Source: a virus. Taken from it: a stretch of DNA of 64,000 nt. The DNA is taken from IMG/VR virus record IMGVR_UViG_3300037587_000923, positions 18,046 through 82,045 of that record; one strand, written 5' to 3'. The position numbers and the translations under genes were made by a program. Below the pieces are notes generated by a model, which worked only from the letters and a program-made list of their open reading frames with translations, was not told the DNA's origin and did not search any database. Each line of letters begins with the position of its first letter. The first letter of the stretch is position 1. This document shows, piece by piece, positions 1-64,000 of this stretch.

Positions 1-1
1 A

Positions 2-226
2 ATAACAAACAGGGCTCCGGAAAAGGAAGTTGTTAAGATAGGCTGCGGCACCAGATATGGCCCGTGTGTGACAATCAAACGAAGTGGCGTCGAGTGGACG
101 GAACACAAGAGTATAAATATTAGAAAGGGCATTAAATCAGCTAATATAGCTATAAGAATGCAGGCTAGGCTTGACGCTTATCTTCTTGCCGAAGCTATGA
201 AGAAGGCAGATGGGGCTGGGCTATGA
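2..226 (+). CDS. Partial ORF of the left-end paralog family (C-terminal AYLLAEAM motif)
   Basis: Open frame from the window edge ending ...RLDAYLLAEAMKKADGAGL*; same C-terminal motif as the next three ORFs. Confidence 0.6.
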   Translation: MTNRAPEKEVVKIGCGTRYGPCVTIKRSGVEWTEHKSINIRKGIKSANIAIRMQARLDAYLLAEAMKKADGAGL

Positions 227-561
227 TGTCCGCCAAAGAAATATTCTCAACCTTATTGATTTGTCCTGCTTGTGGATCTGGTAAGTTTGGTGAACTAAAA
301 ATTGGCCGTGACGAATGCTATGCATGTGACCGGTGCAAGAATACATTCAGTTATGATTACTTAACGAGGGCCGTCATGATAAGAACGGGCAGAGAAGAAC
401 GGTTGATGATAATGATAACAAAGGGATTAGGACCACTAGGCTGGTCAAGGCTTGGTGGTTCAGCCATTATTCGTGGTGGTGATCTTAGAGATATCAATGA
501 TCGAATAAACATTAGGTGGGGTGCGTATCTGGTAACCGAAGCTATGAAGAAGGCGGGGTAA
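223..561 (+). CDS. Zn-ribbon protein, left-end paralog family
   Basis: LICPACG...CDRC; C-terminal INIRWGAYLVTEAMKKA. Confidence 0.7.
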   Translation: MMSAKEIFSTLLICPACGSGKFGELKIGRDECYACDRCKNTFSYDYLTRAVMIRTGREERLMIMITKGLGPLGWSRLGGSAIIRGGDLRDINDRINIRWGAYLVTEAMKKAG

Positions 562-565
562 CATT

Positions 566-940
566 ATGAATAATCCAGCTCTAAAACCCAAAGCTGTGCC
601 AGCTTTTCATGGTGCCCTTCTATGTCCTGAGTGTGGGAATGATGCTTACTTTAGCGAGAAGTTTGCCGCCAATGCATTCAATCTCATATGCTCTCAATGT
701 TCGCTTAACATGCAGTTGATGTGCTATGAAAATATAACGAGAGCATCTGTAGTTGCTAAGGGGATTATGAAGTGGTCTATAGCTTTTCATGATAAACAAA
801 GATATCCTCGGTGGATTTTTAGAGGCAGTCCCAAGACTTATCAATACGATAAGGACTTGTTGCGTGAAGTCAATAATAGGATTACTGCTGAGCTATGGCC
901 AGCCTATTTAGTATCTAAGGCTATGGAGGATGCATCATGA
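566..940 (+). CDS. Zn-ribbon protein, left-end paralog family
   Basis: LLCPECG...CSQC; C-terminal WPAYLVSKAM. Confidence 0.7.
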   Translation: MNNPALKPKAVPAFHGALLCPECGNDAYFSEKFAANAFNLICSQCSLNMQLMCYENITRASVVAKGIMKWSIAFHDKQRYPRWIFRGSPKTYQYDKDLLREVNNRITAELWPAYLVSKAMEDAS

Positions 941-1326
941 ACATAAAAGAATTCAATCCATTCGAAGATGTGCTGGTCTGTCCTGAGTGTGGAAAGGACG
1001 ACTTCTCAGTTCTTAATGTTTCAAGAACTGAGAAGTCTATATATACAGCGGCATGTGCTCATTGTAAGATGCGGTTCCTGGCAGAAAGCTATACCGAATG
1101 GCCCAACGATTTTGAGGTCTCTCGTAGGGTAAGGGCGAGAGGGGTCAAAGTAAATTCAAATGACGATAGTTGGGGCATACTATTCTGTGAAGGCAAGGAG
1201 CCTGAGTGGAGATGGATGAGAGGAGGACAGCCCCCTAAAACCAGAAAGGCGTCGATGGCAAACAAAGAGATTCAAGAGCGATGGATTGCTCATTTAGTAG
1301 CAGAAAAAATGATGGAGAGCCAATAG
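937..1326 (+). CDS. Zn-ribbon protein, left-end paralog family
   Basis: LVCPECG...CAHC; C-terminal RWIAHLVAEKM; ATGA overlap with the previous gene. Confidence 0.7.
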   Translation: MNIKEFNPFEDVLVCPECGKDDFSVLNVSRTEKSIYTAACAHCKMRFLAESYTEWPNDFEVSRRVRARGVKVNSNDDSWGILFCEGKEPEWRWMRGGQPPKTRKASMANKEIQERWIAHLVAEKMMESQ

Positions 1327-1333
1327 AGAGGAG

Positions 1334-1531
1334 GTGAATATAGAAATGGCAGAGCATGAATATATAGAGAAGGTTGAGACAGAGCACACAGGCGGCGGAG
1401 TTATGGTCGACTATGTGCACCTGAAGTCTGGTCAGGTACTTGGAGTATCAGACGAGTGTGTGGTGTTATATGAAGATGAAGACGCCGTGCATGAAGGAGA
1501 GCGTAGCGGACAAAAGATCGAGTTGGAGTGA
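1334..1531 (+). CDS. Hypothetical phage protein
   Basis: ORF with GGAGG nearby, coupled to the next gene. Confidence 0.55.
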   Translation: MNIEMAEHEYIEKVETEHTGGGVMVDYVHLKSGQVLGVSDECVVLYEDEDAVHEGERSGQKIELE

Positions 1532-1860
1532 CTATGACAGAGATCTCTCGCCAGAGGAAGTGGCAACTTAAAAAACTACAAGAAGATAATTGTGTAAGTT
1601 GCGGGCATCCTCTAAATAAATACAAGCAGTTTTGCGATGATTGTAGCGCGAAGAAGAGGCGCTATTACTGGAAGAACAAGAAGAGGCTAGAAGATCTTGT
1701 CCTGAGGCATGGAGAGCAGAATCGCAAATGGATAGTAGATGCTTTAGCCTGGGCGAGGATAGAAGTCAAAGAAGGCAGGCTCAAGAGAGGCTTCGATAAG
1801 GAGTTATTTGTTGAAGAGACACTAGGTAGAGGAAGGAGGCCATATGAACGATCTTATTAG
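1528..1860 (+). CDS. Hypothetical Zn-finger protein
   Basis: CVSCG...FCDDC motifs. Confidence 0.55.
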   Translation: MTMTEISRQRKWQLKKLQEDNCVSCGHPLNKYKQFCDDCSAKKRRYYWKNKKRLEDLVLRHGEQNRKWIVDALAWARIEVKEGRLKRGFDKELFVEETLGRGRRPYERSY

Positions 1861-1964
1861 GGATGTAGGCTCGTGGATATTTATAGCTGTCAACTTGACC
1901 ATAGCCGTAATATGTGCCAGGTTTGCGATCGGAAATCATTTAAAAAAGAAAGCGAGGAAAAATC

Positions 1965-2828
1965 ATGGAGAACAATAAAGTTGGTAATGTATTTGAAAAG
2001 GGTGTGCTTGTGAACTTAACATCGAGTGTGTGGGGTGGTAAGAGAAAGATACCATCCTCTTACTTAAATAGGCAGGACGCTGATCCTGACTTCATCACGG
2101 CGCATAAGCTTCTTGTAGACAAGGAGAGCATCGAACCTATAGAGAAGGCCAGAGGTGCGGCAAGGAGTTGGCTTCAGAACAGGAGCCTTCCCTTCCCTAT
2201 CAAAGGAGTACTGTTCGTGCCGAAGGATATCATCGATCGCGTTGATGAAAAACTTCAGGGTTTTCAGGACGACTTCTATGAGAAGGTGAATGAATTCCTG
2301 GAGAAGTACGATGCTATAAAAATACAGTCCAAGGAAAAGCTGGGAGAGCTCTACAATCCTTCTGACTATCCAGACGACGTGAACTCGAGATTTAATTTCT
2401 CGTGGAACTTCTTCATCATGGATTCTCCGGACAACTTAAGCGCTATCTCGCCGGCATTGTATGCCAGAGAGAATCATAAGTTCCAGGTTGCCATGAAAAG
2501 CTTTGAGGAGACAGCCATGGCCACGCTGAGGGATAACTTCGGTAAGATGATAGGTAACATGGCAGAGAAGATGACTGGGACCGGCAAGAACGGCAAGTGT
2601 AAAGTCTTCCGTGATTCCCTTATAGGTAATATCAGGGAATTCATCGATGAATTCGGGTACCTCAATGTGGTGGCTGAGGACACAAAGCTCGAGAGGCTCG
2701 TCGGTATAGCCAAGGCAGCTATAGAGGGCGTCTCTGCCCAGGACTTAAGGGACAACAAGATACTAAGAGATGGCCTCTCTGTCAGCATGGGAGAGATACT
2801 CGAGGAGCTGGAGAAGGAGGACTCGTGA
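1965..2828 (+). CDS. DUF3150-like phage protein
   Basis: RSLPFPIKGVLFVP...FLEKY...LYNPSDYP...F motif pattern resembling DUF3150 proteins. Confidence 0.6.
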   Translation: MENNKVGNVFEKGVLVNLTSSVWGGKRKIPSSYLNRQDADPDFITAHKLLVDKESIEPIEKARGAARSWLQNRSLPFPIKGVLFVPKDIIDRVDEKLQGFQDDFYEKVNEFLEKYDAIKIQSKEKLGELYNPSDYPDDVNSRFNFSWNFFIMDSPDNLSAISPALYARENHKFQVAMKSFEETAMATLRDNFGKMIGNMAEKMTGTGKNGKCKVFRDSLIGNIREFIDEFGYLNVVAEDTKLERLVGIAKAAIEGVSAQDLRDNKILRDGLSVSMGEILEELEKEDS

Positions 2829-3175
2829 ACTGGACAGGCGTGTTAATAGTATGGGGGTTGGTGGGCATCATACTAACTCCCATGCTGCCCAGGCCAGGCA
2901 CTCGACTGCAGGCCACTCTTCTGCTTATCATTAGCGGGCCGGCAGGCTGGTATTTCTTTATCAAGATGACCATACAGCTGTACCTATATGACAGAACTTA
3001 CTGAGGATTCAGCATGCAGAAAAAGGAGGAGGATTAAGATGCTATATTTTATTGCGGTATGCTCTCTTGTTGGAGCAAATGTCTGGTACTATCTTGGCGA
3101 CACTGTTAGCGGTTCTATTTTTGTAGCAACCACCTTTATAGTGATGGCCATAAAAAACATACCACGTTAATTGTC

Positions 3176-3586
3176 ATGCAGAAAAAGAAGAGAACGGTAA
3201 TCTGTGACTACTGTAAAGAGAAGACTATCCTAGTGCCTGACACTAAGGTATACGGAAGGTCTTATGGAGGCAAGCTATGGATATGCGTTCCTTGTGATGC
3301 CTGGGTGGGGTGTCACAAGGGCAGTAAGGACCATGCTCCGCTTGGAAGGCTGGCCAATGATGAGCTGAGAAGGTGGAAAATAAGGGCTCACGCTGCATTC
3401 GACCCTTTATGGAAGGCCAAAATAAGGATAGATAAGTGTTCGCAGTCTGAGGCAAGGAAGGCCGGCTATGTGTGGCTGGCTAATGAATTGGGTATAGAGC
3501 TCAAGAAGTGTCACATAGGATATATGGACGTAGCTATGTGCGAGAAGGTGGTTAAGCTGTGTAAGTCGATCGGAAAGGAACAATAA
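3176..3586 (+). CDS. DUF3268-like zinc-finger phage protein
   Basis: CDYC...CDAWVGCH...PLGRLA...AHAAFDPLW...CHIG. Confidence 0.75.
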   Translation: MQKKKRTVICDYCKEKTILVPDTKVYGRSYGGKLWICVPCDAWVGCHKGSKDHAPLGRLANDELRRWKIRAHAAFDPLWKAKIRIDKCSQSEARKAGYVWLANELGIELKKCHIGYMDVAMCEKVVKLCKSIGKEQ

Positions 3587-3608
3587 AAATTTAGGAAAGG
3601 AGGAGATT

Positions 3609-3926
3609 ATGTCAAGCACATTTAAGCCGGAAGGCGAGTTCGGGTATTCTACAAGATGGTTGTTCTTCATAGTATTTTGCATCATAGTGCTATCTATCGT
3701 TGGGTACTTAGGTATGTATACCAACGTATTTGTAGAGAGAAAAGTCTTTGAGCAGAGCTACCAATATAAGGCTGGCATGGAGCAGCAGTCGGCAGTGTGG
3801 CAGGCGTCTATTGCTGAGATAGATCGGAAGATCACGGATCCTAATCTGACAGCTACCGAGAGAAACAATCTCGAAGCTCAGAGGTCGGCACTTAACATTC
3901 AACTTAACGCAATAATAAGGAGGTAG
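3609..3926 (+). CDS. Membrane-anchored coiled-coil protein
   Basis: N-terminal hydrophobic helix, RBS AGGAGG. Confidence 0.6.
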   Translation: MSSTFKPEGEFGYSTRWLFFIVFCIIVLSIVGYLGMYTNVFVERKVFEQSYQYKAGMEQQSAVWQASIAEIDRKITDPNLTATERNNLEAQRSALNIQLNAIIRR

Positions 3927-3930
3927 GATT

Positions 3931-4488
3931 TTGAAAAGATTTATGATGGTAGTATTGCTACTGGTATCCGCAGTTTTCATGATGGGTATATCTTCTTGCG
4001 ATACTCAGGAGGATAAGGACAATAAGGCAGTGTCAATGCAGCAATCTCAGTATGCCAAAGCCCAACCTGTACCTGTATTCAACTGGTCTCTTGAGCGTCA
4101 CCTGATAGCCCAGCTCTACCAGATCAGGAATATGAAAGCAGCAACTCATTCGGTATGGCGGTCTGACAGGGGTATGATTGAAGGGGATTGTCCGAGTATA
4201 GGCTTTGGGCTTCCCTATGACACCAGCCTGACAAATCCACTTCAAGGAGTGCATGTATCCGGCCAAGGCGGAGTTGCCGCTATAGAACAGGCTGAACCGA
4301 ATGGTATATTCGCCAGCAAGAATACTGCTGCTACGTGGGTGATGTGTACAGGGGCTGCGGGGATAATTGAACCTGTATATGTAGAGGCAAGGGTTACCGC
4401 CTATCCGTATCCGGTAAAGGTCAGCTACGGGACGAATCGGGTGACCAAGGCCGGTAAAAGTACTGTTAAATTAAGAACCTCAAAATAA
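3931..4488 (+). CDS. Putative lipoprotein
   Basis: Signal peptide ending in a lipobox-like ISSC. Confidence 0.6.
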   Translation: MKRFMMVVLLLVSAVFMMGISSCDTQEDKDNKAVSMQQSQYAKAQPVPVFNWSLERHLIAQLYQIRNMKAATHSVWRSDRGMIEGDCPSIGFGLPYDTSLTNPLQGVHVSGQGGVAAIEQAEPNGIFASKNTAATWVMCTGAAGIIEPVYVEARVTAYPYPVKVSYGTNRVTKAGKSTVKLRTSK

Positions 4489-4536
4489 ATCTTTAGCCTG
4501 CCCTTGAATTATCGAGGGCAGCACTAAGGATTTATT
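4484..4536. other. Long intergenic hairpin
   Basis: AATAAATCTTTAG-CCTGCCCTTGA / TCGAGGGCAGCA-CTAAGGATTTATT imperfect inverted repeat. Confidence 0.6.
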
Positions 4537-4553
4537 AAAGAAAGGAGGTTGCT

Positions 4554-4877
4554 ATGAAGCAGCAGATAATTTGCCCTGAATGCAAGGATAAAAACCGGAA
4601 AATGTTCAAGACAGATACTCCATACCATGGCGAGTATGTGAAGTTTATCTCGGGACATGCATTAAGAGACTTTGTGTGTGATCACTGTGCGACAGAAATA
4701 GAGGCAGGCACTGAATGCTGCGCTTTCTCGATATGGGCTGATCACGGCAGACATCCTTACTATCCTTGGGAGCATGAATTTATAGAGTTTATAGACGAGG
4801 AGAGTCTTAAGGTAGCAAATGAAGTCAATGATGTTATGGCAAAGTTAGATAATAAAAAGGAGTATACCGATGGATAG
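4554..4877 (+). CDS. Zn-finger hypothetical protein
   Basis: CPEC...CDHC; strong RBS. Confidence 0.6.
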   Translation: MKQQIICPECKDKNRKMFKTDTPYHGEYVKFISGHALRDFVCDHCATEIEAGTECCAFSIWADHGRHPYYPWEHEFIEFIDEESLKVANEVNDVMAKLDNKKEYTDG

Positions 4878-5472
4878 AGATTATTACAAGATACTTGGGA
4901 TAAAGAAGGGTGCCACGCGAGATCAGGTCAGGAGAGCTTATAGAGTCCTCTCTAAGAACCATCACCCTGACGTCAATGGTGGCGACAGTGATGAGTTCCT
5001 TAAGATAAAGAAGGCTCACGACGTACTGCTTGATCAAAAGGGCCGTAAGTTTTACGATACTTATGGATGTGAGGAGGGAGGCGAGAAGTTCAAGAATGTA
5101 GTAGCGACATTCAGAAATATCATTAAGTCTCTTATGAAAAAATACAGACCGGAAGAGCTCCCTTATCAGATCGAAAAAACAATAGTGTCGACCATAAGCA
5201 AGTATGAGAGTGATATCAGGAGAGCAGAGGAGGGCATCGCGGGACTGGAGATGACATTAACCAAACTAAGAAAGGGCAGTGCCAACAAGGACCTTCTTAA
5301 GTTGGCCACTGAGACACTCATCGATGATAACAAGGCGGCTATAGCGGCAAGCAACAATCACCTCGATATCCTTAATACCATGAAGAAGATAGTCGAGGGG
5401 TATGACATCCAATATCCGGAAGCTTCTCGGCATAATACTTGGAACCTGTCGTCAACGACTGGGACAATGTAG
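4870..5472 (+). CDS. J-domain (DnaJ N-terminal) protein
   Basis: DYYKILG...AYR.LSK.HHPDVNGG...F..IKKA..VL, intact HPD. Confidence 0.9.
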   Translation: MDRDYYKILGIKKGATRDQVRRAYRVLSKNHHPDVNGGDSDEFLKIKKAHDVLLDQKGRKFYDTYGCEEGGEKFKNVVATFRNIIKSLMKKYRPEELPYQIEKTIVSTISKYESDIRRAEEGIAGLEMTLTKLRKGSANKDLLKLATETLIDDNKAAIAASNNHLDILNTMKKIVEGYDIQYPEASRHNTWNLSSTTGTM

Positions 5473-5483
5473 TAGGAGTTGGC

Positions 5484-5771
5484 ATGGCTAACTACTGGGA
5501 AGATATAGAGCACTCATTCAAGGCCCAGATATGTGAAGACGATGAGTTTGCCAAGAAGATTTATGCTGCATGCACCAATATAGAATGGAAACACAACGAT
5601 GGGTCAGTGGGAGGAGAGTCTTTCAGGGCGGCCGCAGCTATCATTGCTATGATTAGAGAGAAGGGGGAAAACTACATGGATTGGTACTGTTGTAGCCCTG
5701 AAGGAGTTGTAGATTGGGAAATAGAGGTAATCATGGCGATGATGGGGTGGACTTTCGACAAGATGAAGTGA
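5484..5771 (+). CDS. Hypothetical phage protein
   Basis: RBS AGGAG before MANYWED; SFRAAA..IA...YMDWYC motif. Confidence 0.6.
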   Translation: MANYWEDIEHSFKAQICEDDEFAKKIYAACTNIEWKHNDGSVGGESFRAAAAIIAMIREKGENYMDWYCCSPEGVVDWEIEVIMAMMGWTFDKMK

Positions 5772-5920
5772 AGGGTAACAAGGAAGAGTGAAGGGGGCTG
5801 ATGGATACCATAATGTTCTGGCTCCATGCAGCCCCTTCTATTGTTTTGTTTTTCTGCTTGCTGAAATTACTGAGGAAGGACAAAAAACCGTGAGCGCCTT
5901 GCCCGGGTAAGGAATAAACT

Positions 5921-6217
5921 TCACTTCTCCTCGAGGCAAGTCTCAGCCTTCTCCATGATATAATCAATATAGTTTTTATCGTAGCAAGCGAGGTCACCAT
6001 CGTAAGGGTGAGGCTTAGGCTCACTGTTGTCAAGTTGAACAACGTCATCAAAGAAACAGTTATCGGCCTCTTCGATAATGAAGCCGATATATTCCTTGTC
6101 ATAACACACCACGTTACTGTTGGCGGGAAATAGAGCAGACTTCCTACTTTCTGGAACTACGCCTTTTCCTCCGAAGCAACCTATCATAGATACTAGACAC
6201 ACGCACATCAACATCAT
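5921..6217 (-). CDS. Putative o-spanin lipoprotein (Rz1-like)
   Basis: Lipobox MIGC, overlaps the putative i-spanin, downstream of holin and amidase. Confidence 0.55.
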   Translation of the reverse strand: MMLMCVCLVSMIGCFGGKGVVPESRKSALFPANSNVVCYDKEYIGFIIEEADNCFFDDVVQLDNSEPKPHPYDGDLACYDKNYIDYIMEKAETCLEEK

Positions 6218-6368
6218 CCTGATTATCTTCAATATCTGCAAGCTCCTCTCTTCTCTTTTCTCGATCCTTAACCCTGGCCCTCTGCCTACCCTCGGGTGTA
6301 TCCTTTGATTTAATAAGATAAGTGACAAGCCCCAGGATACTCGCGATGATAGTAAATATGCTACCCAT
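6144..6368 (-). CDS. Putative i-spanin (Rz-like)
   Basis: N-terminal TM plus charged coiled coil, in the lysis cassette. Confidence 0.5.
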   Translation of the reverse strand: MGSIFTIIASILGLVTYLIKSKDTPEGRQRARVKDREKRREELADIEDNQDDVDVRVSSIYDRLLRRKRRSSRK

Positions 6369-6660
6369 TGCGGCTTAACCACCAATTACGAGCGAGGGAT
6401 AATCCTTTGTCGGCCACATGGACTACGCCTGCATTAGCCGCGACATAGGCCTGCCAATTCTCGGCTGTTATTTTTACTTCCTGAAAGTAGGCCAGTAGAC
6501 CCAAGACAGCGCTTACAGCCACAGTCTCTCCCATGCATTTTATATCAAATGTCTCACCTTTCTTCTGCTTGGACAGGAAGGACCATAACCCTATGCTTAT
6601 GCCGGTTGTAACAGAAAGTGCTACCGCCTTTACCAATACCATCAATACTTCCATTTCCAT
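6361..6660 (-). CDS. Putative holin
   Basis: 99 aa with 2-3 hydrophobic segments, adjacent to the endolysin. Confidence 0.6.
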   Translation of the reverse strand: MEMEVLMVLVKAVALSVTTGISIGLWSFLSKQKKGETFDIKCMGETVAVSAVLGLLAYFQEVKITAENWQAYVAANAGVVHVADKGLSLARNWWLSRNG

Positions 6661-6699
6661 CTTATTCCTCCTTTAGTTTATTGTTTATTTTTTTAAATT

Positions 6700-7296
6700 T
6701 TAATCTAAAGCTCCTTCTTCCTCGTTGCGATAATCAACCATGCCTTTAGTTAACAGCCTGGCTATGAGAAAGGGTGCTGCCGGAGAACTCAAGACCCCTA
6801 TCTCTTTAGTGTTGTCCAGGAAGCCCATCTCTATGAGGGCACATGGCATTTGATATTTTAACTGCCTTAGAACAAAAAAGTTATCCGTTCTCTTTACCCC
6901 TCTGTGTTTATGGTTAGGGATGATGGCGTCTATGCAGGGGACGAGAACATTGGCCAGCTTATCAGAACCTATACTGTACTCAGGCACCCATATCTCCTCA
7001 CCCTTAGCTTCCGGGTCCCCATCATTATCTTCGTCTGGGTCGGCATTGGTATGTAGAGAGAGGAAGGCATCGCCTTTGTTTTCCATAGCGATGTCAGCTC
7101 TACTACTGAGGCTGACGTAGTAATCAAAATCTCTGGTCAGCACAACATCAAAGTTATTAGACTCGAGGAGGGCCTTTGTGGCGTAGGCCACCAACATCGT
7201 GATGTCCTTCTCTCTTATGCCTTTGAATTTTGCCCCAAAAGCTTTCCCTCCGTGCCCGGGGTCAAGTATTATTTTTATCTTCTCACCAGTCAACAT
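6700..7296 (-). CDS. Endolysin, N-acetylmuramoyl-L-alanine amidase (Amidase_3)
   Basis: ILDPGHGG, E.D, VVLTR, FLSLHTNA, P.ALIEMGF motifs. Confidence 0.92.
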   Translation of the reverse strand: MLTGEKIKIILDPGHGGKAFGAKFKGIREKDITMLVAYATKALLESNNFDVVLTRDFDYYVSLSSRADIAMENKGDAFLSLHTNADPDEDNDGDPEAKGEEIWVPEYSIGSDKLANVLVPCIDAIIPNHKHRGVKRTDNFFVLRQLKYQMPCALIEMGFLDNTKEIGVLSSPAAPFLIARLLTKGMVDYRNEEEGALD

Positions 7297-7912
7297 ATAA
7301 TTCTACACCTCCTTCAAGTTCTCTATCGTAACCATACCTCTTGCTCCTGGAATGGTACAACCTAACACCTTTCCACGGCACAATCACCTTAAATTCGTTC
7401 CTGTAATCCCCGGACTCTTTAGGTATAATGTTGTGCTGGTAAGTATATTTTAAACTGTACTCGCCATGGACAGCCTTGACTCTATATGATCCTAAGCCTA
7501 CGCTTTCTGTGCCTACCTTAGCATTGTGTACAAGGTAAGTGCTGAGGGTCCATATGCTCGTCAATTTATAGGACGGGCCTACACCCAGCTCATTCTCCTT
7601 TATGTCCCTGATATTATCAAAGGACGCCTTGTCGTAAAAGCCCATAGACAACTTCTCGTTTATCTCATGAGAAGACTTTATGAGGAGGCTACCTTTGTCG
7701 CCGCACACAACACCCATAGATCTACAGAAAGAGTACTCTGCCAAAAAGCTCAGGTGTTCTACTTTGTCCTTGGCCTTGATCTTAATGGCATTAGCGGCTG
7801 TGCTGCCATTGAGTATGGAGGATAGATCGACGGAAAGCTCTCCGGAAAAGGATGTGGCGGGTAGTATTAGTGCGATGAATATAGCGAGGCATCTAATCAT
7901 CTCAAAGCCCAC
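7283..7912 (-). CDS. Signal-peptide protein, possible outer-membrane beta-barrel
   Basis: Signal peptide, alternating aromatic beta-strands, C-terminal aromatic residue (YVDW). Confidence 0.45.
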   Translation of the reverse strand: MGFEMIRCLAIFIALILPATSFSGELSVDLSSILNGSTAANAIKIKAKDKVEHLSFLAEYSFCRSMGVVCGDKGSLLIKSSHEINEKLSMGFYDKASFDNIRDIKENELGVGPSYKLTSIWTLSTYLVHNAKVGTESVGLGSYRVKAVHGEYSLKYTYQHNIIPKESGDYRNEFKVIVPWKGVRLYHSRSKRYGYDRELEGGVELYVDW

Positions 7913-8280
7913 ACAATAGATGACAACCCAGCGCCTAAGACACCCGAGAATATAACCATCAGTACTGCAAACATTTTGCTTATACCCTCATTTTTTAAGC
8001 TATCAAACTTATCAGTTACCTCTTTGGTGTGGTCCCGCATCATGCCGTAAAGAACGTCAATGTCTTTCCTATTGGTTCCTTCCTTCTCTTTTATGTGAGC
8101 TATGTCTTTTGCTATACCCTTCTGGTCGCCATACATTTCATAAAACTTTACCTGAGCCTCCTCAAGTTTAGTAACGTTGCCCTGTAAAACTTCTGTTGAG
8201 GAGGTAAGTTTTATGATGGCCTCATTCATGGGTTTTACCTCATCACTGATGATACCCTTTATTTTCTCATAGTCACACAT
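7897..8280 (-). CDS. Coiled-coil protein with C-terminal TM (lysis-associated)
   Basis: Heptad region followed by a hydrophobic C-terminus. Confidence 0.55.
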   Translation of the reverse strand: MCDYEKIKGIISDEVKPMNEAIIKLTSSTEVLQGNVTKLEEAQVKFYEMYGDQKGIAKDIAHIKEKEGTNRKDIDVLYGMMRDHTKEVTDKFDSLKNEGISKMFAVLMVIFSGVLGAGLSSIVWALR

Positions 8281-8385
8281 AGTATAAGATTGCTCCTGTT
8301 TTATTTTTGTTTTATTAAAACAACTCTCTCCACGTCATCTGAGCAGCAATAGAATTCGCGCTGTTAGCACTGCTTCCCGCTATTG

Positions 8386-9633
8386 TCAGAATTTCTCACT
8401 CCATATAAGGCTAACTGAAGCATCTGTAGTGGAAGAACTAGCCTCTGCGCTGACAGTTAATGTTTCCCCTGGCTCTAAAACTATATTATAAGAAGATAAA
8501 TCTAGCGTATCGCCATCACTTTTATTTGTAGCGATACTTAAAATAATTTCTCCACCACTTAAAGTTGTTCCCGCAACGTCATAACTTACTACACTTGTAT
8601 TTGCATCAATATCGTTATAGCTTGGACTTCCCCCAAGTGTAGTATTTTTAACTAGCCGGACAATAGCCGGTTTTGTACCATCTACACCATAACTTATAGC
8701 TTTCAAAACAATTTCTACTCTATTGGTCTTAGTGACAAATAAAGATTTGTTTTGAATAGTTATTATATTCGTTTCGGTTGTCGTAACACTTGCCTTGCTA
8801 TTTGAAATAGATTCAATGTTTCCAAGATCCACTTCCTTACCCTCAATACCTCCCATCATTGATGATGTTTGAAGCATTATATTGGTGTCGTTGGTAGTGT
8901 TTACTACTTCTGCATGAAGGGGGAGTGAGGGATTGAAAATAGAAGGATCAGTAAAAGCATTTGCATATTCGATAGTATGGACTTTAATAAACCTACCTGT
9001 AGAGGGCTGCTCTATCCAAAAAGTAATCGCACCAAAACCTAACCACTGATATCTTATCTGATATACATTCCCCTTAGTTATATCAATGAATGGTAGAGTC
9101 TCCGCCCCTACAGCTTTATCAGCACTCCACGATGTTTGAGCCGTCCAATTATCAACGTTATTTTGCCGTCTTAGAACTCCAAATGTATCTCCATTGCAGC
9201 CAAAGAAAAACCCATCGACAGCGTCCCCCACACCTATAATTTGATGCGAGCCATCAATACACGCAGTATATATAGTAGTATCCCTCACAACCGAACCTTG
9301 TCCTTGTCTGTATGTCAAAACACGCCTAGACCAAAGATATGCCTCAGAGGATGATGCCGCCATTGTCTGTAATACAGCTTTAGAATTTGATTGCGTTACG
9401 GTTCCGGAACCTACCGTAGAGGTGTTTACAAATGCGGTATTTATATTATAGGGAAAACCTATTTGCACCTTTGGGGTTATTTCACCTACCAGCAGCTCAC
9501 CAAAAGCTGTTTTAGAAGGCACTATTTGATTTAAGGTATCTTCCGTCGCATAGTCAGTTGGTATAATATTACCGGCATAAGCGTTTATGTTTAAAATTAG
9601 AGAAAATATTATTATAGATAATGTTGCTTTCAT
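8386..9633 (-). CDS. Beta-rich lectin-like or tail-associated protein with signal peptide
   Basis: MKATLSIIIFSLILNINAYA signal; YQWLGFG motif; Thr/Ser-rich. Confidence 0.55.
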   Translation of the reverse strand: MKATLSIIIFSLILNINAYAGNIIPTDYATEDTLNQIVPSKTAFGELLVGEITPKVQIGFPYNINTAFVNTSTVGSGTVTQSNSKAVLQTMAASSSEAYLWSRRVLTYRQGQGSVVRDTTIYTACIDGSHQIIGVGDAVDGFFFGCNGDTFGVLRRQNNVDNWTAQTSWSADKAVGAETLPFIDITKGNVYQIRYQWLGFGAITFWIEQPSTGRFIKVHTIEYANAFTDPSIFNPSLPLHAEVVNTTNDTNIMLQTSSMMGGIEGKEVDLGNIESISNSKASVTTTETNIITIQNKSLFVTKTNRVEIVLKAISYGVDGTKPAIVRLVKNTTLGGSPSYNDIDANTSVVSYDVAGTTLSGGEIILSIATNKSDGDTLDLSSYNIVLEPGETLTVSAEASSSTTDASVSLIWSEKF

Positions 9634-9645
9634 GTCATTGTCTCC

Positions 9646-10059
9646 TTATCGACTTGCTTCGACATTAATGTTAAGATTACCAGATCTCGGCACAACTCTC
9701 AAATTACTAATAACAGGATCTTCGTCAGCAAACTTATAGTATGCTCCGCCTGGAATAGGTATGCCATTCATTGTGCTATTATTATCGAATGTGTAGTTTG
9801 GACTGGCATAGATAATAATACTTCCGTTATTTTTTATCCAACCTTTGTCGGCAGGTACGCCCATGTCCCTCAGAAAGTCAAACTCCAAAGTAGTAGTTGA
9901 AGTCACATTTTCATAGTGTTGTCTGATTATTGATCGATTTACCGAGCTATCAACAATATACCCGGTTACGTCCTTGGATTCAGCCATGGTTGTGAATAGA
10001 AGTGCGATCGCTATGGCCATAAATAATCCGCATGTTAATTTGTAGTCTGTCAGTTTCAT
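9646..10059 (-). CDS. Signal-peptide beta-sandwich protein
   Basis: N-terminal hydrophobic signal, RBS GGAGG. Confidence 0.55.
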   Translation of the reverse strand: MKLTDYKLTCGLFMAIAIALLFTTMAESKDVTGYIVDSSVNRSIIRQHYENVTSTTTLEFDFLRDMGVPADKGWIKNNGSIIIYASPNYTFDNNSTMNGIPIPGGAYYKFADEDPVISNLRVVPRSGNLNINVEASR

Positions 10060-10082
10060 TGAACCTCCTTTATTAGCGTACG

Positions 10083-11111
10083 TTATATTTCACTCAATCT
10101 TTTTGTAGATACCCCAGGTATTACCTTCGATGCCTCGATAAAATTCTCAACGGCAAACCGCACCGTTGCCCCCTGCACGATATCCCAATAAATTAAACCG
10201 GTGACAGAATCATATACTTCCGTTATGTCTACACCAGAATGGAGCTTCCCGTCTATATCGTAAGGTAGCTTGGTGATTACGGCATTAGCGCTTACTGTTG
10301 TAGGTTTCGTTACTCCATCTGGCAAAAAGAGATATTCATAGACTCTACAAACATCAGGGTCAGCTGGTGCCGATATAACCAACGGCGTTCCATAAAAAGG
10401 TGGTGTTGCGTCTGCTGTAACAACTAGGGTATCAGGCACAGTAAATATCACACCAGCTTTTCGGAATACCAGCTTGTAAGTCCCATCATCCAAACCCACT
10501 GTCCACTGTCCATTTGTGTCGGTTATAACTCCACCGAGAAATAAAGACTGATCACTATTGTAAATAGATATCGCTACATCAGCTATGGGGGTAGTAGTCG
10601 CTGTTTCATATAGTTGGAAAGTTATCGCTCTGTCTCCAGTTAACAATGGGTTAGCTGTCCAGTTATCCCTGATCGCCTCCAAGCTATCTGTGGTCTGGTC
10701 AAAAGCTCTGCTTATGTCTTTATTTCTCATTGTATCGAGGAGGCCTCTTATGGTTCCTGTGGCATAGCTTGAAGATGCCGGCACATAAACTTCTCCGGTA
10801 AACTCATGAACCTCAAAGTCTGATCCTACATATGTTCCGGTATTTTGGAAGTAAATCTCATACTCTTCAGAGGTTGAATCAATATGTGTGATATCAATAC
10901 CATAAGCTCCGGCCTGATTGGTTGCGTCAATTTCAGCCATAGCAATGTCATTATACCCCGCCAGCCATGCTATCTTTGTATCATCCATCCACTCCCCGGT
11001 AGATCTTTTCTTGATGGACACGGTAGGCGTTTCACCTGTCACCCCTAGTCCGTTATCGGTTATGAAAAATCTCAGACTGACTGTATCTCCCATTCCGTGT
11101 TTAATATCCAT
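10083..11111 (-). CDS. Tail or virion-associated protein with Ig/carboxypeptidase-regulatory-like domain
   Basis: TDTNGQWTV.LDDGTY.L.F motif; position in the tail module. Confidence 0.55.
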   Translation of the reverse strand: MDIKHGMGDTVSLRFFITDNGLGVTGETPTVSIKKRSTGEWMDDTKIAWLAGYNDIAMAEIDATNQAGAYGIDITHIDSTSEEYEIYFQNTGTYVGSDFEVHEFTGEVYVPASSSYATGTIRGLLDTMRNKDISRAFDQTTDSLEAIRDNWTANPLLTGDRAITFQLYETATTTPIADVAISIYNSDQSLFLGGVITDTNGQWTVGLDDGTYKLVFRKAGVIFTVPDTLVVTADATPPFYGTPLVISAPADPDVCRVYEYLFLPDGVTKPTTVSANAVITKLPYDIDGKLHSGVDITEVYDSVTGLIYWDIVQGATVRFAVENFIEASKVIPGVSTKRLSEI

Positions 11112-12046
11112 TATTCAGTATCCCCTATTTTGGTAAGACTAAGGTTTGTTACAACACTGTATACTATGTCTCCGTCACAGTCAGAAGTATAGCGGAAATC
11201 GAGGCGGTCATCAATATTCAGATAGACGGGATAAACTACACCGGCTACTATTCTTGAGTTTTTTGATATTATCCGTATTTGGTCTAAAGAAATGGCAGGA
11301 TCCTTAACCTGACCACTACTGATATGGGTAATCCTGACCTTTACCGGATTCCCCGCATCTATAAAAGTCCCCGAATGTGGAAAATGATATCTCCTGAAAC
11401 TATCATAGTCATCACCAATATCCTTCATATCGTCAAATACGATAGTATCGGAAACAAAATCTATCCAGTCAGAAGTATTATAATCCCATGCACTCCATTT
11501 TTTATAATGAGTTGTAAAGTGGACATATTTACCCCATACCTCAAAAAATTCCGGAATTTGCTCTGTAGTAAAATCAAATGTATACACAAAGCCAGGTGCG
11601 GCATTTATTTCTGTGCCTATTAACCAATTGTGGTCTGCCTGGGCAAGCAGAGATACACCCCCAGTCAATACCCCCACTTGCCCAGTAGGATCAATACCAG
11701 ATGGATATACAGGCCCGCTAAGCGGCATTATTACTAAACCTTTGTGGGCAGGTAATACGGTGGGACTACCTGCATCAGGAGTCCTGAATATTCCCATGTC
11801 TACTTGATGTCCAGCAGGGGCGAATATAACGGTCTTATATGCTAAGTCATACCATCCTGCTTTTTTAACAACAAGTTGTTTATTTGTGTCGTCATATTCC
11901 AAAAAGTCTGTGCCTGCGACTGAGTTGCCATCAGGTGTAACCCACTGATAATATGTCCCGGCAGTTATTATAGTTACAGGACTGCCTGTGGCATTGTATT
12001 CATACATCCCACCATATATTGGAGAGTGTTTTTCAAGTTCGCCCAT
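11111..12046 (-). CDS. Putative tail fibre or virion protein
   Basis: Translationally coupled within the tail module, beta-rich. Confidence 0.5.
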   Translation of the reverse strand: MGELEKHSPIYGGMYEYNATGSPVTIITAGTYYQWVTPDGNSVAGTDFLEYDDTNKQLVVKKAGWYDLAYKTVIFAPAGHQVDMGIFRTPDAGSPTVLPAHKGLVIMPLSGPVYPSGIDPTGQVGVLTGGVSLLAQADHNWLIGTEINAAPGFVYTFDFTTEQIPEFFEVWGKYVHFTTHYKKWSAWDYNTSDWIDFVSDTIVFDDMKDIGDDYDSFRRYHFPHSGTFIDAGNPVKVRITHISSGQVKDPAISLDQIRIISKNSRIVAGVVYPVYLNIDDRLDFRYTSDCDGDIVYSVVTNLSLTKIGDTE

Positions 12047-12492
12047 CAGAGCACCGCCTTTATCTGTTTAAGACTATCAGTATTGGTATCAAAGCCTGTA
12101 CCTTGTATCGCCGCAAGGGCGGAGGCAAGGGCAGCACCGGATCTATTCTCGATGGAAAATTCAGCTATTACTGCAACCACTGTCTGACCATCAACCGTTT
12201 CGTCTGGGGTCAAAACAACTTTATAATCAGAGCCAGTCGCCCAGAAGCCAATATCTCCTGTGTTGTTGGATGTATCTATATCTACGTGGTGAAGACCGAT
12301 AATAGAATCAAAAGGGCTGGTCATTATAATTCCATTGGTGGTTGTTTTTTGGGCCGCATTTCCGTCTTTATATATTTTGAGATCGGCAGCCTCAAAAGCA
12401 TCAGAGGGAGCTACTGCCCCCCCTCTGGAATCATTGGTAGTGAAATCAAGCCTTATTGTTTCATCTTCTACAAAATCACCCAGGTAATTCAT
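12046..12492 (-). CDS. Virion-associated protein
   Basis: Coupled ORF; ends TDSLKQIK, resembling TDSLEAIR in 10083-11111. Confidence 0.55.
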   Translation of the reverse strand: MNYLGDFVEDETIRLDFTTNDSRGGAVAPSDAFEAADLKIYKDGNAAQKTTTNGIIMTSPFDSIIGLHHVDIDTSNNTGDIGFWATGSDYKVVLTPDETVDGQTVVAVIAEFSIENRSGAALASALAAIQGTGFDTNTDSLKQIKAVL

Positions 12493-13235
12493 ATTATTAG
12501 TCCCCTTTGTGCAAGTCCGTTATTTATAAGTCCGCCGTTAACTATGGACATATTTGCTGCTGATACCAATTCAAATACTGCCCCATCATTCCAAAGTTCA
12601 CCCATCTCACCCTCTACTAACTGACCAACTGAAATGCCCCCATCTGTGAGTTGCCTTGTAAAATAATTAGCCTCATCTAATTCACTTGGATAATATGTTC
12701 CATCATTAGTATTTCTACTAAACCATAAATCATGTGTATTGTGAGCAAGGCTTCCACCTCCGACACTTATTCTTAAATATCCATCTATATATAGCTTGTG
12801 GCTAGTCAAGCTATGACTACATGCTACCCAATGCCAACCCGTACTTCCTATTGCATAACTTGCATTATAAGCTGGCCAAGTTGATCCATTTCCTGCTTGA
12901 AAATAAAATTGGCTTCCAGTAGGATGAAAAAACGTGGCATACCCAGACTTGGAGGGAACATTGTGCTTCCCGATCACCGCTTGTAAAGTTATCAGGTTTG
13001 GTAAATATATCAATCCCACAAAAGTAAATTCATTCTGTTTGAAATCGATATGGTCTGCTACCGCACCAAAGTTATCTATACCGTCCCATCTTCCATTATG
13101 GGAACCCAGTCTTGGATATGAATCATCAAAGATGGCTCCAGTATTGGATATGGGATGATTCCCTTTTGCGTCGGCCCAGGTATTATTAAAACGCCAAATA
13201 GCCCTTGCATCGTTATATAGAACAGCTAAAGACAT
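12489..13235 (-). CDS. LamG/concanavalin-like domain protein
   Basis: WHWVA...KLYIDG...LDE pattern. Confidence 0.75.
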   Translation of the reverse strand: MSLAVLYNDARAIWRFNNTWADAKGNHPISNTGAIFDDSYPRLGSHNGRWDGIDNFGAVADHIDFKQNEFTFVGLIYLPNLITLQAVIGKHNVPSKSGYATFFHPTGSQFYFQAGNGSTWPAYNASYAIGSTGWHWVACSHSLTSHKLYIDGYLRISVGGGSLAHNTHDLWFSRNTNDGTYYPSELDEANYFTRQLTDGGISVGQLVEGEMGELWNDGAVFELVSAANMSIVNGGLINNGLAQRGLII

Positions 13236-13269
13236 TATGCTTCCTCTATACCTCCATCTTCAATTTCAT

Positions 13270-14838
13270 CTAAGCGGCCTGCATTTCTAAATCATTCAAA
13301 GCTTTATCATAAAATCGCAGATTTCGCAAGTGCCCGAAGAGATAATCTGCCGAACCGTTATTGCCTAGGGCGATGCTGGTGCCGCTCCCTGTTACAGAGG
13401 TTGCAGCCTGTTGCGCCTTTCTCGTACCATCCTGCCAGAGATTAAAATTCGTTTCGTTATGCACCATACCGAGGCGATATTTAGTTCTTCCTGAGAGCGC
13501 TGCAGATGTGGTGGAGTTGCTATTCCCATAGAAGACTGACCATTCACCTGAGCCTTCGTTTGCCCTGAGCCTCCTGTGGGTTTCACCCTCTATGCTTATA
13601 ACAGTCTGGACATCAGCTGATCCCTGCTTGCCAAGCATGTCCACATCGATCAACCAAGTCTCGGGCTTGTTCGGCTCTATGATATTGTCTATGAAGGCGA
13701 CGCTGTAATTATCGGCCGTCCTTGCGACAGTTGATGCCGTTGTCGGGATATAACTCGATGCAAAAGGAAGCTCCTCCATTTGCGCCCCCCATGCATAGAT
13801 GCCAGATGAGCCATCGCCCTGATAACTAACTTCTTCATCCGCAGTCGCCATGTAAATCCAGAAGGTCACGACTCCTGATGACGATCCCATGTCTGGGACC
13901 TCTACAGCGCAGCGATAAAAACCGTTGGCAACAGGGGTCATTGATGCAGTAAATCCATCATCGACAGTACCTATCACGCCATTGGCAAGATCAAACCATG
14001 CGTCTGCGGTTGCAAAATCTTTGGTTCTTATTGTTAATCGTGCCCAGGCTCTTTCTCCTTGCTTTAAATACACTGACCCGGCCGCAGGCGCATTATCTGT
14101 TATGGCTGCCGGCAACTGATTAACATGATGCTTTCCATCGGAACCGTCTTCCACAATCTTCTCTGCCGTAGTTGTGTCATCAGGGGCGTCAGTGCTGTTT
14201 GTAACTGTGGAGCAACTCATTTTTGACCAAATCCCATTGTTGATTTCCTCAGAGTAGATCAGCTTATTCTCGCTGGGCCCCTCGATCAGGATCCCGATGC
14301 TATCGTCGACCATACGCTCGTAACGTGGCGTGTCGATAGCGGCAGACTTAACGAGACTATCCTGGGAGTCAATGTATGTGCCGGTTGTTGATCTGGTGAA
14401 GGTCTCTGAGCCTGATAGCCTCAAGGCATCAGCAGCACGGCGCATCGGTATGTGGACAAGGGGATCGGAGATGTTACCGATCATCCCGCTATATAGGGCC
14501 CCCATGTCAGTATCGATCTTATTGAAGGTTTGCTCTCTTAGAAAATCCATAGATCCGGCATCGCCCATATTGGGCAGGGCATAGCTTCGATTGACGCTGA
14601 AGTCTCTCTGAATTACATAACTCTGGCCACTAACAGTTGACCCTGCGTAATTGGATGACAGTGTGATCTGGGTATCGCTATCGACTGAGCCTACTACATA
14701 TGTGGCGTCACCATCTATGCTGAGCTTGAGTATATCGCCGACAGATACATTGGCCAACCATAGAGTACCTGTCCCAGCAACAACAGCAGAACCATTTGTT
14801 ACTGCGGCGACACCGTCCGTATATTGCATAGTGGGCAT
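13270..14838 (-). CDS. Tail fibre or head-spike protein with LamG-like C-terminus
   Basis: TFTRSTTGTY..., GILIEG..ENKL, WGAQ.E....SSYIPT, GHLRNLRFY motifs. Confidence 0.75.
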   Translation of the reverse strand: MPTMQYTDGVAAVTNGSAVVAGTGTLWLANVSVGDILKLSIDGDATYVVGSVDSDTQITLSSNYAGSTVSGQSYVIQRDFSVNRSYALPNMGDAGSMDFLREQTFNKIDTDMGALYSGMIGNISDPLVHIPMRRAADALRLSGSETFTRSTTGTYIDSQDSLVKSAAIDTPRYERMVDDSIGILIEGPSENKLIYSEEINNGIWSKMSCSTVTNSTDAPDDTTTAEKIVEDGSDGKHHVNQLPAAITDNAPAAGSVYLKQGERAWARLTIRTKDFATADAWFDLANGVIGTVDDGFTASMTPVANGFYRCAVEVPDMGSSSGVVTFWIYMATADEEVSYQGDGSSGIYAWGAQMEELPFASSYIPTTASTVARTADNYSVAFIDNIIEPNKPETWLIDVDMLGKQGSADVQTVISIEGETHRRLRANEGSGEWSVFYGNSNSTTSAALSGRTKYRLGMVHNETNFNLWQDGTRKAQQAATSVTGSGTSIALGNNGSADYLFGHLRNLRFYDKALNDLEMQAA

Positions 14839-14839
14839 A

Positions 14840-15019
14840 TCAATTCTCCTTCTTTTTTAGCTTCGCCATCTCTTCCTTTAGCTCCTCTATCTCCTTGTCC
14901 TTCTGTTCCATCTGGACTGTGGCATCTACGAATTTCTGGTTGAGTTCCAGCAACATCTCATCTCTTTCCGCTATAATGCTTGTCAACATCTGTTCTATCT
15001 GAAGTTCTTTAATATGCAT
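14840..15019 (-). CDS. Small coiled-coil protein (possible fibre chaperone)
   Basis: 59-aa ORF MHIKELQIEQ... with RBS AGGAGGAG; below the ORF-track cutoff. Confidence 0.6.
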   Translation of the reverse strand: MHIKELQIEQMLTSIIAERDEMLLELNQKFVDATVQMEQKDKEIEELKEEMAKLKKKEN

Positions 15020-15030
15020 CTCTCCTCCTT

Positions 15031-18000
15031 TTAAGCAGGCGCAAGCGTTGTTGCGGTTCCACTGGTTCCTACATATATCAATGCTCCGTTCTTTGTAGCC
15101 AATCTCCCATAAGTTCCACTTGTACCAGGTGTGCTGCTTTGAGACAACAATTCGATTATCCCTCCCCCTATCGCCCGGAGGGATATATTCCCATCACCGA
15201 CAAGGCCTGGATTTCCTTTCCCAACTACACCTATACTATTTGTGCTTTCCCCATAAACACCATAGTTATCAGTACTCTTTCCCCCAACTCCGCGAGAAGA
15301 AGTACTGAGTCCATAAACACCAAAAGAACTTGTACTTTGGCCTAAGACTCCTGTGCCACTGGTGTTGTCTCCATAAACTCCAACTGTCCCGGCTCCATTG
15401 CCCAAGCCTTTAACTCCGCCGCTGGTGCCAGCCCCGGTGGTTTGGCCAACAACCCCATGGTTAGAACTGCTACTGGTACTGCCTACAATGCCATCATTTG
15501 AGATGCTTAGGGCGCTTATAGCTCGCGCGGAACCGCTTAGGGCACGAAGAGCAATTCTGGTGCTATTGGCAGTGCCGAAGTAGCCGATTATATTGTCTGG
15601 TCCCTCCGTCCTGATCCCTATTGAGACGAGCTCCTCAATAGCTCCATCACCCCTGTTGCCGTAAAATCTCTGCTCACTCAAGGCTTCATCCATCAGGATA
15701 TTTTTTAAAGCAGGGATCACCGTTGAGTTGGTTGGATTGACCAGTAGCCCACTACAGCCTGTCAGCTGATCTCCCGATTTCCCAGTCCAACTAAAAGCAT
15801 CCCTGTCATTTGTCGTTCCCAATACCCACCCACTACCTGAGGTAGGGAAATCAGAAACATCTTGAAGGGCAAGGGTGGACTGTGCTGCCGATATTGAGCT
15901 CGGGTTATAACTTCCTTTCGTATGGTACTTTAAAGACTTAAGAGTTCCAGCCTGAATATCATCAGCATTAAGAGCGCCTCTTATATTCAAGACTGACCCG
16001 TCCCAGCTCAGATAATTAGTAGCATCACCTATCTCAAACTTGGCCTTATTGCTATCACTGTCGTCTATGCCAAGTATAAATCCTGCAGTGCTATCACCAA
16101 AGGCTGTCTTACCAGCCTGTATTGCTACATCACCAGTGGCTTCAGTAATTGCAAGAGTGATAACCTGAGAAGTTATGGTGCCAGCAGTAAGTTTATCTAC
16201 GGCAAGATCGTTTATCTTGGCATTGTTCACCGCAAGGTCTTCTATGTGGGCCGTCTGTACAGCCAGCTCTTGGATATAAGCCGATCCTATTACCTGATTC
16301 GCTATGGCATTCCATGCGAGGTCATGAGATCCACTTATATTGGTAGAAATAATGAACTGGCCATCAGAGAGGATAGGGTTTGTGTCTGAAGTTGAATAAG
16401 TCGTGCCACCGGTCCAGTAGATATATTTCTTGTCAGTATTTCCGCCCGTGATGCTGTATTCGGCACCATCATAGTAAAGTTTATGAGCATTCCACGTTAC
16501 ATAGTTTGCGGATGGCGAATCATCTGTCCAGCTATCTGCATCAAGAATAGGTATCTTCGTAAATATCTTGGAGGCTGTGATGGCGAAGTCATTGATATCA
16601 GTAGGCTCTACATTGAGTCCCTGAGCCGTTCCGTTAGCTGTGTCGGCGGAAGATTCCTGGCCGAACAGATCGACAGTTTTTACTTCAATAGTAATTACTT
16701 CGTCGGCCTCGGCTGTTATTAAAACTTCATTGCTATGTGTCTCTATCCATGAGCCAAAAGCGCCGGCGTCTATCTTATACCTATATTCGTAATGTGACAG
16801 GTCGGCATCTGTACTCTTTGCCCAGCTAAATTGAACGGAATCCATCCATTGACTTGATGCCAGCCCTGTAGGCGTTGTCGGGGTCGGATTCGTAAAAGTG
16901 CCCGTCACAGAGCCAGAGGCATTGTTGTAGATATCGTATGTTTTTAGGGCATAAGTGATGGATGGGTCAGCGCTCCCATTGTCCTGTATATTCTCATCGA
17001 GAGCATAGGCGTACTGTGCGTCTGTAAGCTTTATCTCTTTACTGCCGAGAGTTAGGCTGTGATAATTGAAATCGGTTTCTGTGGCCTCGGTCCATGAAAG
17101 CACGAGATCTCTGCCATTAAAATCTGAGGTGAGGCCTGTTGGATTTGCTGGTGCCGCCTGGCTTATTGTAATTTCGATATAGTCAGATACTCTATTGAAT
17201 TGATTCCACCGCCTGACCTTAAGCGCTACCGTTCCGTTGGCAGTAATTACCAGGCTATCAAGAAAATCTTCATAGCCATCTCCGTAGATATATTCGTATC
17301 TTAGCTCTCTTGTGGTGAAGGAGTGCTGGAGACTGTCTGATATCCATATCTCTACTTCATCGTATAGCCAATAGGGGTCGACGCCTACGCCACCTGCTCC
17401 TTGTAGCTCTCGTCCTGCAGGCTCACGCCCAGCTCCGCCTGTCTGTGAGGCACCCCTCCACTTGATCGCAAAGCGAAGTCCGTCCCAAGTATAGTTCATA
17501 GGGTCTGAGGCGCCTTCAAGTTGGAGGCCTGATGGTGTGGCTGGATCTACGGCTTGGCCATCTATCAGATTGGAGATTATGGGGGCAGTAGAGGCGTCCG
17601 CATAAATATTATTGGTACTGATCGAGACCACTCTGGCAGTCACAGTCTGGCCGACTTGGAATCTCCCTTGAGTTGCATCTATAGTGAAGCCAGTGCCCCT
17701 TGAAGTATCTTCTCCATAGTCAACATAGCTAGAACCTCCATCTGTGCTTATCTGGATTAGCGCCTTGTCCCAGAATATATTATCTTGTGGCAGATCATAG
17801 ATCAGGGTGAGGGTGGGCACGTAAGCACCATCATTATTGAAATATCCGTCTTCGGAAAGCGAGAGGTTAGTTGCATCATCAGGCGTAACAAAAGGCTTAG
17901 GTAGCGTTGTGAAAACTGAGACCTCTGGGATTATATCATTGATCGCATAAAACGCATCGTCGTAAAGCTCGAAAATATACGACACCTCTTCGTTTTCACT

Positions 18001-20490
18001 CTCTGACGCCTCATTAATCCTAAATTCCAAATCCACCCATCCGGGCAGATTGTGTGTTACTTTCACCACATCTCCCACTGTTAGGATCAAGGAGTCCATA
18101 AGCCCGGTAAGTGAACAATGAAGGTTGCCTTCGATGGCTTTTCTGCCTTCCTTCTCCGCAATATTGGCGGCTTGCCGGTATGTTGCTATTGCCCTGCCGT
18201 CTATCTGCTTATCTATGATCCTGTCCACCTTGTCCTGATGATCATAGTCGTTATATATAGCTGTCTCCTCAGGGAATGATTGTATGCCTTGAAATAGAGG
18301 ATAGCCCTTGGAGTAAGTTTTTTGTGGCGTCCAGTTCACCGTTAATGTGGTTGCGGTCTTGGCTGTATAGGTAATAGCCTCAGCTCCTATATATACAGTA
18401 TCTGTCGCATCTTCTAGGGTTCCTTGCAAGTCACCATATTCTATTGAGGTAGTGAGAACTCCTTCGATATATGACGACGTTATAAGTGCCATAGTCTGTC
18501 TGATCTCATGATCTATATATTTAACGATAAACCTATTAGGGGTCTCATTTACATCGTGCTCGAAATATTCAAAGGATCCCTCTTTAATGTTGTCGGTTAA
18601 TATACATTCCCACTTAACCCCATCGGTTTCAGTTACTGTCTGACCTACCGTCGTTGGCCACGTAGGCTCGCCTTCGGTGTCATTGGTAGTGCCAGCAATA
18701 GTACATTTATATGCATATCCATTCGATACGGTAGGCACGACGGTATCCCCGAGCTCGACAATAGTGTTTGATTGCCATGTAGGATTAGAGGCGTCATCGA
18801 ATATGTGGACCGGCAGTTTATTCGCCAACACTGGGTGACTCCAGACATCCTCTATGTTGAGCGTCGCCTTGCCAGCCGTATAGGTCAAGTATCCTCCGCA
18901 CGACGTTAACATATGCGTTATTATTTCTAGGTCATTTGCCTGTTCTGAGATTACAAGATTCATCTTATAATCGTTGGCCGTACAGACTTGTGCGGCATTG
19001 TAGAACGACACGTAATCTATAAGAGACGAATCCAAGACCTTAGATGCTTTCTCTTCCAGAAAATTTAATATGCACCATGCTGGGTTATTTGACCACTGTT
19101 TCACCGTAGGACTACCGCCAGAGTCATATTCTTGCAGTTTCAAGCCTTTGACCGTAAAGACTACATTGCTTGACTGAGGATCGGCATCTAGTTTGTTGTC
19201 AGGAAACCCGTACAGATTACCAGCGTTACCAGAGTTGACGGCGGCAAAGGCCGTCCTGAAATATCTAAATTCACGGGACAAGAATACCCATCCGAATGGA
19301 ACGGTAGGGAAATCTGACGGCCCTATAGAATTATTTGTTTCATCTCCTAATCTTCCCTCAAACCCATAAGTGTCGGCAAGATCTATGGCGCTCCCATTGA
19401 CAGTGCATCCAGTGATCTCATCTATTTCCCCTTCGCAGATACCATAAAGAGCGCTAACCATAGTCCATTGCTTGCTTGATTCAGCTGTAGGTAGTTCAAC
19501 CGCCTTCGCCAGCAATGTTCCTTGGATTTCGCCCTCTCCATATATAATGGAGAGGGCGTCTCCAGATGGCGAGTACCTTGACCTGTAAGACATGCTTAAT
19601 GTTGTATCATAAGAGCCGCCAGCCCGCCTGTTTGCCAGACTTTTTTTGCTATACGAATTATACCCTGAAAATCTAACAAAATTGCTAAACCCTTGACCGC
19701 ATGTCAGGAAGAATTTATCGCACTCTATGATGTATCTTGATGTGCTATCTATAGCTGCAGAGAATGGCGCCTCGACTGTGAACTTCTTAAGAGTTCCGTC
19801 ATAAGCCGACACCTTTCTTTGCGCTCCTCTGTTTGTGCCCGAGAGGATCTTCATGGTTCCCCTGATCCAATATCCGTCAGTAAATACCCCTAATGCTGTG
19901 TCTGTAAGTGTCGTTATGGTGCCACTTGTAGCGGTTCCTCTTGGCTTTCCATTCCCTGAATTGTAACCACAGGCCTCGCCACAAAAATCCCAGTTGCACT
20001 TAGCCGCAAGCCTACGCCATGGGGTGAACGATCGAGACCGGTCAAATGCGTTGACTATCCTGACCTTAATGTCCATCTCTGAGACTCTTGGCTTGTCCAT
20101 GAAACCAGTGAACTGAAGAATCTTGTCATCGGTAGTCGGGTGGCCATCTATGATGGTTCCGCTTGAATCAAGGAAGACTTTATATATCTCAGCTTTTTGT
20201 CCAGAGAAATCACTGGAGGCGAAGTATGCCGACATAGCTTTGTCAACATTATCTATGGTGACATTGCAGTTATCGGTCTGATTCTTCATGTGCGTCTTGA
20301 TAGAAGAGTGGGTAATCCTGTACGAGGTATAGGTATTGCCTTGAAAGGTGAGATCGCTATCATGGTTGGTTAGGCGCAATATACTTATAACACCTGTGGA
20401 TTTATCTTTTATCTCTATATAATACAGCGTGCGAGGAGTAGTGCCTTCCTTGGCTATCTCTGCTGTTATGGCGGTGGAGAGTGTTCTCAT
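15031..20490 (-). CDS. Central tail fibre / host-specificity protein with fused N-terminal hub (DUF2163/BR0599-like) domain
   Basis: 1819 aa; C.W.F...CG; ICEGEID; NPAWC; FN3-like repeats; Gly-rich C-terminus. Confidence 0.8.
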   Translation of the reverse strand: MRTLSTAITAEIAKEGTTPRTLYYIEIKDKSTGVISILRLTNHDSDLTFQGNTYTSYRITHSSIKTHMKNQTDNCNVTIDNVDKAMSAYFASSDFSGQKAEIYKVFLDSSGTIIDGHPTTDDKILQFTGFMDKPRVSEMDIKVRIVNAFDRSRSFTPWRRLAAKCNWDFCGEACGYNSGNGKPRGTATSGTITTLTDTALGVFTDGYWIRGTMKILSGTNRGAQRKVSAYDGTLKKFTVEAPFSAAIDSTSRYIIECDKFFLTCGQGFSNFVRFSGYNSYSKKSLANRRAGGSYDTTLSMSYRSRYSPSGDALSIIYGEGEIQGTLLAKAVELPTAESSKQWTMVSALYGICEGEIDEITGCTVNGSAIDLADTYGFEGRLGDETNNSIGPSDFPTVPFGWVFLSREFRYFRTAFAAVNSGNAGNLYGFPDNKLDADPQSSNVVFTVKGLKLQEYDSGGSPTVKQWSNNPAWCILNFLEEKASKVLDSSLIDYVSFYNAAQVCTANDYKMNLVISEQANDLEIITHMLTSCGGYLTYTAGKATLNIEDVWSHPVLANKLPVHIFDDASNPTWQSNTIVELGDTVVPTVSNGYAYKCTIAGTTNDTEGEPTWPTTVGQTVTETDGVKWECILTDNIKEGSFEYFEHDVNETPNRFIVKYIDHEIRQTMALITSSYIEGVLTTSIEYGDLQGTLEDATDTVYIGAEAITYTAKTATTLTVNWTPQKTYSKGYPLFQGIQSFPEETAIYNDYDHQDKVDRIIDKQIDGRAIATYRQAANIAEKEGRKAIEGNLHCSLTGLMDSLILTVGDVVKVTHNLPGWVDLEFRINEASESENEEVSYIFELYDDAFYAINDIIPEVSVFTTLPKPFVTPDDATNLSLSEDGYFNNDGAYVPTLTLIYDLPQDNIFWDKALIQISTDGGSSYVDYGEDTSRGTGFTIDATQGRFQVGQTVTARVVSISTNNIYADASTAPIISNLIDGQAVDPATPSGLQLEGASDPMNYTWDGLRFAIKWRGASQTGGAGREPAGRELQGAGGVGVDPYWLYDEVEIWISDSLQHSFTTRELRYEYIYGDGYEDFLDSLVITANGTVALKVRRWNQFNRVSDYIEITISQAAPANPTGLTSDFNGRDLVLSWTEATETDFNYHSLTLGSKEIKLTDAQYAYALDENIQDNGSADPSITYALKTYDIYNNASGSVTGTFTNPTPTTPTGLASSQWMDSVQFSWAKSTDADLSHYEYRYKIDAGAFGSWIETHSNEVLITAEADEVITIEVKTVDLFGQESSADTANGTAQGLNVEPTDINDFAITASKIFTKIPILDADSWTDDSPSANYVTWNAHKLYYDGAEYSITGGNTDKKYIYWTGGTTYSTSDTNPILSDGQFIISTNISGSHDLAWNAIANQVIGSAYIQELAVQTAHIEDLAVNNAKINDLAVDKLTAGTITSQVITLAITEATGDVAIQAGKTAFGDSTAGFILGIDDSDSNKAKFEIGDATNYLSWDGSVLNIRGALNADDIQAGTLKSLKYHTKGSYNPSSISAAQSTLALQDVSDFPTSGSGWVLGTTNDRDAFSWTGKSGDQLTGCSGLLVNPTNSTVIPALKNILMDEALSEQRFYGNRGDGAIEELVSIGIRTEGPDNIIGYFGTANSTRIALRALSGSARAISALSISNDGIVGSTSSSSNHGVVGQTTGAGTSGGVKGLGNGAGTVGVYGDNTSGTGVLGQSTSSFGVYGLSTSSRGVGGKSTDNYGVYGESTNSIGVVGKGNPGLVGDGNISLRAIGGGIIELLSQSSTPGTSGTYGRLATKNGALIYVGTSGTATTLAPA

Positions 20491-20909
20491 AATACCTGAA
20501 TAAAGTTAATTGTTACCTGATGTATCGATTCAGACTGCCATGACCTGCCAAGGCTGTCATCGGTAAAGCGTACCGTGTACGATACGTCGTTCCTGGGGCA
20601 TGTAAATGTAAATGAATTAGTGGGGCCCACACAATAGTCAAAGAAGTCAAAGATGCGGCTTATCTCTTTCTCCGAATAGGAATTGAAGGTGAGCTGCCAT
20701 GTCTTCTTGTTGGTGGACCTCTTTGCCCTTCTTCTCTCTTTACCTGACTCGCCTGTTGAGACAAGGACCTTGTATGAGTGACCGTCAGTATATACAAATT
20801 CAGGGACGATATGCTTGCCACCGGGATCTAAGCTATCAGTGAGATGATCCCAATCACGGACCTCATCTGACCAATCGTATGAGGCTATTGCTGGTGTCGT
20901 CTCTGCCAT
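20487..20909 (-). CDS. Distal tail protein (DUF2460-like)
   Basis: ESGKERR...F....G....F.F..P...Y.VRF; directly after the tape measure gene. Confidence 0.7.
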   Translation of the reverse strand: MAETTPAIASYDWSDEVRDWDHLTDSLDPGGKHIVPEFVYTDGHSYKVLVSTGESGKERRRAKRSTNKKTWQLTFNSYSEKEISRIFDFFDYCVGPTNSFTFTCPRNDVSYTVRFTDDSLGRSWQSESIHQVTINFIQVL

Positions 20910-20918
20910 CTTATCCTC

Positions 20919-23900
20919 TTAAGCTGCGTAATTCTTAATAACTTCTTTTGTTTTGCCGTTGTCTTTTATATCTTGCTGAACCACTTCGGTTATGGCGGAA
21001 GGGTTCTCTTCGACTAAGGCCTTGAAGGACTTGGCGTCAACTGCGTTTATGTTGTAAGTGACCTGCGTGGCTCCTTGCTCTTCGCCAGGCCTGAAGCCGG
21101 TACCATACTTAGTAGCTTGCAAGTCGAAGTATTTGTAACCTCGATCACCGCCTCCGCCACCGCCAGCTGCCATGCTGCCACCACCTTTTGCTGACATGCT
21201 GGCGAATGTCTGTGCGGCTATCATTCCAGCGTTTAGGTATCCCATTTTTAATGCGGTAGCTGCCATAGGTATGGTAGTAGGCGGCCCCGGTGGGTTAGCT
21301 AACGCAAGTGCTGCTGCTTGGTGAGCCGAAATTATAGCCTGCCCGAAGGCTGCGGCTTTCATTGCCAAAAAGAGTTTTTTGTTTTTTGATCCACTAGCCA
21401 CATAAAGAATGTCCATAAGACCAAGCGTCATGTTTATGTTATTCTGCATGGCGGAGAATCTCATCTGGTTGGACTGATCTTCTATTTGAGTCTTAGCTTC
21501 CTCTTTTGCTCTCGCTATTTCGACTTCTGTTGCGCCACTCTCGCGCAGATATTCCAGGTAACCATCGCGAGCCAATTTCATTTGGTCTAGCTTGTTCTGC
21601 ATGCTGAGAAGTTCTGAGACTTCAGCTGGTATTGCACCTGCCGTCTGTGTCTCTACTGATGGGACTCCCGCCTTCTGGCCTCGGAGCTGCGCCAATTCTA
21701 ACTCAAGCCTTGCTATCTCGAGATCCTTGTCTTTACTTCCGATCTTCTCTGCTCTTATGGCATCAAGCCTTGCCTGTTTCTGCCTTATGAGTATATTAAG
21801 TTTTTTGTTTTCAAGCTCAACCTCTTTCATCAACCCTTCGACAGGACTGATGGTCTTCATGATCTTTCTGATATTGAGAAGCTTCTGCTCGGCCTCTAGT
21901 TTGAGCTTGGCATGACCGGCCTCTATTTCTCCGAAATCTAACTTCCTGGCTTCGGCTGCTTGAGATTTTCTGAGGTTACCTGTTTCGGAAATTAAATCTA
22001 ATTGTTTAAAGTAGGCCGCGACTATCTTACCCAAGATGCCTTCTTGTTTAAGCAGTTCTACTCTTGCCTCGGGTGATGCAATCTTAGAATTAAGCTTAGC
22101 TGTAACCTTTGCACGCTTCTCTTCGAATTTAAGAAGGGTCAGATTAGTCGTCGCAAGGTCCCTGGCTGTCTGCAGCCCTATCTTTGTGATAGGATCGGTT
22201 TCCTTGAGATCAGCAAGTTTCTGCTGTAGACCTATAACCCCTTTCTGCGCCGCCCTTAAGGCGTTAGAATAATCTTTGGTGCGCCTTGTGAGCTTGCTTA
22301 GGGATACCCTTACCTTGTTAGCAATTTCCTCATAGGCCTTGTAGTCAATCAAGAGCTTCTTCATCTCTTTCTCGAGCCCTTTAGCATCTATCGTGCCGGC
22401 CTTATGTTCTTTATTGATAGCTCTTGCTCTTGCAACAAGCGCATCTCCTGTCTTCTCCAGGTATTTCCTGTAGTCCGCTAAAGCCTTCAACTCATCGGTG
22501 GTAGATCTTCCCAGTATCCCCGATATTGTTTCGGCTGCAAGCTGTCCGGGCTTTGTCTCTGCCAGAGCAGCGAAGGCTGTCCTGAATGAATGAGCTATCT
22601 CACCTCCAACCTTCCCTGCTTCGCTCTTTAGTTCCTTTAGCCGATACGTTGTTTCTTTGACCTGATCGGAAAACTGCTTGATCAGTGATTCCTTTGCGCT
22701 TTTACCAAGATTATCGAATGCTTTTACTTGCCCGGCTAATGATTTTTCTAGTTTTCCGATCCGAACATTATAGGCATCGGTTGACATGCTCATCAGATCC
22801 ATCTGGGCCACGATCTCTCTTATCTTTGCAACCATGGGCAGCTTGGCAATCGGATCTTTAATTTTATCCCACGCCTCGGAAAGCTTAGTGACGGCCTCCT
22901 CGAGTCGTGCCTGCTCTGCCCTTAGCTCAGCAGCTACTTGAGCCTGCCTTCTAGTTTTCTCGATATCTTTATCCTTGGCGAGAGCAAGTTCATTCATCTT
23001 CTTTTTGTTCCTGGTGAACATGGCACCCAGGGCACTCAAAGCACCGATCAACGCTATTGATGCATAAATATATGGATGTTTCGCAAGCACCGCAAGGGCG
23101 CCACTGAAACTAATCGTTGCAATCGTCAATCCCTTAAACATTGTAATAAGTTTCTTGCCATGAAGAACCATTGGGATAATACCGGCCGCAGTTGTGAGAG
23201 CCAAGGCTGCTCCGAGGCCGGTGAGCTTTTCTGCGAGAAAGCTGAGCACAGCTGTCGCGTCCCTGAATCTCTGTAGTAAGAAGCCCATCACGTCAGCCAT
23301 ACCTACAATTGCAGGCACTGCAACATCACCTATTTGTGTAACAGCTATATCCAGCTGGTTCCTCATCTTCATTAAGGCGTTTCTGGGGCCTTCCATTGAT
23401 TTTTTTAAGGCATCGTTAAGCATGTTTTGCTTTGTGATCTTCTTTTCCATATCATCAAATGCTTCACCGGTTGCTATTATCGATGCGGCCAAAATACGGC
23501 CTGCCCTTACGCCAAGGATGTCCATAGACTTGGCAGCGCTGAATCCAGCATCCCTTAATCTCGTTATTATCACAGACATTTTATTCATGGTAGGGTTAAT
23601 ATCGTTCGCACTGACGCCCACCCTCTTGAGCTCTTCTCCAAACTTGGCTGTCGGAGCAACAAGCTGTGTCATTAACTGAGACAAGCCGGTACCTATCGTT
23701 GATGCCCTGATGCCCATATTAGAAAGGACTGCGAGCGCTGCCGAGGTTTCCGCGAGGTTCCTGCCCATGATTGCGCTTGTAGATGCGAGGTAGTTGAAGG
23801 CGGTGCCCAGGTCCTCAACTGTTAGACGTGAGAAGTTAAGTGCTCCGGCGAGTACGTTTCCTATTTCAGGGACCCTGCTTGCTTCGAGGTTCCAGGCAAA

Positions 23901-24872
23901 CATAGCTGTAGTGACAGCTTTGGCAACGGTCTCCATATTCTCGCCGGATACTGTTGTGACGGCCGCAACTGTCTTCATTGCTTCTGCAGTCGCCCTTGCA
24001 CTCAAACCGGCCTGAACGAGCTTAAGGCCCATCTTGGCTGCTTCAGCGGCGGCGAGCGGAGTGGTGCTTGCAACCTCTTTAGCTGCATCGCCTACAAGCC
24101 TTATCTCCTCTTCTGATTTGGCAGTGATGGCCTCTATGTCTTTGAGGGCTTGGTGGAACTCGATGGTGTTACGTGCAGCCCTGGAGAGGGCCCCTGCTAT
24201 AGTGAATATTATTCCGGCAGAAGCAAACCATCTGATCTGGAACTTGGCATACTTACCTATATCAGCAGCGAAGCTACGCACATGCTCCATGTTCTTGATG
24301 GCATCTTTAGGGATGAACTGGCCAGCGGCTAACTGCTCCCGTTGTCCCATGAATTGCTGGCCGGCGCCTCTGGCAATAGATAAAGGTTGAGCGCCTGTTG
24401 CGCCTCCTAGCCCCATGCCCGCCTTTCCGGCCTCACGCATCTTACGAACGTAGCCGTCGAGAAGCTTGACGCCCTTCTTGAGTTCTTGGTTGGAGTGCTT
24501 TTGCTTATTGAGGTGTTCCGTGATGTGTGTTAATAGCGCACGATATTCTTCCTTGGTAGCCTTGACTCCGGTGAGCCCCTTGCGGTAGGCGATGGCGCCG
24601 GCAGCCTCTGCTTTGGCTATCTTCTGAATCATCTCGAGGCGTTGCCTGCCGAGGCCAACAGCCTTCTTGGTGGCTTTGGCGGTTGATTCTGATATCTTAT
24701 TTTGTGACGCTACTATCTGGCTGGATAACTGATTGACATTGATCTTGCCAGCCCCCCCGGCGCCGGCACTGATCTTGTTGAATTCATTCCTAATACCCTG
24801 CACGAAGCCTCTTATTTGTCTAATTGCCGTCTTTGTGTCGGCTAAGACTCTTATTTCAAGCTTCGTGGCCAT
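20919..24872 (-). CDS. Tape measure protein
   Basis: 1317 aa, Ala-rich helical, TP901-type core, C-terminal NINAVDAKSF. Confidence 0.92.
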   Translation of the reverse strand: MATKLEIRVLADTKTAIRQIRGFVQGIRNEFNKISAGAGGAGKINVNQLSSQIVASQNKISESTAKATKKAVGLGRQRLEMIQKIAKAEAAGAIAYRKGLTGVKATKEEYRALLTHITEHLNKQKHSNQELKKGVKLLDGYVRKMREAGKAGMGLGGATGAQPLSIARGAGQQFMGQREQLAAGQFIPKDAIKNMEHVRSFAADIGKYAKFQIRWFASAGIIFTIAGALSRAARNTIEFHQALKDIEAITAKSEEEIRLVGDAAKEVASTTPLAAAEAAKMGLKLVQAGLSARATAEAMKTVAAVTTVSGENMETVAKAVTTAMFAWNLEASRVPEIGNVLAGALNFSRLTVEDLGTAFNYLASTSAIMGRNLAETSAALAVLSNMGIRASTIGTGLSQLMTQLVAPTAKFGEELKRVGVSANDINPTMNKMSVIITRLRDAGFSAAKSMDILGVRAGRILAASIIATGEAFDDMEKKITKQNMLNDALKKSMEGPRNALMKMRNQLDIAVTQIGDVAVPAIVGMADVMGFLLQRFRDATAVLSFLAEKLTGLGAALALTTAAGIIPMVLHGKKLITMFKGLTIATISFSGALAVLAKHPYIYASIALIGALSALGAMFTRNKKKMNELALAKDKDIEKTRRQAQVAAELRAEQARLEEAVTKLSEAWDKIKDPIAKLPMVAKIREIVAQMDLMSMSTDAYNVRIGKLEKSLAGQVKAFDNLGKSAKESLIKQFSDQVKETTYRLKELKSEAGKVGGEIAHSFRTAFAALAETKPGQLAAETISGILGRSTTDELKALADYRKYLEKTGDALVARARAINKEHKAGTIDAKGLEKEMKKLLIDYKAYEEIANKVRVSLSKLTRRTKDYSNALRAAQKGVIGLQQKLADLKETDPITKIGLQTARDLATTNLTLLKFEEKRAKVTAKLNSKIASPEARVELLKQEGILGKIVAAYFKQLDLISETGNLRKSQAAEARKLDFGEIEAGHAKLKLEAEQKLLNIRKIMKTISPVEGLMKEVELENKKLNILIRQKQARLDAIRAEKIGSKDKDLEIARLELELAQLRGQKAGVPSVETQTAGAIPAEVSELLSMQNKLDQMKLARDGYLEYLRESGATEVEIARAKEEAKTQIEDQSNQMRFSAMQNNINMTLGLMDILYVASGSKNKKLFLAMKAAAFGQAIISAHQAAALALANPPGPPTTIPMAATALKMGYLNAGMIAAQTFASMSAKGGGSMAAGGGGGGDRGYKYFDLQATKYGTGFRPGEEQGATQVTYNINAVDAKSFKALVEENPSAITEVVQQDIKDNGKTKEVIKNYAA

Positions 24873-25712
24873 GATTCTTACGTTCCCTTCTTTTTGATTG
24901 TTCGTCTCTTATCTGGCCCCGCTCTCCGAGGATTATATCTCTCCACACAAAGTATGCGTTTGTCTCATCTAATAAAGCAGATGGAAGCCTGGTCGAGGAG
25001 GCCATCTCTCCCCCCTCGACCATCTCTATGAATGTTATGATGTTTACAATTCTTTTGTTAAGGGCTGATATGGGACAGCTCATTAACACTTTCTTGAAGA
25101 TTCTTATTGGCGCTGGCTTGTATCTTCCTTCACAGTTTCTGGTTCGCTGGAGCTTTTTTCTTTGACAGTAGCCGCAGTCCCAGACTCCTGAGTCGTCTCT
25201 TTCTCGGAGCCACTCAATGATGGTGACTCCTTGCCGGAGTTTTTTTCCGTTACCTCATCGGTGACACCGGTTACCTCTTGCACGAGATCAGTCATGAGAT
25301 CGTCCGAGAGTAGCTCTATGTTCTCAGAAGAGAACTTTACTTCGTCTCCCTCTTCATCCTTTATAGTCTCCCAGCCCGACAATGCTATTCGTAGTATTTC
25401 CAGGTTGGTCTTTAGGGAGTTGAGTGATATTCGATAGAGAGCTCCCATGCTGCCTTCGGCTAACTTTTCGGATAACTTTTCGGCTACGTCCTTTGTGTCG
25501 CCTTCTGCCACTATGTTTGCCGGAATATCTATGTCGGAGTTGGACATTATTTCGAGATTTTCAAATCTCGTCAGGCTCCTCAACATAAATACTGGAGCGC
25601 CTTCCTGCCCTCTTAGTTCTTTGGGAGTATACTTCCTTACCTTCTTAGATAGCGCTGTTACATTCATCTCTCTTCTCCTGGTTGGTTGAATGTTAGAGCC
25701 CGGGCTGCTCAT
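24856..25712 (-). CDS. Tail assembly chaperones G/GT joined by a -1 frameshift
   Basis: Slippery A AAA AAC at 25245-25239; the -1 frame is open (LRQGVTIIEW...WDCGYC...) and joins ORF 24856-25089. Confidence 0.8.
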
Positions 25713-25774
25713 TTAAAAGCTGGACGAACCAGGACGTCCACCCAGGCATTGAAACCTGGCTCCTATCTGCTACC

Positions 25775-26965
25775 CTACAGCCAACTCGCTGAATAAATTT
25801 CGTTATCGTATCCCCCGCCCATCGCATCAGAAGTATCGGGCTCACATACGAAAGATACGTCGTACTTGAAGAGCCTCGAGTCTACCGTTACCGGGGTCTC
25901 TATATACCTGATCGTAGGGAACCTAACAGCAAACATGTTGCCTGCAGCTGATCCTGCCACGAGTACCAGTTCCGCCCTGGTATCGGCCCTAAGAGCATCC
26001 TCGATCGTCTTGTTTTCATAGAGAAGAGAGAAGGAGCCCTGTACCTGCCTCTTCGTTCTGATGACCTTTGTGATGCCGCTCGTGGTTACCGCTGTCCTTT
26101 TAAACAGTTCGTTGTTAATCTCGAAGGCAACATCGCTAACATCATAGGTAACCCCGCCAATCGTAACGACCATGAGTGTTGCAACGAGAGGGTCGGTTGT
26201 GTCATATGATGGACCTGTCGGGACAGCATCGCTGGAGTCGTTCGGCACGAGGGTGTTCTTCGCCATAAAGTTGAAAGCCGGGACAATGATCTCGCCTGTA
26301 GCCATGCTCATGGCGAGTTGGCTAATCTTGCAACCTGCGGCTCCAGTCCTCACATACTCCGATCCGTCCGGGTTCTGCTTCCAGTATTTCAGGTAGAAGC
26401 TTTCAAGCTCCGCCTTGTTCAACTTGTAATGATAGCCTGCTCCAACAGCTGCAGCAACAGCTGGAGTTGCTGATAGGGCTGGAGAGACAGTGAGGGTGTC
26501 AGTAGCTATGACTGTAATCCACGCAACCTCATAGGCTGTCCCGCCCCCGCCTGCCGGGTCAATAAGGACCGCATCACCCACCGCGAAGTTTGAGCCTTCG
26601 GTTGCGGTAACGGTAAACTCGGTTGCAGATGTCGCACTAGCTACCGCAGAAGCCGTAGAGGAGTTCCCTACCCCAATCGCTGCCTCCCACAATGGGTCTG
26701 TCTCTGGTGGGGTTGCCGGTGTTCCGCTCCCATGCAGTTCGAAATTCAGCGTCCCTTCCGCATTAAGCTCAGCCCCCCTTACCTGTGCCAGTGTGCTAAA
26801 TGTATCCCTTATTACAGCCCTATCTTGCATCTCAGGGTTGTATGTAGGGATAGCTACCCCTTCGTTATGCTCGATCAGGTCCGCAGCCGCAAGAGTGGGA
26901 TCAGTGCCATATGTCGCTTCCTTCTTTATGCCGAGGACGGATCTCGCCTCTAAATACTCAGCCAT
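25775..26965 (-). CDS. Major tail (tube) protein
   Basis: KKEATYGTDP N-terminus; position upstream of chaperones and tape measure. Confidence 0.8.
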   Translation of the reverse strand: MAEYLEARSVLGIKKEATYGTDPTLAAADLIEHNEGVAIPTYNPEMQDRAVIRDTFSTLAQVRGAELNAEGTLNFELHGSGTPATPPETDPLWEAAIGVGNSSTASAVASATSATEFTVTATEGSNFAVGDAVLIDPAGGGGTAYEVAWITVIATDTLTVSPALSATPAVAAAVGAGYHYKLNKAELESFYLKYWKQNPDGSEYVRTGAAGCKISQLAMSMATGEIIVPAFNFMAKNTLVPNDSSDAVPTGPSYDTTDPLVATLMVVTIGGVTYDVSDVAFEINNELFKRTAVTTSGITKVIRTKRQVQGSFSLLYENKTIEDALRADTRAELVLVAGSAAGNMFAVRFPTIRYIETPVTVDSRLFKYDVSFVCEPDTSDAMGGGYDNEIYSASWL

Positions 26966-26990
26966 CTATTGCCTCCTTTTTATAATTTTT

Positions 26991-27230
26991 TTAGTCTTTG
27001 GATTTCTTCTCGGGTTCAGGCTTAAATGAAAGTATCTTTTTGACACTATCGTTTAGGCATGCCGAAAAGTTATCGTGCTTGCCGGTAAGTACATCCTGAA
27101 GAACACTATCTACATGAGACCTCAACCCTTTCCTGGGCTCCAGATATCCCATTATACCGGAAGCGCACTTCTTTTTATCTCCCGACCTCACCATTTGTTT
27201 CAGGTGATTTCCTATATGCATCTCTATCAT
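26991..27230 (-). CDS. Hypothetical protein
   Basis: ORF with RBS GGAGG in the structural operon. Confidence 0.5.
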   Translation of the reverse strand: MIEMHIGNHLKQMVRSGDKKKCASGIMGYLEPRKGLRSHVDSVLQDVLTGKHDNFSACLNDSVKKILSFKPEPEKKSKD

Positions 27231-27240
27231 AAATTCCTCC

Positions 27241-27945
27241 TTATGGGTTATCTCCTATAGGCTCCCTTCTCCTGACTGCCATGGGTGTCACAAGATAGAA
27301 GCCTCCCTCTACTTGCGGGTTAAAATAAAACCTCGTATCTTGCAGGGTTATGTCCATTATGGTCTCGCCATATGGTACGAGTGCTGCGCTAAGATCTTGA
27401 TCTCTCTGCATAGCCCTTCTTACCATCTTTGAATACAGAGTCTTTCTGGTTTCTGCTGACTCTTCGTCATTGTCATAAAACAGTGTAGTGATAAGAAAAG
27501 GGTAGGTTGCCTCTTCTTTTATATGGGGTACTGTCTTCTGAACCCAATTCTCAAGCATTAAATAAAGGAAGATGCCCCTGGAATCTTCTATATAGTTGAA
27601 GTTCCTTGGCATCCCTTTTCTTATATATATGTGCTCTCCGGTATCGGTGATATTTGCCTCTGCAAAATTATTATAAAGTGTAAGTTCGGTGTCCGACTCT
27701 ACCGACTTAACTCTATACCATGAGCTAGATCCTGCGATTCTTATAGCTCCACCTTTGACTATCTTATCGCCATCAGCGCCTGAGCTTCGTAGTTCGGTCA
27801 AGAAAACTGTAGATGCGCCGGTAACAGTCGGGGATCCATTCTGAAACGTCAAGGTGCCGATCAGGTCGTTTTTGAACTCGGTAATAATATCAGTATCATT
27901 CCTGAGTTGAGTTATAATGGCGTCCTGTAAATTCTCTGCGCTCAT
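27241..27945 (-). CDS. Putative tail terminator with inserted beta domain
   Basis: Synteny; internal GTLTFQNGS.TVTG..T.F insert. Confidence 0.5.
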   Translation of the reverse strand: MSAENLQDAIITQLRNDTDIITEFKNDLIGTLTFQNGSPTVTGASTVFLTELRSSGADGDKIVKGGAIRIAGSSSWYRVKSVESDTELTLYNNFAEANITDTGEHIYIRKGMPRNFNYIEDSRGIFLYLMLENWVQKTVPHIKEEATYPFLITTLFYDNDEESAETRKTLYSKMVRRAMQRDQDLSAALVPYGETIMDITLQDTRFYFNPQVEGGFYLVTPMAVRRREPIGDNP

Positions 27946-28799
27946 TTTTGCCCCCTAAGCCACACCTCGTATTGCTTCATCTCTCTTTCAATGAAGACTT
28001 CAGACACTCCCCTGGCTCGCATTCTATTTATTTCATCTTGAAGGGATACGCCCATTTCTGAAATCTCTGTTTCTTTTTCAAGGGCCTTAGCTTCAGCTTT
28101 TGGTATAGGTATTTCCTCCACCTTCTCTACCTTCTCACCTCCAGTAGGCCTTACCGAATCTTGTCCCTTTATTGCGGCTGTTAGGACTTGTTGCATATCA
28201 CCCACAATCAAGTCTATGTCCTCACTGTCAAGCACCATAAACTGTATTCTTCTTGATGGAGGACCATATTCAAATGTGCCGAGTTTCCCGGATGCTATAT
28301 GACTATATCTTTTTACATATCCAAATAACTGGACAGTATCACCGGGCCCCCAATGTATTTTGGCTGGCCAAGCTCTATCCCCGGACATCACATCGTTGGG
28401 ATCGATCCTATCTTCAGCATCGGGGCCCAGGGGATTTTGTTTCTCCTTTGCTCTACCTGATGGATAATGCTGCTTGCCTTGTGGCCAGGTGCCTCCAAGA
28501 AAAATTCTTGCTTCTTCATCCGAGAAATCTTGACTTATCGAATTGAAAGTTGTCCCTGTCAGGAAGCCCGGATCTCCATCATGGGGAAGTACCGGTATTT
28601 TCTTTTTAAAGCTTTGATAGCCGCTACCCTTTTTAACTTGTGCTGCAAAGCGGGCGGCATACTTCCCCTTAGTTTGCCGGTATGCCCTGCTGGCTCCGAC
28701 CTGGTGAAGGTTGCCGGGTTGCATCGCGGATACAAGCCTGCCGACTGTCTCATCGATCTCTTTGAAGTTAGCGACTATGCCAAACTTTACTATGCTCAA
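27942..28799 (-). CDS. Putative neck or tail-completion protein
   Basis: Synteny; P.R..FM motif. Confidence 0.5.
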   Translation of the reverse strand: MSIVKFGIVANFKEIDETVGRLVSAMQPGNLHQVGASRAYRQTKGKYAARFAAQVKKGSGYQSFKKKIPVLPHDGDPGFLTGTTFNSISQDFSDEEARIFLGGTWPQGKQHYPSGRAKEKQNPLGPDAEDRIDPNDVMSGDRAWPAKIHWGPGDTVQLFGYVKRYSHIASGKLGTFEYGPPSRRIQFMVLDSEDIDLIVGDMQQVLTAAIKGQDSVRPTGGEKVEKVEEIPIPKAEAKALEKETEISEMGVSLQDEINRMRARGVSEVFIEREMKQYEVWLRGQK

Positions 28800-29368
28800 T
28801 TACCCTCCAGCTTTATGGATATCTCATAGATCCCTTTCGCAAAGTAAGGATTAATATTTCCACTTATCTTGAGCTGTCTGCCATCATCATCCACTAGGGC
28901 ACTCTTCCTTGTTATGCCGTTTGGTTGACAGTAAAGAGAATATGTATCATCCTTACCGCCGAAACCCGGCAACACGACTCCACGGTCTGACATCTGAGTT
29001 ATCCCACCATCAGTTATTAAGCATGGGATTCCAGTTATGCCATCGACGAACTTCTTTGTTGTATCATCGAGGATCAAGGTTTTTATAGTATGGTTGCACC
29101 TGAAGAGCTTCGCATTATATTTAAAAAACTCGCTCGCTCTTTCATCTGGAACAAGACCAGCCACCAGGTAGTAAGTGAGGGATCCGCCCACCGTAACTGC
29201 TATGAGATCACCATCAACTACTCCGCTGTCTGTCTCAAACCATGCCTCGTACTCATGGGTAACGGCTTTAAGTTTGGGTTTTATATATACATAAATGTTG
29301 ATGTCGGTTGGGGTTCGCTTGATGACCCCGGCAACGCCAACACTCTGGATTGCATCGTTAACACTCAC
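28796..29368 (-). CDS. Putative head-closure protein
   Basis: Synteny, beta-rich. Confidence 0.5.
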   Translation of the reverse strand: MSVNDAIQSVGVAGVIKRTPTDINIYVYIKPKLKAVTHEYEAWFETDSGVVDGDLIAVTVGGSLTYYLVAGLVPDERASEFFKYNAKLFRCNHTIKTLILDDTTKKFVDGITGIPCLITDGGITQMSDRGVVLPGFGGKDDTYSLYCQPNGITRKSALVDDDGRQLKISGNINPYFAKGIYEISIKLEGN

Positions 29369-29817
29369 TATTCATCATCCCTATAATCATGCCCCACGGC
29401 ATCATCTATCAATCCGTGAGGATCCACTATATTTGTAAACAGATCATCTGCTTCGATGAACAAGTGAGCTGTAGTTGTGTCCTCTCTAGCTGCGACAAAA
29501 GCTGCCTCTATCTCTCTTATTAACTCACGAAGTCCTCTTGCGACCTGACTTAACTTCAGGCCTTCAACGTCGAACTTGGGAGTATGTTTCCTGAGCTGAT
29601 CATGGTAAAAGTACAGGTTCATTAACTCAATGAGCCAATACTGTTTCGTTGCATAGTCTTCGTCGGCTACTGACGCAGGGTTTTCATATCCCGTTCTTCT
29701 GGTTGCGTAGTCGTATGCCTTCTCGTCATCACCAAGCTCATAGGTAGAATCTATCCTGCGACCGTTTGTTAACCCTAGAGCTTTAAGTTCTGTTGTATCG
29801 AGATATTTTATAGCCAT
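29368..29817 (-). CDS. Putative head-tail adaptor
   Basis: Synteny downstream of the capsid gene. Confidence 0.5.
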   Translation of the reverse strand: MAIKYLDTTELKALGLTNGRRIDSTYELGDDEKAYDYATRRTGYENPASVADEDYATKQYWLIELMNLYFYHDQLRKHTPKFDVEGLKLSQVARGLRELIREIEAAFVAAREDTTTAHLFIEADDLFTNIVDPHGLIDDAVGHDYRDDE

Positions 29818-29867
29818 CGCATGCCTTTAAAAGGGCAGCCGGTGAGGGCCGCCCTGTAGTTGATTAA

Positions 29868-30296
29868 TTATTCGCCAGTATCGCCTGACTGTTTTTCGTT
29901 ATCGGAAGTTCCGTCTTCGGACCCACTACCGGCTTCAGTGGTCTTGTTGTCTTCGGAGTCTTTGCCCCCGGTAGGCTCATTGCCTTCACCGGAACCATCT
30001 TCCTTCTTAGGAGGATTCTCCACCATCTCAACGAGCTGCTTCTGGGTGTGGTCGTCTATGACAACCTCTATGCCGTGCTTCTCCTTAATCAGGGCAGCCA
30101 GCTCGGTTTTGTTCATCTTCTCCGGCTTCTTATTAACCTTGGGCTGTTCGGCCTTGGCTTCCTCGCATATAATCATACCGGACTTTTTATCTTTCCTCTT
30201 AGCCCAGTAAGCAAACCTTTCGTAGTTCTTATCTTTCGGTGTTATTATCTGACCGGGGGTCTTCCCGAGTATCCTTACATTAACCTTATAGTCCAC
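29868..30296 (-). CDS. Hypothetical protein with Rho-N/HeH-like motif and acidic tail
   Basis: KMNKTELAALIKEKHGI...TQKQLV. Confidence 0.55.
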   Translation of the reverse strand: MDYKVNVRILGKTPGQIITPKDKNYERFAYWAKRKDKKSGMIICEEAKAEQPKVNKKPEKMNKTELAALIKEKHGIEVVIDDHTQKQLVEMVENPPKKEDGSGEGNEPTGGKDSEDNKTTEAGSGSEDGTSDNEKQSGDTGE

Positions 30297-30324
30297 AACA
30301 ACCTCCCTGGTTTATTGTTCATTT

Positions 30325-30358
30325 AAAAAAAGGGGACGCTCAAAAGGGCGTCCCCTTT
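30325..30358 (-). terminator. Rho-independent terminator after the major capsid gene
   Basis: GGGGACGC-loop-GCGTCCCC followed by a T7 run on the minus strand. Confidence 0.8.
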
Positions 30359-30381
30359 CGCACTAACTATGTCATCAGGCC

Positions 30382-31641
30382 CTAAGCGTGTACTTTCAAC
30401 CTGAACCAGTTACACCTTGAGACCTTAGGCCCACCGTCTATACCAGCTCCTATTTCGAGCTTATATGGCACCTTCTCGTTGAAGTGTGTCCATGTGTAGC
30501 GGCCTGGTAGAGGCCTTGTCCAGCTCGCGCCTTTGATGAGGCTAGGAGTAGACAGCCAGTTGTTTGCGGCTACCCTGTCATTCGGTACTGCCGAGAACAG
30601 AACATAGCCTTCAGGGAGAAATTGCTTGTAAGCAGTTACCCTGTCTCCAAGGAGATAGTTGTTGCTCACTCCAGCGGTGAGGGTGATCGTGTTGCCAGAG
30701 ACACCACCAGTATCTATAGTAACTTCCTCCTCTTCGCCGAGAGTGTTCCTCAAAGTGAGGACGTCACCGGCTACAAACTCAGCCGCATTCACTACTTCAA
30801 GAGTAGTATCGGCTGCTGCTGAAGCTGCGGTAAGAGTTGTCTCCTCTGCATAGAGCCTGTTGTCCCTCTCGATATCAAGTCCTGTCAACGTCTTGAATAC
30901 GGCAGTCCTGTCAGCACTCTTCTCTGTGAGAGAAGGAGCGGCAACAACAGAAGCCTTGGTATCGTCAGCGTTGTAGAACTTCTCCAGGGTATTGACAGAC
31001 ATATACGCCTTCAGTGGGGTGAGCCCCAAAGAGGTCAACATGTGATTCATGGAACCGATCATGTCTGCCACAGGAGTTGCAGAGCCAGCAGTGGTCCATA
31101 CACCGCCAGAAGTCCATGGTGGAGAGGACGCATTGTCCGCAGAATACTTGGCAGGAATGTTGGGGTTGTAGGTATAGTTCACGCCATACCTTGCTTCCGA
31201 ATATGTATCGTTTATCAGAAGTTTGGAAGTAACGTACTCAATCAGGGTGTTGAGCCTAAGGTCGAGGAAATTCAAAGCAGCAGTCTGAAGACCTTCGCCC
31301 CACTTCTCGTTCGGTATCGCAGGGTTTACTGCTTTCTGGAGAACAGCCTCGTCATACTGAACGGCCTCTCTCCAATACCCTGCCGTGTGCTCTTTGTAGC
31401 TTGAGCCAGGTATCGCTACCCTGCTGTGATCTGCACCTAACTGAATAGGTGCTGTACGTCCGAATGCCCCGTTCTGGATAAGGTCTATGATCAGATCCTT
31501 ATCAACAAGCTTCATGGGCAGGAACGCATCTGTAAGCTTGAAGGCGTCTGACGCAGGCACAAACTCGTTGATGGTAGAATCCATCACGGCTGGCCTGAAG
31601 ACTCTAGCCTCCTGAAGCTTTAACAGTTCTTGTCCTGTCAT
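30382..31641 (-). CDS. Major capsid protein (lambda gpE-like HK97 fold)
   Basis: 419 aa after protease and decoration genes; W.....TPVADM motif; followed by a terminator. Confidence 0.8.
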   Translation of the reverse strand: MTGQELLKLQEARVFRPAVMDSTINEFVPASDAFKLTDAFLPMKLVDKDLIIDLIQNGAFGRTAPIQLGADHSRVAIPGSSYKEHTAGYWREAVQYDEAVLQKAVNPAIPNEKWGEGLQTAALNFLDLRLNTLIEYVTSKLLINDTYSEARYGVNYTYNPNIPAKYSADNASSPPWTSGGVWTTAGSATPVADMIGSMNHMLTSLGLTPLKAYMSVNTLEKFYNADDTKASVVAAPSLTEKSADRTAVFKTLTGLDIERDNRLYAEETTLTAASAAADTTLEVVNAAEFVAGDVLTLRNTLGEEEEVTIDTGGVSGNTITLTAGVSNNYLLGDRVTAYKQFLPEGYVLFSAVPNDRVAANNWLSTPSLIKGASWTRPLPGRYTWTHFNEKVPYKLEIGAGIDGGPKVSRCNWFRLKVHA

Positions 31642-31675
31642 TAGTTCCTCCTAATATAAAGGGTTAAGGTTTACT

Positions 31676-32338
31676 CTACGCTGACTGAACGCTTATGAGC
31701 TGAAGAGCCTGATTGTCCGCCTGAACGAAGTAATCAGCGTTGTTGACCTTTGCAATGTTGAATGTCCCGTTAATAAAGCCTTTGCCACCGAACTCTGTGG
31801 ATCCGTCGAACTCAGTAGTATCAAGATTTACCAAAGCCCTTGCGCTAAGCTCTGTACCGTCAGCAAGAACGAGTAGGTCGCTTGTGGCAGGAGTGTTCGT
31901 AAACACTTCACCAGTGCAAGTGATCTTCGTGAATCCTGCTCCAGCAGTTCCGCCACCAGCTGCGCTGACGATATCGATGGTGAGACTTGTCAAAGTTCCT
32001 GCATCAAGAGCTGACTCAGATACATCGTAGAACTTGACGAGATCTCCAACCTTGAACCTCTTCGCCAGTGCATCAGGGACGTCACACACGAAGTTTGTTG
32101 CGTTGGTAATGTCAGTCATTACTGCGTTGCTGAAGAATGGCATTGCATCATATGGAGATGCGGTCGCCCTTGCAAACAGATGTGGTCCCCGGGCAACCTC
32201 TGTGTCAGCAGATGATGTTCCGTACCTTGCGCTAGACCCATCTACAGTGATAGGTATGGTTGAGCCTGGATCCCCTATCATGGCGTCTTCGCCACCCTGG
32301 TTGGTATAAGGTGTTGTTACACCAGGAAATTCTTTCAT
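31676..32338 (-). CDS. Head decoration protein
   Basis: Located between protease/scaffold and capsid. Confidence 0.6.
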   Translation of the reverse strand: MKEFPGVTTPYTNQGGEDAMIGDPGSTIPITVDGSSARYGTSSADTEVARGPHLFARATASPYDAMPFFSNAVMTDITNATNFVCDVPDALAKRFKVGDLVKFYDVSESALDAGTLTSLTIDIVSAAGGGTAGAGFTKITCTGEVFTNTPATSDLLVLADGTELSARALVNLDTTEFDGSTEFGGKGFINGTFNIAKVNNADYFVQADNQALQLISVQSA

Positions 32339-32394
32339 CTTTTACCTCCTTGTTAAGTTTTTGAAGTTATTTATTTGACTTGGCTGTGGCACTG

Positions 32395-33957
32395 CTAACC
32401 TTCTTCGTCAGACCTGCATGTTCCGGTGGCCTTTCTTGCGAGTCTCTTGCCGTCCTCTATGTCGGCAGCCTCTGTTGAGGAACCTGAGCCTTCTTTCTTG
32501 CCGTCGCCACCAAGAATAGAGGTATCAGAACCCTCGAGAGACTTCTCCCAGTCATCAACCTCCGCCTGAAACACTGCTGCGAAAGCTTTGCCTGACTCGC
32601 TCTCCTTAGTGAAGGTCTCGCCCTCCTTAAGGTGATCATTGAAGTCGACCATCTTCTTGGTCTTGGCGTGAATCTTCTCCGGAAGGTCAGACTCGGCAAG
32701 AATACCATCCTGAATAGAATCGGCTACAGCCTTGGCTCCTGCAGTCTCCATCAGGGCGATCTTCTTGGTGCTCTCCTTCCCTTCCGTCTCGAGAGTGCCT
32801 ATTGTGCCTTTAGCCTCTTCGAGTTGAGTAGATATCTTGCTATGGTTCTCTGCAGAAACGTAGCCTTCGCGGGCTTCTTTCTGTATAGCAGATACATGCT
32901 CTGGGTATTCGGATTTCAGTTCCTTTAAATCCATACTTTCCTCCTTTACAGTTTTAGTTTTATTTCCGAGATCCTCTTTTGTGATTTTTGTAATGAGATT
33001 ATCGGGGACATTCGATACTGTCTCTGAGCTATCACCTCCTTTTGAGTTTGTTGATATAGCGCGGGTGCCGGCAGAGCAATCTAAAGAGCTATCGTGTCCT
33101 CCTATAATACTTTCAAGCGTTCCTATTTTGTGGACAAGCCCTCTTTCAAGAGCCTCTTTCCCGTTAAATATTTTGGAATCGGCAGTTTTGGTCTTTGCAT
33201 CGTCAACGGATATCCCAAGATTTTTGGCAATGCTCTCAACAAATATTTCATACAGACCATCAATCTCTCCTTGCATAAGATCCTCCCCTTCTTTAGAGAG
33301 AGGCTCCGCTTCCCTGGCAAGGCCTTTGTACTTCCCTTGATAAATGTATTTCTTTTTGACACCCTCATTCTCATAATATTTACTGTAGTCGTAGTGGGCC
33401 ATAATAACACCCACAGAGCCAATCAGGGCAGTTTCAGAAGAAGCAATAACCTCGTCGGCGGCACTGGCAATCCAATACGCAGCAGAAGCCGCCATGCCAT
33501 CCACATAAGCAGTTATCGGTTTTTCACCACGGTTTTCAAATATGAGATCGGCAAGTTCTTTTGTGCCGTCTATCGTCCCGCCAGGGCTACCGATTAAGAA
33601 AACAATACTTTCTACGCTATCGTCTGTGAGGGCTGCCTTGAAATCATTCCCGACAATTTCCATTGATGTAGCGCCCGAAAACTGCGTCATCATGTTGGCC
33701 TTTTTAAATAAGGGCCCTTTGACGGGAATAATAGCCTTACCGTTGGCGATGGACATTTCATGTGAATGTTCCATCTCACCAAGCATCTGTTCGCTCAACT
33801 CAATACCATGTATCTTGCGGCCGACAATTCCATGGATCTGGTCAAGCCAGCTTGGAGTAATAGCCCATGCGCTTTCGGTAAGCACACCGATCACGTTCTG
33901 ATATAATTGCTGCCCGACGTTTGTTGATAGCGATTTTTTGTGGTCGTTATTCTTCAT
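32395..33957 (-). CDS. S49 (SppA-like) prohead protease with scaffold C-terminus
   Basis: SPGG, MAASAAYWIASAAD, IGSVGV motifs. Confidence 0.92.
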   Translation of the reverse strand: MKNNDHKKSLSTNVGQQLYQNVIGVLTESAWAITPSWLDQIHGIVGRKIHGIELSEQMLGEMEHSHEMSIANGKAIIPVKGPLFKKANMMTQFSGATSMEIVGNDFKAALTDDSVESIVFLIGSPGGTIDGTKELADLIFENRGEKPITAYVDGMAASAAYWIASAADEVIASSETALIGSVGVIMAHYDYSKYYENEGVKKKYIYQGKYKGLAREAEPLSKEGEDLMQGEIDGLYEIFVESIAKNLGISVDDAKTKTADSKIFNGKEALERGLVHKIGTLESIIGGHDSSLDCSAGTRAISTNSKGGDSSETVSNVPDNLITKITKEDLGNKTKTVKEESMDLKELKSEYPEHVSAIQKEAREGYVSAENHSKISTQLEEAKGTIGTLETEGKESTKKIALMETAGAKAVADSIQDGILAESDLPEKIHAKTKKMVDFNDHLKEGETFTKESESGKAFAAVFQAEVDDWEKSLEGSDTSILGGDGKKEGSGSSTEAADIEDGKRLARKATGTCRSDEEG

Positions 33958-35608
33958 TCTTTTTTTCCTCCTCCTCTTCCTCCACTGCCGGAACGGTTTC
34001 TTTTTTTCTGCTGTCCTCGATCAACCTCTTATCTCTTTCTCTATTGAAGTCCTTGACCCCTATAGACCTGGCTGCCCTCTCGTCACTAACTCCTATCTTG
34101 GTGACGCCTTTGTGGTTATTGCCAAGGTATGCCGAAACTTTCCCAGCTATATCGCTCTCAAACTTTACATGGGGAGTTATTACCTCGACAAGCTCGGAGG
34201 GCTCGACATTATCTTTTATGATCTCCTCCTTACCGCCTTCATGATCTACAAACTCTTTCTCAAAGGTAGTTGGGAAGTCGGCGAGTATATGGGCTGCGTA
34301 AAAACATGCCCTAAGGAAATTGTATTGTATAAAGTGAGTGAACTTATGCTGCATGTTCTCTATGTCTATCTCGAGAGGTGACCTGGAGGCGCTTAGCGAT
34401 GAGTGGGTGGAGCCCCTTACATCACCTTGGAACATGTCTTGTGGTGACTGGGCGCCAGCACCAGCTATGTTGAGCAGGTCTCTGTTGTCTCCGTCAAGCC
34501 TAGACATCTGCGGAGCCTTAACGTCATACTCCATACCAGGCATCATGAATAGCTTAGACCCAGGGGTAAGCCTTTTTGTGAGACCAAAGGCGTCCTTCTC
34601 TTCGGCTGTCATCTTTTTGAATATGTGCCAGGCGAGCTTGCCAGCTGCTGTTTCGTTGAACTTGAATACGTTGGTATAGGAAGTGGCAGCCTTCTTGTGG
34701 TCTAGCTGCCATTTGATAGCATTCCAGTATAGATTGATCGCTTCGAGGATTGTTGATAGTTGAGATGTATCTCGGGCATACTCCATTATTCCCGACATGT
34801 TTTTCCAGTGGATGATGAAGCGTCTGTACCCGCCCATCTTCTTGAACCTTCTTTTATTGACTGTAGCTTTTGAGCTCTTGAGTTTGGTGGCATCTATTTT
34901 ATCTAAGACTTTCTTCTCTTTCAAGGGATCATACATTATGTTGATGTCAGGTATGATCTCCTTATCACCTATTTCATAGAATAGGGTTTCAGCAAAGTCA
35001 TCTGGATTGGTTATAAGACCGGTGTTGTTTTCACTATTACTGCCTCCACCTATCCTCGAGGGCTCGAAAGCCCTTACTGTCGCCTTGCCATCTTTATCAA
35101 ATGCCAACAAGAGAAATAGCTCTCCCTCTGCCTGCATCCTTGTAACCCATCCTGGGCTTCTGAAGTAGAGTTGGTTTCTATGTGAATACCAGAGGTCGTT
35201 TAGAAACCTTGATATCTTATGAACAGGTGAATAAAGAGAGAAGCCTGCGCCGGCTGTGTAGTCAGACTTTGAGTTTATACTCGCATTGATAGGGCCAAAT
35301 GTTCTGTACTTGTTCCAGCATTTAATTTGGAGTTCGCGCCATTCAGGCTTAGAGTCTTTACCTTTTCCGTCCTGCTTGGTTGTCTCCTCTAGGTCATCGG
35401 ATTGGAATAATACATTCGTATTTTGCCATGGGGAGAGAGCAAGTAGCCTTAAAGATGGGTCTTCTTTGATTAGGGCTTCCCATTCCTCGCTATTGATAGC
35501 GCCTTCAAAAGCTTCTGGAACCGAGTTGGAGTTCTCTTTATTCTGGCTAGAAGCATTTCTTTTTGCCGGCTTGCGCGGCTGGTTCTTTTTGGTCTTTCCC
35601 TCTGACAT
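33947..35608 (-). CDS. Portal protein
   Basis: 553 aa, first gene of the head module; EGELFL motif. Confidence 0.75.
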   Translation of the reverse strand: MSEGKTKKNQPRKPAKRNASSQNKENSNSVPEAFEGAINSEEWEALIKEDPSLRLLALSPWQNTNVLFQSDDLEETTKQDGKGKDSKPEWRELQIKCWNKYRTFGPINASINSKSDYTAGAGFSLYSPVHKISRFLNDLWYSHRNQLYFRSPGWVTRMQAEGELFLLLAFDKDGKATVRAFEPSRIGGGSNSENNTGLITNPDDFAETLFYEIGDKEIIPDINIMYDPLKEKKVLDKIDATKLKSSKATVNKRRFKKMGGYRRFIIHWKNMSGIMEYARDTSQLSTILEAINLYWNAIKWQLDHKKAATSYTNVFKFNETAAGKLAWHIFKKMTAEEKDAFGLTKRLTPGSKLFMMPGMEYDVKAPQMSRLDGDNRDLLNIAGAGAQSPQDMFQGDVRGSTHSSLSASRSPLEIDIENMQHKFTHFIQYNFLRACFYAAHILADFPTTFEKEFVDHEGGKEEIIKDNVEPSELVEVITPHVKFESDIAGKVSAYLGNNHKGVTKIGVSDERAARSIGVKDFNRERDKRLIEDSRKKETVPAVEEEEEEKKNEE

Positions 35609-35769
35609 TAATACTCCTGATCCACCTTTAACTTTGAATTTTGCCCTTTACTTATAGCTGCACTTTTTGGACAGGCTATTTTAAGAGTGATGGAAGTGCC
35701 TGCAATTACAAGCATTTATTTTTGGATTTAGGCATGCTGAAAAATATAAAAATAATTCCACTTTTCTTG

Positions 35770-35798
35770 TTGACTTTCATTGATGATTAATTTATGAT
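35770..35798 (+). promoter_or_regulatory. Sigma70-like promoter of the rightward arm
   Basis: TTGACT-17 bp-TATGAT in the divergent intergenic region. Confidence 0.7.
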
Positions 35799-35915
35799 GA
35801 TGAATAGTTAATGACGAAGGCGGATAACAATAAAAACAAGAGGGGTCTTTAGGCCTCCGCCTTCATTGAGAAGTTGGGTGGCCAGCCGTTAACATAAACA
35901 ATAAAAGGAGTGAAT

Positions 35916-36071
35916 ATGACTGATATGACTGAGAAAGAAATTGAAGTAGCAGACATCCTGTTAGAGGCAATAGTGAAAACAAGGAGTAAAAGACTATTTG
36001 GTATCACACGAGCAGTTTCTGATTACGCTCAATTTATTTCAGCGGCTTGTAAAAGGGCAAGTATTAATTAA
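35916..36071 (+). CDS. 51-aa ORF flanked by an 11-bp inverted repeat
   Basis: RBS AAGGAG; GGTGGCCAGCC (35877) and GGCTGGCCACC (36078). Confidence 0.55.
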   Translation: MTDMTEKEIEVADILLEAIVKTRSKRLFGITRAVSDYAQFISAACKRASIN

Positions 36072-36170
36072 CTAGAAGGCTGGCCACCGCTACAATAACG
36101 AGCGCCGGATTAGGCAAAAGACACCCTTTCGGGGCCGCGTTGATTAATTTTTAAACCCTTTGAGGTTCCT

Positions 36171-36392
36171 ATGAAATACGCAATAGAACAGAGATTAAGG
36201 TTGATAGATTTCCTTCTCTCTCAATACGGGAATGTGAATCGAAGCGCTATAATGGATTATTTCGGGATCGGGGAAGCGACTGCTACCAGAGATTTCGCTG
36301 AATATAAAAAACTTCGGCCTCGGAATATGGTTTATGACGGCAATGACAGAACCTACTATAAGACACAAAACTTTGAAAAAGAGTGGGTTTAA
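36171..36392 (+). CDS. Winged-HTH protein resembling the N-terminal domain of WYL regulators
   Basis: EQRLRLIDFLL..YG.V.R..I.DYFGI...ATRD..EY. Confidence 0.7.
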   Translation: MKYAIEQRLRLIDFLLSQYGNVNRSAIMDYFGIGEATATRDFAEYKKLRPRNMVYDGNDRTYYKTQNFEKEWV

Positions 36393-36404
36393 TTAGGAGA
36401 TTAC

Positions 36405-36641
36405 ATGAAGTGTAAATGTAGTAACTGTGGCTATGAGTGGGAAGCTAGAAGCGGCATGGAACCAAAGTCCTGTCCTTGCTGTAAGACTTACACCTGGAAC
36501 AAGGGTAAGGAAACTACAAAGAGATGTAAGTGTCTTTGTTGTGGTCATAAGTGGAGTGCTCGTGGAGGGAAGAAGCCAAAGTCCTGTCCTTGCTGTAAAT
36601 CCTATAAGTGGAATAAAAAGAAGGAGGTTGCCAATGCCTGA
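36405..36641 (+). CDS. Double Zn-ribbon protein
   Basis: Two copies of C..CG..W..R....PKSCPCCK...WN. Confidence 0.7.
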   Translation: MKCKCSNCGYEWEARSGMEPKSCPCCKTYTWNKGKETTKRCKCLCCGHKWSARGGKKPKSCPCCKSYKWNKKKEVANA

Positions 36642-36873
36642 GTGGATAATTCAAACTTTATATAGCGCTGCCCTTGGTGCCCTTGGGTGGGCCCTGATAG
36701 TAATATTATGCTACTGCATAACTCTCCTGACCAATAAGCTTTTAACGGCCAAGGTTGTGTTGGCCAACCAGAGGCTCCTTAATATTGAGCTGAAGGTTGC
36801 GGTCGAAGAAGGGAAGGTGGTTAGTATGGAAGAGTATAAAGAGTTCAAGCGTAGAGCTGAGGGGGGACTATGA
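36634..36873 (+). CDS. Small membrane protein
   Basis: RBS GGAGG, MPEWIIQ..., hydrophobic helix. Confidence 0.5.
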   Translation: MPEWIIQTLYSAALGALGWALIVILCYCITLLTNKLLTAKVVLANQRLLNIELKVAVEEGKVVSMEEYKEFKRRAEGGL

Positions 36874-37700
36874 GTAAGGATACTTATCTGGAAGGGTATG
36901 ATGCGGTGGCGGGAAAGAAGGAGTACATTACGTCATCTCAGATAGCTTCATTCTGTGAATGTGGAGTGGAATACCTCCGCAGGTATATTATGAAGGAGAA
37001 GACGGGCTACGGTTCTGCAGCAGCCTACGGAACAGCAGGGCACTATGCTGAGAATGAGATTAGTCTTCGCCCTAAAATAATCACCAAGAAAGATATGCCT
37101 CTCGATGTCGTTCAGGATGCGTTTAGAGACCACCTTCAAAGCATCAAGGGTGATATAAGATGGAACAAGAAAGAGAGGAAGGAGGGCGTAAGGAAGCTAT
37201 GGAGGGGGATGCAAGATGGCGGGATCATCGCAATGGAAAAGCTACATCTTGAGCTTGCCCCTAAAATTCAACCCATCTCCATCGAGGCCAAAATAAGAAT
37301 ACCCCTCAAGGACTTCCCTAAAGATATACTTGGCACTTGGGATATCGAATGCAGGAGAGATATCTGGGACTGGAAGTTTAAGGGTAAGACTCCAAACCAA
37401 GCTGATGCAGACGCCAATATAGGCTTTACTATCTACAATGCTGCCAAAAAAATTAACGATGGTATAGCGCCGCGCCACCTCCATATGGCAGGGATAGTCA
37501 AGCTTAAAAGAGGGCCAAAGACTTTCGACATTATCACTAAGAGGAATGACGATGATTTCCACAGGGTTCTTCTTACTGTCAATAAGATTCAAAAGTCTAT
37601 TGAGGCCGGGATCTTCCTTCCGGCCTCCCCATTATCGTGGAAATGTAGCCCAAATTGGTGTGATTTTTTTGAGACATGCACGGATAGGATCAAGAGGTAG
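36870..37700 (+). CDS. PD-(D/E)XK (RecB/Cas4-like) exonuclease
   Basis: S.SQI..F..C; G...H; GTWD...DWK; C-terminal W.C...WC.F...C. Confidence 0.8.
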   Translation: MSKDTYLEGYDAVAGKKEYITSSQIASFCECGVEYLRRYIMKEKTGYGSAAAYGTAGHYAENEISLRPKIITKKDMPLDVVQDAFRDHLQSIKGDIRWNKKERKEGVRKLWRGMQDGGIIAMEKLHLELAPKIQPISIEAKIRIPLKDFPKDILGTWDIECRRDIWDWKFKGKTPNQADADANIGFTIYNAAKKINDGIAPRHLHMAGIVKLKRGPKTFDIITKRNDDDFHRVLLTVNKIQKSIEAGIFLPASPLSWKCSPNWCDFFETCTDRIKR

Positions 37701-37703
37701 TCA

Positions 37704-38267
37704 TTGCCTAAGATTTATAAACACAAAGGTAAACTCACGGTCAGCATTAACGGGAATCATGTCAGACTAAAAGATCTTGCTAAGGAAGCTGGTATCTCTT
37801 GGGACACTGTCAGAACTCGCCGTTTCAACGGTATGGCTGAAACCCTAGAAATGGCTTTAAAGCCACCAAAAGGTATGGGTCAATAGTACCTTTCTAGTGG
37901 GTATCCAGCTGTTACTATTAACGGAAACCCAAAACACCTACATATCATAGTTGCAGAGAATGCATTGGGTCGGAAGTTGGGAGGAAAAGAAGAGGTTCAC
38001 CATTTTAACGAGGATAGGTGTGATTTTAGAAATAAGAATCTGGTGATATGTGATGGTAGAGAATACCACCTGTTGTTACACAGAAGAAGGGCTGCATTAA
38101 AAGCTACTGGCTATGCAAGCTCTAGGCGCTGCAAGATTTGTAGAAAATGGGACACCTTGGAGAGTGACGATCTTTATATCGACCCTAGCGGCAAGACTGT
38201 TTTTCACAAAAGCTGCAGAAGGCTGAAACGCAAATCAAAACGAAACACTAAACAGGAGGAAGTATAA
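37704..38267 (+). pseudogene. HNH endonuclease interrupted by an in-frame TAG
   Basis: TAG at 37884-37886; the same frame continues ...HIIVAENALGRKL..EEVHH.N.D..D.R..NL. Confidence 0.7.
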
Positions 38268-39403
38268 TGGAAAAAAATAAGGGTCTACAGCTAGTAGATA
38301 AAAAAGAAATGGCAGGGGGTGGTGGCTTTTCTCTTGCTCCAAGTAATCTAGGGGAGGCAATGGAGTTCGCCAAGATGATGGCTAATACAGACATGGTCCC
38401 TCGAGACTACGCTGGAAAACCTGCCAACATAATGATAGCTGTCCAGATGGGAGCCGAGATCGGCCTTAAACCGATGCAAAGCTTACAGAACATATCTGTG
38501 ATCAACGGCAGGCCTAGCGTGTGGGGAGACACCGCAATTGCATTAGTCAGGGTTCACCCTGACTGTGAGTCCATCAATGAATACCTTCTCGATAAAAATG
38601 GTAATAAGACCACTGGTACCGATTACGACACTGCAGTTTGTGTAGTGAAGAGGGCTGGCCAAGACGAAGAGATTAGGACTTTCAGCCTCGCTGACGCCAA
38701 AAAAGCCAGACTTATTGGTAAAACAGGGCCATGGTCTACTCACGAGAAGAGGATGTTGCAGCTGCGAGCTAGAGGTTTTGCTCTCCGTGATGTTTTTCCT
38801 GATGCATTAAAAGGCCTAGCGATTGCAGAGGAAGCTCAAGACTTACCACCTCGAGACATCACTCCTGCCAGGGAAGAAGTATTGACTCCCGAGTTCGATG
38901 TGCCCGTCATAGACACCGGCCGTAGTGTTATGGTTGAGGAGGTTGCCAATGAAGAAGTAGTTGATGCCGCCACTGGAGAGATCACTGAGGGGTCAGAGCA
39001 GAAGTCTGAGTCTGCCAAGATCGAGGATGACGACGCTCTCGATGCAACCGTTACCGGCATGATCGATCGTATTGAGAATATCGGTAATAAGTTCGAGGGG
39101 GATAACTGGCTGACCAAACATAGCTCTGAAATCAACAAGCTTCCGGAAGATGCCAAGGAAGTTGTTATGAACAACTACAAGGGGAAAATGGAAGATCTGG
39201 CATCGGAGGGTGTGGCCAAGGAAGAGGGATCAAAAGGTGACGAAGACTCCCTTGTTCTTGACTACATAAAGAAGCTGGAAAAACCTAAGAGCCTGGAGGA
39301 GCTTGACGCTATATTTGACGAGGCCCAGAATAAAATAAAGACCGGCGCAAAGGTTGTCGCCCTTCGTAAGGTTAGAGACAAGAAGGCACAGGATTTTAAG
39401 TAA
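38267..39403 (+). CDS. RecT-like single-strand annealing protein
   Basis: G.EIGL.PMQSLQNI.VINGRPS.WGD; W......ML..RA..FALRD.FPD.L.G. Confidence 0.85.
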   Translation: MEKNKGLQLVDKKEMAGGGGFSLAPSNLGEAMEFAKMMANTDMVPRDYAGKPANIMIAVQMGAEIGLKPMQSLQNISVINGRPSVWGDTAIALVRVHPDCESINEYLLDKNGNKTTGTDYDTAVCVVKRAGQDEEIRTFSLADAKKARLIGKTGPWSTHEKRMLQLRARGFALRDVFPDALKGLAIAEEAQDLPPRDITPAREEVLTPEFDVPVIDTGRSVMVEEVANEEVVDAATGEITEGSEQKSESAKIEDDDALDATVTGMIDRIENIGNKFEGDNWLTKHSSEINKLPEDAKEVVMNNYKGKMEDLASEGVAKEEGSKGDEDSLVLDYIKKLEKPKSLEELDAIFDEAQNKIKTGAKVVALRKVRDKKAQDFK

Positions 39404-39527
39404 CATTGGCATTGAGGGGCCGCCGGATTGATGGCAACCTCTTTCAAAAACTGAGTGGCGGGGAAAGCCGACTCCTGTAAAAATCAGACAGATGTTTAGG
39501 CGGTCACTCTCGAATAACTGGTTATGA
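39398..39527 (-). repeat. attC-like site A1
   Basis: TAAC..ATTGAGGGGCCGCC / GGCGGTCACTCTCGAAT..GTTA; extra C on the minus-strand left arm. Confidence 0.75.
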
Positions 39528-39543
39528 AACTTGGAGGTAGAAA

Positions 39544-39744
39544 ATGAACACTACAGAGCAACGCATGGCGGCAATATTTAACGAGTGGGCAAAACGTTAT
39601 TCTGAGAACCCTGACGCTTTCGGGCCTATATTTGATGATGAGGGGAAGCCGGTCACCGACTATGGAGTAAGATGCGCACGCTATTTCAAAAAGGTAGCCG
39701 ATGAAATGGACAGCAAGGGGATATTACCCGCACCTGTTTCATAA
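39544..39744 (+). CDS. Cassette gene, hypothetical
   Basis: Bracketed by GTTATGAAAC / GTTTCATAAC (10-bp perfect complement). Confidence 0.7.
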   Translation: MNTTEQRMAAIFNEWAKRYSENPDAFGPIFDDEGKPVTDYGVRCARYFKKVADEMDSKGILPAPVS

Positions 39745-39801
39745 CGCTTGAGGTAAGCGGAACGAGCGTAGCGAGTTTCCCACTTGAGCGAATTGTTATG
39801 T
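39739..39801 (-). repeat. attC-like site A2
   Basis: TAACGCTTGAGGTAAGCGGAA...TTCCCACTTGAGCGAATTGTTA; closely similar to A8. Confidence 0.8.
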
Positions 39802-39822
39802 TGAAACTTTTAACTATAGGAG

Positions 39823-40155
39823 ATGCTGATAATGACACCTGAAATTAATAAAAAATATTTAATTACGACCGATAATTGGTTTTTGGCACCTGATGGGAAT
39901 AGTTATCGCGCAGTATTTGGAACTGTCATAGGAATACAAACAGACGAAAATACATTGGGAGTTAAAACGAATAGAAGCTCGACAAACTGGTATGTTGCTA
40001 TCGGGAATATGTTGATCGCTGGTTGTCAAATACATTATGTAATCCAAGTGGATGAGGTAAGCTTTAACGCACCTAATAGAGAAATAGAGCACGATGGTAA
40101 ATTAACTAAAGAGAGGGAAAGCATAACAAGAATATATAATGCCGATGAAACATAA
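39823..40155 (+). CDS. Cassette gene, phage-type hypothetical
   Basis: TTDNWF.APDG..YRAVFG motif; GTTATGTT / AACATAAC brackets. Confidence 0.7.
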   Translation: MLIMTPEINKKYLITTDNWFLAPDGNSYRAVFGTVIGIQTDENTLGVKTNRSSTNWYVAIGNMLIAGCQIHYVIQVDEVSFNAPNREIEHDGKLTKERESITRIYNADET

Positions 40156-40348
40156 CGATTGAACTAAACTGCGGCGAAAGGAGAATATCATGAAATGGGA
40201 ATGTGGAAATTGTGGACACAAGGTTACTGAAAAAGAAACTGTTGAAGGTGGGAATAAAGAATGGAAATGCCCTAAATGTTCTAATATCAATAAGCATGAA
40301 AAAAAGAAAAGCGCGTTGAGCCGTCAGATTTGAGTGACTGGGTTAGGC
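40150..40348 (-). repeat. attC-like site A3 (loop encodes an ORF)
   Basis: ACTAAACTGCGGC versus minus-strand ACT[C]AAA[T]CTG[A]CGGC. Confidence 0.8.
40190..40333 (+). CDS. 47-aa Zn-ribbon peptide inside the attC loop
   Basis: RBS AAGGAG; MKWECGNCGH...WKCPKCS. Confidence 0.65.
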   Translation: MKWECGNCGHKVTEKETVEGGNKEWKCPKCSNINKHEKKKSALSRQI

Positions 40349-40371
40349 CGCACGAACCTTAGGAGGTAAGT

Positions 40372-40560
40372 TTGGAAAAGCCAGAATATTTAAAAGATGA
40401 ACATTTAAAATATCTAAATGAGCTGAAAGAAACCAAAATGGTACCCATGTTTGGAGCAGCATCTACCTTGAGATTATATTATGATTATCTGACAAAGGAG
40501 CAAGCCAGGAAAATATTAGCCTATTGGATAGACACATTTCAAGAGAGACATGCGGCATAA
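40372..40560 (+). CDS. Cassette gene, hypothetical
   Basis: NMFGA-like motif (PMFGAA..L); GTTAGGCCGCA / TGCGGCATAAC brackets. Confidence 0.65.
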   Translation: MEKPEYLKDEHLKYLNELKETKMVPMFGAASTLRLYYDYLTKEQARKILAYWIDTFQERHAA

Positions 40561-40757
40561 CAATTGAACTGTGCCGCTTGCAAAATTAAAGGAGAAAACC
40601 TATGAGTGGAGTTATAGACTTACCCTGTGGATGCACAATGGATGATTATTCAGGACTAGCACTTTATGTTTGCCAAGCGTGTAGAGAGCGCAAGAAGAGG
40701 CAAGAGACTTCAGAACGCGACAGCGTTTTGCAAGTCGGAACCAGTGATGGGTTAGAC
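40555..40757 (-). repeat. attC-like site A4 (loop contains a gene start)
   Basis: ACTGTGCCGCTTGCAAAA versus minus-strand ACT[G]GTTCCG[A]CTTGCAAAA. Confidence 0.75.
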
Positions 40758-40916
40758 TGCCCCCTTTGTGCGAAGATGGGGCCGAAAGAAGTTTATGAAA
40801 AGTGGGGCTTTGATTATGAAGCAAGATATAAAGACACATGCAAAGCGCATAGACCGCTAATGCTTGAGAGAATGGAAGATGGACTGAACAAGTTGAAAGA
40901 GCTTCTGGCAGACTAA
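40602..40916 (+). CDS. Cassette gene starting inside the attC, Cys-rich
   Basis: RBS AAGGAG in the loop; reads through the arm; GTTAGACTGCC / GGCAGACTAAC brackets. Confidence 0.65.
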   Translation: MSGVIDLPCGCTMDDYSGLALYVCQACRERKKRQETSERDSVLQVGTSDGLDCPLCAKMGPKEVYEKWGFDYEARYKDTCKAHRPLMLERMEDGLNKLKELLAD

Positions 40917-41272
40917 CAAGACAAGCTAAGGGGCTTGAACGAACGCAGTGAGAGAAAGTCCAAGGAGTGAAACGACTGTCTTTGAGCGCCTGGGTTATGT
41001 TTTTTGATATGACAGGGCAAAAAATCGGAGGTTATTATGGACGACATAGCAATAAATGAAGGTCAAAAGATATTTGAAGAAAGATATAAAAAGGGATTTC
41101 CAAAAGTGATATTTGGGGAGACGCACATCTCAATTCCTTGCACTTGCGACGATGGCGGTGGGCCTATTCACTGGGCAACAGTGCAGAACAACATAAGATC
41201 GATAGAAGAACATTTCCGGCATGAGGAGACTTTGCGTGAATTAAGGAAAATGGATAGGGACAAAACATAACG
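40914..41272 (+). repeat. Duplicated unit copy 1 (attC A5 plus 77-aa gene 41037-41270)
   Basis: 359 bp that read identical to 43242-43600. Confidence 0.9.
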
Positions 41273-41355
41273 TTGCCCTTAACCCGCACCTGAGCCAAGT
41301 TCCTATGAAATTGGAGACACCTTTAGGTGTCGGTGGTTCAAGGGCTTGGTTATAA
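41265..41355 (-). repeat. attC-like site A6
   Basis: GCCCTTAACCCGCACCT versus minus-strand GCCCTT[G]AACC[AC]CG[A]CACCT. Confidence 0.8.
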
Positions 41356-41376
41356 AACTTATCTTACGGAGGACTT

Positions 41377-41544
41377 ATGAAAGCTGAAATAAAGAAAGAT
41401 GGATTTATTTGGATAACCGCTGAAGACGCAACAGAGGCATTCGCGCTTAATCATTTAGTGCCAGTTGGTGACAAGGCGGAGGTGTGTAAAGAGTGCAACC
41501 AGGTTAAAATACCCGTTGTTATAGATGCGAGCGTATTAAACTAG
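41377..41544 (+). CDS. Cassette gene, 55 aa
   Basis: RBS GGAGG; GTTATAAAACT / AGTTTTATAAC 11-bp perfect brackets. Confidence 0.65.
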   Translation: MKAEIKKDGFIWITAEDATEAFALNHLVPVGDKAEVCKECNQVKIPVVIDASVLN

Positions 41545-41550
41545 GCAGTT

Positions 41551-41611
41551 TTATAACGAACAAGTTAAAGGGACGCTGGAACAGCGTTCCGCTTTGAACG
41601 CCTGGTTCTGA
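41551..41611 (-). repeat. attC-like site A7
   Basis: GTTAAAGGGACGCTG / CAGCGTTCCGCTTTGAAC; ends in GTTC. Confidence 0.8.
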
Positions 41612-41636
41612 GGCGTGTAACTTAAAAGGAGAAGAC

Positions 41637-41768
41637 ATGAGACTGATAATTTTAACACTTGGAATATGGGCATTGATGCATGTTGGATTTGACTTCGACT
41701 GGATGAGGGTTTTATGGACTATGGGGCTGACTGTTTATGCCGCATGGTATGATTTAATAAAGCCTTAG
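41637..41768 (+). CDS. Cassette gene, 43-aa membrane peptide
   Basis: RBS AAGGAG; GTTCTGAGGC / GCCTTAGAAC compensatory brackets. Confidence 0.6.
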   Translation: MRLIILTLGIWALMHVGFDFDWMRVLWTMGLTVYAAWYDLIKP

Positions 41769-41825
41769 AACGCCTGAGGTAAGCGGAAGCCGGAACGGCT
41801 TTCCGACTTGAGCGATTTGTTAGTT
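41765..41825 (-). repeat. attC-like site A8
   Basis: GAACGCCTGAGGTAAGCGGAAGCC...GGCTTTCCGACTTGAGCGATTTGTTA. Confidence 0.8.
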
Positions 41826-41855
41826 TGGATCTTGACTTTAAGGAGAGGCGACTAA

Positions 41856-42707
41856 ATGGCAAGAATTAAGTATACACAATGTATGGTAAGAGACTGCGAA
41901 AAGCCCCATCTATCTAAAGGCTTCTGTAATAGGCATTATCAGCAAATGTGGAAGCATGGACGCATTCTGCCTGATGCGGTGCCTATTGAAGACTTGGCCG
42001 GAGAGTTATGGGCTGACATTGAAGAGGCTGAAGGGTATCAAGTTAGCAATATGGGGCGTGTTAAGTCTCTTGTGGGCCGTGGCGGGTTAATAAAGCCACA
42101 GATCGAACAAAGGGGGCACATGAATACCCCTAAGAAGCGTGTCTATTTAGACAGGAGGGCAACAAGAGGCTGGGTTAAATTCTTGTATGTTCACCTAGAG
42201 GTAGCCAGGGCCTTTATCCCTAATAAGTTTGACAGCGCCCACACGACCTTTAAAAACGGGGATGCCTTAGACTGCCGTGCTGATAATATCGAATGGTGGT
42301 GGGAGAATCCACCTGTAGATGATGATGGGTTGATTCAGTTTAGAAAGTCGGTTCATTCTGAATTAGGGAAAAAGGTTCTGGCCTTTATTGATGGCAACCA
42401 GTCTGCCCTCGATAGTTTCGTAATGCAAAAGACTGACAAGATGAGGAAAATACTACAGAGTAAATTCAAAGGGGTCTGCGGAGACAATGTAAACGAAGCG
42501 GTGCACGTTGCTTTCAGTGAAGGCATGAGAGACATTAAACGCGGATTGCTTAGGGCAGACACACATATAGAAAACTGGTTCCTTCGGATTGCAGAGAACC
42601 AACTATTGGATGATATTAAAAAGAACAAGCACACTACATCTCAATGGGGCTGCAATGGTAATGGCGACGAGTTCGACAAATTTGATTTAATGGCGGCAAC
42701 AAACTAA
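41856..42707 (+). CDS. Cassette gene: Zn-finger + NUMOD4/degenerate HNH + sigma region-2-like domain
   Basis: C.V.DC.....KG.C.RHY; E.W..I...GYQVSN.GRVKS; VH..VA.AFIPN; NW..RIA.N..LD. Confidence 0.65.
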   Translation: MARIKYTQCMVRDCEKPHLSKGFCNRHYQQMWKHGRILPDAVPIEDLAGELWADIEEAEGYQVSNMGRVKSLVGRGGLIKPQIEQRGHMNTPKKRVYLDRRATRGWVKFLYVHLEVARAFIPNKFDSAHTTFKNGDALDCRADNIEWWWENPPVDDDGLIQFRKSVHSELGKKVLAFIDGNQSALDSFVMQKTDKMRKILQSKFKGVCGDNVNEAVHVAFSEGMRDIKRGLLRADTHIENWFLRIAENQLLDDIKKNKHTTSQWGCNGNGDEFDKFDLMAATN

Positions 42708-42788
42708 CTATGAATTAACCAGTGGCCCGACCAAGCCACACTGAAAACGGACACGCCTCTTGCCATCTGGTTGAATGGCGTGTTATAA
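42702..42788 (-). repeat. attC-like site A9
   Basis: ATTAACCAGTGGC versus minus-strand ATT[C]AACCAG[A]TGGC, the canonical extrahelical pattern. Confidence 0.85.
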
Positions 42789-42812
42789 ATTTTGCATTAG
42801 GAGGGTAATTAG

Positions 42813-43244
42813 ATGAGAGGATATGCGTGTATAGGGTTGGATAACCCCAAGGCGGCAGTTAACGTAGGATCGGCTTTGAGAGCCGCAGGGTGCTATGGGG
42901 CTGCAATGGTGGCTATGACGGGCAACCGGAGCGGAAAGACACCCACTGACACCATGAAGCAGTATCGACATAGGCCGTTGTTGCGCGTTGAAAATTTGAA
43001 AGATGTTATTCCTTATGACTGCGTGCCTGTGGCAGTTGATTTGATAGAGGGAGCTATTCCATTGCCAGAGTATGAACACCCCGAAAGAGCCTTTTATATC
43101 TTCGGGGCTGAAGATGCCACCCTGGGCGAAAGAGTGACATCTTGGTGCAGGGACACTATATATATTCCCACTAACGGTTGCATGAATCTAGCAGCAACGG
43201 TTAATGTGGTGCTATATGACCGGCTTGTTAAGCAAAATTTATAA
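42813..43244 (+). CDS. Cassette gene: SpoU/TrmH-family RNA methyltransferase
   Basis: NPK...NVGSALRAA; IFGAED; IP...CMNLAATVNVVLYDR; 14-bp perfect brackets GTTATAAATTTTGC / GCAAAATTTATAAC. Confidence 0.85.
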   Translation: MRGYACIGLDNPKAAVNVGSALRAAGCYGAAMVAMTGNRSGKTPTDTMKQYRHRPLLRVENLKDVIPYDCVPVAVDLIEGAIPLPEYEHPERAFYIFGAEDATLGERVTSWCRDTIYIPTNGCMNLAATVNVVLYDRLVKQNL

Positions 43245-43600
43245 CAAGACAAGCTAAGGGGCTTGAACGAACGCAGTGAGAGAAAGTCCAAGGAGTGAAA
43301 CGACTGTCTTTGAGCGCCTGGGTTATGTTTTTTGATATGACAGGGCAAAAAATCGGAGGTTATTATGGACGACATAGCAATAAATGAAGGTCAAAAGATA
43401 TTTGAAGAAAGATATAAAAAGGGATTTCCAAAAGTGATATTTGGGGAGACGCACATCTCAATTCCTTGCACTTGCGACGATGGCGGTGGGCCTATTCACT
43501 GGGCAACAGTGCAGAACAACATAAGATCGATAGAAGAACATTTCCGGCATGAGGAGACTTTGCGTGAATTAAGGAAAATGGATAGGGACAAAACATAACG
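43242..43600 (+). repeat. Duplicated unit copy 2 (attC A10 plus 77-aa gene 43365-43598)
   Basis: Reads identical to 40914-41272. Confidence 0.9.
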
Positions 43601-43635
43601 ATTGACTATATGGACATTTAATGTTGGTGTGAATT

Positions 43636-44007
43636 GTGAATAAGTATTATAAGCAAGTAAAATATAGACAGAATCAGAGAGATAAAAAAGAATGTTACCG
43701 TTTAAATTCTACTGATACGATTAGGGAATCTTATTATCAGCCACCTGAATTTAGAGGATTGAGGATATATGGAGATTGTGATCTCGGTTATCTTAGACTT
43801 ATTTACATTTCTCTATGGGAATGTGGACGTTTAGATTCCTATTACATACGCAACGAAAAAGTAGAAAATATTGGTAAGCGTCCAAAATTAAATGATGACA
43901 ATAGCGATTGGTGGATTGACAGTAATGGAAATCGTAAAAAATATGGCAAGGTTAATCTTGATAAGAAAATAAGAGAACTGATGCCGAATATAAGGAGGGC
44001 GGATTGA
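43636..44007 (+). CDS. Hypothetical protein
   Basis: AT-rich ORF coupled to the next gene. Confidence 0.5.
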   Translation: MNKYYKQVKYRQNQRDKKECYRLNSTDTIRESYYQPPEFRGLRIYGDCDLGYLRLIYISLWECGRLDSYYIRNEKVENIGKRPKLNDDNSDWWIDSNGNRKKYGKVNLDKKIRELMPNIRRAD

Positions 44008-44504
44008 TGAATTGCTTCCTAGGTAGGGTATACGACGACAAGCATGCCACTTGCATTTCCTGTATTAGGGCAGGAGAGAAGACTTGTAAGCAGGTCAAGA
44101 AGAAACGTAAGGCCCACGATATTCATACAGTTATGGCTGAAGGCAAGTGGCTTATGTGTACTAAAGACCTCAGAACCCCTAATGACTGGACCAACAAGAT
44201 GTACGGTAAGAAGATTTATAGGGGAGAGAGGTCTGCCTGGGAGAAACAGTTCAGAGGGATAATCCATTTATGGGGTAAGGCGTCAGGTAAGAGGCGCCTT
44301 ACCGTTATACGGTATGTTCCTGACAAGCGGTATCTCATGAAAGATAAGACCAATAGAGAGGGAGCCATGAAGCCTCTTGAGGATGCGCTTGTTAATCAAG
44401 GAGTACTTGTTGACGACAGGGATGAGTTCCTGGAGCGTGCCGACCTCAGGCAAGAGATAGATCCGGCAAGAGTAGGGGTAGCTATCTTAGTGGAGGATAT
44501 TTAG
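44004..44504 (+). CDS. RusA-like Holliday junction resolvase
   Basis: D..N.....K...DAL...GVL.DD motif. Confidence 0.7.
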   Translation: MMNCFLGRVYDDKHATCISCIRAGEKTCKQVKKKRKAHDIHTVMAEGKWLMCTKDLRTPNDWTNKMYGKKIYRGERSAWEKQFRGIIHLWGKASGKRRLTVIRYVPDKRYLMKDKTNREGAMKPLEDALVNQGVLVDDRDEFLERADLRQEIDPARVGVAILVEDI

Positions 44505-44787
44505 GCATGCTGAAAAAAAATTGCCTGGAGATAGTAATATATGACGACAAAGGCAATAGGTGTTGTTTTTCTCTTGACACCCTTTTCATTACTTTGATAG
44601 GGTGCGCTTACATTCCAATTTAACCTTTTGACAGAGGTACGAAGGATCAAATGAAAACCACTTTTAAACATAGAGAAGCCCACTCGAGCCAGAGCAATCT
44701 GGAGCAGGTCCCTTTTGGTCCACCTGTCTGTCAACTCGTGTGGGCTTCTGTGTGTTTAGCCCAATCCCAAAGAAATAAAGGTGTTAT

Positions 44788-45612
44788 ATGAGTAGATCAA
44801 GACGATGTAAGGCCGGGCTGGACTACTTCTCGTTTGATGTTGATTTCTTTGACGACGAGAAAATTGAGTTCGTATCAGCCAGATATGGCTTGAAGGGCGA
44901 GGTAATTTCCATAAGGCTTTTGTGTCGGATTTACCGTAATGGTTATTTTATTAAATGGGGTGATGATGAAAGCTTGCTATTCGCAAAGCGTGTCGGAGAC
45001 GGTGTCACTCAAGAAGATGTTAAGTGTGTTGTTGACGAGCTGTTCAAGAGAGAGTTCTTAAGTAAGTCTTTATTCGATAAATGTGGCATCCTTACATCAG
45101 GCGGAATTCAAAAGAGATATATCCAAGCAACCGAACGTAGGAAAGGTGTGGAGATGATTAAGGATTATATAGCTGTAGACATTACAGATTACGATGTAGA
45201 CATTTTAGAATTAAATGATGACATTTCAAAACAAAGTAAAGTAAAGGAAAGTAAAGTAAAGGAAAGTAAAGAAGACTATAAAATTTCTTTCTCTGAATTC
45301 TGGGAGGTATATCCTAGTCGTAACGGTAAAAAGATAGATAAGCCTACCACTAAAGATAAGTTCTATAAATTAAAACCTTCGGATCTGTCAGACATTATTG
45401 TGGCAGTCCATAACTACAAAGACAGTGAATTAGTTAAACAAGGAATTGGCATTAAAGACCCTCATAGATTTATTAGCAACAAAGACAATAAAGAGTTTTG
45501 GAAAGAATGGATGAAGCCTGAGATTAATAATAGCAAGAAACAAAAGAGCCCATATGAAGCCCAAAACGAAACTAGGGCTTATCATAAACCAATTAAAAAC
45601 AGAGGACTATAA
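44788..45612 (+). CDS. Replication initiator (DUF4373/Lin1244-like N-terminus)
   Basis: GLDYFS.DV.FF.D.KI; LTS.GIQKRY; F.EFW..YP; directly upstream of DnaB. Confidence 0.8.
   Translation: MSRSRRCKAGLDYFSFDVDFFDDEKIEFVSARYGLKGEVISIRLLCRIYRNGYFIKWGDDESLLFAKRVGDGVTQEDVKCVVDELFKREFLSKSLFDKCGILTSGGIQKRYIQATERRKGVEMIKDYIAVDITDYDVDILELNDDISKQSKVKESKVKESKEDYKISFSEFWEVYPSRNGKKIDKPTTKDKFYKLKPSDLSDIIVAVHNYKDSELVKQGIGIKDPHRFISNKDNKEFWKEWMKPEINNSKKQKSPYEAQNETRAYHKPIKNRGL
45174..45272. repeat. Putative replication origin within the initiator gene
   Basis: GACATT at 45178, 45199 and 45220 (21-bp period), followed by purine-rich AAGTAAAGTAAAGGA repeats. Confidence 0.5.
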
Positions 45613-46985
45613 TGGAACAACCTGGCAGATTACCACCACAAGACCTTGATGCTGAACTTTCTGTCCTGGGAGGTTTGGTTGTAGATAGCGATAAATGGGG
45701 CGAGGTTAACGCTATCATCTCTGCATCTGATCTTTACCGACAATCCCATAAATATATATTTAACGCCATAGGCTCTTTAATATCAAAAGAGGAGCCAGTC
45801 GACTTACTTCTTCTTAACTCTGAACTGAAAAACATGGGGGTTCTGGAGGAAAGTGGCGGGACTGGGTTTATAGCACGTATTGCCGATGGTGTAGTAACAA
45901 CAGCAAACATAACCTATTACGCTAATATAATCAAAGAGAAGGCTGTCGCCCGAAATGTTATATCGATAAGTCAGACTGCTATAGCTTCGTTGTATGATGA
46001 CGGCAATGTCGTCGATGTAGTTGACGCCCTTAAGCAATCAGCTATGGGGGTAAGTTTCGATAAAGGTGATGTGAAGGTCCACACCATGAAGGAAGTGATC
46101 ATGTCATCCTTTCAAGCTATCGAGGAGGCCCATGAAAAAGGCGAGCCTATAGTTGGAGTTCCCTACGGATTTGCAGCCCTCGATAGATTTACGGCAGGAG
46201 CTATGCCAGGGGATCTTATAGTTGTAGCTGGAAGGCCAGGCATGGGTAAGAGTTTGTTTACCGGAGAGGTAGTTATTAACGCAGCCCATAATGGCTATCC
46301 TTCTGTATTGTTCTCCGCAGAGATGTTGATGCAACAATATGGCAAAAAAGTGCTATCATCCAGAGCCAGAGTTCTCCATACCAGAACAAGGACCGGTAAG
46401 ATTGAGGAGTCCGATTGGGGTAAGCTTACGAAAGCCGCTGGGTTTTTGTCAGAAAAGAAAGTCTTTATCGTCGACAAGGGCGGCCTGACCCTAAGTGAGA
46501 TTATCTCCACTTCCGAGAAGTTAAAGATGAAGCACGACATTAAGGCTATTGCTGTCGACTACCTCCAGTTGATTAAGATGAAGAAGATACCAGGGGTGAA
46601 GAGGGAGGAAGAGGTCTCTAAGATCTCATACGAGATGAAGAGCCTGGCCAAACGCCTTGAGGTTCCCGTATACCTTCTATCGCAGCTCAACAGGGAAGTT
46701 GAGAAGAGGCCCGACAAGAGGCCTATTATGTCTGATCTGAGAGAGAGCGGGAGTATAGAGCAGGACGCAGATGTTGTTATATTGCTCTACCGCCCAGAGG
46801 AATACTTTACAGACGGAGATATAGACAGGATCTATAAAGGCTGGGGTAGAGAAAAGCCATCTACGATCAAAGACCTCCTCGAGTGCATTATCGCAAAAGG
46901 TAGGGATATTGAAACAGGCACCGTATTCTTGAAATCAGAGATGCGGTATCAGTCTATATCAGACCTTAATCCAATGGGTTTTTAA
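45612..46985 (+). CDS. dnaB: Replicative DNA helicase
   Basis: AGRPGMGKS, VDYLQL, LSQLNR, SDLRESGSIEQDAD. Confidence 0.95.
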   Translation: MEQPGRLPPQDLDAELSVLGGLVVDSDKWGEVNAIISASDLYRQSHKYIFNAIGSLISKEEPVDLLLLNSELKNMGVLEESGGTGFIARIADGVVTTANITYYANIIKEKAVARNVISISQTAIASLYDDGNVVDVVDALKQSAMGVSFDKGDVKVHTMKEVIMSSFQAIEEAHEKGEPIVGVPYGFAALDRFTAGAMPGDLIVVAGRPGMGKSLFTGEVVINAAHNGYPSVLFSAEMLMQQYGKKVLSSRARVLHTRTRTGKIEESDWGKLTKAAGFLSEKKVFIVDKGGLTLSEIISTSEKLKMKHDIKAIAVDYLQLIKMKKIPGVKREEEVSKISYEMKSLAKRLEVPVYLLSQLNREVEKRPDKRPIMSDLRESGSIEQDADVVILLYRPEEYFTDGDIDRIYKGWGREKPSTIKDLLECIIAKGRDIETGTVFLKSEMRYQSISDLNPMGF

Positions 46986-47522
46986 ATGGACTCCCTTCAA
47001 GAATTACTAACGATTGACGGCGACTCAGAGAGTCCCTCTCATGAGATGTATGTAAAACTTCAACATGCTAAAAAGTTGGTTGCCATGGGTATCTTCGCAA
47101 CTGGGGCCATACTTCACTACATGAAACAGTATGATCTCTGGCAAGGATATGCCGACTCCTGGAATGAATTCTGTGCCTCTGAGGCGCATTCATATAGCTT
47201 CGCACACACGGCCATGAGGTTGTATAAGAAGTACGTCCTTGAGCTCAGGCTGTCAGAGGATACTATTGACGCATTGATGGCCCGTGACTATACTTCACTT
47301 GATGCCGCAACTAAAGTTATCACGGAAAAGAATTCTAAGGAGTGGGTAGGTAAACTCCTTACCCTTAGCAGGCAGGATATCACCAAAGAGATAAGGGTCA
47401 CTCAAGGTAAAGACGAGATCCAGCAAACAGAGATAGATAAGGTTGTTATTTTATTCTTCTCTCTAACTTACGAAGAGCGGGAAGAGGCATTACAACGCAT
47501 AAATGAAAGGAGACAAGGATGA
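46986..47522 (+). CDS. Hypothetical phage protein
   Basis: LW..Y.SW.EF motif; operon context. Confidence 0.6.
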   Translation: MDSLQELLTIDGDSESPSHEMYVKLQHAKKLVAMGIFATGAILHYMKQYDLWQGYADSWNEFCASEAHSYSFAHTAMRLYKKYVLELRLSEDTIDALMARDYTSLDAATKVITEKNSKEWVGKLLTLSRQDITKEIRVTQGKDEIQQTEIDKVVILFFSLTYEEREEALQRINERRQG

Positions 47523-47785
47523 ACAAGACCGATATTATCGAGGAGGTTGCGGCCAGGACGGGCCTGCCAAAAAGAAAGATCGGTATCGTGATAAATCAAG
47601 CCTTTGACGTGATAAAGGATGAGGTTGCGGCCGGCAAGAAGGTTACCATAAATACGTTCGGTTCATTCTTCCTAAAACAACTTAAAGGGAAAACGATCAA
47701 GCTGGCCATAGGAGGAGTTCATGATATGCCAGCCGGTGAGGTGCCTAAGTTCAAGGCCGCCCCAGGATTCAAAGAGAGGGTGTGA
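47519..47785 (+). CDS. HU/IHF-family DNA-binding protein
   Basis: MNKTDII..VA..TG; G.KV.I..FGSF; PKFK. Confidence 0.9.
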   Translation: MNKTDIIEEVAARTGLPKRKIGIVINQAFDVIKDEVAAGKKVTINTFGSFFLKQLKGKTIKLAIGGVHDMPAGEVPKFKAAPGFKERV

Positions 47786-47790
47786 GGTCA

Positions 47791-47915
47791 ATATAACATT
47801 GAGTTCAGCAGGACCGGATTGAAAGCAAACACATTGGAAGAGGGAATGAACATGAAAGGCTTTTTGATTAAAATTAAAAACAGTGTTAGGGATCGGCTGC
47901 AACGTGGGGTTATTT
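47791..47915 (-). repeat. attC-like site B1
   Basis: TAACATTGAGTTCAGC / GCTGCAACGTGGGGTTA; minus strand reads GTT[G]CAGC. Confidence 0.65.
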
Positions 47916-48148
47916 GCGAATATGAGGCAGATAGATTATGGATCATTACAAGCTGGAGCTGGTGGAGGCACAACCACGGGATGCCATTTTGGAAGGCAGT
48001 GCGATGGACTTTTATGACCGATGTGTGGGACAAAATAGATAATTTTTATTGTGGAATATGGTTGCAGACAAGGGGCCGCTATTTACATTGGAAAGTTGAA
48101 AAGCAAAAAGTTGAAATATGGAAGCGAATTAAAGAGAAAAGCAAATAA
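47846..48148 (+). CDS. Cassette gene starting in the attC loop, Trp-rich
   Basis: GTTATTTGC / GCAAATAAC brackets; reads through the arm (DRLQRGV). Confidence 0.55.
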   Translation: MNMKGFLIKIKNSVRDRLQRGVICEYEADRLWIITSWSWWRHNHGMPFWKAVRWTFMTDVWDKIDNFYCGIWLQTRGRYLHWKVEKQKVEIWKRIKEKSK

Positions 48149-48185
48149 CCAGACGATGATTCCTTCGGAATATCGCGGGTTATTT
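48143..48185. repeat. Mini attC-like hairpin B2
   Basis: TAACCAGACGATGATTCC-TTC-GGAATATCGCGGGTTA. Confidence 0.55.
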
Positions 48186-48215
48186 GCCGAACACAAATTA
48201 ATAAAGGAGACCAGA

Positions 48216-48611
48216 ATGATAAGACCTATTGTAAAGCCTAACAACGAGCCATGTAATGAGGTTGATATAACCCTAGAAAATGGACTTGCCTACTCACCAC
48301 TACAAGGCAGGGAATGCTTGATCTGGGATCTCATACATACCGTCGAAGCTGCCAAGGTAGAATTCCTTACAGCAAAGCACATCGGATATAACAAGAAGGC
48401 GATGGCGCTATCCCATAGCAATGGGGTTACGATAATGCTAAACCCTACGATAAAGAAGCTTTCCAGAAACAACGGCAAATACTACAAAACAATCAAGGTA
48501 AGCTATTATGCCACAGATGGAAGAGAGCGCACCGTTAAGTTTGTCGGCAAGCATTCGGCTATGGTCCAGCGTGGCTTAGAGATTTTAGGAATAGAGAAGT
48601 ATAAGAAGTAA
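48216..48611 (+). CDS. Degenerate peptide deformylase-like protein
   Basis: LTA.HIG, MLNP.I, I.V.Y...DG, A.VQ....L.GI; lacks EGCLS and HExxH. Confidence 0.55.
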   Translation: MIRPIVKPNNEPCNEVDITLENGLAYSPLQGRECLIWDLIHTVEAAKVEFLTAKHIGYNKKAMALSHSNGVTIMLNPTIKKLSRNNGKYYKTIKVSYYATDGRERTVKFVGKHSAMVQRGLEILGIEKYKK

Positions 48612-48629
48612 GGGTGACAAGGAGATTCG

Positions 48630-50996
48630 ATGGACTTTCTTAATCACATAAAAGAAGTTGAGTGGATAAGCGCCTCCCAATATGCCAAAAAGTATGAGCT
48701 GGACAAACCCAAACTCACCTATTGGCTCAAGAAGAACTTCATCCATCACCAAAAGAAGGAGATATCCCCCGGCCGGCATGGCTATTTAATCCCAGATATC
48801 AAGCCGCAAGACCATCCCAACTTTTCAAAGAAGGGGCCTGACCCCAGGAAGAACAAAGGGGCACGCAAGCCCTACACCAGGAAAGCCAAGTCCAAGCCCT
48901 CCAAGGAAAGAGACTTCGTTCTTGAGAACAGGAAGAAGATCCTCGAGCCATTTCTGGATAAGTTCCTGGAGAAGGCCGACCCTGGGCAGATGTTCTTCTC
49001 AAGCAAAGAGCTGCAAAAGATTATCGACGTACCTAACTCAGCCCTCTTCTCTAGGTGGAAAGAGTGGGGTCTTCGAAGATATAATGCACCGGCCAAGATG
49101 CAGAGTGGTCCCAACAAAAAAGGGATATCGTATTGCTATGCCAGGATGGAATTGGTTAGGTTTCTCTCTGGTAAGCCTATAGATCCCAAAGAGCATAAAA
49201 GCATCGACATGAAAATGGTTGGTGGTCTGGCCGGGGCGGAGGAGGACATCCTTGACGGATGGTACCACTACGACGAAAAGAAGTGTTATCCAATGAACGG
49301 CCATGGCTTCCTGCAGTGGCTCAAAGATAAAGAGGTCAGGATACAAAGCAAGAGGGCCAAGAAGTGGGTACCGATAAAGCTTTTGGACTTTCAGGAAGAG
49401 TTTATCGTTGAGGCCCTGAAGCAAAAGCCAGACGGAGACTTCTGGTACAATCTGGTTATAGCCAGCTGGGAACGAGGTGAAGGGAAGACCATGGTGATTG
49501 CCCTTATAGCCATCTTCCGGTTCTTCAATATGTTCGGTGAGGTAATCAACCTGGCTAGTGAAAGTAAAGAGCTCGCATCGTTTATTCACTACAACCTGAT
49601 CAAAGGTATAATAAACAACACCCCCGAGCTAAGGAAGACACCTGGCCTTCTCGTTCAAGAGAAAGAGATAACGCTAAATAAAGGACCCGGGGATCCGGTA
49701 TGTATTATGAAAGCGGTACCTACTTCATCAGGGCTCCTGCCAGGCACGACATGTGCCGTATTCACAGAGCTCCATAAGTTTAAGAAAAGAGCATTCTTCA
49801 TCGACTTCTGGTCTTCCACAAGAGCCACACCAAACGCCATGACCCTCGTTGATACAACAGTGGCCCCGAAGGGCCACATAGTCCACACGTTATGGGAGAA
49901 GTATTGTAGCGGCAAGGATCCGCTCCTCTACTTCAATCACAAAGAGGATGATATCCGTAATCCCGAGACAACAGCAGACCAACTCAACAGCTTCAAAGGT
50001 ATTATGCTGAAGAATGAGTATGACCTTTACTTCCGGAATAGGTGGGAGGATGCTGCAGGAGGTCTCTTCTCAATAGAGTCCATAAAGAAAATGGGCTACG
50101 CCGGCATTAAGGTTGGTGGAAAAGATATACTTGGCGCATCGCAGGACCTCGACAAGGCGATCGAGGATCTGGACAAGCTTGACCAGGAGAGGTCCACACT
50201 ACTTAGGGGCGGCATTTCCGCTGGCCCCATCACTGAGGCGATAAAGCAATTAGAGGATAGCCTTATCAAGATGGATGACCTCTACAGCCTTCCGGCAACA
50301 GCGGAAGACTTCGACATGCTACAGAAAATGTTTGGGGTGAGTTTCATGGTTGGTGTTGGCTTGGATAGGTCTAAGATGGTCGGCGCCACCCCCGACAATA
50401 CTGTCTTCTCATGTGTAGCCAGAGGTATGGTAGATGAGAATGTGAGCTATTACTTCCTGCTCGATATGTTCGTAACTACCAAGCCGACCTCTATGTTCCT
50501 GCAAGATAAGATGGTAGAGTGGGAAGGTAAGTATGGCTGGATAGATAAGGTCGCTGCAGAGGAATATCAGTCACATGATTTCCATATGTGGTGTGAAGAC
50601 AACGGGTATGAGTCTGAATTTATATCCGCCACATTCAAGAAGCAGGAAGAATTATTTACTTTGATGTGGAGCGTTGTCGATGCCGGCTTTTTGAAGAGCC
50701 CCTCTGTCCCATACTACAGGGATGCCGAGGGCGAGATAAGGCAAGGCTATACCAACAAGGATGATATCTTCAGGGAAGAGCTGGGCGCCTTTGTTCACGA
50801 CCCCAACAAGAAATTCTTCGGCGCCTTGGAGAAGAGAAAGAAGGCCGCCCCAAAAGATGATACGGTATACTCGAGTGGTTGGGGAATTTACGCATGTCAA
50901 GGCGAGAGCCTTGCTGACATTGGCGCCAGGTCAGGTAACACCGGATGTATACAACTTATTGGCAACGACGACACCATTGGAAACTACGATGACTGA
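48630..50996 (+). CDS. Terminase large subunit with long N-terminal HTH-like extension
   Basis: L.DFQ..FI; RGEGKT Walker A; AVFTELH Walker B variant; GLD; DD.V nuclease motifs. Confidence 0.8.
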   Translation: MDFLNHIKEVEWISASQYAKKYELDKPKLTYWLKKNFIHHQKKEISPGRHGYLIPDIKPQDHPNFSKKGPDPRKNKGARKPYTRKAKSKPSKERDFVLENRKKILEPFLDKFLEKADPGQMFFSSKELQKIIDVPNSALFSRWKEWGLRRYNAPAKMQSGPNKKGISYCYARMELVRFLSGKPIDPKEHKSIDMKMVGGLAGAEEDILDGWYHYDEKKCYPMNGHGFLQWLKDKEVRIQSKRAKKWVPIKLLDFQEEFIVEALKQKPDGDFWYNLVIASWERGEGKTMVIALIAIFRFFNMFGEVINLASESKELASFIHYNLIKGIINNTPELRKTPGLLVQEKEITLNKGPGDPVCIMKAVPTSSGLLPGTTCAVFTELHKFKKRAFFIDFWSSTRATPNAMTLVDTTVAPKGHIVHTLWEKYCSGKDPLLYFNHKEDDIRNPETTADQLNSFKGIMLKNEYDLYFRNRWEDAAGGLFSIESIKKMGYAGIKVGGKDILGASQDLDKAIEDLDKLDQERSTLLRGGISAGPITEAIKQLEDSLIKMDDLYSLPATAEDFDMLQKMFGVSFMVGVGLDRSKMVGATPDNTVFSCVARGMVDENVSYYFLLDMFVTTKPTSMFLQDKMVEWEGKYGWIDKVAAEEYQSHDFHMWCEDNGYESEFISATFKKQEELFTLMWSVVDAGFLKSPSVPYYRDAEGEIRQGYTNKDDIFREELGAFVHDPNKKFFGALEKRKKAAPKDDTVYSSGWGIYACQGESLADIGARSGNTGCIQLIGNDDTIGNYDD

Positions 50997-51036
50997 GCGG
51001 GCTAACATAACAGCTTGAGATAAGAGGAGGACGGCA

Positions 51037-51294
51037 ATGAAAGGGACAGTAATGGTGGATGGTGAGGAGTATGAAATAGTACCGTTAAGTGGGGAAACCC
51101 TCAAGGAGCATTTCGGAAAGTTGCTCGATTTGCCGAGAAGTAATCATTGCGTAGATTTAAGGGAGCCAGTGGTTATCGCGGTTAAAAGAAGTGATGGTGC
51201 TACTGAATATTTACATTGCAGCAGTATCGGGGGAGGATGTAGAAGACATGATGGCAAGGGCAATTACTCATTTATTGTTGGAAAAAGAAGATAA
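51037..51294 (+). CDS. Hypothetical protein
   Basis: RBS GAGGAGG after a TAAC half-site. Confidence 0.55.
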   Translation: MKGTVMVDGEEYEIVPLSGETLKEHFGKLLDLPRSNHCVDLREPVVIAVKRSDGATEYLHCSSIGGGCRRHDGKGNYSFIVGKRR

Positions 51295-51438
51295 AACATT
51301 TTTTGTGCCGTGCAATAGACAAGGGCATATATTCCATGAGCATCAAAAGCAATTTGAAAAGATACCTGAATACCACAGGTGCAAAGTATGTGAAAGACAC
51401 CTGAATAAAATTAAAGACCGTTTGTTATAGAGAAGCAA

Positions 51439-51500
51439 ACATAATGATTAAGCTAAACCGCCGCGCCATTTGCGGTCGGATTTTCAGCGCCTTGTTATGG
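51439..51500 (-). repeat. attC-like site C1 (core AAC mutated to AAT)
   Basis: GCTAAACCGCCGC / GCGGTCGGATTTTCAGC..GTTA. Confidence 0.7.
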
Positions 51501-51528
51501 CGCACTTACCCTAAAGAGAAAGGAAAAA

Positions 51529-51893
51529 GTGATGGAAAAAATAGAAGTAAGTTTAGAACCTTTAGTCAGATTGCTTGGAGCAGTGAGTGGGCCACCACAT
51601 TTAATTAGAGAACTTCAGGCGACAAGAGGCCCGTTGGTTGGCGATGACAATCCGATAAATATTTTGATAGATGAATATAACAAAGTGATTAAAAAGAAAG
51701 GAGGTGATGTAAATTGAGTTATTCATTGAATCACCCTTGTGGGGATTGCACCAAGGCGGATAAGTGTAATGATCGACACTTTATCCAAGGTGGAATCAAC
51801 GGGATACATGACGTATACCCGTCTGAAAAAGGGCATCTCGGTAGTGGCACCGTAACTATTGAATGTTCGCAGCATGAAACAAAAGAAAAGTAG
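51529..51893 (+). CDS. Two-gene cassette cargo (51529-51717 and 51714-51893)
   Basis: GTTATGGCGCA / TGCGCCATAAC 11-bp perfect brackets. Confidence 0.6.
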
Positions 51894-51924
51894 TAATTTG
51901 GCGCGGCCTTGTAATGAGGCTGCG

Positions 51925-52048
51925 CCATAACGCTATTATCAGCGGCCGCATTTAGAAAGGAAACTTATGGACAAGAAAACGACACCAGAAAGCAACACAG
52001 ATCAATTAAGCACCGTGGTTAGCGGTCGGTTGCATAAATTGGTTATGA
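51925..52048 (-). repeat. attC-like site C2 (loop contains a gene start)
   Basis: TATCAGCGGCCGC versus minus-strand TAT[G]CAACCG[A]CCGC. Confidence 0.75.
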
Positions 52049-52263
52049 GACCAGGCCCCGGATGGCATCACTTAGGCGGCGCAGTATGGCAACATGATAA
52101 TGGATCTAAAATACATGTTGGTGGCTTGATGGTATACCCCCATAACGGGGAAATAATAAGGCACTGGGAGCAGCTTGAAATAGTGAATAAGCTTATCAAA
52201 ATTAACGGTGGGAATAGAAAGCGTGGATTAATGGCATGGGCCATGAACTTAGCGGTGTCATAA
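51967..52263 (+). CDS. Cassette gene starting in the attC loop
   Basis: Reads through the arm (SGRLHKLVM); GTTATGAGACC / GGTGTCATAAC brackets. Confidence 0.65.
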   Translation: MDKKTTPESNTDQLSTVVSGRLHKLVMRPGPGWHHLGGAVWQHDNGSKIHVGGLMVYPHNGEIIRHWEQLEIVNKLIKINGGNRKRGLMAWAMNLAVS

Positions 52264-52306
52264 CACTTAGCTCTCCGAAGGAGGAGCGTTGAGGTTATGT
52301 TGCTCA
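52260..52306 (-). repeat. Mini-attC repeat copy 1
   Basis: 47 bp identical to 55751-55797. Confidence 0.85.
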
Positions 52307-52464
52307 CGGAATTAACAGAGAGGAAGCATGGAAGACGAGATAGAGGACGGGGTAACAATAAAGACCAACGTGCCAGTCAAGGAGTTTCTTGTCGATGCTT
52401 TAATAAATTTGGGTATGCTCTTGCTGGGAATAGTACTAAGTAAAATATTTTAAGGAGGTTGTGA

Positions 52465-52764
52465 GTGACTGAATTTGATTTCGATATAAATGAGGAGTTG
52501 GAGGAGATCAAGGTAAGCTCCCTCCTTCGTAGCGTTACAGAGAAAGGCAGGGCCCTTCTCTTGAAGAGATTACTGGGGCCCCTTCTGACGCCTGGCATAT
52601 TAACTCCCAAGGAAGCGGCATTCTTCTTCCTAAACGCCGCGCTTGATAAAAGCCCCAAGATGATAGCTAAGAGCTTTAAGTGTGACCTGTCCGGGGTCTA
52701 CTCTATCCTCAGCAAGGCCGAGAATAAGATAAGGGAACATAGGAAAAACAATGAACGGATATAG
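52465..52764 (+). CDS. Sigma region-4/LuxR-like HTH protein
   Basis: LTPKE...IA........V...L.KA..KIR. Confidence 0.6.
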   Translation: MTEFDFDINEELEEIKVSSLLRSVTEKGRALLLKRLLGPLLTPGILTPKEAAFFFLNAALDKSPKMIAKSFKCDLSGVYSILSKAENKIREHRKNNERI

Positions 52765-53383
52765 AGCAAGGATCGATATGATCGGAAAGATATTCGGGGC
52801 ATTAACAGTGATAGGGTTCAGCTATAAAGATAAATTCAATAAAGCTCGCTGGAACTGCCGGTATGAATGTGGTTCCGGGAAAATTGCTGAAGGCTCAAAA
52901 TTACGCAAAGGTGAAATAAAGTCTTGTGGTTGTCTTACGGTAAAATTAATAAGCAAAGGCTTGACCACTCATGGCATGTCAAAAAGCAAAATATATAAAA
53001 TTTGGTCAAGCATGAAAAATAGATGCAATAACCAAAGAGATCCAGCTTATGTTTGGTATGGAGGTAGAGGCATAAAGATCTGTGCCCGCTGGATGAAGTT
53101 TGAGAACTTCCTTATTGATATGGGAGAGCGCCCAGATGGCATGTCTATAGAACGCAAAGACAACAATGGCAACTACGAGCCTGAAAATTGCAAGTGGGCG
53201 ACAAGAGAAGAGCAGGGAAGAAACACAAGCCGTAATGTTTTTATCACATTCAATGGCGAAACACTCCACACATCAGAGTTTGCTAGGAAAGCAGGGATGA
53301 GCCCAGCCTGCTCGCACAGTAGATTAAGGTATGGTTGGCCCATAGAAAGGGCTCTCAATGAGCCGGTAAGAAAACGGCAATAA
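52751..53383 (+). CDS. HNH homing endonuclease
   Basis: KSCGC; W..MK.RC; YGGRGI; SIERKDNNGNYEPENC.WAT..EQ.RN. Confidence 0.85.
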   Translation: MNGYRARIDMIGKIFGALTVIGFSYKDKFNKARWNCRYECGSGKIAEGSKLRKGEIKSCGCLTVKLISKGLTTHGMSKSKIYKIWSSMKNRCNNQRDPAYVWYGGRGIKICARWMKFENFLIDMGERPDGMSIERKDNNGNYEPENCKWATREEQGRNTSRNVFITFNGETLHTSEFARKAGMSPACSHSRLRYGWPIERALNEPVRKRQ

Positions 53384-53551
53384 GGAGGTAAAGTTGAACG
53401 GGAAGAAATCGAAGAAAATTAATGATCTAGCAAGGAGCCTACTCGCGGAGGTAGCTGCCAAGGATATATCAGAAGAAGAGAGGACCCTTGTGTTGAGTGA
53501 GATACGAAAGAAACTAAAGCGAGACTATAAGGCTGGGAGATTGGTGTTTAA

Positions 53552-53830
53552 ATGAAAGACATTGTAATAATAGAGGGCCTCAGGAAAGAAACCTTTCTCT
53601 ACAAAGACGCTATCTCTGAAGCGATAAAGAAGTTGGGGGAGAGTCACCCGGTCGCATCTAAACTTGGAAGGGTTCTCAAGCTGGCCAAGTATCAGCCTAT
53701 TCCTTGTAAGAGATGCGGGCGCACCCTAAGGAACCCCAAGGCCATACAGAGAGGCATGGGTCCCAGGTGCTACGAGATACATATTGAAGAGTCTCAGAGT
53801 GATATATCTTTCAAGAAGGAGACCGTATGA
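53552..53830 (+). CDS. DUF6011-like zinc-finger protein
   Basis: CKRCGR.L.NP..I.RG.GP.C. Confidence 0.7.
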   Translation: MKDIVIIEGLRKETFLYKDAISEAIKKLGESHPVASKLGRVLKLAKYQPIPCKRCGRTLRNPKAIQRGMGPRCYEIHIEESQSDISFKKETV

Positions 53831-54096
53831 GTAAGCGCGAAAAGAGACTTGGACTCCTCTATGAGGATGATATCAAGTATTCGAAAAGTGAAATCGCCGA
53901 GATGTGGTTTCACTACAGGGTGGCCAAGCAGTATGCCTGCATGGGAGACGTGTGTGAACGCATAGCTTCCTTTGCTTTAACCGAGCAGGAATTCACCCAG
54001 ATGGATTATAAAGAGAGCGTGCCCTCAAACAGGTCTCCTTACTGGATAGAGACCATTGAAGTGCCAAGGGGCTTCGCAGAGAGGGAGATTTATTGA
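53827..54096 (+). CDS. Hypothetical protein
   Basis: Coupled ORF. Confidence 0.5.
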   Translation: MSKREKRLGLLYEDDIKYSKSEIAEMWFHYRVAKQYACMGDVCERIASFALTEQEFTQMDYKESVPSNRSPYWIETIEVPRGFAEREIY

Positions 54097-54407
54097 TGAT
54101 AGGTTTTCCTAAAGAGAAGACGTTTAGGTCAGAGGAGTATAAGGATTATATCCGGTCGCTCCCTTGTTGTAATCCTAATTGCCCCAATCATGGCCGCTTA
54201 CCTAGCGAGGCTCATCATACTGAAAAATCCGGGACTGGCTGTAAAGGATCTGACCTTAGCTGTATTCCTCTCTGTTGTCATTGCCATGTGCCTGGCGTTC
54301 ACACCATGGGTCACATCACGTTTCAGCAGCGCAACAATGTGGACTTCAACAAAGTGCAAATCAAGTGTTTGTCTGGCTTTATAGAGAAGGAGTTGATTAA
54401 TGATTAA
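54093..54407 (+). CDS. DUF968/HNH-like nuclease
   Basis: R.E.Y..YIR.LPC...EAHH...G...K.SD...IPLC..CH. Confidence 0.75.
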   Translation: MMIGFPKEKTFRSEEYKDYIRSLPCCNPNCPNHGRLPSEAHHTEKSGTGCKGSDLSCIPLCCHCHVPGVHTMGHITFQQRNNVDFNKVQIKCLSGFIEKELIND

Positions 54408-54765
54408 GGATGTAACCCCGGTAGTATTCTTAGTTGATAATAAAAAACACGCCATAACCCTTAATTCGTTTGAGCTTGTATATAAGAACTCTCCCATGGA
54501 GCGCACCGAGATAACGGGAGAGATATCGTTTATGGCCGTAGACCACCAACAGAAAATACTAATATCCAAGCCCATGCTAGTTATTCACCTAGGGACCTCA
54601 GTGCTAACGGCTGTCATTAAGGAATACGCTATTCTCCACAACAGCTTGATGAATTCTGGTATGACATCAGCTGCCACCTCATCAGAGTGTAGAGTAGAGT
54701 ATGAAGTTATAGACGAAGAAGAAAGAGACCCTTTCATCGCAGCAGTGGAGGAGGCCGTCTCGTGA
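54400..54765 (+). CDS. Hypothetical protein (C-terminal FIAAVEEAVS)
   Basis: Coupled ORF. Confidence 0.55.
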   Translation: MIKDVTPVVFLVDNKKHAITLNSFELVYKNSPMERTEITGEISFMAVDHQQKILISKPMLVIHLGTSVLTAVIKEYAILHNSLMNSGMTSAATSSECRVEYEVIDEEERDPFIAAVEEAVS

Positions 54766-55052
54766 CATTGGAGCTTTTTAAAATACCAGAGCATGTCAAG
54801 GCTCGGCAAGCCAACCCCAACCCTATGGTGAGGAAGGGCGGAATCCTCAAAGGATATAAGTGTGGTAAATGTGAGCATCTCCTAGTCACCGAAAGCCCGG
54901 CAGGTAAGAGATTTTTCAAGTGTCGCCATAGGGGCGTTACTAGCGGAGCAGCGACAGACCACAGAAAGGGATGGGATGCCTGTGTATTGTATTCCGAGGA
55001 AGGCGAACTCCCTTTCGTCACAGAAGTCAGGAGGGCCAGTGCCAGCCACTAA
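54762..55052 (+). CDS. Zn-finger phage protein
   Basis: CGKC.H...KC......ATDHR..W.AC. Confidence 0.65.
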   Translation: MTLELFKIPEHVKARQANPNPMVRKGGILKGYKCGKCEHLLVTESPAGKRFFKCRHRGVTSGAATDHRKGWDACVLYSEEGELPFVTEVRRASASH

Positions 55053-55293
55053 ATCTAATTACGGCAAGAAGGTCGAAAGTCTCGATGACCTCCATAAGCT
55101 AGTCCAGGCGAGGAGGGCCGTGATCTGTCCCGGGAACAACGGCGCCATAGTACCAAATACAAACGTGGCAGCAGCGTGGGTCTTTAACTTAAACGGAGGC
55201 TCGTTATATAGAGTATTTAAAGCCGGCCTCTATACCTACGAGAAGGTCGATAAGTTTATAAAGGCAGTCGAGGAGGCTGTTGAGTCAACATAA
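54976..55293 (+). CDS. Hypothetical protein (C-terminal FIKAVEEAVEST); stop codon forms the cluster D entry site
   Basis: ORF track; true start probably the downstream GTG. Confidence 0.55.
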   Translation: MPVYCIPRKANSLSSQKSGGPVPATKSNYGKKVESLDDLHKLVQARRAVICPGNNGAIVPNTNVAAAWVFNLNGGSLYRVFKAGLYTYEKVDKFIKAVEEAVEST

Positions 55294-55498
55294 CATGGGA
55301 ATTCAGGGGCTTTTGCCGACAGGAGGAGATGGAAAGATGGATAAGTGTGAAAATAAAAAATGCCCAGACAATGATGACTGGTGCAGTAAAGGATGCAGAA
55401 GTATAAGCATGAGCATGTCGATAGGCCATTGCCCAGATTACCTTACAACTAAAAAAGATCCATCGGCAGAAAGTCCAGCCTGCAATGTGGGGTTATAA
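55288..55498 (-). repeat. attC-like site D1 (loop encodes a 53-aa Cys-rich ORF, 55337-55498)
   Basis: ATTCAGGGGCTTTTGCCGA / TCGGCAGAAAGTCCAGCCTGCAAT. Confidence 0.75.
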
Positions 55499-55501
55499 AT
55501 T

Positions 55502-55747
55502 ATGTGTGATTGGAATAACACGGTAGTTTTGGAAACTGCAAGCGGAAAGAAAGTGGACGTTGATGGCTGTATAGCACCCCTTGTAAGCGCCTTAAATGCC
55601 GCTGGCATAGAAACGATAGCTTGCTGCTGTGGACACGGAAAACGCCCCGGCAATATAGCATTAAAAGACAAGAGAGAATTAATTATTGCACCAGACTACA
55701 AAACAGGGAGAGAAATTGACAGGGCGTTTCCCCCTATAAACGATTAA
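55502..55747 (+). CDS. Cassette gene, conserved-looking hypothetical
   Basis: VD.CIAPLV.ALN.AGI.T.ACCCGHG; GTTATAAATTA / TAATTTATAAC brackets. Confidence 0.7.
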   Translation: MCDWNNTVVLETASGKKVDVDGCIAPLVSALNAAGIETIACCCGHGKRPGNIALKDKRELIIAPDYKTGREIDRAFPPIND

Positions 55748-55750
55748 TTT

Positions 55751-55797
55751 ATAACACTTAGCTCTCCGAAGGAGGAGCGTTGAGGTTATGTTGCTCA
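55751..55797 (-). repeat. Mini-attC repeat copy 2
   Basis: Identical to 52260-52306; partial third copy at 56111-56129. Confidence 0.85.
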
Positions 55798-55907
55798 ACT
55801 TAAGATAGGGGCATGAGGCCCAGAGGAGGCAACCAAACTCAAACAATACCGTGTTGGCGGTCTGTTTGAACGCTTGGTTGGGCAGCATTTAATGAGAGGG
55901 GTAAGCG

Positions 55908-56078
55908 ATGAAAAGAGTAGAGTATAAGTACGACATTGACCAGAAAGTAAAAACACCATTTGGAGAGGAGGGTATTGTTTCGATGCTTGGCTTTGATGAA
56001 GCTGGCAATCAGTATCATGTGAAGACTGCCAATGACAGCCAGTGGTTCAAGGAAAAACAACTCACCGAAACAGATTGA
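55908..56078 (+). CDS. Cassette gene, 56 aa
   Basis: GTTGGGCAGC / GCCGCCCAAC brackets; preceded by a half attC (minus strand CCCAACCAAGCGTTCAAACAGACCGCC). Confidence 0.6.
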   Translation: MKRVEYKYDIDQKVKTPFGEEGIVSMLGFDEAGNQYHVKTANDSQWFKEKQLTETD

Positions 56079-56168
56079 TGCATTCTGGGCGGTGGCTAAG
56101 GCTGCCGCCCAACACTTAGCTCTTCGAAGCAATATCGCCCACAAACTTTAGCAACCAGGAGGAAGAGG

Positions 56169-56771
56169 ATGAAGAAGAAAGCAGATAACGTAACAGAGGA
56201 ACTTTGCAAGAAACACCTAGCTTGCAAGCTCAGCAACGATGAGCTGCTTGAGGTAGGCCGTGAGCTGGGCAGGAGAGAGAACGATAAGCTCGCTCTGGAC
56301 GACGAGAAGAAAAAGGCCAATGCCGAGTTCAGCTCCAGAGAGAAGAGCATCAAGGCCGACATCGGCGTTCTTATTCACAAGATCAATACCGGCGAGGAGC
56401 ACAGGGAGGTCGAGTGCAATAATGTGATCAACTGGTCTGATAGGTCGAGACAGATCATCCGTCTTGATACCAACGAAGTTGTCCGGACAGATACCGTCTC
56501 TGAGGCCGATTGCCAAACTCGTCTCGATCTCAAAGAGAAGGAGATGAAAGAGGCCAAGAACGGACCATACGGTATATGGAATGGCGAGAAGTTTGTGGTG
56601 GACGACAAGAACGAAAGGCTCGAATACACCACGGTATCAGCTGCAGCCAACTATCTGGCCATGATGAGAAAGGAAGAGGGCGTGACTCTCACTGTTGAAC
56701 CTATCTCCTCCAAGGATCTAACCGAGAAGGTCGGTGACCAGACGGAAGAGAGCGATAAAGATAAAGGGTAG
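56169..56771 (+). CDS. Hypothetical phage protein
   Basis: L...L...E; G.E.R.VEC; R.DT.E pattern. Confidence 0.6.
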   Translation: MKKKADNVTEELCKKHLACKLSNDELLEVGRELGRRENDKLALDDEKKKANAEFSSREKSIKADIGVLIHKINTGEEHREVECNNVINWSDRSRQIIRLDTNEVVRTDTVSEADCQTRLDLKEKEMKEAKNGPYGIWNGEKFVVDDKNERLEYTTVSAAANYLAMMRKEEGVTLTVEPISSKDLTEKVGDQTEESDKDKG

Positions 56772-56820
56772 AGGTCTGCAGGGATGAAGGTACTTTTACC
56801 CAAGATAACTGAGAAATTAG

Positions 56821-58061
56821 TTGACATTTATTTCTCACAAGATTAATATTGTTTTTGTGAAAACAAGATATACATTTAGGTTTTATCCTACTCAAGAGCA
56901 AGAACAATCTCTTGTCAAGACTTTCGGTTGTGTTCGTGTTGTATATAACAACGCACTTCGAGCCAGAATCGATGCTTGGCATAATGGTGAGAAAGTAAAC
57001 TATAACCAGTCTTCTGCTGCGCTTACACTTCTTAAAAAAGAAGCTGAATTTATGTGGCTCAATGAAGTGTCCTGCGTTCCTTTACAGCAAAGCCTTAGAC
57101 ATCTACAAGTAGCATTCAAAAACTTCTTTGATAAGCGGTCCAAGCATCCTACTTTTAAGTCTAAGCGATCCAGGCAGAGCGCTGAATATACTTGCTCAGC
57201 TTTTAAGTGGGATAGTGGCAATCGAAATCTCACCATTGCCAAACTTGGTAGACTTAAAGTGAAGTGGAGCAGGAGCTTCCAGAGTAACCCCACTACAGTC
57301 ACGATATCCAAGGACTGTAGTGGGAGGTACTTTGTTTCGCTTGTTCTCGATGAAGCTGTCGACCTTATACCTATGACCGGGAAGAGTATAGGTATAGATG
57401 TTGGCATAAACCGTCTTGCTACGCTTAGCAATGGCGAACGTATCCCTAACCCAAGGCATACAACGAAGTTTGCCAATAAACTTGCCAAAGAACAGAGGAG
57501 GCTTGCCAAAAAAACCAAAGGAAGCGGGAGATGGAACAAGCAGCGACTCCGTGTTGCAAAAGTTCACGCCAAAATAGCAGACTCTCGCAAAGATCATTTG
57601 AATAAAGTTACTATCGATTTGGTTAAGCGCTTTGATCTTATTTGTATCGAAGACCTGAATGTTAGAGGCATGGTAAAAAACCATCGCCTTGCCAAGCATA
57701 TCTCGGATGTTTCCTTTGGTACTTTTAGGGCAATGCTCGAGTATAAAGCCCTATGGCATGGCAAGGAAGTGGTTGCTATTGATCGTTTTTTTCCCTCCAG
57801 CAAAAGATGCTCCGCTTGCGGGTTTGTAGCATCCAAAATGCCTTTGGATGTACGTGAGTGGACATGCACAAATTGCGGTGCATGTCACGATCGTGATGAA
57901 AACGCAGCACACAATATACATGCGGTCGGGCAGACCGTCAAAGCACGCGGAGAAAACGTAAGACTTTCTTAGGCTTCGGCTTAACAAAGCAATTTTCTAT
58001 GAAACGTGAACCACTTAATAGCTAAGTATTAAGACCCCTCGACTTTCAAGGGAGGATGCCA
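56821..58061 (+). mobile_element. tnpB: IS200/IS605-family (IS1341-like) TnpB-only element
   Basis: CDS 56857-57972 with GIDVG, IEDL, DRDENAA and Zn finger; right-end hairpin CCCTC..GGGAGGATGCCAA; promoter TTGACA-17-TAATAT. Confidence 0.9.
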
Positions 58062-58175
58062 ACTCTGCGCTGATCATTCCAAGCGTACCGAAGGTATGGA
58101 TATTATAGAGACTTGGGAGTGTAAGCAGAGCGTTATCAAGCTGAACCAACCACAAAGACCACGTAAGAGGTAATC

Positions 58176-58511
58176 ATGCAGGAAGTTTTAGTCGAGCCAG
58201 AATCTATATCAGGATATTGCGAGCCATTCAAGACCGATTACATTACGGTAGATAGCTGTAAGGCCAGAAAGGTAATTGCGGTCCGAGGCAGGGATACTAC
58301 CTTGAGAAGATGCAAGAAGTGTCCCGGTCTTCTCGAGAGCAAGGGGAGCAATAAGCGTATAGGGCAATCCAACACAGAGCCGCCAGCCAGACCCTCACGT
58401 ATAGGTTGGTGTGATGATTGTCGTAAGCACCACTCTAAATGCACGAGGTTCAGCGTCAACATGAACCTGTGTTCGGCTTGCTATCAGAGATCGAGGCGGA
58501 GGGAAAAATAA
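58176..58511 (+). CDS. Cys-rich hypothetical protein
   Basis: Multiple CxxC motifs. Confidence 0.55.
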   Translation: MQEVLVEPESISGYCEPFKTDYITVDSCKARKVIAVRGRDTTLRRCKKCPGLLESKGSNKRIGQSNTEPPARPSRIGWCDDCRKHHSKCTRFSVNMNLCSACYQRSRRREK

Positions 58512-59017
58512 TGGATCTATTTGGATACAAGTCAGCCGACTTTTCGGCTTGCAGAAAATACCGGTATACACTATGGCGCTGGTGGGATAAGTCCAAGCCT
58601 TATGCTATGTTCGTTTGCCTTAATCCCAGTATCGCAGATGAGATCCAGGACGATCCTACTGTCCGGAGATGCATTAACTTCTCTCGTGACTGGGGGTATG
58701 GGGGTTTTGTAATGACAAATATCTTTGCATACAGGGCCACGGATCCGAAGGAGATGAAGAAGTATTACGAGAACCTCGGCCCTAAGGAATTGACTACCGA
58801 TCTGGCCAGTAATGCCGTCCATCTTATCAAGCTCTCAAGGAAGGCAGGTGTGATTGTTGCTGCATGGGGGACGCACGGAGCATTTATGAACAGAGGAGAC
58901 CGGGTATCAAAACTGATCCCAGGGATGAAGTGTCTCAAGATAACAAAGGGCGGCTTTCCTCAGCACCCATTGTACCTGGCGAAGGATAGTGAGCTGATAG
59001 ATTTTAATGGGAGGTAA
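58511..59017 (+). CDS. DUF1643 family protein
   Basis: YRY.L.R.W; LNPS.AD...DDPT.RRC; N.FAYRATDP; AAWG; P.HPLY. Confidence 0.88.
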   Translation: MDLFGYKSADFSACRKYRYTLWRWWDKSKPYAMFVCLNPSIADEIQDDPTVRRCINFSRDWGYGGFVMTNIFAYRATDPKEMKKYYENLGPKELTTDLASNAVHLIKLSRKAGVIVAAWGTHGAFMNRGDRVSKLIPGMKCLKITKGGFPQHPLYLAKDSELIDFNGR

Positions 59018-59019
59018 TT

Positions 59020-59457
59020 GTGGCAATACTAAACTACACAACATCCATATCTACCGAGAAGACCGCATCAGAGATACAGAAGAAGCTGGCGATGGCCGGA
59101 GCCCAAGCGGTGCTATGTGAATACGACGAAGACGGCGTTATGAAATCTATGTCGTTCCGGATTGGGACACAACATGGTCTCGTTTCATTTAGGCTGCCAG
59201 CCAATATCGCGGGGGTTTACCATAGTCTCGAGAGAGACGATAAGGTTCCGAAGAGATACAAGACTTCTGACCAAGCTGCAAAGGTGGCATGGAGAATACT
59301 CAAGGACTGGATCGAAGCACAGCTCGCCATCATAGAGGCAGGTATGGCGGAGATGACAGAAGTATTCCTTCCTTATGCTCAGGACAGGGAAGGCCGCACT
59401 ATGTACGAGGTATTCAAAGAAGGTAAATTGAAGATGATTACTGAAGGGAGGAGCTAA
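59020..59457 (+). CDS. Conserved-looking phage protein
   Basis: NYTT.I...KT..EIQ; QA..VAWRI.KDWIEAQ.A. Confidence 0.7.
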   Translation: MAILNYTTSISTEKTASEIQKKLAMAGAQAVLCEYDEDGVMKSMSFRIGTQHGLVSFRLPANIAGVYHSLERDDKVPKRYKTSDQAAKVAWRILKDWIEAQLAIIEAGMAEMTEVFLPYAQDREGRTMYEVFKEGKLKMITEGRS

Positions 59458-59672
59458 TGGCCGTATCGTTTAGCTGTAAATGTGAGGAAAGGAAGAAGCC
59501 TGTAAAGGAACGCAACTGGGCCGTCTGGCAGCGACATTGCCACCACTCAGCCTTTGCCGGTTACCACAAGACCCCTTCAGACTATAGCACCGTAAAATGT
59601 TATACATGTGGTGCTATCGGCAGAACGAAGGCCGCTTATGTCCATAGCTTAAAGGACGCAACTTTTAACTAG
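59457..59672 (+). CDS. Zn-finger phage protein
   Basis: SAF.GY..TPSDYS...C..CG...RTKA.YV. Confidence 0.65.
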   Translation: MAVSFSCKCEERKKPVKERNWAVWQRHCHHSAFAGYHKTPSDYSTVKCYTCGAIGRTKAAYVHSLKDATFN

Positions 59673-59681
59673 GAGGTAACA

Positions 59682-60545
59682 TTGGACGAATTTACTAGAA
59701 GCTGGATAATAGAAAACGGAGTGCCGATCGTGCAGAGCTATGGCGACACCCTAACAATAAGGGCCCTGCACTATAGACTGGTTGCCATAGGCATGACCAA
59801 CTCCACTCAACACTACAAGAGAGTCGTAGCTGCCATGGGTAAAGCCCGGTGGGACGGCTTGCTTTCTTTCGATGCTTTCAGAGATCTCGACAGGGATGTG
59901 ATAGGCGAAACTAAGTATGAAGTTACCGACGTCGACGAAGGCATAGCGGAGGCAAAGAAGCAAATAGGTCTCTGGATGAAGAACTACTACAAGAACAGGT
60001 GGGAGAATCAGCCCAAGTACGTGGAGGTCTTTATAGAGAAGAAGGCCCTGCAAGGTGTGTTCGAGGGGCCATGTCGGAGCAATAGGGTGGCGCTCGCTCC
60101 CTGCAAAGGATACCCCAGTCTGACGTATATGCATGACGCCGCTAACCGTATGATAGGAGCGGAGTCACAAGGCAAGGAGACTATCATCCTGTACTTCGGT
60201 GATTACGATCCGAGTGGTGAGGATATCCCTCGGAGTATCCAAGAGACCATGCTGAGGATGGGAGCTGATGTCCGAGTGGAAAGGATCCTCCTTCTCGAGG
60301 AGCACGTCCGGGCATGGGGCTTACCACCTGCTCCAACCAAACTGACTGACTCCAGGTCAAAGGCATGGAATGGTCTCGGTCAGGTAGAGCTCGATGCGGT
60401 TGAACCAAACAAGCTCAAGGATATAGTAAGCGATGCGATCGACGAACACTTCGATTATGGTCTGTACGATGAGCTTAAAGATCAAGAGGAGGAGGAAGGC
60501 GAGCAGTACAAGGAAGAGCTTAAAGAGTTTGTGAAAGGATTGTAG
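59682..60545 (+). CDS. Topoisomerase VI-A-like Toprim domain protein
   Basis: T.R.LHYRLV; EVFIEK.AL; KGYPS; YFGDYDPSGEDI; ELDA. Confidence 0.8.
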   Translation: MDEFTRSWIIENGVPIVQSYGDTLTIRALHYRLVAIGMTNSTQHYKRVVAAMGKARWDGLLSFDAFRDLDRDVIGETKYEVTDVDEGIAEAKKQIGLWMKNYYKNRWENQPKYVEVFIEKKALQGVFEGPCRSNRVALAPCKGYPSLTYMHDAANRMIGAESQGKETIILYFGDYDPSGEDIPRSIQETMLRMGADVRVERILLLEEHVRAWGLPPAPTKLTDSRSKAWNGLGQVELDAVEPNKLKDIVSDAIDEHFDYGLYDELKDQEEEEGEQYKEELKEFVKGL

Positions 60546-60555
60546 AGGAGGGACC

Positions 60556-60953
60556 ATGAAGAAGTTTCTATCAGTACTGGCGGATGAGCTTAGGACTGAA
60601 GGTGAGAGGATAGCACAACAAGGCGATGGCCTTATGGGAGTAGTGGGGGTGGAGGCGGCTATATTCGGGACTATATCCGGAACAATGGGTGCTCTGGCCA
60701 ACTGCATCGAGCTGCACTGGAGAAGATCGACGATGAAGATATATGCATTAAGTGTGGAGGTCAAAATATCCATGTGGGTTTCCACAAAGATCTCTATGCT
60801 TGTGGTAGTGGCGATTCAAGGGAACATCTCCACTACACCTGTCCATGCGGACATAACTGGACAGAGCCCACTAAAGACGCTGCAAACTATAGCTCAAATG
60901 CCAGCGATATGGAAGCCGGCACGCTAAAATCTTCTAATTGCTCAGTTAAATGA
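60556..60953 (+). pseudogene. Probable frameshifted Zn-ribbon gene
   Basis: After ...ALANCIE the -1 frame encodes AALEKIDDEDICIKCG...EHLHYTCPCGHNW. Confidence 0.45.
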
Positions 60954-60990
60954 AATTACTTTTGCACATCTTTTTCAAAGGAGTCTCGAG

Positions 60991-61855
60991 ATGACAGAGG
61001 GTGAACGTATCGCCGAGGAAGTCTTCAACACCATGGATGGTAAGGTCAAGTGTAGGAATTGTGGTAAGTGGAAGCCTCAACGGAACATACTTCCTGCCGG
61101 GGTATGCTGGGCATGCATAATAATACCCATAGAGAGTACGCTTGGTATAGAAGTAGAACCTGCAAAAGCAAGGACTAGGCTGATGGGAGACTTCAGTGCG
61201 AAAGTTATACACACAGGCACCCTTATGAAGAGCATCAAAGCATGACTGACGACGAGAAGATAGCAGAGGAAGTGAGTGAAGCTATGAAGGAACTTATAGT
61301 ATGCCCTCTCTGCAAAAAGGAATTCAGGAAACCGGATGAGGAAGATGACACCCTCTTTCTTGATGGAAAACCCTGGTGTGGGTGCCTACCTTTCTGATAT
61401 GAGTAGAGATCAAGACATAGCGGATAGAGTTTCCAAGACTATGCTTGGGTACAAAAAATGCCCTAAATGTGAAGATCTCTTCAATCCACTTGCTCTGACT
61501 TTAGATCTCTGCCCTAAGTGCTTTGAGTTAGTTAAATGGGATGGCCCAGGCTCTAATCCGATGCATAATATCATAGAAGCAATAGTGGAGATGAAGAAGA
61601 ATATTGGATAGAGATCAAAACATAGCTGACGAAGTCTATAGGGCCATGTCGGGGCTGAAGATCTGCAGTCGATGCAAGAAGGAGTTTAAGCCTATAGCTT
61701 CAGAGGATATCTGCTGCATGCTCCCAATGGAAGTTGCCGCTATGGCAATGGCTCACGCCATAAAGAGGGCTGGTGTTTCATCAGTACAGGCGGCTAGGGC
61801 CTTTGAGGGAGTGAGTAAGGCTATGAGTAAGATAACTATAAACAAGGAGGATTGA
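60991..61855 (+). CDS. Four small paralogous Zn-finger ORFs (60991, 61242, 61399, 61604)
   Basis: Shared N-terminal IA.(E/R)V...M..C..C motif. Confidence 0.65.
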
Positions 61856-61856
61856 T

Positions 61857-62240
61857 ATGGGAGTAGGAATGCCGGAGCACTTATTGCTTCATGAGTTTGG
61901 GTCACAGATAATGGGAGCCTTCGATGAGGTACCCTATCATGTGGGGTCGTCTTTAACCAAGAAGAGGGGCTGGAGAGATGTGGACGTGAGGCTGATGCTT
62001 CCTGACGACAAGTACGAAGCCATGGGGCTGGGTGACCCTAAACATCCACACGAAAACCCGAAGTGGGTGTCGCTGGTTATGGCGTACTCGGCTCTCGGCC
62101 GGCAGATAACCGGTCTCCCTATAGACTTCCAGATACAGCAGTTTACTCTGGCCAATGAGCTATACCCCAAAGGAAAGACCAGAATAAGATCAGCTATAGG
62201 GTTTGTTCCGTTAAGGATAGAGAGGCTAAATAGTAAATGA
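61857..62240 (+). CDS. Nucleotidyltransferase-like protein
   Basis: VGSS....WRDVDVR; TGLPIDFQIQ. Confidence 0.7.
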   Translation: MGVGMPEHLLLHEFGSQIMGAFDEVPYHVGSSLTKKRGWRDVDVRLMLPDDKYEAMGLGDPKHPHENPKWVSLVMAYSALGRQITGLPIDFQIQQFTLANELYPKGKTRIRSAIGFVPLRIERLNSK

Positions 62241-62752
62241 GTGGAATGTTCGGGCAGAAGAGGGAGCAATCCAAACACAAGAGCGTTGAGTGGTATACGC
62301 CCGCCTGGGTATTCGAAGAGCTGGGATTAGAATTCGACATGGATCCAGCCAGCCCTCACGATATGGAGAGCCAGGTACCGGCCAAGAAAAAGTACACTAT
62401 CTTCGACGACGGGCTCAAGAAGCCTTGGTACGGGAGAGTATGGCTGAATCCTCCCTACGGCCCTAAGATATCAGTGTGGATGCGACGCCTCATTCAACAT
62501 GGTAATGGCATCGCCTTCGTCTTCAGTCGTACTGACGCCCAGTGGTGCCAGGAGGCTCTTAAGTCCGCTACCGCAATACTATTCTTGGCCGGCAGAGTTG
62601 AATTCATACCGGGTCTCGAGAACCAGCACAAGAAGAGCCGTTGCGGCGCCGGTACCGTCCTCTTCGCTTTCGGAGAAGAATGTGCCGAGGCATTGAAGAA
62701 GTTAAGCGATCGAGGCGTGTATATTAGGAAGGGGTCAAATGCCCGAAAGTGA
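62237..62752 (+). CDS. Phage DNA N6-adenine methyltransferase
   Basis: EWYTP, F.MDPAS, DGL..PW.G.VWLNPPY. Confidence 0.88.
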   Translation: MSGMFGQKREQSKHKSVEWYTPAWVFEELGLEFDMDPASPHDMESQVPAKKKYTIFDDGLKKPWYGRVWLNPPYGPKISVWMRRLIQHGNGIAFVFSRTDAQWCQEALKSATAILFLAGRVEFIPGLENQHKKSRCGAGTVLFAFGEECAEALKKLSDRGVYIRKGSNARK

Positions 62753-63516
62753 AGGACCCTTCACGAGCGGTACAACATTGACCGAGGAGGAAATTGCTGA
62801 TGCAGTCGCCGGTACCATGATGGGCTATGAGGAATGTTGTGAGTGTCACCGATATTTTCCTCCAGCTAATCTTATTAATGCTACTACATTGGCCATATTC
62901 CCAGACAATGAGATACCGTTCAAGGCATGTGGGCTATGCTTTGATAAAATAGTTAAACGTGGTGATGCATGGCCGAGAGAGTGAACACAACCGACGAGAG
63001 TGTAGCTGACGCAGTGGCGGCTGCGATGGCTGGGAAAGATTGGTGTAGCGCTTGCTGTAAATCCTATGAGCCAGGACTTCTTTTAGATACTAACCAGGAA
63101 AAATCAGTGTGCCCCTATTGTGGCTTAGGCCTCCTCCTGGTGACAACAATGATCAGCCCGGCCGATATTCAAGAACTATATTCCTTGCTAGGCCCGAACT
63201 GGGTCAGAATGAGGGCGGCATGTGACCTGTTTAATAAAGGATTTAAGCTTACAAGGGTGCGGTCAATGATTTTGGCAGGGAAGATATGACTGACGACGCT
63301 GAAATAGCAGCAGCTGTTTTCGGGGTCCTTGCCGATGAGAAGCAATGCCCTCGCTGTAAAGAGTTCTTTCCTGACAAGGAGCTACGGTTCCGCTATGAGG
63401 AGTGTGACTATGATCACACCTTGAAGAAGAGTATTCACTGTTACCCATGCTTCAAAGAGCATTTCCCGGGCATGATAGGCTTCAACTTGGAGACAGACTA
63501 CATAAAAATAAAGTAA
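62739..63516 (+). CDS. Three more paralogous Zn-finger ORFs (62739, 62969, 63286)
   Basis: E(I/V)A.AV...M.G...C..C motif. Confidence 0.65.
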
Positions 63517-64000
63517 TCTCCATCATTCCCTATCCCTTAATCCCTATCCACAAAGAAGCCCACCATATCCTCCCTGTACGAACACCCCTACCTGAATACC
63601 AATACACCCCTAAAGCCATCTAAACCGCTTAGAACGCAAATACGGAGTTCACCCCCTATTTAACCCCTCCTCACTGATCAGATAGTTAAAAACCATGGAC
63701 AGTCCACGATTTACACCGCGAAAACACTTCTAAAACCCTACAGGAAAGGGATGGGGAAACCCTACTGCAGAGCTGATCTCTGGACATGACATTGCGGTGA
63801 AAATTAAGGAGAGTCCTATAGGTTGAGAGCAGTGGCGGTATATCAAGTCAGATAACGGGGGGTGATTATAAAGAATAATCATGCCCACATAGAGAAAACA
63901 AATAGTAGATATATAGAAAGTAAATACTTAAAAAGAAAGTGAGGAGTTAAGATGTTCTATTCAAAGAAAAAGTCAGTCACAAGCCAGATAAAGGAAGTAA

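Follow-up and report, generated by a model that had tools for sequence, protein, structure and literature searches.

The window analyzed here (64,000 nucleotides) belongs to an 82,045-bp phage record in IMG/VR from marine sediment, which is 72% complete (CheckV) and for which searches found no close relative. The record carries genes for a tape measure protein, a head protease, RecT, and DnaB. In the early recombination/replication operon of this tailed phage, adjoining an exonuclease gene and directly following the RecT gene, ten consecutive hairpin+gene units occupy positions 39398 to 43616 on the + strand, confirming the array described in an earlier note on this DNA. On the gene strand, each unit comprises an imperfect hairpin, a GTT box, a ribosome site, a gene, and an AAC box. 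All ten hairpins (61 to 203 nt) begin with AAC and end with GTT, as that note had reported, whereas their unpaired spacers, given there as 5 to 7 nt, measured ~3 to 11 nt. The TAA stop of RecT forms part of the first AAC box, and in 8/10 units the stop codon lies 1 nt short of the C of AAC (TAA/C). PHROG family matches were obtained for 3/10 cassette proteins, so the phage-like cargo that had been proposed was borne out in part.

The array hairpins are assigned to integron attC sites, as the earlier note suggested, on the basis of homology to the attC of aadA1 and blaBEL-1 and of reciprocal covariance models. Plasmid DNA in 5 records aligned with 90% or more of site S1 at 75 to 77% identity, and in all four of these records that were examined the match was a class 1 integron attC, belonging to either blaBEL-1 or aadA1. 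In each of the four, S1 aligned to the strand that does not carry the cassette gene, and intI1 lay to the right of the match on that same strand. When five phage sites, taken in their + strand orientation, were used to build a covariance model (R1), it recovered 11 attC sites in 33 kb of class 1 sequence (four loci); every one lay immediately 3' of a cassette gene and on the bottom strand, and the top strand gave no match at E ≤ 5. The reciprocal model, built from these 11 class 1 attC sites only (R2), detected S1, C1, S8, and B2 on the phage at E 1.7e-9 to 5.5e-5, and S7 and B6 weakly, all on the + strand; no match occurred on the - strand. Of the ten array sites, R2 detected S1 and S8 below E 1e-6 and S7 at E 0.19 but missed seven, whose attC assignment is based on their boxes, on the pairing of their arms, and on where they lie. 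Unpaired stem bases, a weak test, numbered 32 in 5' arms vs. 39 in 3' arms of 16 phage sites, and 8 vs. 32 in real attC bottom strands.

Table 1. Features of the array and related sites (window positions unless marked; R1 and R2, covariance models)
Feature	Position	Strand	Remarks
RecT gene	38267..39403	+	phrog_561 RecT-like, 180 bits; left neighbor of array
Site S0, AAC...GTT imperfect hairpin, 130 nt	39398..39527	+	arm duplex -12.5 kcal/mol; not detected by R1 or R2
Cassette gene 1, 66 aa	39544..39744	+	boxes GTTATGAAAC / GTTTCATAAC; weak phrog_32159 match
Site S1, 63 nt, attC read as bottom strand	39739..39801	+	R1 76.9 bits on +, 5.9 bits on -; R2 44.8 bits, E 1.7e-9
Cassette gene 2, 107 aa	39832..40155	+	phrog_22562, 84 bits
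Site S2, 199 nt	40150..40348	+	13-bp arm duplex; 3 single-base bulges, all in 3' arm; loop holds ribosome site and whole 47-aa zinc-ribbon ORF, 40190-40333 (zinc-ribbon Pfam matches weak)
Cassette gene 4, 62 aa	40372..40560	+	boxes GTTAGGCCGCA / TGCGGCATAAC
Site S4, ~200 nt	40555..40757	+	arm duplex -16.1 kcal/mol (shuffled-genome minimum -14.5); 104-aa ORF 40602-40916 starts in loop and runs through 3' arm
Site S5, 90 nt	40911..41000	+	second inner AAC box; inner part 8.6 bits by R1
Duplicate copy 1 (S5 and 77-aa gene 41037-41270)	40914..41272	+	ends TAAC... and ...ACATAACG
Site S6, 91 nt	41265..41355	+	MFE -18.4 kcal/mol; clean fold, R boxes paired, 3-nt spacers; unpaired bases 0 in 5' arm vs. 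4 in 3' arm (bulges)
Cassette gene 7, 55 aa	41377..41544	+	boxes GTTATAAAACT / AGTTTTATAAC
Site S7, 61 nt	41551..41611	+	R1 67.2 bits (seed member); R2 14.3 bits, E 0.19
Cassette gene 8, 43 aa, hydrophobic	41637..41768	+	
Site S8, 61 nt	41765..41825	+	R2 38.1 bits, E 9.8e-8; 46/55 bases shared with attC sites of Desulfobacterales MAGs
Cassette gene 9, 283 aa, NUMOD4/HNH homing-endonuclease-like	41856..42707	+	PF07463 33.5 bits; phrog_959, phrog_59
Site S9, 87 nt	42702..42788	+	arm duplex -11.2 kcal/mol; bulge in 3' arm
Cassette gene 10, 143 aa, SpoU-family RNA methyltransferase	42813..43244	+	PF00588 54.8 bits; boxes complementary without mismatch over 14 nt
Duplicate copy 2 (S10 and 77-aa gene 43365-43598)	43242..43600	+	last unit of array
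Array right end	43593..43616	+	AAC box, then 5'-arm-like stretch, without 3' arm or GTT partner; best partner duplex merely -7.0 kcal/mol
Cluster D, two AAC...GTT sites around 109-aa ORF	47791..48188	+	boxes GTTATTTGC / GCAAATAAC; ORF starts in loop of first site
Cluster B, at least 6 more sites	51003..56113	+	truncated site at right end, 56113
Cluster B site	51438..51500		R1 66.2 bits and R2 27.7 bits for 51439-51501
Cluster B hairpin copies	52258..52304 and 55751..55797		identical as judged by eye
Cluster B site	55289..55498		ORF in loop
Cluster B site	55827..55883		R2 11.6 bits for 55793-55883
Xer-like recombinase, 333 aa	record 16848..17849	bottom	beside cluster C

Every pair of complementary boxes that had been quoted as bracketing a gene was found in the sequence. 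With the fixed GTT/AAC left out, the two boxes of a gene matched at a mean of 6.9/8 positions, vs. 3.23/8 for noncognate box pairs (sd 1.37, n = 88) and 3.1/8 for the two boxes of one hairpin as placed in the array. Unit 10 repeats unit 5 exactly over 359 bp, with no substitutions, and since this duplicate is bounded by TAA/C on both sides, the mobile unit is a hairpin with its downstream gene. In run X2, other sequence lies downstream of the S5-type hairpin (loose end at 40993), hence the link between hairpin and gene is not absolute. Hairpin types of the array were also joined to other sequences in a second sediment sample (loose ends 41769 and 43241). The duplicate is the sole trace of movement, and it might in principle have arisen instead through unequal homologous recombination of similar hairpins.

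About 10 more sites occur in three further clusters, giving ~20 in the whole record. The first site of cluster D has an 88%-alike copy with other flanks in run X1. In cluster C, site C1 scored 70.6 bits by R1 and 42.3 bits by R2, the closing AAC box (box match 8/9) is 23 nt ahead of the start codon of a Xer-like recombinase, and the outer end has an AGC box instead of AAC.

The attC bottom strand is the strand folded and cut by IntI. In the array, this is the + strand, the coding strand of all ten genes. The longest ORF was on the model strand in 10/10 phage units vs. 6/53 intersite segments from 12 bacterial loci that share this attC type. Because genes lie on the attC bottom strand, each unit reads, 5' to 3', C, hairpin, GTTRRRY box, ribosome site, ORF, and RYYYAA, the last of which usually includes the stop codon, such that the unit ends TAA/C. 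Reversed polarity was the majority state in the other IMG/VR contigs surveyed, and none of the papers returned by full-text searches described it.

We consider it probable that 39398-43616 is a CALIN (an attC cluster without intI) in a tailed-phage operon, the mirror image of a bacterial cassette array, with units moved by a host IntI. The integrase would fold the + strand and cut between A and C of the 5' AAC box, attC x attC recombination would release units as circles, and these would be reinserted at the 3' end of the array or at another attC. The exact 359-bp copy in last position may be the trace of one such excision and reinsertion. Cassette genes would be expressed by read-through from the phage operon, one ribosome site each, and no cassette promoter would be needed.

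The window was correctly said to lack an integrase, and extending the search to the rest of the contig found no integron integrase in the whole 82,045-bp record. IntI scored above the family cut-off in 3/5 bacterial genomes with this attC type, including a Desulfobacterales MAG, and we infer that IntI supplied by the host acts on the phage sites. That the array is instead a relic, whose attC sites were acquired earlier and no longer recombine, the hairpins being kept as intergenic spacers or as RNA structures of the polycistron, is unlikely. The missing IntI agrees with such decay, as do the seven array sites that escape the model of real attC and the atypical sites (200-nt sites with loop ORFs, right-end half-sites of clusters A and B, and the AGC box of cluster C). 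However, cognate box complementarity is still near perfect, where decay would be expected without selection for recombination, the duplicate carries no substitutions, and array hairpin types sit beside other sequences in the second sediment sample.

We judge it quite improbable that the Xer-like protein is itself a noncanonical integron integrase and the clusters together a self-contained phage integron. It is the only tyrosine recombinase of the record, lies upstream of the window, directly adjoins a site cluster, and is encoded on the bottom strand directed away from the array, which is the topology of intI1 beside class 1 cassettes. Its family conserves the catalytic residues (R, K, H, R, H, and Y), and its top NCBIfam match was a XerA/"integron integrase" model. 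Yet it scored 27 bits against TIGR02249 (cut-off 265) and 55.8 bits against NF040815 (cut-off 220), and the first catalytic Arg is 83 residues from the HxLR His, vs. 131 in IntI1, leaving no room for the IntI-specific extra domain. R2 gave no match at E < 1 in 19 loci with homologs of this recombinase (73.5 kb), a further five IMG/VR records that carry reversed arrays (one is 100% complete) contain no tyrosine recombinase, and the closing box of cluster C is merely an 8/9 match.

T4-type phages have promoter/stem-loop cassettes, and the array can be likened to these if its hairpins, instead of being IntI substrates, are repeats that homologous recombination has shuffled as modules. Hairpins are indeed repeated (S5 and S10, and the two cluster B copies) and RecT and the exonuclease are at hand, but most of the ten hairpins are unlike one another in sequence, gene-specific complementary boxes are left unexplained, and the sites are homologous to real attC. 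Promoter-like sites (14 vs. 16.6 expected) and terminator-like sites (8 vs. 6.4 expected) showed no enrichment, and we find this reading very doubtful. It is extremely unlikely that metagenome assembly joined a bacterial cassette array to phage DNA: although Logan contigs end at repeats and, among the Logan matches listed, no contig bridged the right junction (43600-43640), an independent 9,872-nt Logan contig from run X1 joins RecT to the array across 37000-40943 with 0 differences, depth is alike in array and backbone (~80 to 98), four separate site clusters lie among phage genes, and the polarity is opposite to that of bacterial arrays.

Reversed polarity would silence phage cassettes captured by a bacterial integron, and bacterial cassettes in the phage would likewise stay silent. 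Phage and bacterial cassette pools could thus share one enzyme, yet remain functionally apart.

Phage attC clusters have already been published (Qi, Rajabal, Ghaly, Tetu, Gillings 2023, Front Microbiol, PMC9892861). As far as the available text of that study goes, its CALINs resemble the present array in having attC sites between accessory genes without intI and methyltransferases in the cargo, and 5/6 phage attC sites tested recombined with attI1 under IntI1. Those CALINs are small (3 sites and 4 ORFs in TJE1; the set minimum is 2 sites), whereas the present phage has 10 sites in one array and ~20 in the record. In our polarity test TJE1 was canonical, 3/3 sites being on the strand opposite the genes; in contrast, the attC bottom strand carries every gene of the present array, and some ORFs are inside attC loops. 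Cassette insertion at genomic GTT sites that are not att sites (attG), together with single attC sites (SALINs), was described by Loot et al. (bioRxiv 10.1101/2022.09.11.507474), and offers a possible route for IntI to seed an array in an attI-free genome; the AAC box without a hairpin at the right end of the array is what insertion at a plain GTT would leave. The available text of that preprint concerns bacterial genomes and canonical cassettes and does not describe reversed gene polarity.

Class 1 cassettes (aadA1, blaBEL-1, aadB, cmlA, and dfrB6) share with the phage array the RYYYAAC...GTTRRRY boxes, arm sequences (75 to 77% identity to S1), the covariance model, and complementarity between the first and last bases of the cassette. 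They differ in having a top-strand gene followed by attC, with IntI1, attI1, and Pc adjacent, whereas the phage units have a bottom-strand gene preceded by the hairpin, IntI, attI, and Pc are lacking, and the cargo is not resistance genes. Chromosomal arrays (19 loci in Xanthomonadales, Desulfobacterales, Nitrospirota, and others) contain the attC family of the phage, with up to 46/55 identical bases, and are long and same-stranded as in the phage; their longest ORFs, however, lie opposite the bottom strand in 47/53 segments, while those of the phage array lie on it in 10/10.

Ten consecutive units of hairpin and gene, all on the + strand, followed the RecT stop, as the earlier note had described (see table). 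Each unit comprised an imperfect AAC...GTT hairpin, 23 to 43 nt carrying a strong ribosome site, an ORF, and an AAC box. The outer boxes proposed in that note held throughout, with AAC at the start and GTT at the end of all ten hairpins; left boxes ended in TAAC at eight sites and right boxes started with GTTA at nine. In eight of the ten units the stop codon lay within the AAC box as TAA|C, and one unit differed in that its ORF started within the hairpin. Each gene was also bracketed by its own complementary boxes. Counted beyond the fixed GTT/AAC triplets, the GTT box matched the AAC box behind the gene at 6.9 of 8 positions, whereas non-cognate pairs matched at 3.23 of 8 (sd 1.37, n = 88); hence, the complementarity is not given by chance. 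The two boxes of the same hairpin, as they stand in the array, matched at 3.1 of 8. The first bases of a cassette therefore complemented its last, as expected when both derive from one attC in the circle.

Features of the phage record (window coordinates unless marked as record)
Feature	Coordinates	Strand	Remarks
Array (cluster A), ten units	39398-43616	+	
Ten AAC...GTT hairpins of the array	39398-43328	+	
S1	39739-39801	+	R2 44.8 bits
S7		+	R2 14.3 bits, E 0.19
S8		+	R2 38.1 bits
Exact 359-bp duplicate	40914-41272; 43242-43600		
Small hairpin within S5/S10	40922-40937; 43250-43265		
Largest cassette gene	41856-42707	+	
Bin of little or no depth	43640-44303		
Long inverted repeat	44667-44756		
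274-aa ORF	44788		start
Cluster D	47791-48188	+	
Sites with ORF-in-loop layout	47791-47917; 51925-52048; 55289-55498	+	
Cluster B	51003-56113	+	
B2	51438-51500	+	R2 27.7 bits
B6		+	R2 11.6 bits, E 1.1
Hairpin copies in cluster B	52258-52304; 55751-55797	+	
Bin of little or no depth	~52272-55591		
Cluster C, two sites	record 15455-16847	+	just upstream of window; C1: R1 70.6 bits, R2 42.3 bits
Tyrosine recombinase	record 16848-17849	bottom	outside window
Three paralogous small proteins	record ~17834-18985		into window 1-940

Two array hairpins, S2 and S4, were long (~200 nt each). A complete 47-aa zinc-ribbon ORF lay in the loop of S2 along with a ribosome site, while in S4 a 104-aa ORF started in the loop and continued through the 3' arm; three sites in the other clusters shared this layout. 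Inside S5 were a further AAC box and a small additional hairpin, and the right end of the array consisted of an AAC box and then a 5'-arm-like stretch without a partner. Neither promoter-like sites (14 vs. 16.6 expected) nor terminator-like sites (8 vs. 6.4 expected) were enriched, and no + strand terminator-like match fell within a hairpin. The small hairpin within S5/S10 scored as terminator-like on the - strand and might stop antisense transcription into the array. The N-terminal half of the product of the largest cassette gene was NUMOD4/HNH homing-endonuclease-like, and its C-terminal half gave a weak match to sigma-70 region 2 (16 bits).

To place the hairpins among known recombination sites, S1 was compared with 72,556 plasmid records. 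Five matched at 75 to 77% identity over at least 90% of the site, and each of the four examined proved to be a class 1 integron attC, belonging to blaBEL-1 or aadA1, with arms and boxes in common in the alignment. A covariance model (R1) was seeded with five short phage sites of one family, read on the + strand; it was limited to these because MAFFT fails on sites with loops of unequal length, and it missed the remaining sites. Run without filters on both strands of four class 1 loci (33 kb), R1 found 11 attC sites and nothing else at E ≤ 5; each match lay immediately 3' of a cassette gene (aadA1 twice, aadB, aac(6')-Ib4, cmlA, blaBEL-1 three times, dfrB6, an IMP gene, and GES-5). A second model (R2) was seeded solely with these 11 real sites; there is some circularity in that R1 had picked them, but their positions behind known cassette genes are model-independent. 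R2 matched S1, S8, B2, and C1 in the phage, S7 and B6 weakly, and nothing on the - strand.

As a surrogate for the attC covariance model that the earlier note had suggested running, R2 thus recovered S1, S8, and S7 (the last at E 0.19), all on the + strand, and left seven of the ten array sites undetected. Long attC sites are within its reach, as 110-nt sites were found in Luteimonas arrays. Support for the attC reading covers the testable site family: by sequence comparison, homology to established attC sites holds for the S1/S8/S7 family only, and the case for the seven other sites consists of boxes, arm pairing, and position. The arm duplexes of S4 and S6 reached -16.1 and -15.6 kcal/mol, respectively, against a shuffled-genome minimum of -14.5. 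A genome-wide scan for AAC...GTT arm duplexes was noisy (40 pairs vs. 18 in the shuffle at ≤ -12 kcal/mol), a 9-mer box scan with one mismatch was overwhelmed by chance matches, and whole-site minimum-free-energy folds frequently favored local hairpins over the attC fold.

Four lines of evidence identified the + strand, which is the coding strand of the array, as the attC bottom strand. Every plasmid match and each of the 11 R1 matches was antisense to the cassette genes, intI1 lay to the right on the matched strand, and S1 scored 76.9 bits under R1 on the + strand vs. 5.9 bits on the - strand. An exact 359-bp duplicate within the array started at TAAC before a hairpin and ended with ACATAACG behind the gene, with TAA|C at both ends, indicating that the hairpin moved with its downstream gene. 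Such a unit is the expected product of a bottom-strand cut at the 5' AA|C; if IntI recombines the folded bottom strand with a cut between A and C, the duplicate ends would be an indirect trace of it. Bulged bases occurred in the 3' arm of S2, S4, S6, S7, S9, B2, B5, and C2, as in real bottom strands; unpaired bases numbered 32 in 5' vs. 39 in 3' arms over 16 phage sites, a weak test, and 8 vs. 32 in real bottom strands. For a bacterial control, a strand-neutral two-arm pattern retrieved 19 loci with the same attC type, from Xanthomonadales, Desulfobacterales, Nitrospirota, Methylophilaceae, and others, in which R2 gave 86 matches. Site matches were taken at about E < 0.05, and only segments of 120 to 2,500 nt that contained a 40-aa ORF were kept. 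Of the 53 segments between neighboring sites in 12 bacterial array loci, 47 had their longest ORF opposite the model strand and six had it on that strand, as did all ten phage units. The phage array therefore departs from the canonical cassette, in which the ORF is on the top strand and attC is 3' of the gene.

Reversed polarity, with the gene on the attC bottom strand, also predominated in other viral contigs among the IMG/VR loci listed. A search of both strands, and hence a strand-neutral one, for a 15-base attC 3'-arm motif returned at least 80 IMG/VR loci, on which R2 made 81 matches at E ≤ 0.01 among the loci listed. Among 48 segments in the 22 listed loci with neighboring same-strand sites, 31 had their longest ORF on the model strand, compared with 6 of 53 in bacteria. 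Judged by stop-codon position, the 48 strongest listed matches comprised 25 reversed-only, 4 canonical-only, 9 both, and 10 neither, and the 61 bacterial matches 4, 21, 22, and 14, respectively. One contig (L116, IMGVR_UViG_3300033120_000297) repeated the layout of this array, from stop-codon AAC box through hairpin, GTT box, ribosome site, and gene to cognate boxes. It is unrelated and GC-richer, and seven reversed-layout attC sites, several with nearly the same hairpin, were seen at L116:2700-5400. Some listed loci (L126, L128) were canonical and may be bacterial fragments or arrays like that of Tetrasphaera phage TJE1. The strand-neutral two-arm pattern found nothing in IMG/VR beyond the phage's own record.

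The IMG/VR record is that of a tailed phage, linear, 82,045 bp long, 72% complete by CheckV, and of 45.4% GC, with PHROG matches to a tape measure protein, a head maturation protease, RecT, an exonuclease, and a DnaB-like helicase. It held ~20 attC-type sites in all, the clusters outside the array being likewise on the + strand. The left box of C1 was AGC in place of AAC. For an attI site and a Pc promoter, which a complete integron has next to intI, the observations were that clusters A, B, and C had no sequence in common where they end on the right and that promoter-like sites were not enriched. The strongest inverted repeat in the record, very stable with an arm duplex of -21.2 kcal/mol, lay just upstream of a 274-aa ORF and the DnaB gene and is possibly an origin or operator. 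No close relative for breakpoint comparison was found among INPHARED phages, and none of the exact recombinase or of cassette gene 2 in IMG/VR, where RecT relatives were only 27 to 28% identical. A 77-aa cassette protein had a single homologue, 58% identical.

The enzyme that would move these cassettes was considered alongside the absence of an integron integrase, which the earlier note had reported for the window and which extended to the whole 82-kb record at its 72% completeness; the intI of a complete integron is thus lacking. The sole tyrosine recombinase was a 333-aa Xer-like protein. Between the closing AAC box of cluster C and the recombinase start codon were 23 nt; on the bottom strand, the recombinase gene pointed away from the array, an arrangement that is the same as that of intI1 in class 1 loci. 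As an IntI, this protein was rejected, scoring 27 bits against TIGR02249 vs. a cut-off of 265. Its best family was archaeal XerA (55.8 bits, cut-off 220) and its best PDB match XerA, 4A8E. The BLASTP alignment with IntI1 stopped at the beta-hairpin lysine, and the first catalytic Arg and the HxLR His were 83 residues apart vs. 131 in IntI1, so the IntI extra domain is absent. The family is rare, with nine homologues at 33 to 42% identity; the 19 loci carrying recombinase homologues (73.5 kb) gave no R2 match at E < 1, and no tyrosine recombinase was encoded in five further IMG/VR records whose arrays are reversed, including one that is 100% complete. Together, these findings favor an IntI supplied in trans by the host, which would act on the + strand of the array. 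IntI scored above cut-off in three of five bacterial genomes carrying this attC type. The sites nearest to S8 were in Desulfobacterales MAGs (46 of 55 identical bases) and Nitrospirota MAGs (45 of 55), a hint that the host may be among these carriers. Apart from the integrase question, a 38%-identical recombinase homologue in IMGVR_UViG_3300010939_000123 (L005:9400-9800) was located just downstream of an ORF whose YADD motif, from by-eye translation, is reverse-transcriptase-like. Directly after the recombinase gene itself, three consecutive paralogous small proteins (145, 112, and 124 aa) each had CxxC...CxxC motifs and a common C-terminal 'AYL..EAMKKA' tail.

Sampled words of the record were present at 0.99 in one marine-sediment run, which may be the source of the DNA, and at 0.17 in a run of a second marine-sediment study. 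Logan contigs of the probable source run extended from RecT into the array with 0 differences and at a depth equal to the backbone, which argues against a chimera at the left junction; the contigs stopped at repeats and showed no excision joint. Depth in this run was little or none in two bins, gaps from which no conclusion is drawn. The longer of these lies in cluster B, where two hairpin copies, identical by eye, have ~3.5 kb of small genes between them; depth was ~90 on both flanks and almost none between the copies, with no joint reported. This could be a filter artifact or a population variant without the segment. In the second study, compared at an 88% likeness threshold and over short contigs, S8-type and S5-type hairpins were joined to other sequences. 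The breaks fell on the AAC box at 41769 and 43241 and immediately behind the GTT box at 40993, which is no more than a weak sign that modules are exchanged. A single joint, 40588 to 40700, was set aside for its 27-nt side and likeness below 95%. This run shows that hairpins of related type occur in a second sediment study, and no more than that.

Integrons count as a bacterial device. Their cassettes are taken to be promoterless genes transcribed from Pc, and for this reason the orientation of a gene relative to its attC is seen as fixed. The predominance of reversed polarity in other viral contigs suggests that phages use integron recombination chemistry for an accessory-gene bank of their own, with rules unlike those of the textbook. 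We consider it a real possibility, if somewhat short of probable, that phages maintain a mirror-image integron cassette pool of their own, moved by bacterial IntI and insulated by reversed polarity. A cassette of this pool would have its gene on the attC bottom strand, its hairpin before the gene, and its crossover in the stop codon. Caught by a bacterial integron, it would be antisense to Pc; conversely, once in a phage, a bacterial cassette such as a defense system would lie antisense to the direction of phage transcription. In the present array, the joints are compact and co-adapted, with the stop codon in the crossover box, ribosome sites after the GTT box, and ORFs inside some attC loops. 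If phages do use integron chemistry in this way, it would account, in a testable manner, for moron-like turnover of genes in phage early regions and would point to a hidden channel for, or barrier to, gene flow between the cassette pools of phages and bacteria, and pipelines expecting the gene before attC would draw wrong boundaries for phage cassettes.

An attC array in a phage is already known, as 17 CALINs have been reported in phages, and five of six phage attC sites tested recombined with attI1 under IntI1 (Qi et al. 2023, PMC9892861). Cassettes have also been shown to insert at plain GTT sites in genomes (Loot et al., bioRxiv 10.1101/2022.09.11.507474), which could seed arrays like this one. 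Searches of full-text literature, judged by titles and abstract openings, yielded no paper on reversed cassette polarity in phages. With ten sites in 4.2 kb and no IntI in the record, the array has the clustering (at least two attC sites, no nearby intI) by which CALINs are defined. It is a large integrase-less phage cassette array of this known kind, and what sets it apart is its mirror-image gene polarity. Unlike it, the published CALIN of Tetrasphaera phage TJE1 is canonical, its three R2 matches falling on the - strand just behind + strand genes.

Follow-up and report, generated by a model that had tools for sequence, protein, structure and literature searches.

A probable cluster of integron-type attC cassettes with mirror-image polarity in the early operon of a marine-sediment phage

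Results

The attC array and its genes

The DNA studied here comes from a marine-sediment phage in which small early genes stand in a row with integron recombination hairpins between them. The phage record has 82,045 bases (82 kb) and is about 72% complete; the window analyzed is the stretch of 64,000 nucleotides covering its positions 18046-82045, and coordinates are those of the window unless otherwise stated. The attC cluster is located in the early recombination/replication operon, with a RecT-family gene on one side, a DnaB gene on the other and a promoter-like site (35770-35798) at the head of the early region. Nine intergenic hairpins of the integron attC type were found in the window, eight of them at 39398-42788 and one at 51439-51500, and one more lies outside it. 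Along 39398-43600, imperfect hairpins that read TAAC...GTTA on the plus strand alternate with small plus-strand genes.

Scores are given for two covariance models, R2, built only from 48 bacterial integron attC sites read as bottom strands, and R3, built from 85 viral sites. All features of the main array are on the plus strand. The first site (39398-39527, 130 nt; R2 19.3 bits, E 0.0078; R3 27.9 bits, E 6.6e-5), which matched on the plus strand only, overlaps with the AAC of its R' box the TAA stop of the RecT-family gene (38267-39403). It is followed by a gene of 66 aa (39544-39744), with a Shine-Dalgarno before its ATG, a TAAC end and a weak match to phrog_32159 (E 8.8e-5). The second site (39739-39801, 63 nt; R2 39.6 bits, E 1.4e-8; R3 42.3 bits), which resembles the aadA1 attC read as a bottom strand, precedes a gene of 110 aa (39823-40155) that also ends in TAAC and matches phrog_22562 (E 1.5e-23). 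Two long sites come next. The loop of the first (40150-40348, 199 nt; R2 23.6 bits, E 4.6e-4; R3 27.6 bits, E 8.3e-5) contains a Shine-Dalgarno and a 47-aa zinc-ribbon ORF (40190-40333; Zn_ribbon matches below cut-off), whose final codons are in the 3' arm, and downstream lies a 62-aa gene (40372-40560) with a Shine-Dalgarno and a TAAC end that matched no Pfam or PHROG family. In the second (40555-40757, 203 nt; R2 30.6 bits, E 5e-6; R3 28 bits, E 6.3e-5), the loop holds the Shine-Dalgarno and the start of a 104-aa gene (40602-40916; TAAC end, no family match), and the 3' arm falls within this same ORF.

A unit present twice follows (first copy 40914-41272), made up of a hairpin (40914-40999) and a 77-aa gene (41037-41270), with a TAAC at one end and TAAC plus G at the other. 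The next two genes end in TAG: one of 55 aa (41377-41544), after the site at 41265-41355 (91 nt; R2 18.7 bits, E 0.011; R3 22.8 bits, E 0.0016), with the next TAAC 10 nt downstream, and one of 43 aa (41637-41768), after the site at 41551-41611 (61 nt; R2 33.1 bits, E 9.3e-7; R3 39.6 bits), with AAC immediately after the stop; both have a Shine-Dalgarno. The highest-scoring site of all (41765-41825, 61 nt; R2 50.7 bits, E 9.4e-12; R3 52.2 bits), whose unpaired T and G align with the consensus ones, precedes a 283-aa HNH/NUMOD4 homing-endonuclease-like gene (41856-42707, TAAC end; NUMOD4 E 4.9e-8; phrog_959 HNH endonuclease E 2.8e-16). The last site (42702-42788, 87 nt; R2 29.5 bits, E 9.8e-6; R3 36.6 bits), parsed by hand as GCCA[T]CTGGTT[G]AAT-GGCGT-GTTA on the plus strand, is followed by a 143-aa SpoU-family methyltransferase gene (42813-43244, TAAC end; PF00588 E 1.4e-14) and by the second copy of the duplicated unit (43242-43600). 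A Shine-Dalgarno precedes all ten cassette ORFs, and Pfam or PHROG matches back the gene strand in three of them. We found no sign of individual cassette promoters, promoter-like sites being at chance level, as were terminator-like sites (9 vs. 6.6 +/- 2.9 in shuffles).

Away from the main array, the solitary site at 51439-51500 (plus strand; R2 33.2 bits, E 8.8e-7; R3 34.9 bits) has AAT in place of AAC, and the one outside the window (L083:15455-15518), on the same strand as its gene, has AGC. Two plus-strand candidates are marginal: a long one starting with TAAC at 51925-52048, which extends into an ORF at 51967-52263 (R3 19.4 bits, E 0.013; no R2 match), and an attC-like hairpin that heads the plus-strand early region (35822-35879; R2 E 0.054; R3 E 0.0034). 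Four sites listed at 52-56 kb in the preliminary description had no model support. Among the rejected hairpins, the identical mini-hairpins at 52258-52300 and 55749-55791 gave no R2 match and R3 E-values of 6.9 on the plus and 7.3 on the minus strand, hence no strand preference, and the hairpin at 55827-55883 is absent from the R3 matches and reached just E 6 with R2, over the longer interval 55793-55883.

Fold and strand of the sites

By sequence and fold, the nine supported hairpins of the window are attC sites. R2 gave ten matches at E <= 0.011 in the whole record, with the unpaired spacer, L box and variable loop of attC hairpins, and terminal loops range from 3 to about 150 nt. The AAC of R' pairs with the GTT of R'' in eight of the nine window sites supported by both R2 and R3; the R' exceptions are the AAT and AGC sites mentioned above. 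According to the part of PMC5027507 available to us, IntI cleaves the AAC of the bottom strand between A and C, and the extrahelical bases lie in the opposite arm. In the phage, the 3' arm of the plus strand holds the extra bases in 9-10 of 12 sites parsed by hand, and more unpaired bases lie in that arm in 9 of 11 sites when AAC and GTT are forced to pair, in agreement with an earlier remark that nearly every site has them in the right arm. The unpaired T and G coincide with the unpaired positions of the covariance model on the plus strand. The annotated control, the attC of the class 1 integron cassette aadA1 on plasmid R100, is the reverse case: on its gene-sense strand the extra bases belong to the 5' arm. 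Three minus-strand strings had been quoted as canonical top strands; they are exact reverse complements of 42765-42788, 41805-41820 and 55856-55880, but the site to which the last belongs (55827-55883) is unsupported as attC.

All ten R2 matches at E <= 0.011 are on the plus strand, and just two of 20 R2 matches fall on the minus strand (E 8.3 and 9.1). Likewise, the 13 R3 matches at E < 0.1 are all on the plus strand. A further model, R1, built from five phage sites on the plus strand, was used to search 62 of 80 bacterial integron loci, 18 short loci being omitted; its matches were on the intI-sense strand, which is antisense to the cassette genes, in 58 of 58 cases at E <= 1 and 48 of 48 at E <= 0.01. 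In R100, the R1 match (13475-13534, 52.5 bits) is on the plus strand and aadA1 on the minus. In phage TJE1, the other control, R2 gave 38.7, 33.5 and 32.7 bits opposite the genes, as against 15.3, 14.9 and 10.8 bits on their own strand. R1 had picked the sites used to train R2, which leaves the two models partly dependent on each other; how the bacterial sites are oriented with respect to intI and aadA1 is an independent fact. The coding strand of the phage is thus the bottom-strand-like one, in which AAC comes 5' and the T and G left unpaired are in the opposite arm, as the preliminary description had proposed: the canonical bottom-strand model fits the phage coding strand and is antisense to genes in R100 and TJE1. 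That description had asked on which strand covariance matches fall and had counted plus-strand matches against itself, a wording that suits a top-strand model; since our models are bottom-strand ones, their plus-strand matches equal minus-strand matches of a top-strand model, and the strand test supports the proposal.

Stop codons and the extent of the unit

TAAC stops are enriched at 38000-43700, where they end 9 of 15 crude ORF calls vs. 10 of 131 elsewhere (Fisher p 4.7e-6). Eleven ORF calls end in TAAC between 38267 and 55293, and an attC-like or hairpin site then follows in ten. Read in reverse, the TTA of the R' box G|TTA is the TAA with which each gene ends, so that every cassette carries a complete ORF with its own stop. 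The overlap of crossover box and preceding stop, earlier counted at 13 junctions, stands at 10-11.

The segments 40914-41272 and 43242-43600 are exact duplicates (359 nt, 100% identity), spanning from a TAAC through the upstream hairpin and the 77-aa gene to the next TAAC plus G, and the sequences beyond them differ. One unit has therefore been copied as C-hairpin-Shine-Dalgarno-gene-TAA, the very limits expected from the earlier suggestion that the mobile unit is an attC plus its downstream gene, and the ends fit a crossover at the plus-strand 5' AAC, not at the 3' GTT. The hairpin of this unit (about 40911-41000) has no model support (R3 E 5.3), so the only unit with proof of copying has the weakest site.

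Other viral loci

The survey covered 27 IMG/VR viral loci with R2 matches and was seeded with a 16-mer from the sites of this phage; it consequently samples one attC sequence family rather than phages at large. The longest ORF of the intervals between viral sites was on the same strand in 32 cases, on the opposite strand in one and ambiguous in 42; by the same measure, bacterial intI loci gave 0, 19 and 2. The R' TAA closes an ORF of 50 aa or more in 48 of 84 viral sites vs. 0 of 28 bacterial ones. In a symmetric control on the opposite strand, such an ORF also ended at 19 of 89 viral TAAC sites, which makes the ORF-end count weaker than it appears, and it is the family matches that carry the argument: 16 Pfam and 41 PHROG families were matched by the 48 same-strand viral ORFs and none by the 44 on the opposite strand. 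In 85 related viral sites the three AAC/GTT pairs are kept in 85, 84 and 85, with compensatory changes in 15 of 19 pairs. The mirror-image layout is not private to this phage, genes being on the bottom-strand-like side across the 27 loci. None of 28 viral records tested, four of them at least 90% complete, has an IntI above the family cut-off.

Discussion

In integrons, the strand choice of the integrase orients promoterless genes for the Pc promoter. In canonical cassettes, the attC comes 3' of the ORF, which is on its top strand, an arrangement that the phage units lack: their ORFs occupy the bottom-strand-like strand, each attC being upstream of its ORF. In the IntegronFinder definition, a CALIN is a group of two or more neighboring attC sites with no integron integrase in their vicinity; here, 3.4 kb (39398-42788) contain eight supported sites, and IntI is absent from the record. 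We consider it probable that the locus is an integrase-less cassette cluster of this kind, with mirror-image polarity in a phage early operon and presumably served in trans by the IntI of the host.

The phage sites share with the aadA1 attC of R100 the fold, the AAC/GTT boxes, a 5-6 nt unpaired spacer and an unpaired T and G six pairs apart, and the R100 site reaches 52.5 bits with the phage-site model; in R100, however, the top strand is the gene-sense one and the attC comes after the gene, whereas the phage has its gene-sense strand in the bottom-strand form and each attC ahead of its gene. Chromosomal integrons contain single reverse-oriented cassettes, such as toxin-antitoxin cassettes with their own promoters. 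These likewise have an ORF antisense to the attC top strand, but as exceptions inside canonical arrays, whereas in the phage every cassette with a supported attC is reversed and individual promoters show no sign. CALINs of virulent phages, as described in the available part of Qi et al. (2023, PMC9892861), are likewise phage attC arrays without IntI, with DNA methyltransferases in their cargo, and IntI1 recombined five of the six phage attC sites tested. TJE1, the only array of that study compared here, is canonical, with bottom-strand matches opposite the genes and stops inside the attC, whereas our phage has its matches on the gene strand and its stop in the R' box. The part of that paper available to us makes no mention of reversed polarity. 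The preliminary description had found the layout unfamiliar, and a whole inverted cassette layout was likewise not found in the literature searched.

A host integron integrase acting in trans would fold the plus strand and cut between A and C of TAA|C; units would be excised by attC x attC recombination and re-inserted either at a different attC or wherever G|WT occurs. According to the part of Loot et al. (10.1101/2022.09.11.507474) available to us, IntI inserts cassettes at minimal G|WT genome sites outside integrons, on either strand and in either orientation; those insertions concern E. coli chromosomes and canonical cassettes, and TAA|C is a G|WT site on the other strand. By analogy, and beyond that work, stop codons in phage operons may act as landing sites: insertion at a TAA stop followed by C would spare the genes of a packed operon, with expression by read-through. 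Landing there would also fix the polarity, since only cargo on the folding strand would be read by the phage operon.

It is unlikely, in our opinion, that the sites are relics or have been reused as attC-derived RNA or DNA structures (processing, attenuation, translational coupling) that no longer recombine. The Shine-Dalgarno just 3' of every site, the AAT and AGC variants and the lack of cassette-sized joints in Logan contigs would suit that reading, as would the slightly better fold of the plus strand in 9 of 12 sites, an advantage that comes from G-T wobble pairs. Nevertheless, AAC and GTT are invariant in 84-85 of the 85 related sites, with the compensatory changes noted above, the unpaired T and G retain canonical spacing, the exact duplicate is a recent copying event and terminator-like sites are at chance level. 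A connection with IS200/IS605-type single-strand transposition, suggested by a TnpB gene downstream of the region (56821-57972), is very improbable. That family has subterminal hairpins and a short target sequence, but the record lacks a Y1 transposase, the sites match models made of integron attC only (to E 9e-12), and the cargo of the copied unit is unrelated and not a transposon.

The cassettes might instead be moved by the phage's own tyrosine recombinase, as a divergent phage integron with a solo attC 1.4 kb upstream. The record encodes no tyrosine recombinase other than this Xer-like protein (333 aa, contig 16848-17849), which lies immediately ahead of the window. Among NCBIfam models it matched the XerA/integron-integrase family NF040815 best and also touched TIGR02249, and the site L083:15455-15518 lies upstream of the recombinase gene on the same strand, the geometry of a bacterial bottom-strand site and intI. 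The scores, however, are 55.8 bits for a cut-off of 220 and 27 bits for a cut-off of 265 bits, respectively, and the alignment with IntI1 covers just the N-terminal 190 residues, at 24% identity. The lysine-to-HxxR distance is about 60 residues vs. about 106 in IntI1, a shortfall of about 45, so that the extra domain specific to IntI is absent, and with it the complete integron that an IntI bearing this domain would define. Among solved structures the closest is XerA 4a8e, with no match to any IntI entry. Moreover, the main array is 21 kb away, and none of five array-bearing viral records (one 100% complete) has a tyrosine recombinase. We therefore regard a role for this protein as quite doubtful, more so than loss of recombination.

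A host integrase acting in trans on the array being the preferred reading, early phage genes such as methyltransferases, regulators and homing-endonuclease-like genes may be exchanged through host integron machinery, and phage arrays will be mis-annotated by tools that rely on attC polarity to call cassette genes. TAA|C stops as safe landing sites in packed operons offer a testable reason for the polarity, and the layout bears on the open question of cassette origin. Tentatively, and as something possible that we would stop short of calling probable, phages may keep a mirror-image cassette pool that combines the attC fold, and presumably host IntI, with cargo on the folding strand and a stop in the crossover box. 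In that reading, early transcription might in itself open up the sites, since they fold from the non-template strand. Mirror cassettes would then be read only in phage operons and would be silent if captured by a bacterial integron, with the converse for bacterial cassettes, and the phage and bacterial gene pools could share recombination machinery without sharing expression.

Identity and Strand of the attC Sites

The hairpins that separate the small genes of the phage array are integron attC sites, and the plus strand, on which the genes lie, carries them in bottom-strand form. In plasmid R100, an annotated control with aadA1 on the minus strand, the attC site in gene sense reads TAAC-AATTC-GTT[C]AAGCCG[A]CGCCGC ... 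GCGGCG-CGGCTT-AAC-TCAAGC-GTTAG, its two extra bases (bracketed) belonging to the sense strand's 5' arm. The phage site at 42702-42788 reads ...ATT-AACCAG-TGGC ... GCCA[T]CTGGTT[G]AAT-GGCGT-GTTA on the plus strand, with the same spacing, but here it is the sense strand's 3' arm that carries the extra bases, as the preliminary description had noticed for the right arm of the plus strand. According to the available portion of Nivina et al. (2016; PMC5027507), the recombined bottom strand has the cleaved AAC in its 5' R' box, is cut between A and C, and bears its extrahelical bases on the other arm. By this rule, as given there, the phage plus strand corresponds to the bottom-strand form.

Covariance models led to the same orientation. 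The first model (R1) was built from an alignment (A2) of five phage plus-strand sites, with 84% of cells paired and both-sided changes in 7 of 19 pairs, and was compared with 62 of 80 loci containing IntI1 or its relatives, with intI oriented plus and 18 short loci left out. All matches (58 of 58 at E <= 1 and 48 of 48 at E <= 0.01) were on the plus strand, that is, intI-sense and antisense to the cassette genes; R100 13475-13534 was among them (52.5 bits, E 7e-11). R1 alone was too sequence-specific to recover long-looped sites. A second model (R2) was built solely from those 48 bacterial sites and searched, without filters, against both strands of the entire 82-kb record. Because its training sites were picked by R1, R2 is not independent of that model; the way these sites are oriented with respect to intI and aadA1 does not depend on the phage.

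R2 gave 20 matches at E <= 10. Ten had E <= 0.011, all on the plus strand: 41765-41825 (50.7 bits), 39739-39801, 51439-51500, 41551-41611, 40555-40757, 42702-42788, 40150-40348, 39398-39527, 41265-41355 and, outside the window, 15455-15518 in contig coordinates of the record (L083). The two minus-strand matches had E-values of 8.3 and 9.1. Marginal additional candidates were found at 35822-35879, 51925-52048 and 47791-47915. A perfect 8-bp hairpin, GAAGGCGG...CCGCCTTC, spans 35818-35864, overlapping the first of these, and sits at the divergent junction between structural and early regions.

In Tetrasphaera phage TJE1, a control with genes on the plus strand, R2 scored 38.7, 33.5 and 32.7 bits on the minus strand versus 15.3, 14.9 and 10.8 bits on the plus strand. 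R2 therefore tells the strands apart, and by its scores the TJE1 array (Qi et al. 2023, PMC9892861) is canonical, whereas that of the present phage is reversed. R2, which covers class-1-like sites only, had no match in Pseudoalteromonas phage H101. The proposal of antisense cassettes, with genes on the plus strand and the canonical attC top strand on the minus strand, is thus upheld by the strand of the matches to bottom-strand models (E <= 0.011). Folding of both strands, also suggested in the preliminary description, was less telling: plain minimum-free-energy folds favored the plus strand slightly and were noisy. In bulge counting the central spacer was not separated, hence the net arm excess alone is reported. 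Interruptions in the arms caused automated repeat finding to miss the hairpins, and Rfam, which may hold no attC family, gave no match in the window at gathering thresholds.

Four further hairpins taken for attC sites in the preliminary description received no model support, namely the two mini-hairpins (52258-52300 and 55749-55791; R3, a model of 85 viral sites, gives E 6.9 on the plus strand and E 7.3 on the minus strand), the hairpin at 55827-55883 (neither R2 nor R3) and a partial copy near 56108. A 46-nt exact repeat containing the mini-hairpin (TAAC...GTTATG) occurs at 52261-52306 and 55752-55797, and partially near 56108; its copies bracket a 3.5-kb block of overlapping phage genes.

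Cassette Genes and Genome Setting

The 82,045-base record is linear and about 72% complete according to CheckV, and the stretch is contained in two marine-sediment metagenome runs, of which one is probably its source. Structural genes occupy 6-36 kb on the minus strand. The plus-strand early region extends from 36 kb onward and encodes a PD-(D/E)XK nuclease (36870), a RecT-family protein (38267), a Lin1244-like protein (44788), DnaB (45612), Dam (62237) and a 383-aa TnpB of the IS605 OrfB/Cas12f-like type (gene start 56821). A search of viral contigs with the RecT-family protein retrieved just two distant loci, leaving the array comparison with no close relatives.

Between the RecT-family gene and approximately 43.6 kb there are eleven small plus-strand ORFs, set apart by imperfect hairpins that start with TAAC and end with GTTA. 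A Shine-Dalgarno sequence precedes 10 of 10 cassette ORFs, and three of the plus-strand products match known families, namely phrog_22562 (E 1.5e-23), HNH/NUMOD4 endonucleases and SpoU methyltransferases (E 1.4e-14). By a crude ORF call, TAAC stops end 9 of 15 ORFs in the array region versus 10 of 131 in the rest of the record (Fisher p 4.7e-6). Two model-supported attC sites are unusually long (199 and 203 nt), their loops holding a Shine-Dalgarno sequence together with a whole 47-aa ORF in one and the start of a 104-aa ORF in the other.

Other repeats lie in this part of the genome. Three overlapping 25-nt copies of an AAAGT/AAAGG-rich tandem repeat (45228-45277), inside the Lin1244-like gene beside DnaB, are possibly an origin of the iteron type, or else a variable repeat; Logan contigs from both sequencing runs break there. 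An inverted repeat of 24 nt (88% complementary, 46 nt apart; 44665-44758) surrounds a small ORF (44651-44791) just ahead of the replication genes. The TnpB gene is directly followed by 466 nt without an ORF (region 56821-58438), which could harbor a TnpB guide RNA.

The Putative Mobile Unit

The segment 40914-41272 is identical to 43242-43600 over 359 bases. This duplicate starts at the T of a TAAC, holds a hairpin and a 77-aa gene, and stops one base past the next TAAC, with different upstream genes and downstream sequences around its two copies. Had crossover taken place at the plus-strand 3' GTT, a gene would have been copied with its downstream site; the block seen is a site with its downstream gene, as a cut at the plus-strand 5' AA|C predicts. 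The copied unit is thus attC plus downstream gene, as had been proposed, although the hairpin of this unit is itself weak (no R2 match; R3 E 5.3 at best). Read on the minus strand, it is an ordinary cassette, G|TTA...attC...G, with its ORF antisense and the leading TTA being the stop codon of that ORF.

In all-against-all blastn comparisons the arrays had attC sites in common (85-98% identical over ~90 nt), whereas common cargo was confined to one pair of contigs and to the duplicate within the window; further unit boundaries could therefore not be mapped. Logan contigs of the two sediment runs break at repeats. Those of the second run cease matching exactly at 43241|43242 and 41768|41769 (left AAC) and at 40993 (right GTT), which fits attC sites common to differing cargos without telling what the unit is. 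The one Logan joint, from 40588 to 40700 (depth 3.4, shorter side 27 letters), does not coincide with a TAAC and was given no weight as cassette evidence.

Reversed Arrays in Other Viral Contigs

A survey of IMG/VR was seeded with a 16-mer from the 3' arm, which matched at least 116 viral contigs, many expected by chance, and thus covers one attC sequence family only. R2 found 104 sites (E <= 0.01) in 27 of 80 viral loci, often in arrays of 5 to 10. When the longest ORF between neighboring sites was compared with the strand of the R2 match, viral loci gave 32 same, 1 opposite and 42 ambiguous, and the present phage 4, 0 and 3; bacterial intI loci gave 0, 19 and 2 (from 35 of 48 rows; the 13 left out were lone matches in their loci).

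Of the unique sites whose R' box contains TAAC, 52 of 84 viral, 3 of 28 bacterial and 6 of 7 in the present phage had an ORF of 30 aa or more ending exactly at that TAA; for ORFs of 50 aa or more the counts were 48 of 84, 0 of 28 and 6 of 7. On the opposite strand of the same viral sites, 19 of 89 had an ORF of at least 50 aa; shadow ORFs are therefore common, and the count cannot decide the matter by itself. The 48 same-strand ORFs matched 16 Pfam and 41 PHROG families, including N6_N4 and Dam methylases, HTH regulators, Ros/MucR, DUF551 and RNase H, while no Pfam or PHROG match was obtained for the longest ORFs on the opposite strand of those intervals (44 in all). Homology settles the predicted coding strand of the viral cassette genes as that of the sites, and the antisense layout sought in phage metagenomes is general in these loci.

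Conservation of the fold is high among the viral sites, with 96.4% of cells paired (in an alignment fitted to the model; slid controls 31-41%), compensatory changes in 15 of 19 pairs and AAC/GTT invariant in 84-85 of 85 sites. Array neighbors are phage-typical (serine integrase, helicases, DnaB, RecT-like annealing protein). The ~90-nt attC family, 85-98% identical across the viral loci L097, L102, L114, L119, L121, L122, L124, L140, L146, L150, L155 and L165 with differing cargo genes, is reminiscent of sedentary chromosomal integrons with their uniform attC sites. Such uniformity points to a common host clade or integrase.

Candidate Recombinases

The sole tyrosine recombinase of the record, encoded just ahead of the window, reaches 27 bits on the integron-integrase model (cut-off 265) and can be aligned to IntI1 in the N-terminal 190 residues only (24% identity). 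Its lysine and HxxR are ~60 residues apart, versus ~106 in IntI1, so it lacks the IntI extra domain. XerA is its only relative of solved structure; ten homologues were found in a large protein collection and none in viral contigs. Three zinc-ribbon paralogues in a row (145, 112 and 124 aa; CxxC...CxxC) directly follow it (L083:17834-18045 and window 1-940), and a 274-aa ORF lies ahead of the window at L083:12663-13487.

A reading of the hairpins as IS200/IS605 ends was rejected, Y1 transposase being absent from the whole 82-kb record. Among 28 array-bearing viral records, four of them at least 90% complete, none had an IntI match over the cut-off; one viral fragment had a match of 33.5 bits, below it. 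No tyrosine recombinase of any kind was found in the five array-bearing records tested. With neither an IntI-like recombinase nor a Y1 transposase in the phage record, a host integrase acting in trans is, by inference, most likely the agent that recombines these sites.

Reversed Polarity and its Possible Origin

Phage CALINs (clusters of attC sites without an integron integrase), 17 of them, and recombination of phage attC sites by IntI1, including those of TJE1, were already published (Qi et al. 2023, PMC9892861; in the portion consulted), and that portion makes no mention of reversed polarity. The layout, unfamiliar in the preliminary description, is likewise not described in the open full text of PMC and bioRxiv, subscription journals being outside that reach. 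As far as the open literature reaches, it is the reversed cassette polarity that is new.

Host IntI may fold the plus strand while it is single-stranded and excise units through attC x attC recombination, and the units would then be inserted at an attC or, by a route described in the available part of Loot et al. (10.1101/2022.09.11.507474), at a G|WT site. Where the genes of an operon are tightly packed, a TAA stop with C after it reads as G|TTA on the opposite strand, and insertion at such a site would harm no gene. Scans of the region for promoters and terminators were at chance level and a promoter-like site (35770-35798) heads the early region, making the predicted read-through expression of cassettes plausible. 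The choice of a TAA|C landing site would fix the polarity of the cassettes, and selection would retain only cargo that the phage operon can read.

Follow-up and report, generated by a model that had tools for sequence, protein, structure and literature searches.

Integron-type recombination sites are regarded as punctuation between gene cassettes, some 60-140 nt long and without coding content; cassette finders cap the size of such sites, and gene callers take each cassette as one self-contained gene. An array without an integron integrase (IntI) is a CALIN by definition. In the parts of Cury et al. (2016, PMC4889954) used here, the terminal loop of attC sites ranges from 20 to 100 nt, and the statement in an earlier note on this DNA that terminal loops are normally short thus holds. 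That they are also normally non-coding is too strong a statement, as class 1 integrons harbor short ORFs in attC and ORF-11 and ORF-18 in attI1 (Hanau-Bercot 2002; Jacquier 2009; described in a section of the review PMC8876359). These ORFs are the nearest published precedents; none of the papers listed by a literature search describes phage attC-like sites whose loops hold a gene or the start of one.

The window analysed here, a stretch of 64,000 nt, derives from a marine-sediment phage contig (a virus record of 82,045 nt with an estimated completeness of 72%). Two attC-like hairpin sites of one cassette array, A3 (40154-40344, 191 nt) and A4 (40559-40753, 195 nt), lie between swappable gene cassettes, and nine other AAC...GTT hairpin sites in the window measure 53-95 nt each (Table 1). 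Like the integron attC sites in CALINs, phage ones included, as portrayed in the portion of Qi et al. (2023, PMC9892861) drawn on here, the array has AAC/GTT triplets and predicted imperfect hairpins in which a spacer is unpaired and some bases bulge out. Its small genes all point the same way, stop codons fall within the inverse core, the cassette ends are complementary, and no IntI is close by. Eight of the nine distinct cassette ORFs end with their stop codon in or against the AAC core. As in attC, the 5' core of the array bodies is complementary to the cassette's own 3' inverse core: among the eight correctly registered bodies, a count that leaves out two 77-aa bodies, the ends show 8-14 leading perfect matches in four and match at 10-11 of 14 positions in three more (up to 14/14 in the best bodies, 11/14 in the ORF62 body), and the ends of the 66-aa body are complementary at just 4/14. 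A3 and A4 carry the attC cores (AAC at 40154 and GTT up to 40344; AAC at 40559 and GTT up to 40753). Unlike attC, however, these sites, at 191 and 195 nt, have long loops (about 130-145 nt) in which a start region and protein are encoded (some 144 nt in A3 and 135 nt in A4, outside the 20-100-nt range), their bulges lie on the 3' arm of the coding strand, and both of their cores act as module borders. No IntI was found in the record, at its completeness of 72%; the one tyrosine recombinase it encodes, of 333 aa, reaches 26-27 bits with TIGR02249, the model for integron integrases (cut-off 265), and neither a search of the record for Y1 transposases nor a search of the phage contig G001 for tyrosine recombinases gave a match.

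Table 1. Coordinates of the two long sites, their ORFs and the features they are compared with (positions in the window).
Feature	Position	Strand	Evidence or comparison
A3 left core (TAAC) and 5' arm	40153-40175	+	27-nt alignment to B1 left arm with 5 differences
A3 terminal loop, 144 nt, with SD and most of ORF47	40176-40319	+	Corresponds to the 137-nt gap against B1
ORF47, 47 aa, two CxxC pairs	40190-40333	+	SD duplex, codon score; no homologue
A3 3' arm, three single-base bulges, GTT core (40342-40344), ORF TGA (40331-40333)	40320-40345	+	
62-aa cassette body (ORF62), A3-A4 interval	40372-40560	+	Own SD, TTG start; stop within A4 TAAC
A4 left core (TAAC) and 5' arm	40558-40588	+	Arm duplex energy
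A4 loop insert, 111 nt: SD, ATG 40602, head codons 1-33 (variable part)	40589-40699	+	Skipped by one metagenome contig (X2)
A4 conserved right block: remaining loop, 3' arm, GTT core	40700-40753	+	18 residues identical in 3/3 A4-type heads
ORF104: loop-encoded head (residues 1-51) and cassette body (52-104)	40602-40916	+	
ORF104 cassette body, GTT core to next TAAC	40751-40917	+	Ends complementary 10/11; dN/dS 0.12
S5, next ordinary site, 82 nt	40915-40996	+	Downstream border and size comparison
B1, 54-nt short-loop homologue of A3, 7-nt loop	51443-51496	+	

We regard it as moderately probable that A3 and A4 are attC-like sites with inserts in their loops, that the A4 loop holds a translation start and a protein head, and that modules reassort at the GTT core. 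A3 would be an ordinary site of about 54 nt with a 137-nt insert in its terminal loop, and A4 an ordinary site of about 84 nt with a 111-nt insert. Each insert opens with a Shine-Dalgarno (SD) sequence and an ATG; translation would exit via the 3' arm, and the ORF frame reads the GTT core as GGG-TTA at both sites. At A3, the TGA in the arm closes the frame, which would yield a free-standing 47-aa protein, and the next cassette has its own start. At A4, the frame stays open over the GTT core and runs into a cassette body lacking any start signal, so that the loop would give this body its translation start and an N-terminal "head". Heads and bodies would be modules in their own right, and the GTT core the place where they reassort.

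The loop of A3 does contain, as had been claimed, a ribosome-binding site (AAGGAG at 40178-40183, with the ATG at 40190) and a 47-aa ORF, whose end falls in the arm: the last five codons and the TGA lie inside the 3' arm, and ORF47 thus sits in the loop and terminates in the arm, 8 nt ahead of GTT. Its SD duplex has -8.7 kcal/mol (median over 37 long genes, -7.9), a strength equalled at only 5.5% of all ATGs, and its codon log-likelihood is 0.150 per codon in frame, as in neighbour genes, against -0.07 and -0.78 off frame. The CxxC pairs are at residues 5-8 and 27-30. The best Pfam match is a Zn-ribbon (PF23783, 22.3 bits, under the cut-off of 27.3), a single-sequence AlphaFold2 model has a pLDDT of 73 and four short strands, and the top Foldseek rows are Zn ribbons at E 0.8-1.7, with nothing at E <= 0.001. 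A search of 5.8 billion clusters found no homologue of ORF47, and tblastn against GenBank phages found none of ORF47 or ORF104; ORF47 has a weak PHROGs match (E 0.005) and aligns to ORF104 by BLASTP at E 1.8. The loop ORFs are probably translated.

The loop ORFs resemble the ORF-11 type, as far as the section of PMC8876359 used here describes it, in that an SD-bearing ORF lies inside a recombination site, reaches or crosses the core and serves cassettes without a start signal; a stop can come from the core or arm. ORF-11-type ORFs have 11-18 residues and act by translational coupling that depends little on the peptide sequence. The loop ORFs are longer, at 47 and 51 residues, and bear paired Cys motifs; the ORF104 head is fused in frame to a cassette protein, and heads reassort with several bodies. 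The Cys motifs suggest that the peptide itself may matter. There is also precedent for fused cassettes in which, as at A4, a cassette protein acquires its N-terminus and start signal from upstream; these arise by loss of the attC, whereas the A4 site is intact and the head is in its loop.

The form of A3 is a 4-bp R box, a spacer of 6/6 nt, and a 13-bp stem with three bulges, all in the 3' arm. Its inner-arm duplex (-9.4, DNA parameters) is reached by 5.3% of background windows, and in a 9x9 matrix of arms its left arm pairs at -9.8 with its own right arm and at -12.0 with that of another site. Since the arm energy is marginal alone, the case that A3 is above chance rests on its short homologue, B1. 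The two sites align with matching arms, a single 137-nt gap in the loop and bulges at shared positions. Pairing holds in 31/34 cells of the named structure (six slid controls: 26-47%), and two pair changes are compensatory, with both sides altered; a shuffle control, in which 120/500 shuffles reach the observed value, carries little weight with only two sequences. One could instead view the two halves of A3 as leftovers of two separate sites that formerly flanked an ordinary 47-aa cassette. Such an origin would fit the marginal arm energy and the existence elsewhere of a solo left core (43596-43610), but it would need two precise deletions, ORF47 lacks the GTT...AAC ends that are typical of bodies, and the alignment to B1 runs over both arms with its single gap, shared bulges and two compensatory changes. 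It is very unlikely indeed. The idea that loops serve as coding space is supported for A3 by B1, and for A4 by the X2 contig described below.

Hairpin folding in the mRNA had been proposed to gate translation. The predicted cost of opening the start region argues against this, at 2.4 kcal/mol for ORF47 and 4.3 kcal/mol for ORF104, the low end of a range of 2.3-9.4 over 16 genes; when the A3 3' arm is kept single-stranded, the cost for the ORF62 start region falls only from 7.9 to 7.5 kcal/mol. The expectation of the earlier note that the arms would pair in folding predictions is borne out for isolated A3 RNA, in which the long stem is in the minimum free energy (MFE) fold with pair probabilities of 0.6-0.9 (about 0.33 with DNA parameters). 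It is not borne out for A3 in a 500-nt RNA context, where the stem is absent from the fold, or for the MFE of A4, in which the left arm chooses a closer partner (40668-40686) and the distal arm forms a local fold. A wider role in the mRNA, in which the hairpins would be processing, attenuation or stability elements and the loop ORFs leader peptides that melt the stem, has some appeal, as the hairpins are on the coding strand, isolated A3 RNA forms its long stem, and short attC ORFs of class 1 integrons offer a precedent (PMC8876359, section 3.2, the part consulted). Yet G-U is needed by none of the A3 stem pairs and by 1/17 in B1, a search of the sites against Rfam gave no match at E <= 1, the start regions are not occluded, as the costs above show, and 47 codons with two CxxC pairs are unlike a leader peptide. 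The complementary cassette ends, and hairpins that recur in foreign contexts, speak for a role at the DNA level, and a function in the mRNA is improbable. We infer that A3 and A4, as attC-like sites with loop inserts, fold and recombine as single-stranded DNA through an enzyme that acts on them.

At A4, it was correctly noted that the ribosome-binding site and N-terminus are in the loop and that the ORF (40602-40916) reads through the arm into the cassette body. The SD (40589-40594) forms a duplex of -8.7 kcal/mol, the loop is about 135 nt, and ORF104 crosses the GTT core (40751-40753) in frame as GGG-TTA. The inner-arm duplex has -15.5 kcal/mol (DNA parameters), a value attained by only 0.02% of 14,914 background windows taken from the phage genome, and in the 9x9 matrix the cognate pair scores -16.1, with runners-up at -9.6 (row) and -11.0 (column). 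The first internal ATG of the body (40776) lacks an SD (+0.9 kcal/mol), and a conserved pair of Cys residues precedes it. The body has a dN/dS of 0.12 at a dS of 0.55, a substitution pattern that shows purifying selection. ORF104 had no match at >= 0.9 in the ESM Atlas, whose model of it has a pLDDT of 0.59. The X2 contig, from a different sediment metagenome, runs from 40588 straight on to 40700 and lacks the 111 nt between them; the joint, found in one contig at a depth of 3.4, with 27 nt on one side and the flag 'between: not known', falls one base before the segment that encodes the 18 residues identical in three A4-type heads. The exact pattern of the A4 right arm had no match in viral and metagenome contigs.

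Five relatives of ORF104 (P0003, P0008, P0005, P0002 and P0007) were recovered with phmmer, run exhaustively, and with a word index. P0003 and P0008 have an A4-type head, with the last 18 residues identical, followed by two other bodies, and P0005, P0002 and P0007 have the ORF104 body at 72-79% identity (over the whole query) behind three other heads. Including ORF104, the six proteins place the A4-type head on three bodies and the ORF104 body behind four heads, and a Gly-Leu at the head-body junction is invariant in 6/6. P0002, P0003, P0007 and P0008, encoded on contigs of 1047, 538, 890 and 1927 nt, were compared as proteins alone, and the heads of P0002 and P0007, which are short and have no Cys, could be gene-caller extensions. 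BLAST of 39400-43700 against all of G001 gave one significant match, 40743-40917 (87%, E 4e-58), the six remaining rows having E >= 0.04; the orthologue in G001 is an 87-aa ORF with an SD-preceded start inside a site, between its TAAC and GTT cores. Conservation of the loop ORFs, on which their reality had been made to depend, thus holds for the A4 head, for which relatives were found, and fails for ORF47, as it has no homologue.

That ORF104 is an ordinary single gene, with arms and core that are incidental or secondary and a mosaic that reflects uneven divergence and domain loss, has a low likelihood. The heads of ORF104 and of the G001 ORF do have a loose CG...C..CRE pattern in common, the two bodies, at a dS of 0.55, are not recent copies, and the P0003 tail is faintly like the body (E 0.095). 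At such a dS, the drop in identity upstream of the body could partly be due to weaker constraint and not to exchange. Against a single gene, there is an abrupt shift of identity at the core, both ways: three heads whose last 18 residues are identical continue into three unrelated bodies, and one body (72-79% identity) stands behind four unrelated heads. Also against it are body ends that are complementary at 10/11 and an arm duplex reached by 0.02% of background windows.

With separate head and body modules, the A4 site doubles as a predicted start of translation and as a module for a protein N-terminus; in natural relatives heads and bodies are recombined in frame. It is possible, and we suggest it tentatively, that proteins are assembled here at the DNA level, with a start and head held in the loop, as a second cargo slot of the hairpin, and joined at GTT, always in the GGG-TTA phase, to start-less bodies by a recombinase other than a classical integron integrase. 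Small Cys-rich early proteins would be built combinatorially, much like exon shuffling without introns. If general, such a scheme would be a route to new small phage proteins, would explain cassettes without a start signal, and would imply mis-annotation, in phage cassette arrays, of long 'degenerate' sites and of ORFs that look split. A3 and B1 form one pair that differs in loop length, and A4 and its form lacking the 111-nt insert another; such pairs bear on how loop length affects folding and recombination.

The exchange itself might be due to homologous recombination, in which case the hairpins would be linkers common to co-infecting phages, the phage's own annealing protein, of the RecT type, would swap whatever they enclose, and breakpoints would lie at the cores because homology stops there. 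Such exchange would resemble the modular shuffling mediated by PeSLs in T4-type phages. It is favored by the RecT-family gene (38267-39403) directly upstream of the array, by the absence of IntI from the record, and by whole hairpins in the contigs of two other metagenomes, which have 0-11 differences and non-matching flanks. Both AAC and GTT are borders, which an integron model with one crossover does not predict, and exchange at PeSLs together with mini-circles is documented in the part of PMC2839356 considered here. Like PeSL cassettes, as that part presents them, the array has repeated stem-loops between small early genes that mark swaps (PMC2839356). PeSLs consist, however, of a sigma-70 promoter and a terminator stem-loop, unlike the A3/A4 array with its AAC/GTT cores and complementary ends. 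There is no excess of promoter-like sites (11 vs 12.7 in shuffled sequence) or terminator-like sites (5 vs 5.2), the promoter types of other hosts being outside the model. Homology of linkers also does not require the bodies' own complementary ends of 8-14 nt, which are explained by excision as a circle closed by one hairpin. Finally, an exact 359-nt duplication starts and ends at TAAC, its ends lying within these 4 nt on both sides. We consider homologous recombination unlikely as the source of the exchange, and prefer reassortment of loop-borne heads and bodies at attC-like sites.

The layout of these sites had been described as inverted, such that the loop becomes 5' cargo space. This description may hold in part: in its favor, the bulges of A3 and B1 are all in the 3' arm of the plus strand and the 359-nt duplication is bounded by TAAC; against it as a full account, homology and contig breakpoints are also found at the GTT core. 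With both cores acting as module borders, crossover may take place at either core (AAC or GTT).

Several further searches and candidates are recorded for completeness. Megablast of 36000-48000 against GenBank phages found nothing, and a scan of viral contigs for the S5 pattern gave no match. No relatives were found by an alignment-based viral scan, by viral scans with P0003 and ORF62 or by a scan of metagenome contigs with P0003, and a search for longer proteins with the A4 head gave none. P0005 has a weak PHROGs match (E 0.004). Among the candidates set aside, L002 and L003, from a scan of viral contigs for the ORF104 peptide pattern, are 344-aa proteins that have one short peptide in common with it, L005, from a scan with ORF110, has an unrelated context, and L013, from a scan of genome contigs, is a 763-aa protein with one motif in common. 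P0004, a 1060-aa Cys-rich protein (E 3.8e-4), was taken as a compositional match. A 38-aa ORF of G001 (L004, 1775-1891) was rejected as a third loop gene because its inverted repeat of 17-18 nt corresponds to the complementary ends of a body and not to the interior of a hairpin. The solo left core at 43596-43610 has no right partner within 1.6 kb, and its best duplex, of -11.4, lies inside an ORF.

The main interest of A3 and A4, two long attC-like hairpin sites of this phage, lies in in-frame modularity, a loop-encoded head (residues 1-51 of the 104-aa ORF104) being joined to a cassette-encoded body (residues 52-104). The 82,045-nt IMG/VR record, of which the window covers bases 18046-82045 and which is estimated to be 72% complete, carries structural genes on the minus strand (~6-35.6 kb of the window) and densely packed early genes on the plus strand, and the stretch is present in sequencing runs of marine-sediment and cold-seep metagenomes. 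The array consists of small plus-strand genes separated by imperfect hairpins that start with ...TAAC and end with GTTA..., nine of them of ordinary size (53-95 nt), A3 and A4 being longer. Eight of the nine distinct cassette ORFs stop within or abutting the AAC core. Among eight gene bodies counted (two further rows were excluded), four have ends with 8, 9, 11 and 14 leading perfect matches, three have 10-11 of 14 complementary positions and one is poor (4 of 14); such complementary ends are an integron-cassette signature. One body (41856-42707), with nine perfectly complementary end bases, is a 283-aa NUMOD4/HNH-type homing-endonuclease-like gene. The record holds no Y1 transposase and no integron integrase, its sole tyrosine recombinase scoring 26-27 bits against a TIGR02249 cut-off of 265; the region matches no Rfam family, and its sigma-70 promoters and intrinsic terminators are not in excess of shuffles. 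The most fitting description is a phage-borne attC-like array of CALIN type, which Qi et al. 2023 (PMC9892861) have reported as a class.

Features of the array and of sites A3 and A4 (window coordinates; site length counted from AAC to GTT)
Feature	Coordinates	Length	Remark
RecT-family gene	38267-39403		array starts directly after
S0		95 nt	
S1		55 nt	
S5		82 nt	S10 is an exact copy
S6		83 nt	
S7		53 nt	
S8		53 nt	
S9		79 nt	
A3		191 nt	
A3 left core and arm	40153-40175		
A3 SD	40178-83		AAGGAG
ORF47	40190-40333	47 codons	between A3 arms
A3 3' arm and core	40320-40345		
A4		195 nt	
A4 SD	40589-94		directly 3' of left arm
ORF104 ATG	40602		
B1	51443-51496	54 nt	
Recurring hairpins	39401-39524, 41267-41348, 42705-42787, 43236-43321		

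ORFs preceded by an SD had been described in both loops, and this anatomy is confirmed: ORF47 lies within A3, whose 3' arm includes its TGA and final five codons, and ORF104 starts in the A4 loop, reads through the 3' arm and GTT core into the body, and stops at the TAAC of the next site. The A3 arm energy by itself is marginal, as 5.3% of 14,914 background windows reach its −9.4 kcal/mol, and a non-cognate right arm outscored A3's own in an arm-pair matrix. The deciding comparison is with B1, an ordinary-sized site 11 kb downstream: it has the same arms around a 7-nt loop, the alignment contains one gap only (137 nt), two pairs are changed on both sides and the bulge positions are identical, so that A3 can be read as an otherwise normal site whose loop has gained an insert. 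Scored against the named structure, A3 and B1 together pair in 31 of 34 cells, versus 26-47% in six slid controls; a shuffle control gave 120/500, two sequences being too few for such a control. ORF47 looks coding: its SD duplex (−8.7 kcal/mol) compares with a median of −7.9 over 37 long genes, and the codon score is 0.150 per codon for its own frame but below zero for the others. The peptide contains two CxxC pairs, and a single-sequence AF2 model predicts four short strands (pLDDT 73). The homology search that the earlier note proposed for this peptide was run and returned no homologue; ORF47 is the sole member found among 5.8 billion clusters, tblastn against GenBank phages gave no match, Pfam Zn-ribbon matches fell below cut-off, and Foldseek gave none at E ≤ 0.001.

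The A4 inner-arm duplex reaches −15.5 kcal/mol, a value attained by 0.02% of background windows. The ORF104 body has a dN/dS of 0.12 and ends complementary at 10 of 11 positions. No SD precedes its first internal ATG (+0.9 kcal/mol), and a conserved Cys pair is located upstream of that ATG, which argues that the body takes its start from the A4 loop. A second sediment metagenome contains a single contig, of low depth, in which 40588 is joined to 40700 with 111 nt absent, the joint lying one base 5' of the first codon of 18 invariant residues. This would fit A4 being an 84-nt core site with a 111-nt insert, the contig being weak evidence.

Exhaustive phmmer over 1.84 billion representatives, together with a word-index search, found five relatives of ORF104. 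Two of these (P0003, P0008) have the ORF104-type head, its final 18 residues identical, followed by two unrelated bodies, and three (P0005, P0002, P0007) have the ORF104-type body after three other heads. All sequences (6/6) keep Gly-Leu at the join, where the core is read as GGG-TTA. The P0005 ORF, on a second phage contig (G001, L004), likewise has its start, preceded by an SD, within a site bordered by TAAC and GTT cores. When the whole array (39400-43700) was compared with this 21-kb contig by BLAST, the sole significant match was 40743-40917 (87% identity, E 4e-58), which covers the body, beginning immediately ahead of GTT and reaching the following TAAC. Elsewhere on that contig, a hairpin with a perfect 15-bp stem (L004 1624-1738) has AAT...ATT in place of AAC...GTT, and the cassette body that follows (L004 1734-1919) is a 38-aa hydrophobic ORF whose complementary ends, at 17-18 nt, are unusually long.

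The view that attC loops are short and non-coding holds for length, the published VTS range being 20-100 nt (PMC4889954), and is weakened for coding. The nearest precedents for the A3/A4 loop ORFs, as described in a review (PMC8876359), are short ORFs inside attC, ORF-11/ORF-18, which span the crossover of attI1, and cassettes with N-terminal fusions. Literature searches turned up no paper describing loops that code for protein, or heads joined in frame to bodies, in attC-like sites of phages. According to PMC8946536, a long loop can reduce recombination by as much as 10^4-fold under replicative conditions, a penalty absent when DNA enters single-stranded.

Folding predictions for A3 and A4 are mixed. 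In isolated A3 RNA the stem forms (p 0.6-0.9), with DNA parameters it is weak (p about 0.33), and in a 500-nt context it is absent. The A4 left arm prefers a second, nearer partner in MFE folds. That partner (40668-40686) lies inside the head coding sequence, and the distal arm (40706-40735) can also fold locally; these extra predicted pairings may represent alternative folds, or else a remnant of the way in which the insert arose. The proposal that the hairpins gate translation found no support, as the start-region opening costs of ORF47 and ORF104 (2.4 and 4.3 kcal/mol) fall within the range of 16 genes (2.3-9.4) and freeing the A3 3' arm hardly alters the cost of the next start (7.9 to 7.5). 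The earlier note's interpretation as a whole is partly supported.

The strand on which crossover would occur is read from bulge position via canonical attC geometry. Two features favour the proposed inverted layout: the A3/B1 bulges fall on the 3' arm of the plus strand, and a 359-nt stretch comprising hairpin S5 and a 77-aa gene is exactly duplicated (40914-41272 and 43242-43600), from TAAC to one base past the next TAAC, with flanks differing on both sides. Against it, the GTT core is a homology border and the position of four contig breakpoints (40993, between G and TTAT of S5), and AAC and GTT cores both delimit modules. Exchange may instead be homologous, via conserved hairpins, resembling that at the PeSLs described in PMC2839356; this is a live alternative, favoured by the recurrence of whole hairpins (S0, S6, S9, S5/S10) with 0-11 differences in contigs from cold-seep and a second sediment metagenome, where their flanks do not match this 5.4-kb stretch.

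At 43596-43640 lies a solo left core, its 13 nt identical to the A3 left core, for which the 1.6 kb downstream offer neither a complementary right arm nor a GTT core; it may represent a broken site, or half of one, where the duplication ends. A near-identical copy of S1 (39740-39795) occurs 42 kb away at genome position 15456-15511, ~2.5 kb before the window start. An identical 19-mer, which may be a regulatory motif, is found at two intergenic turning points (35726-35744 and 44499-44517), with a third copy (84%) at 27051.
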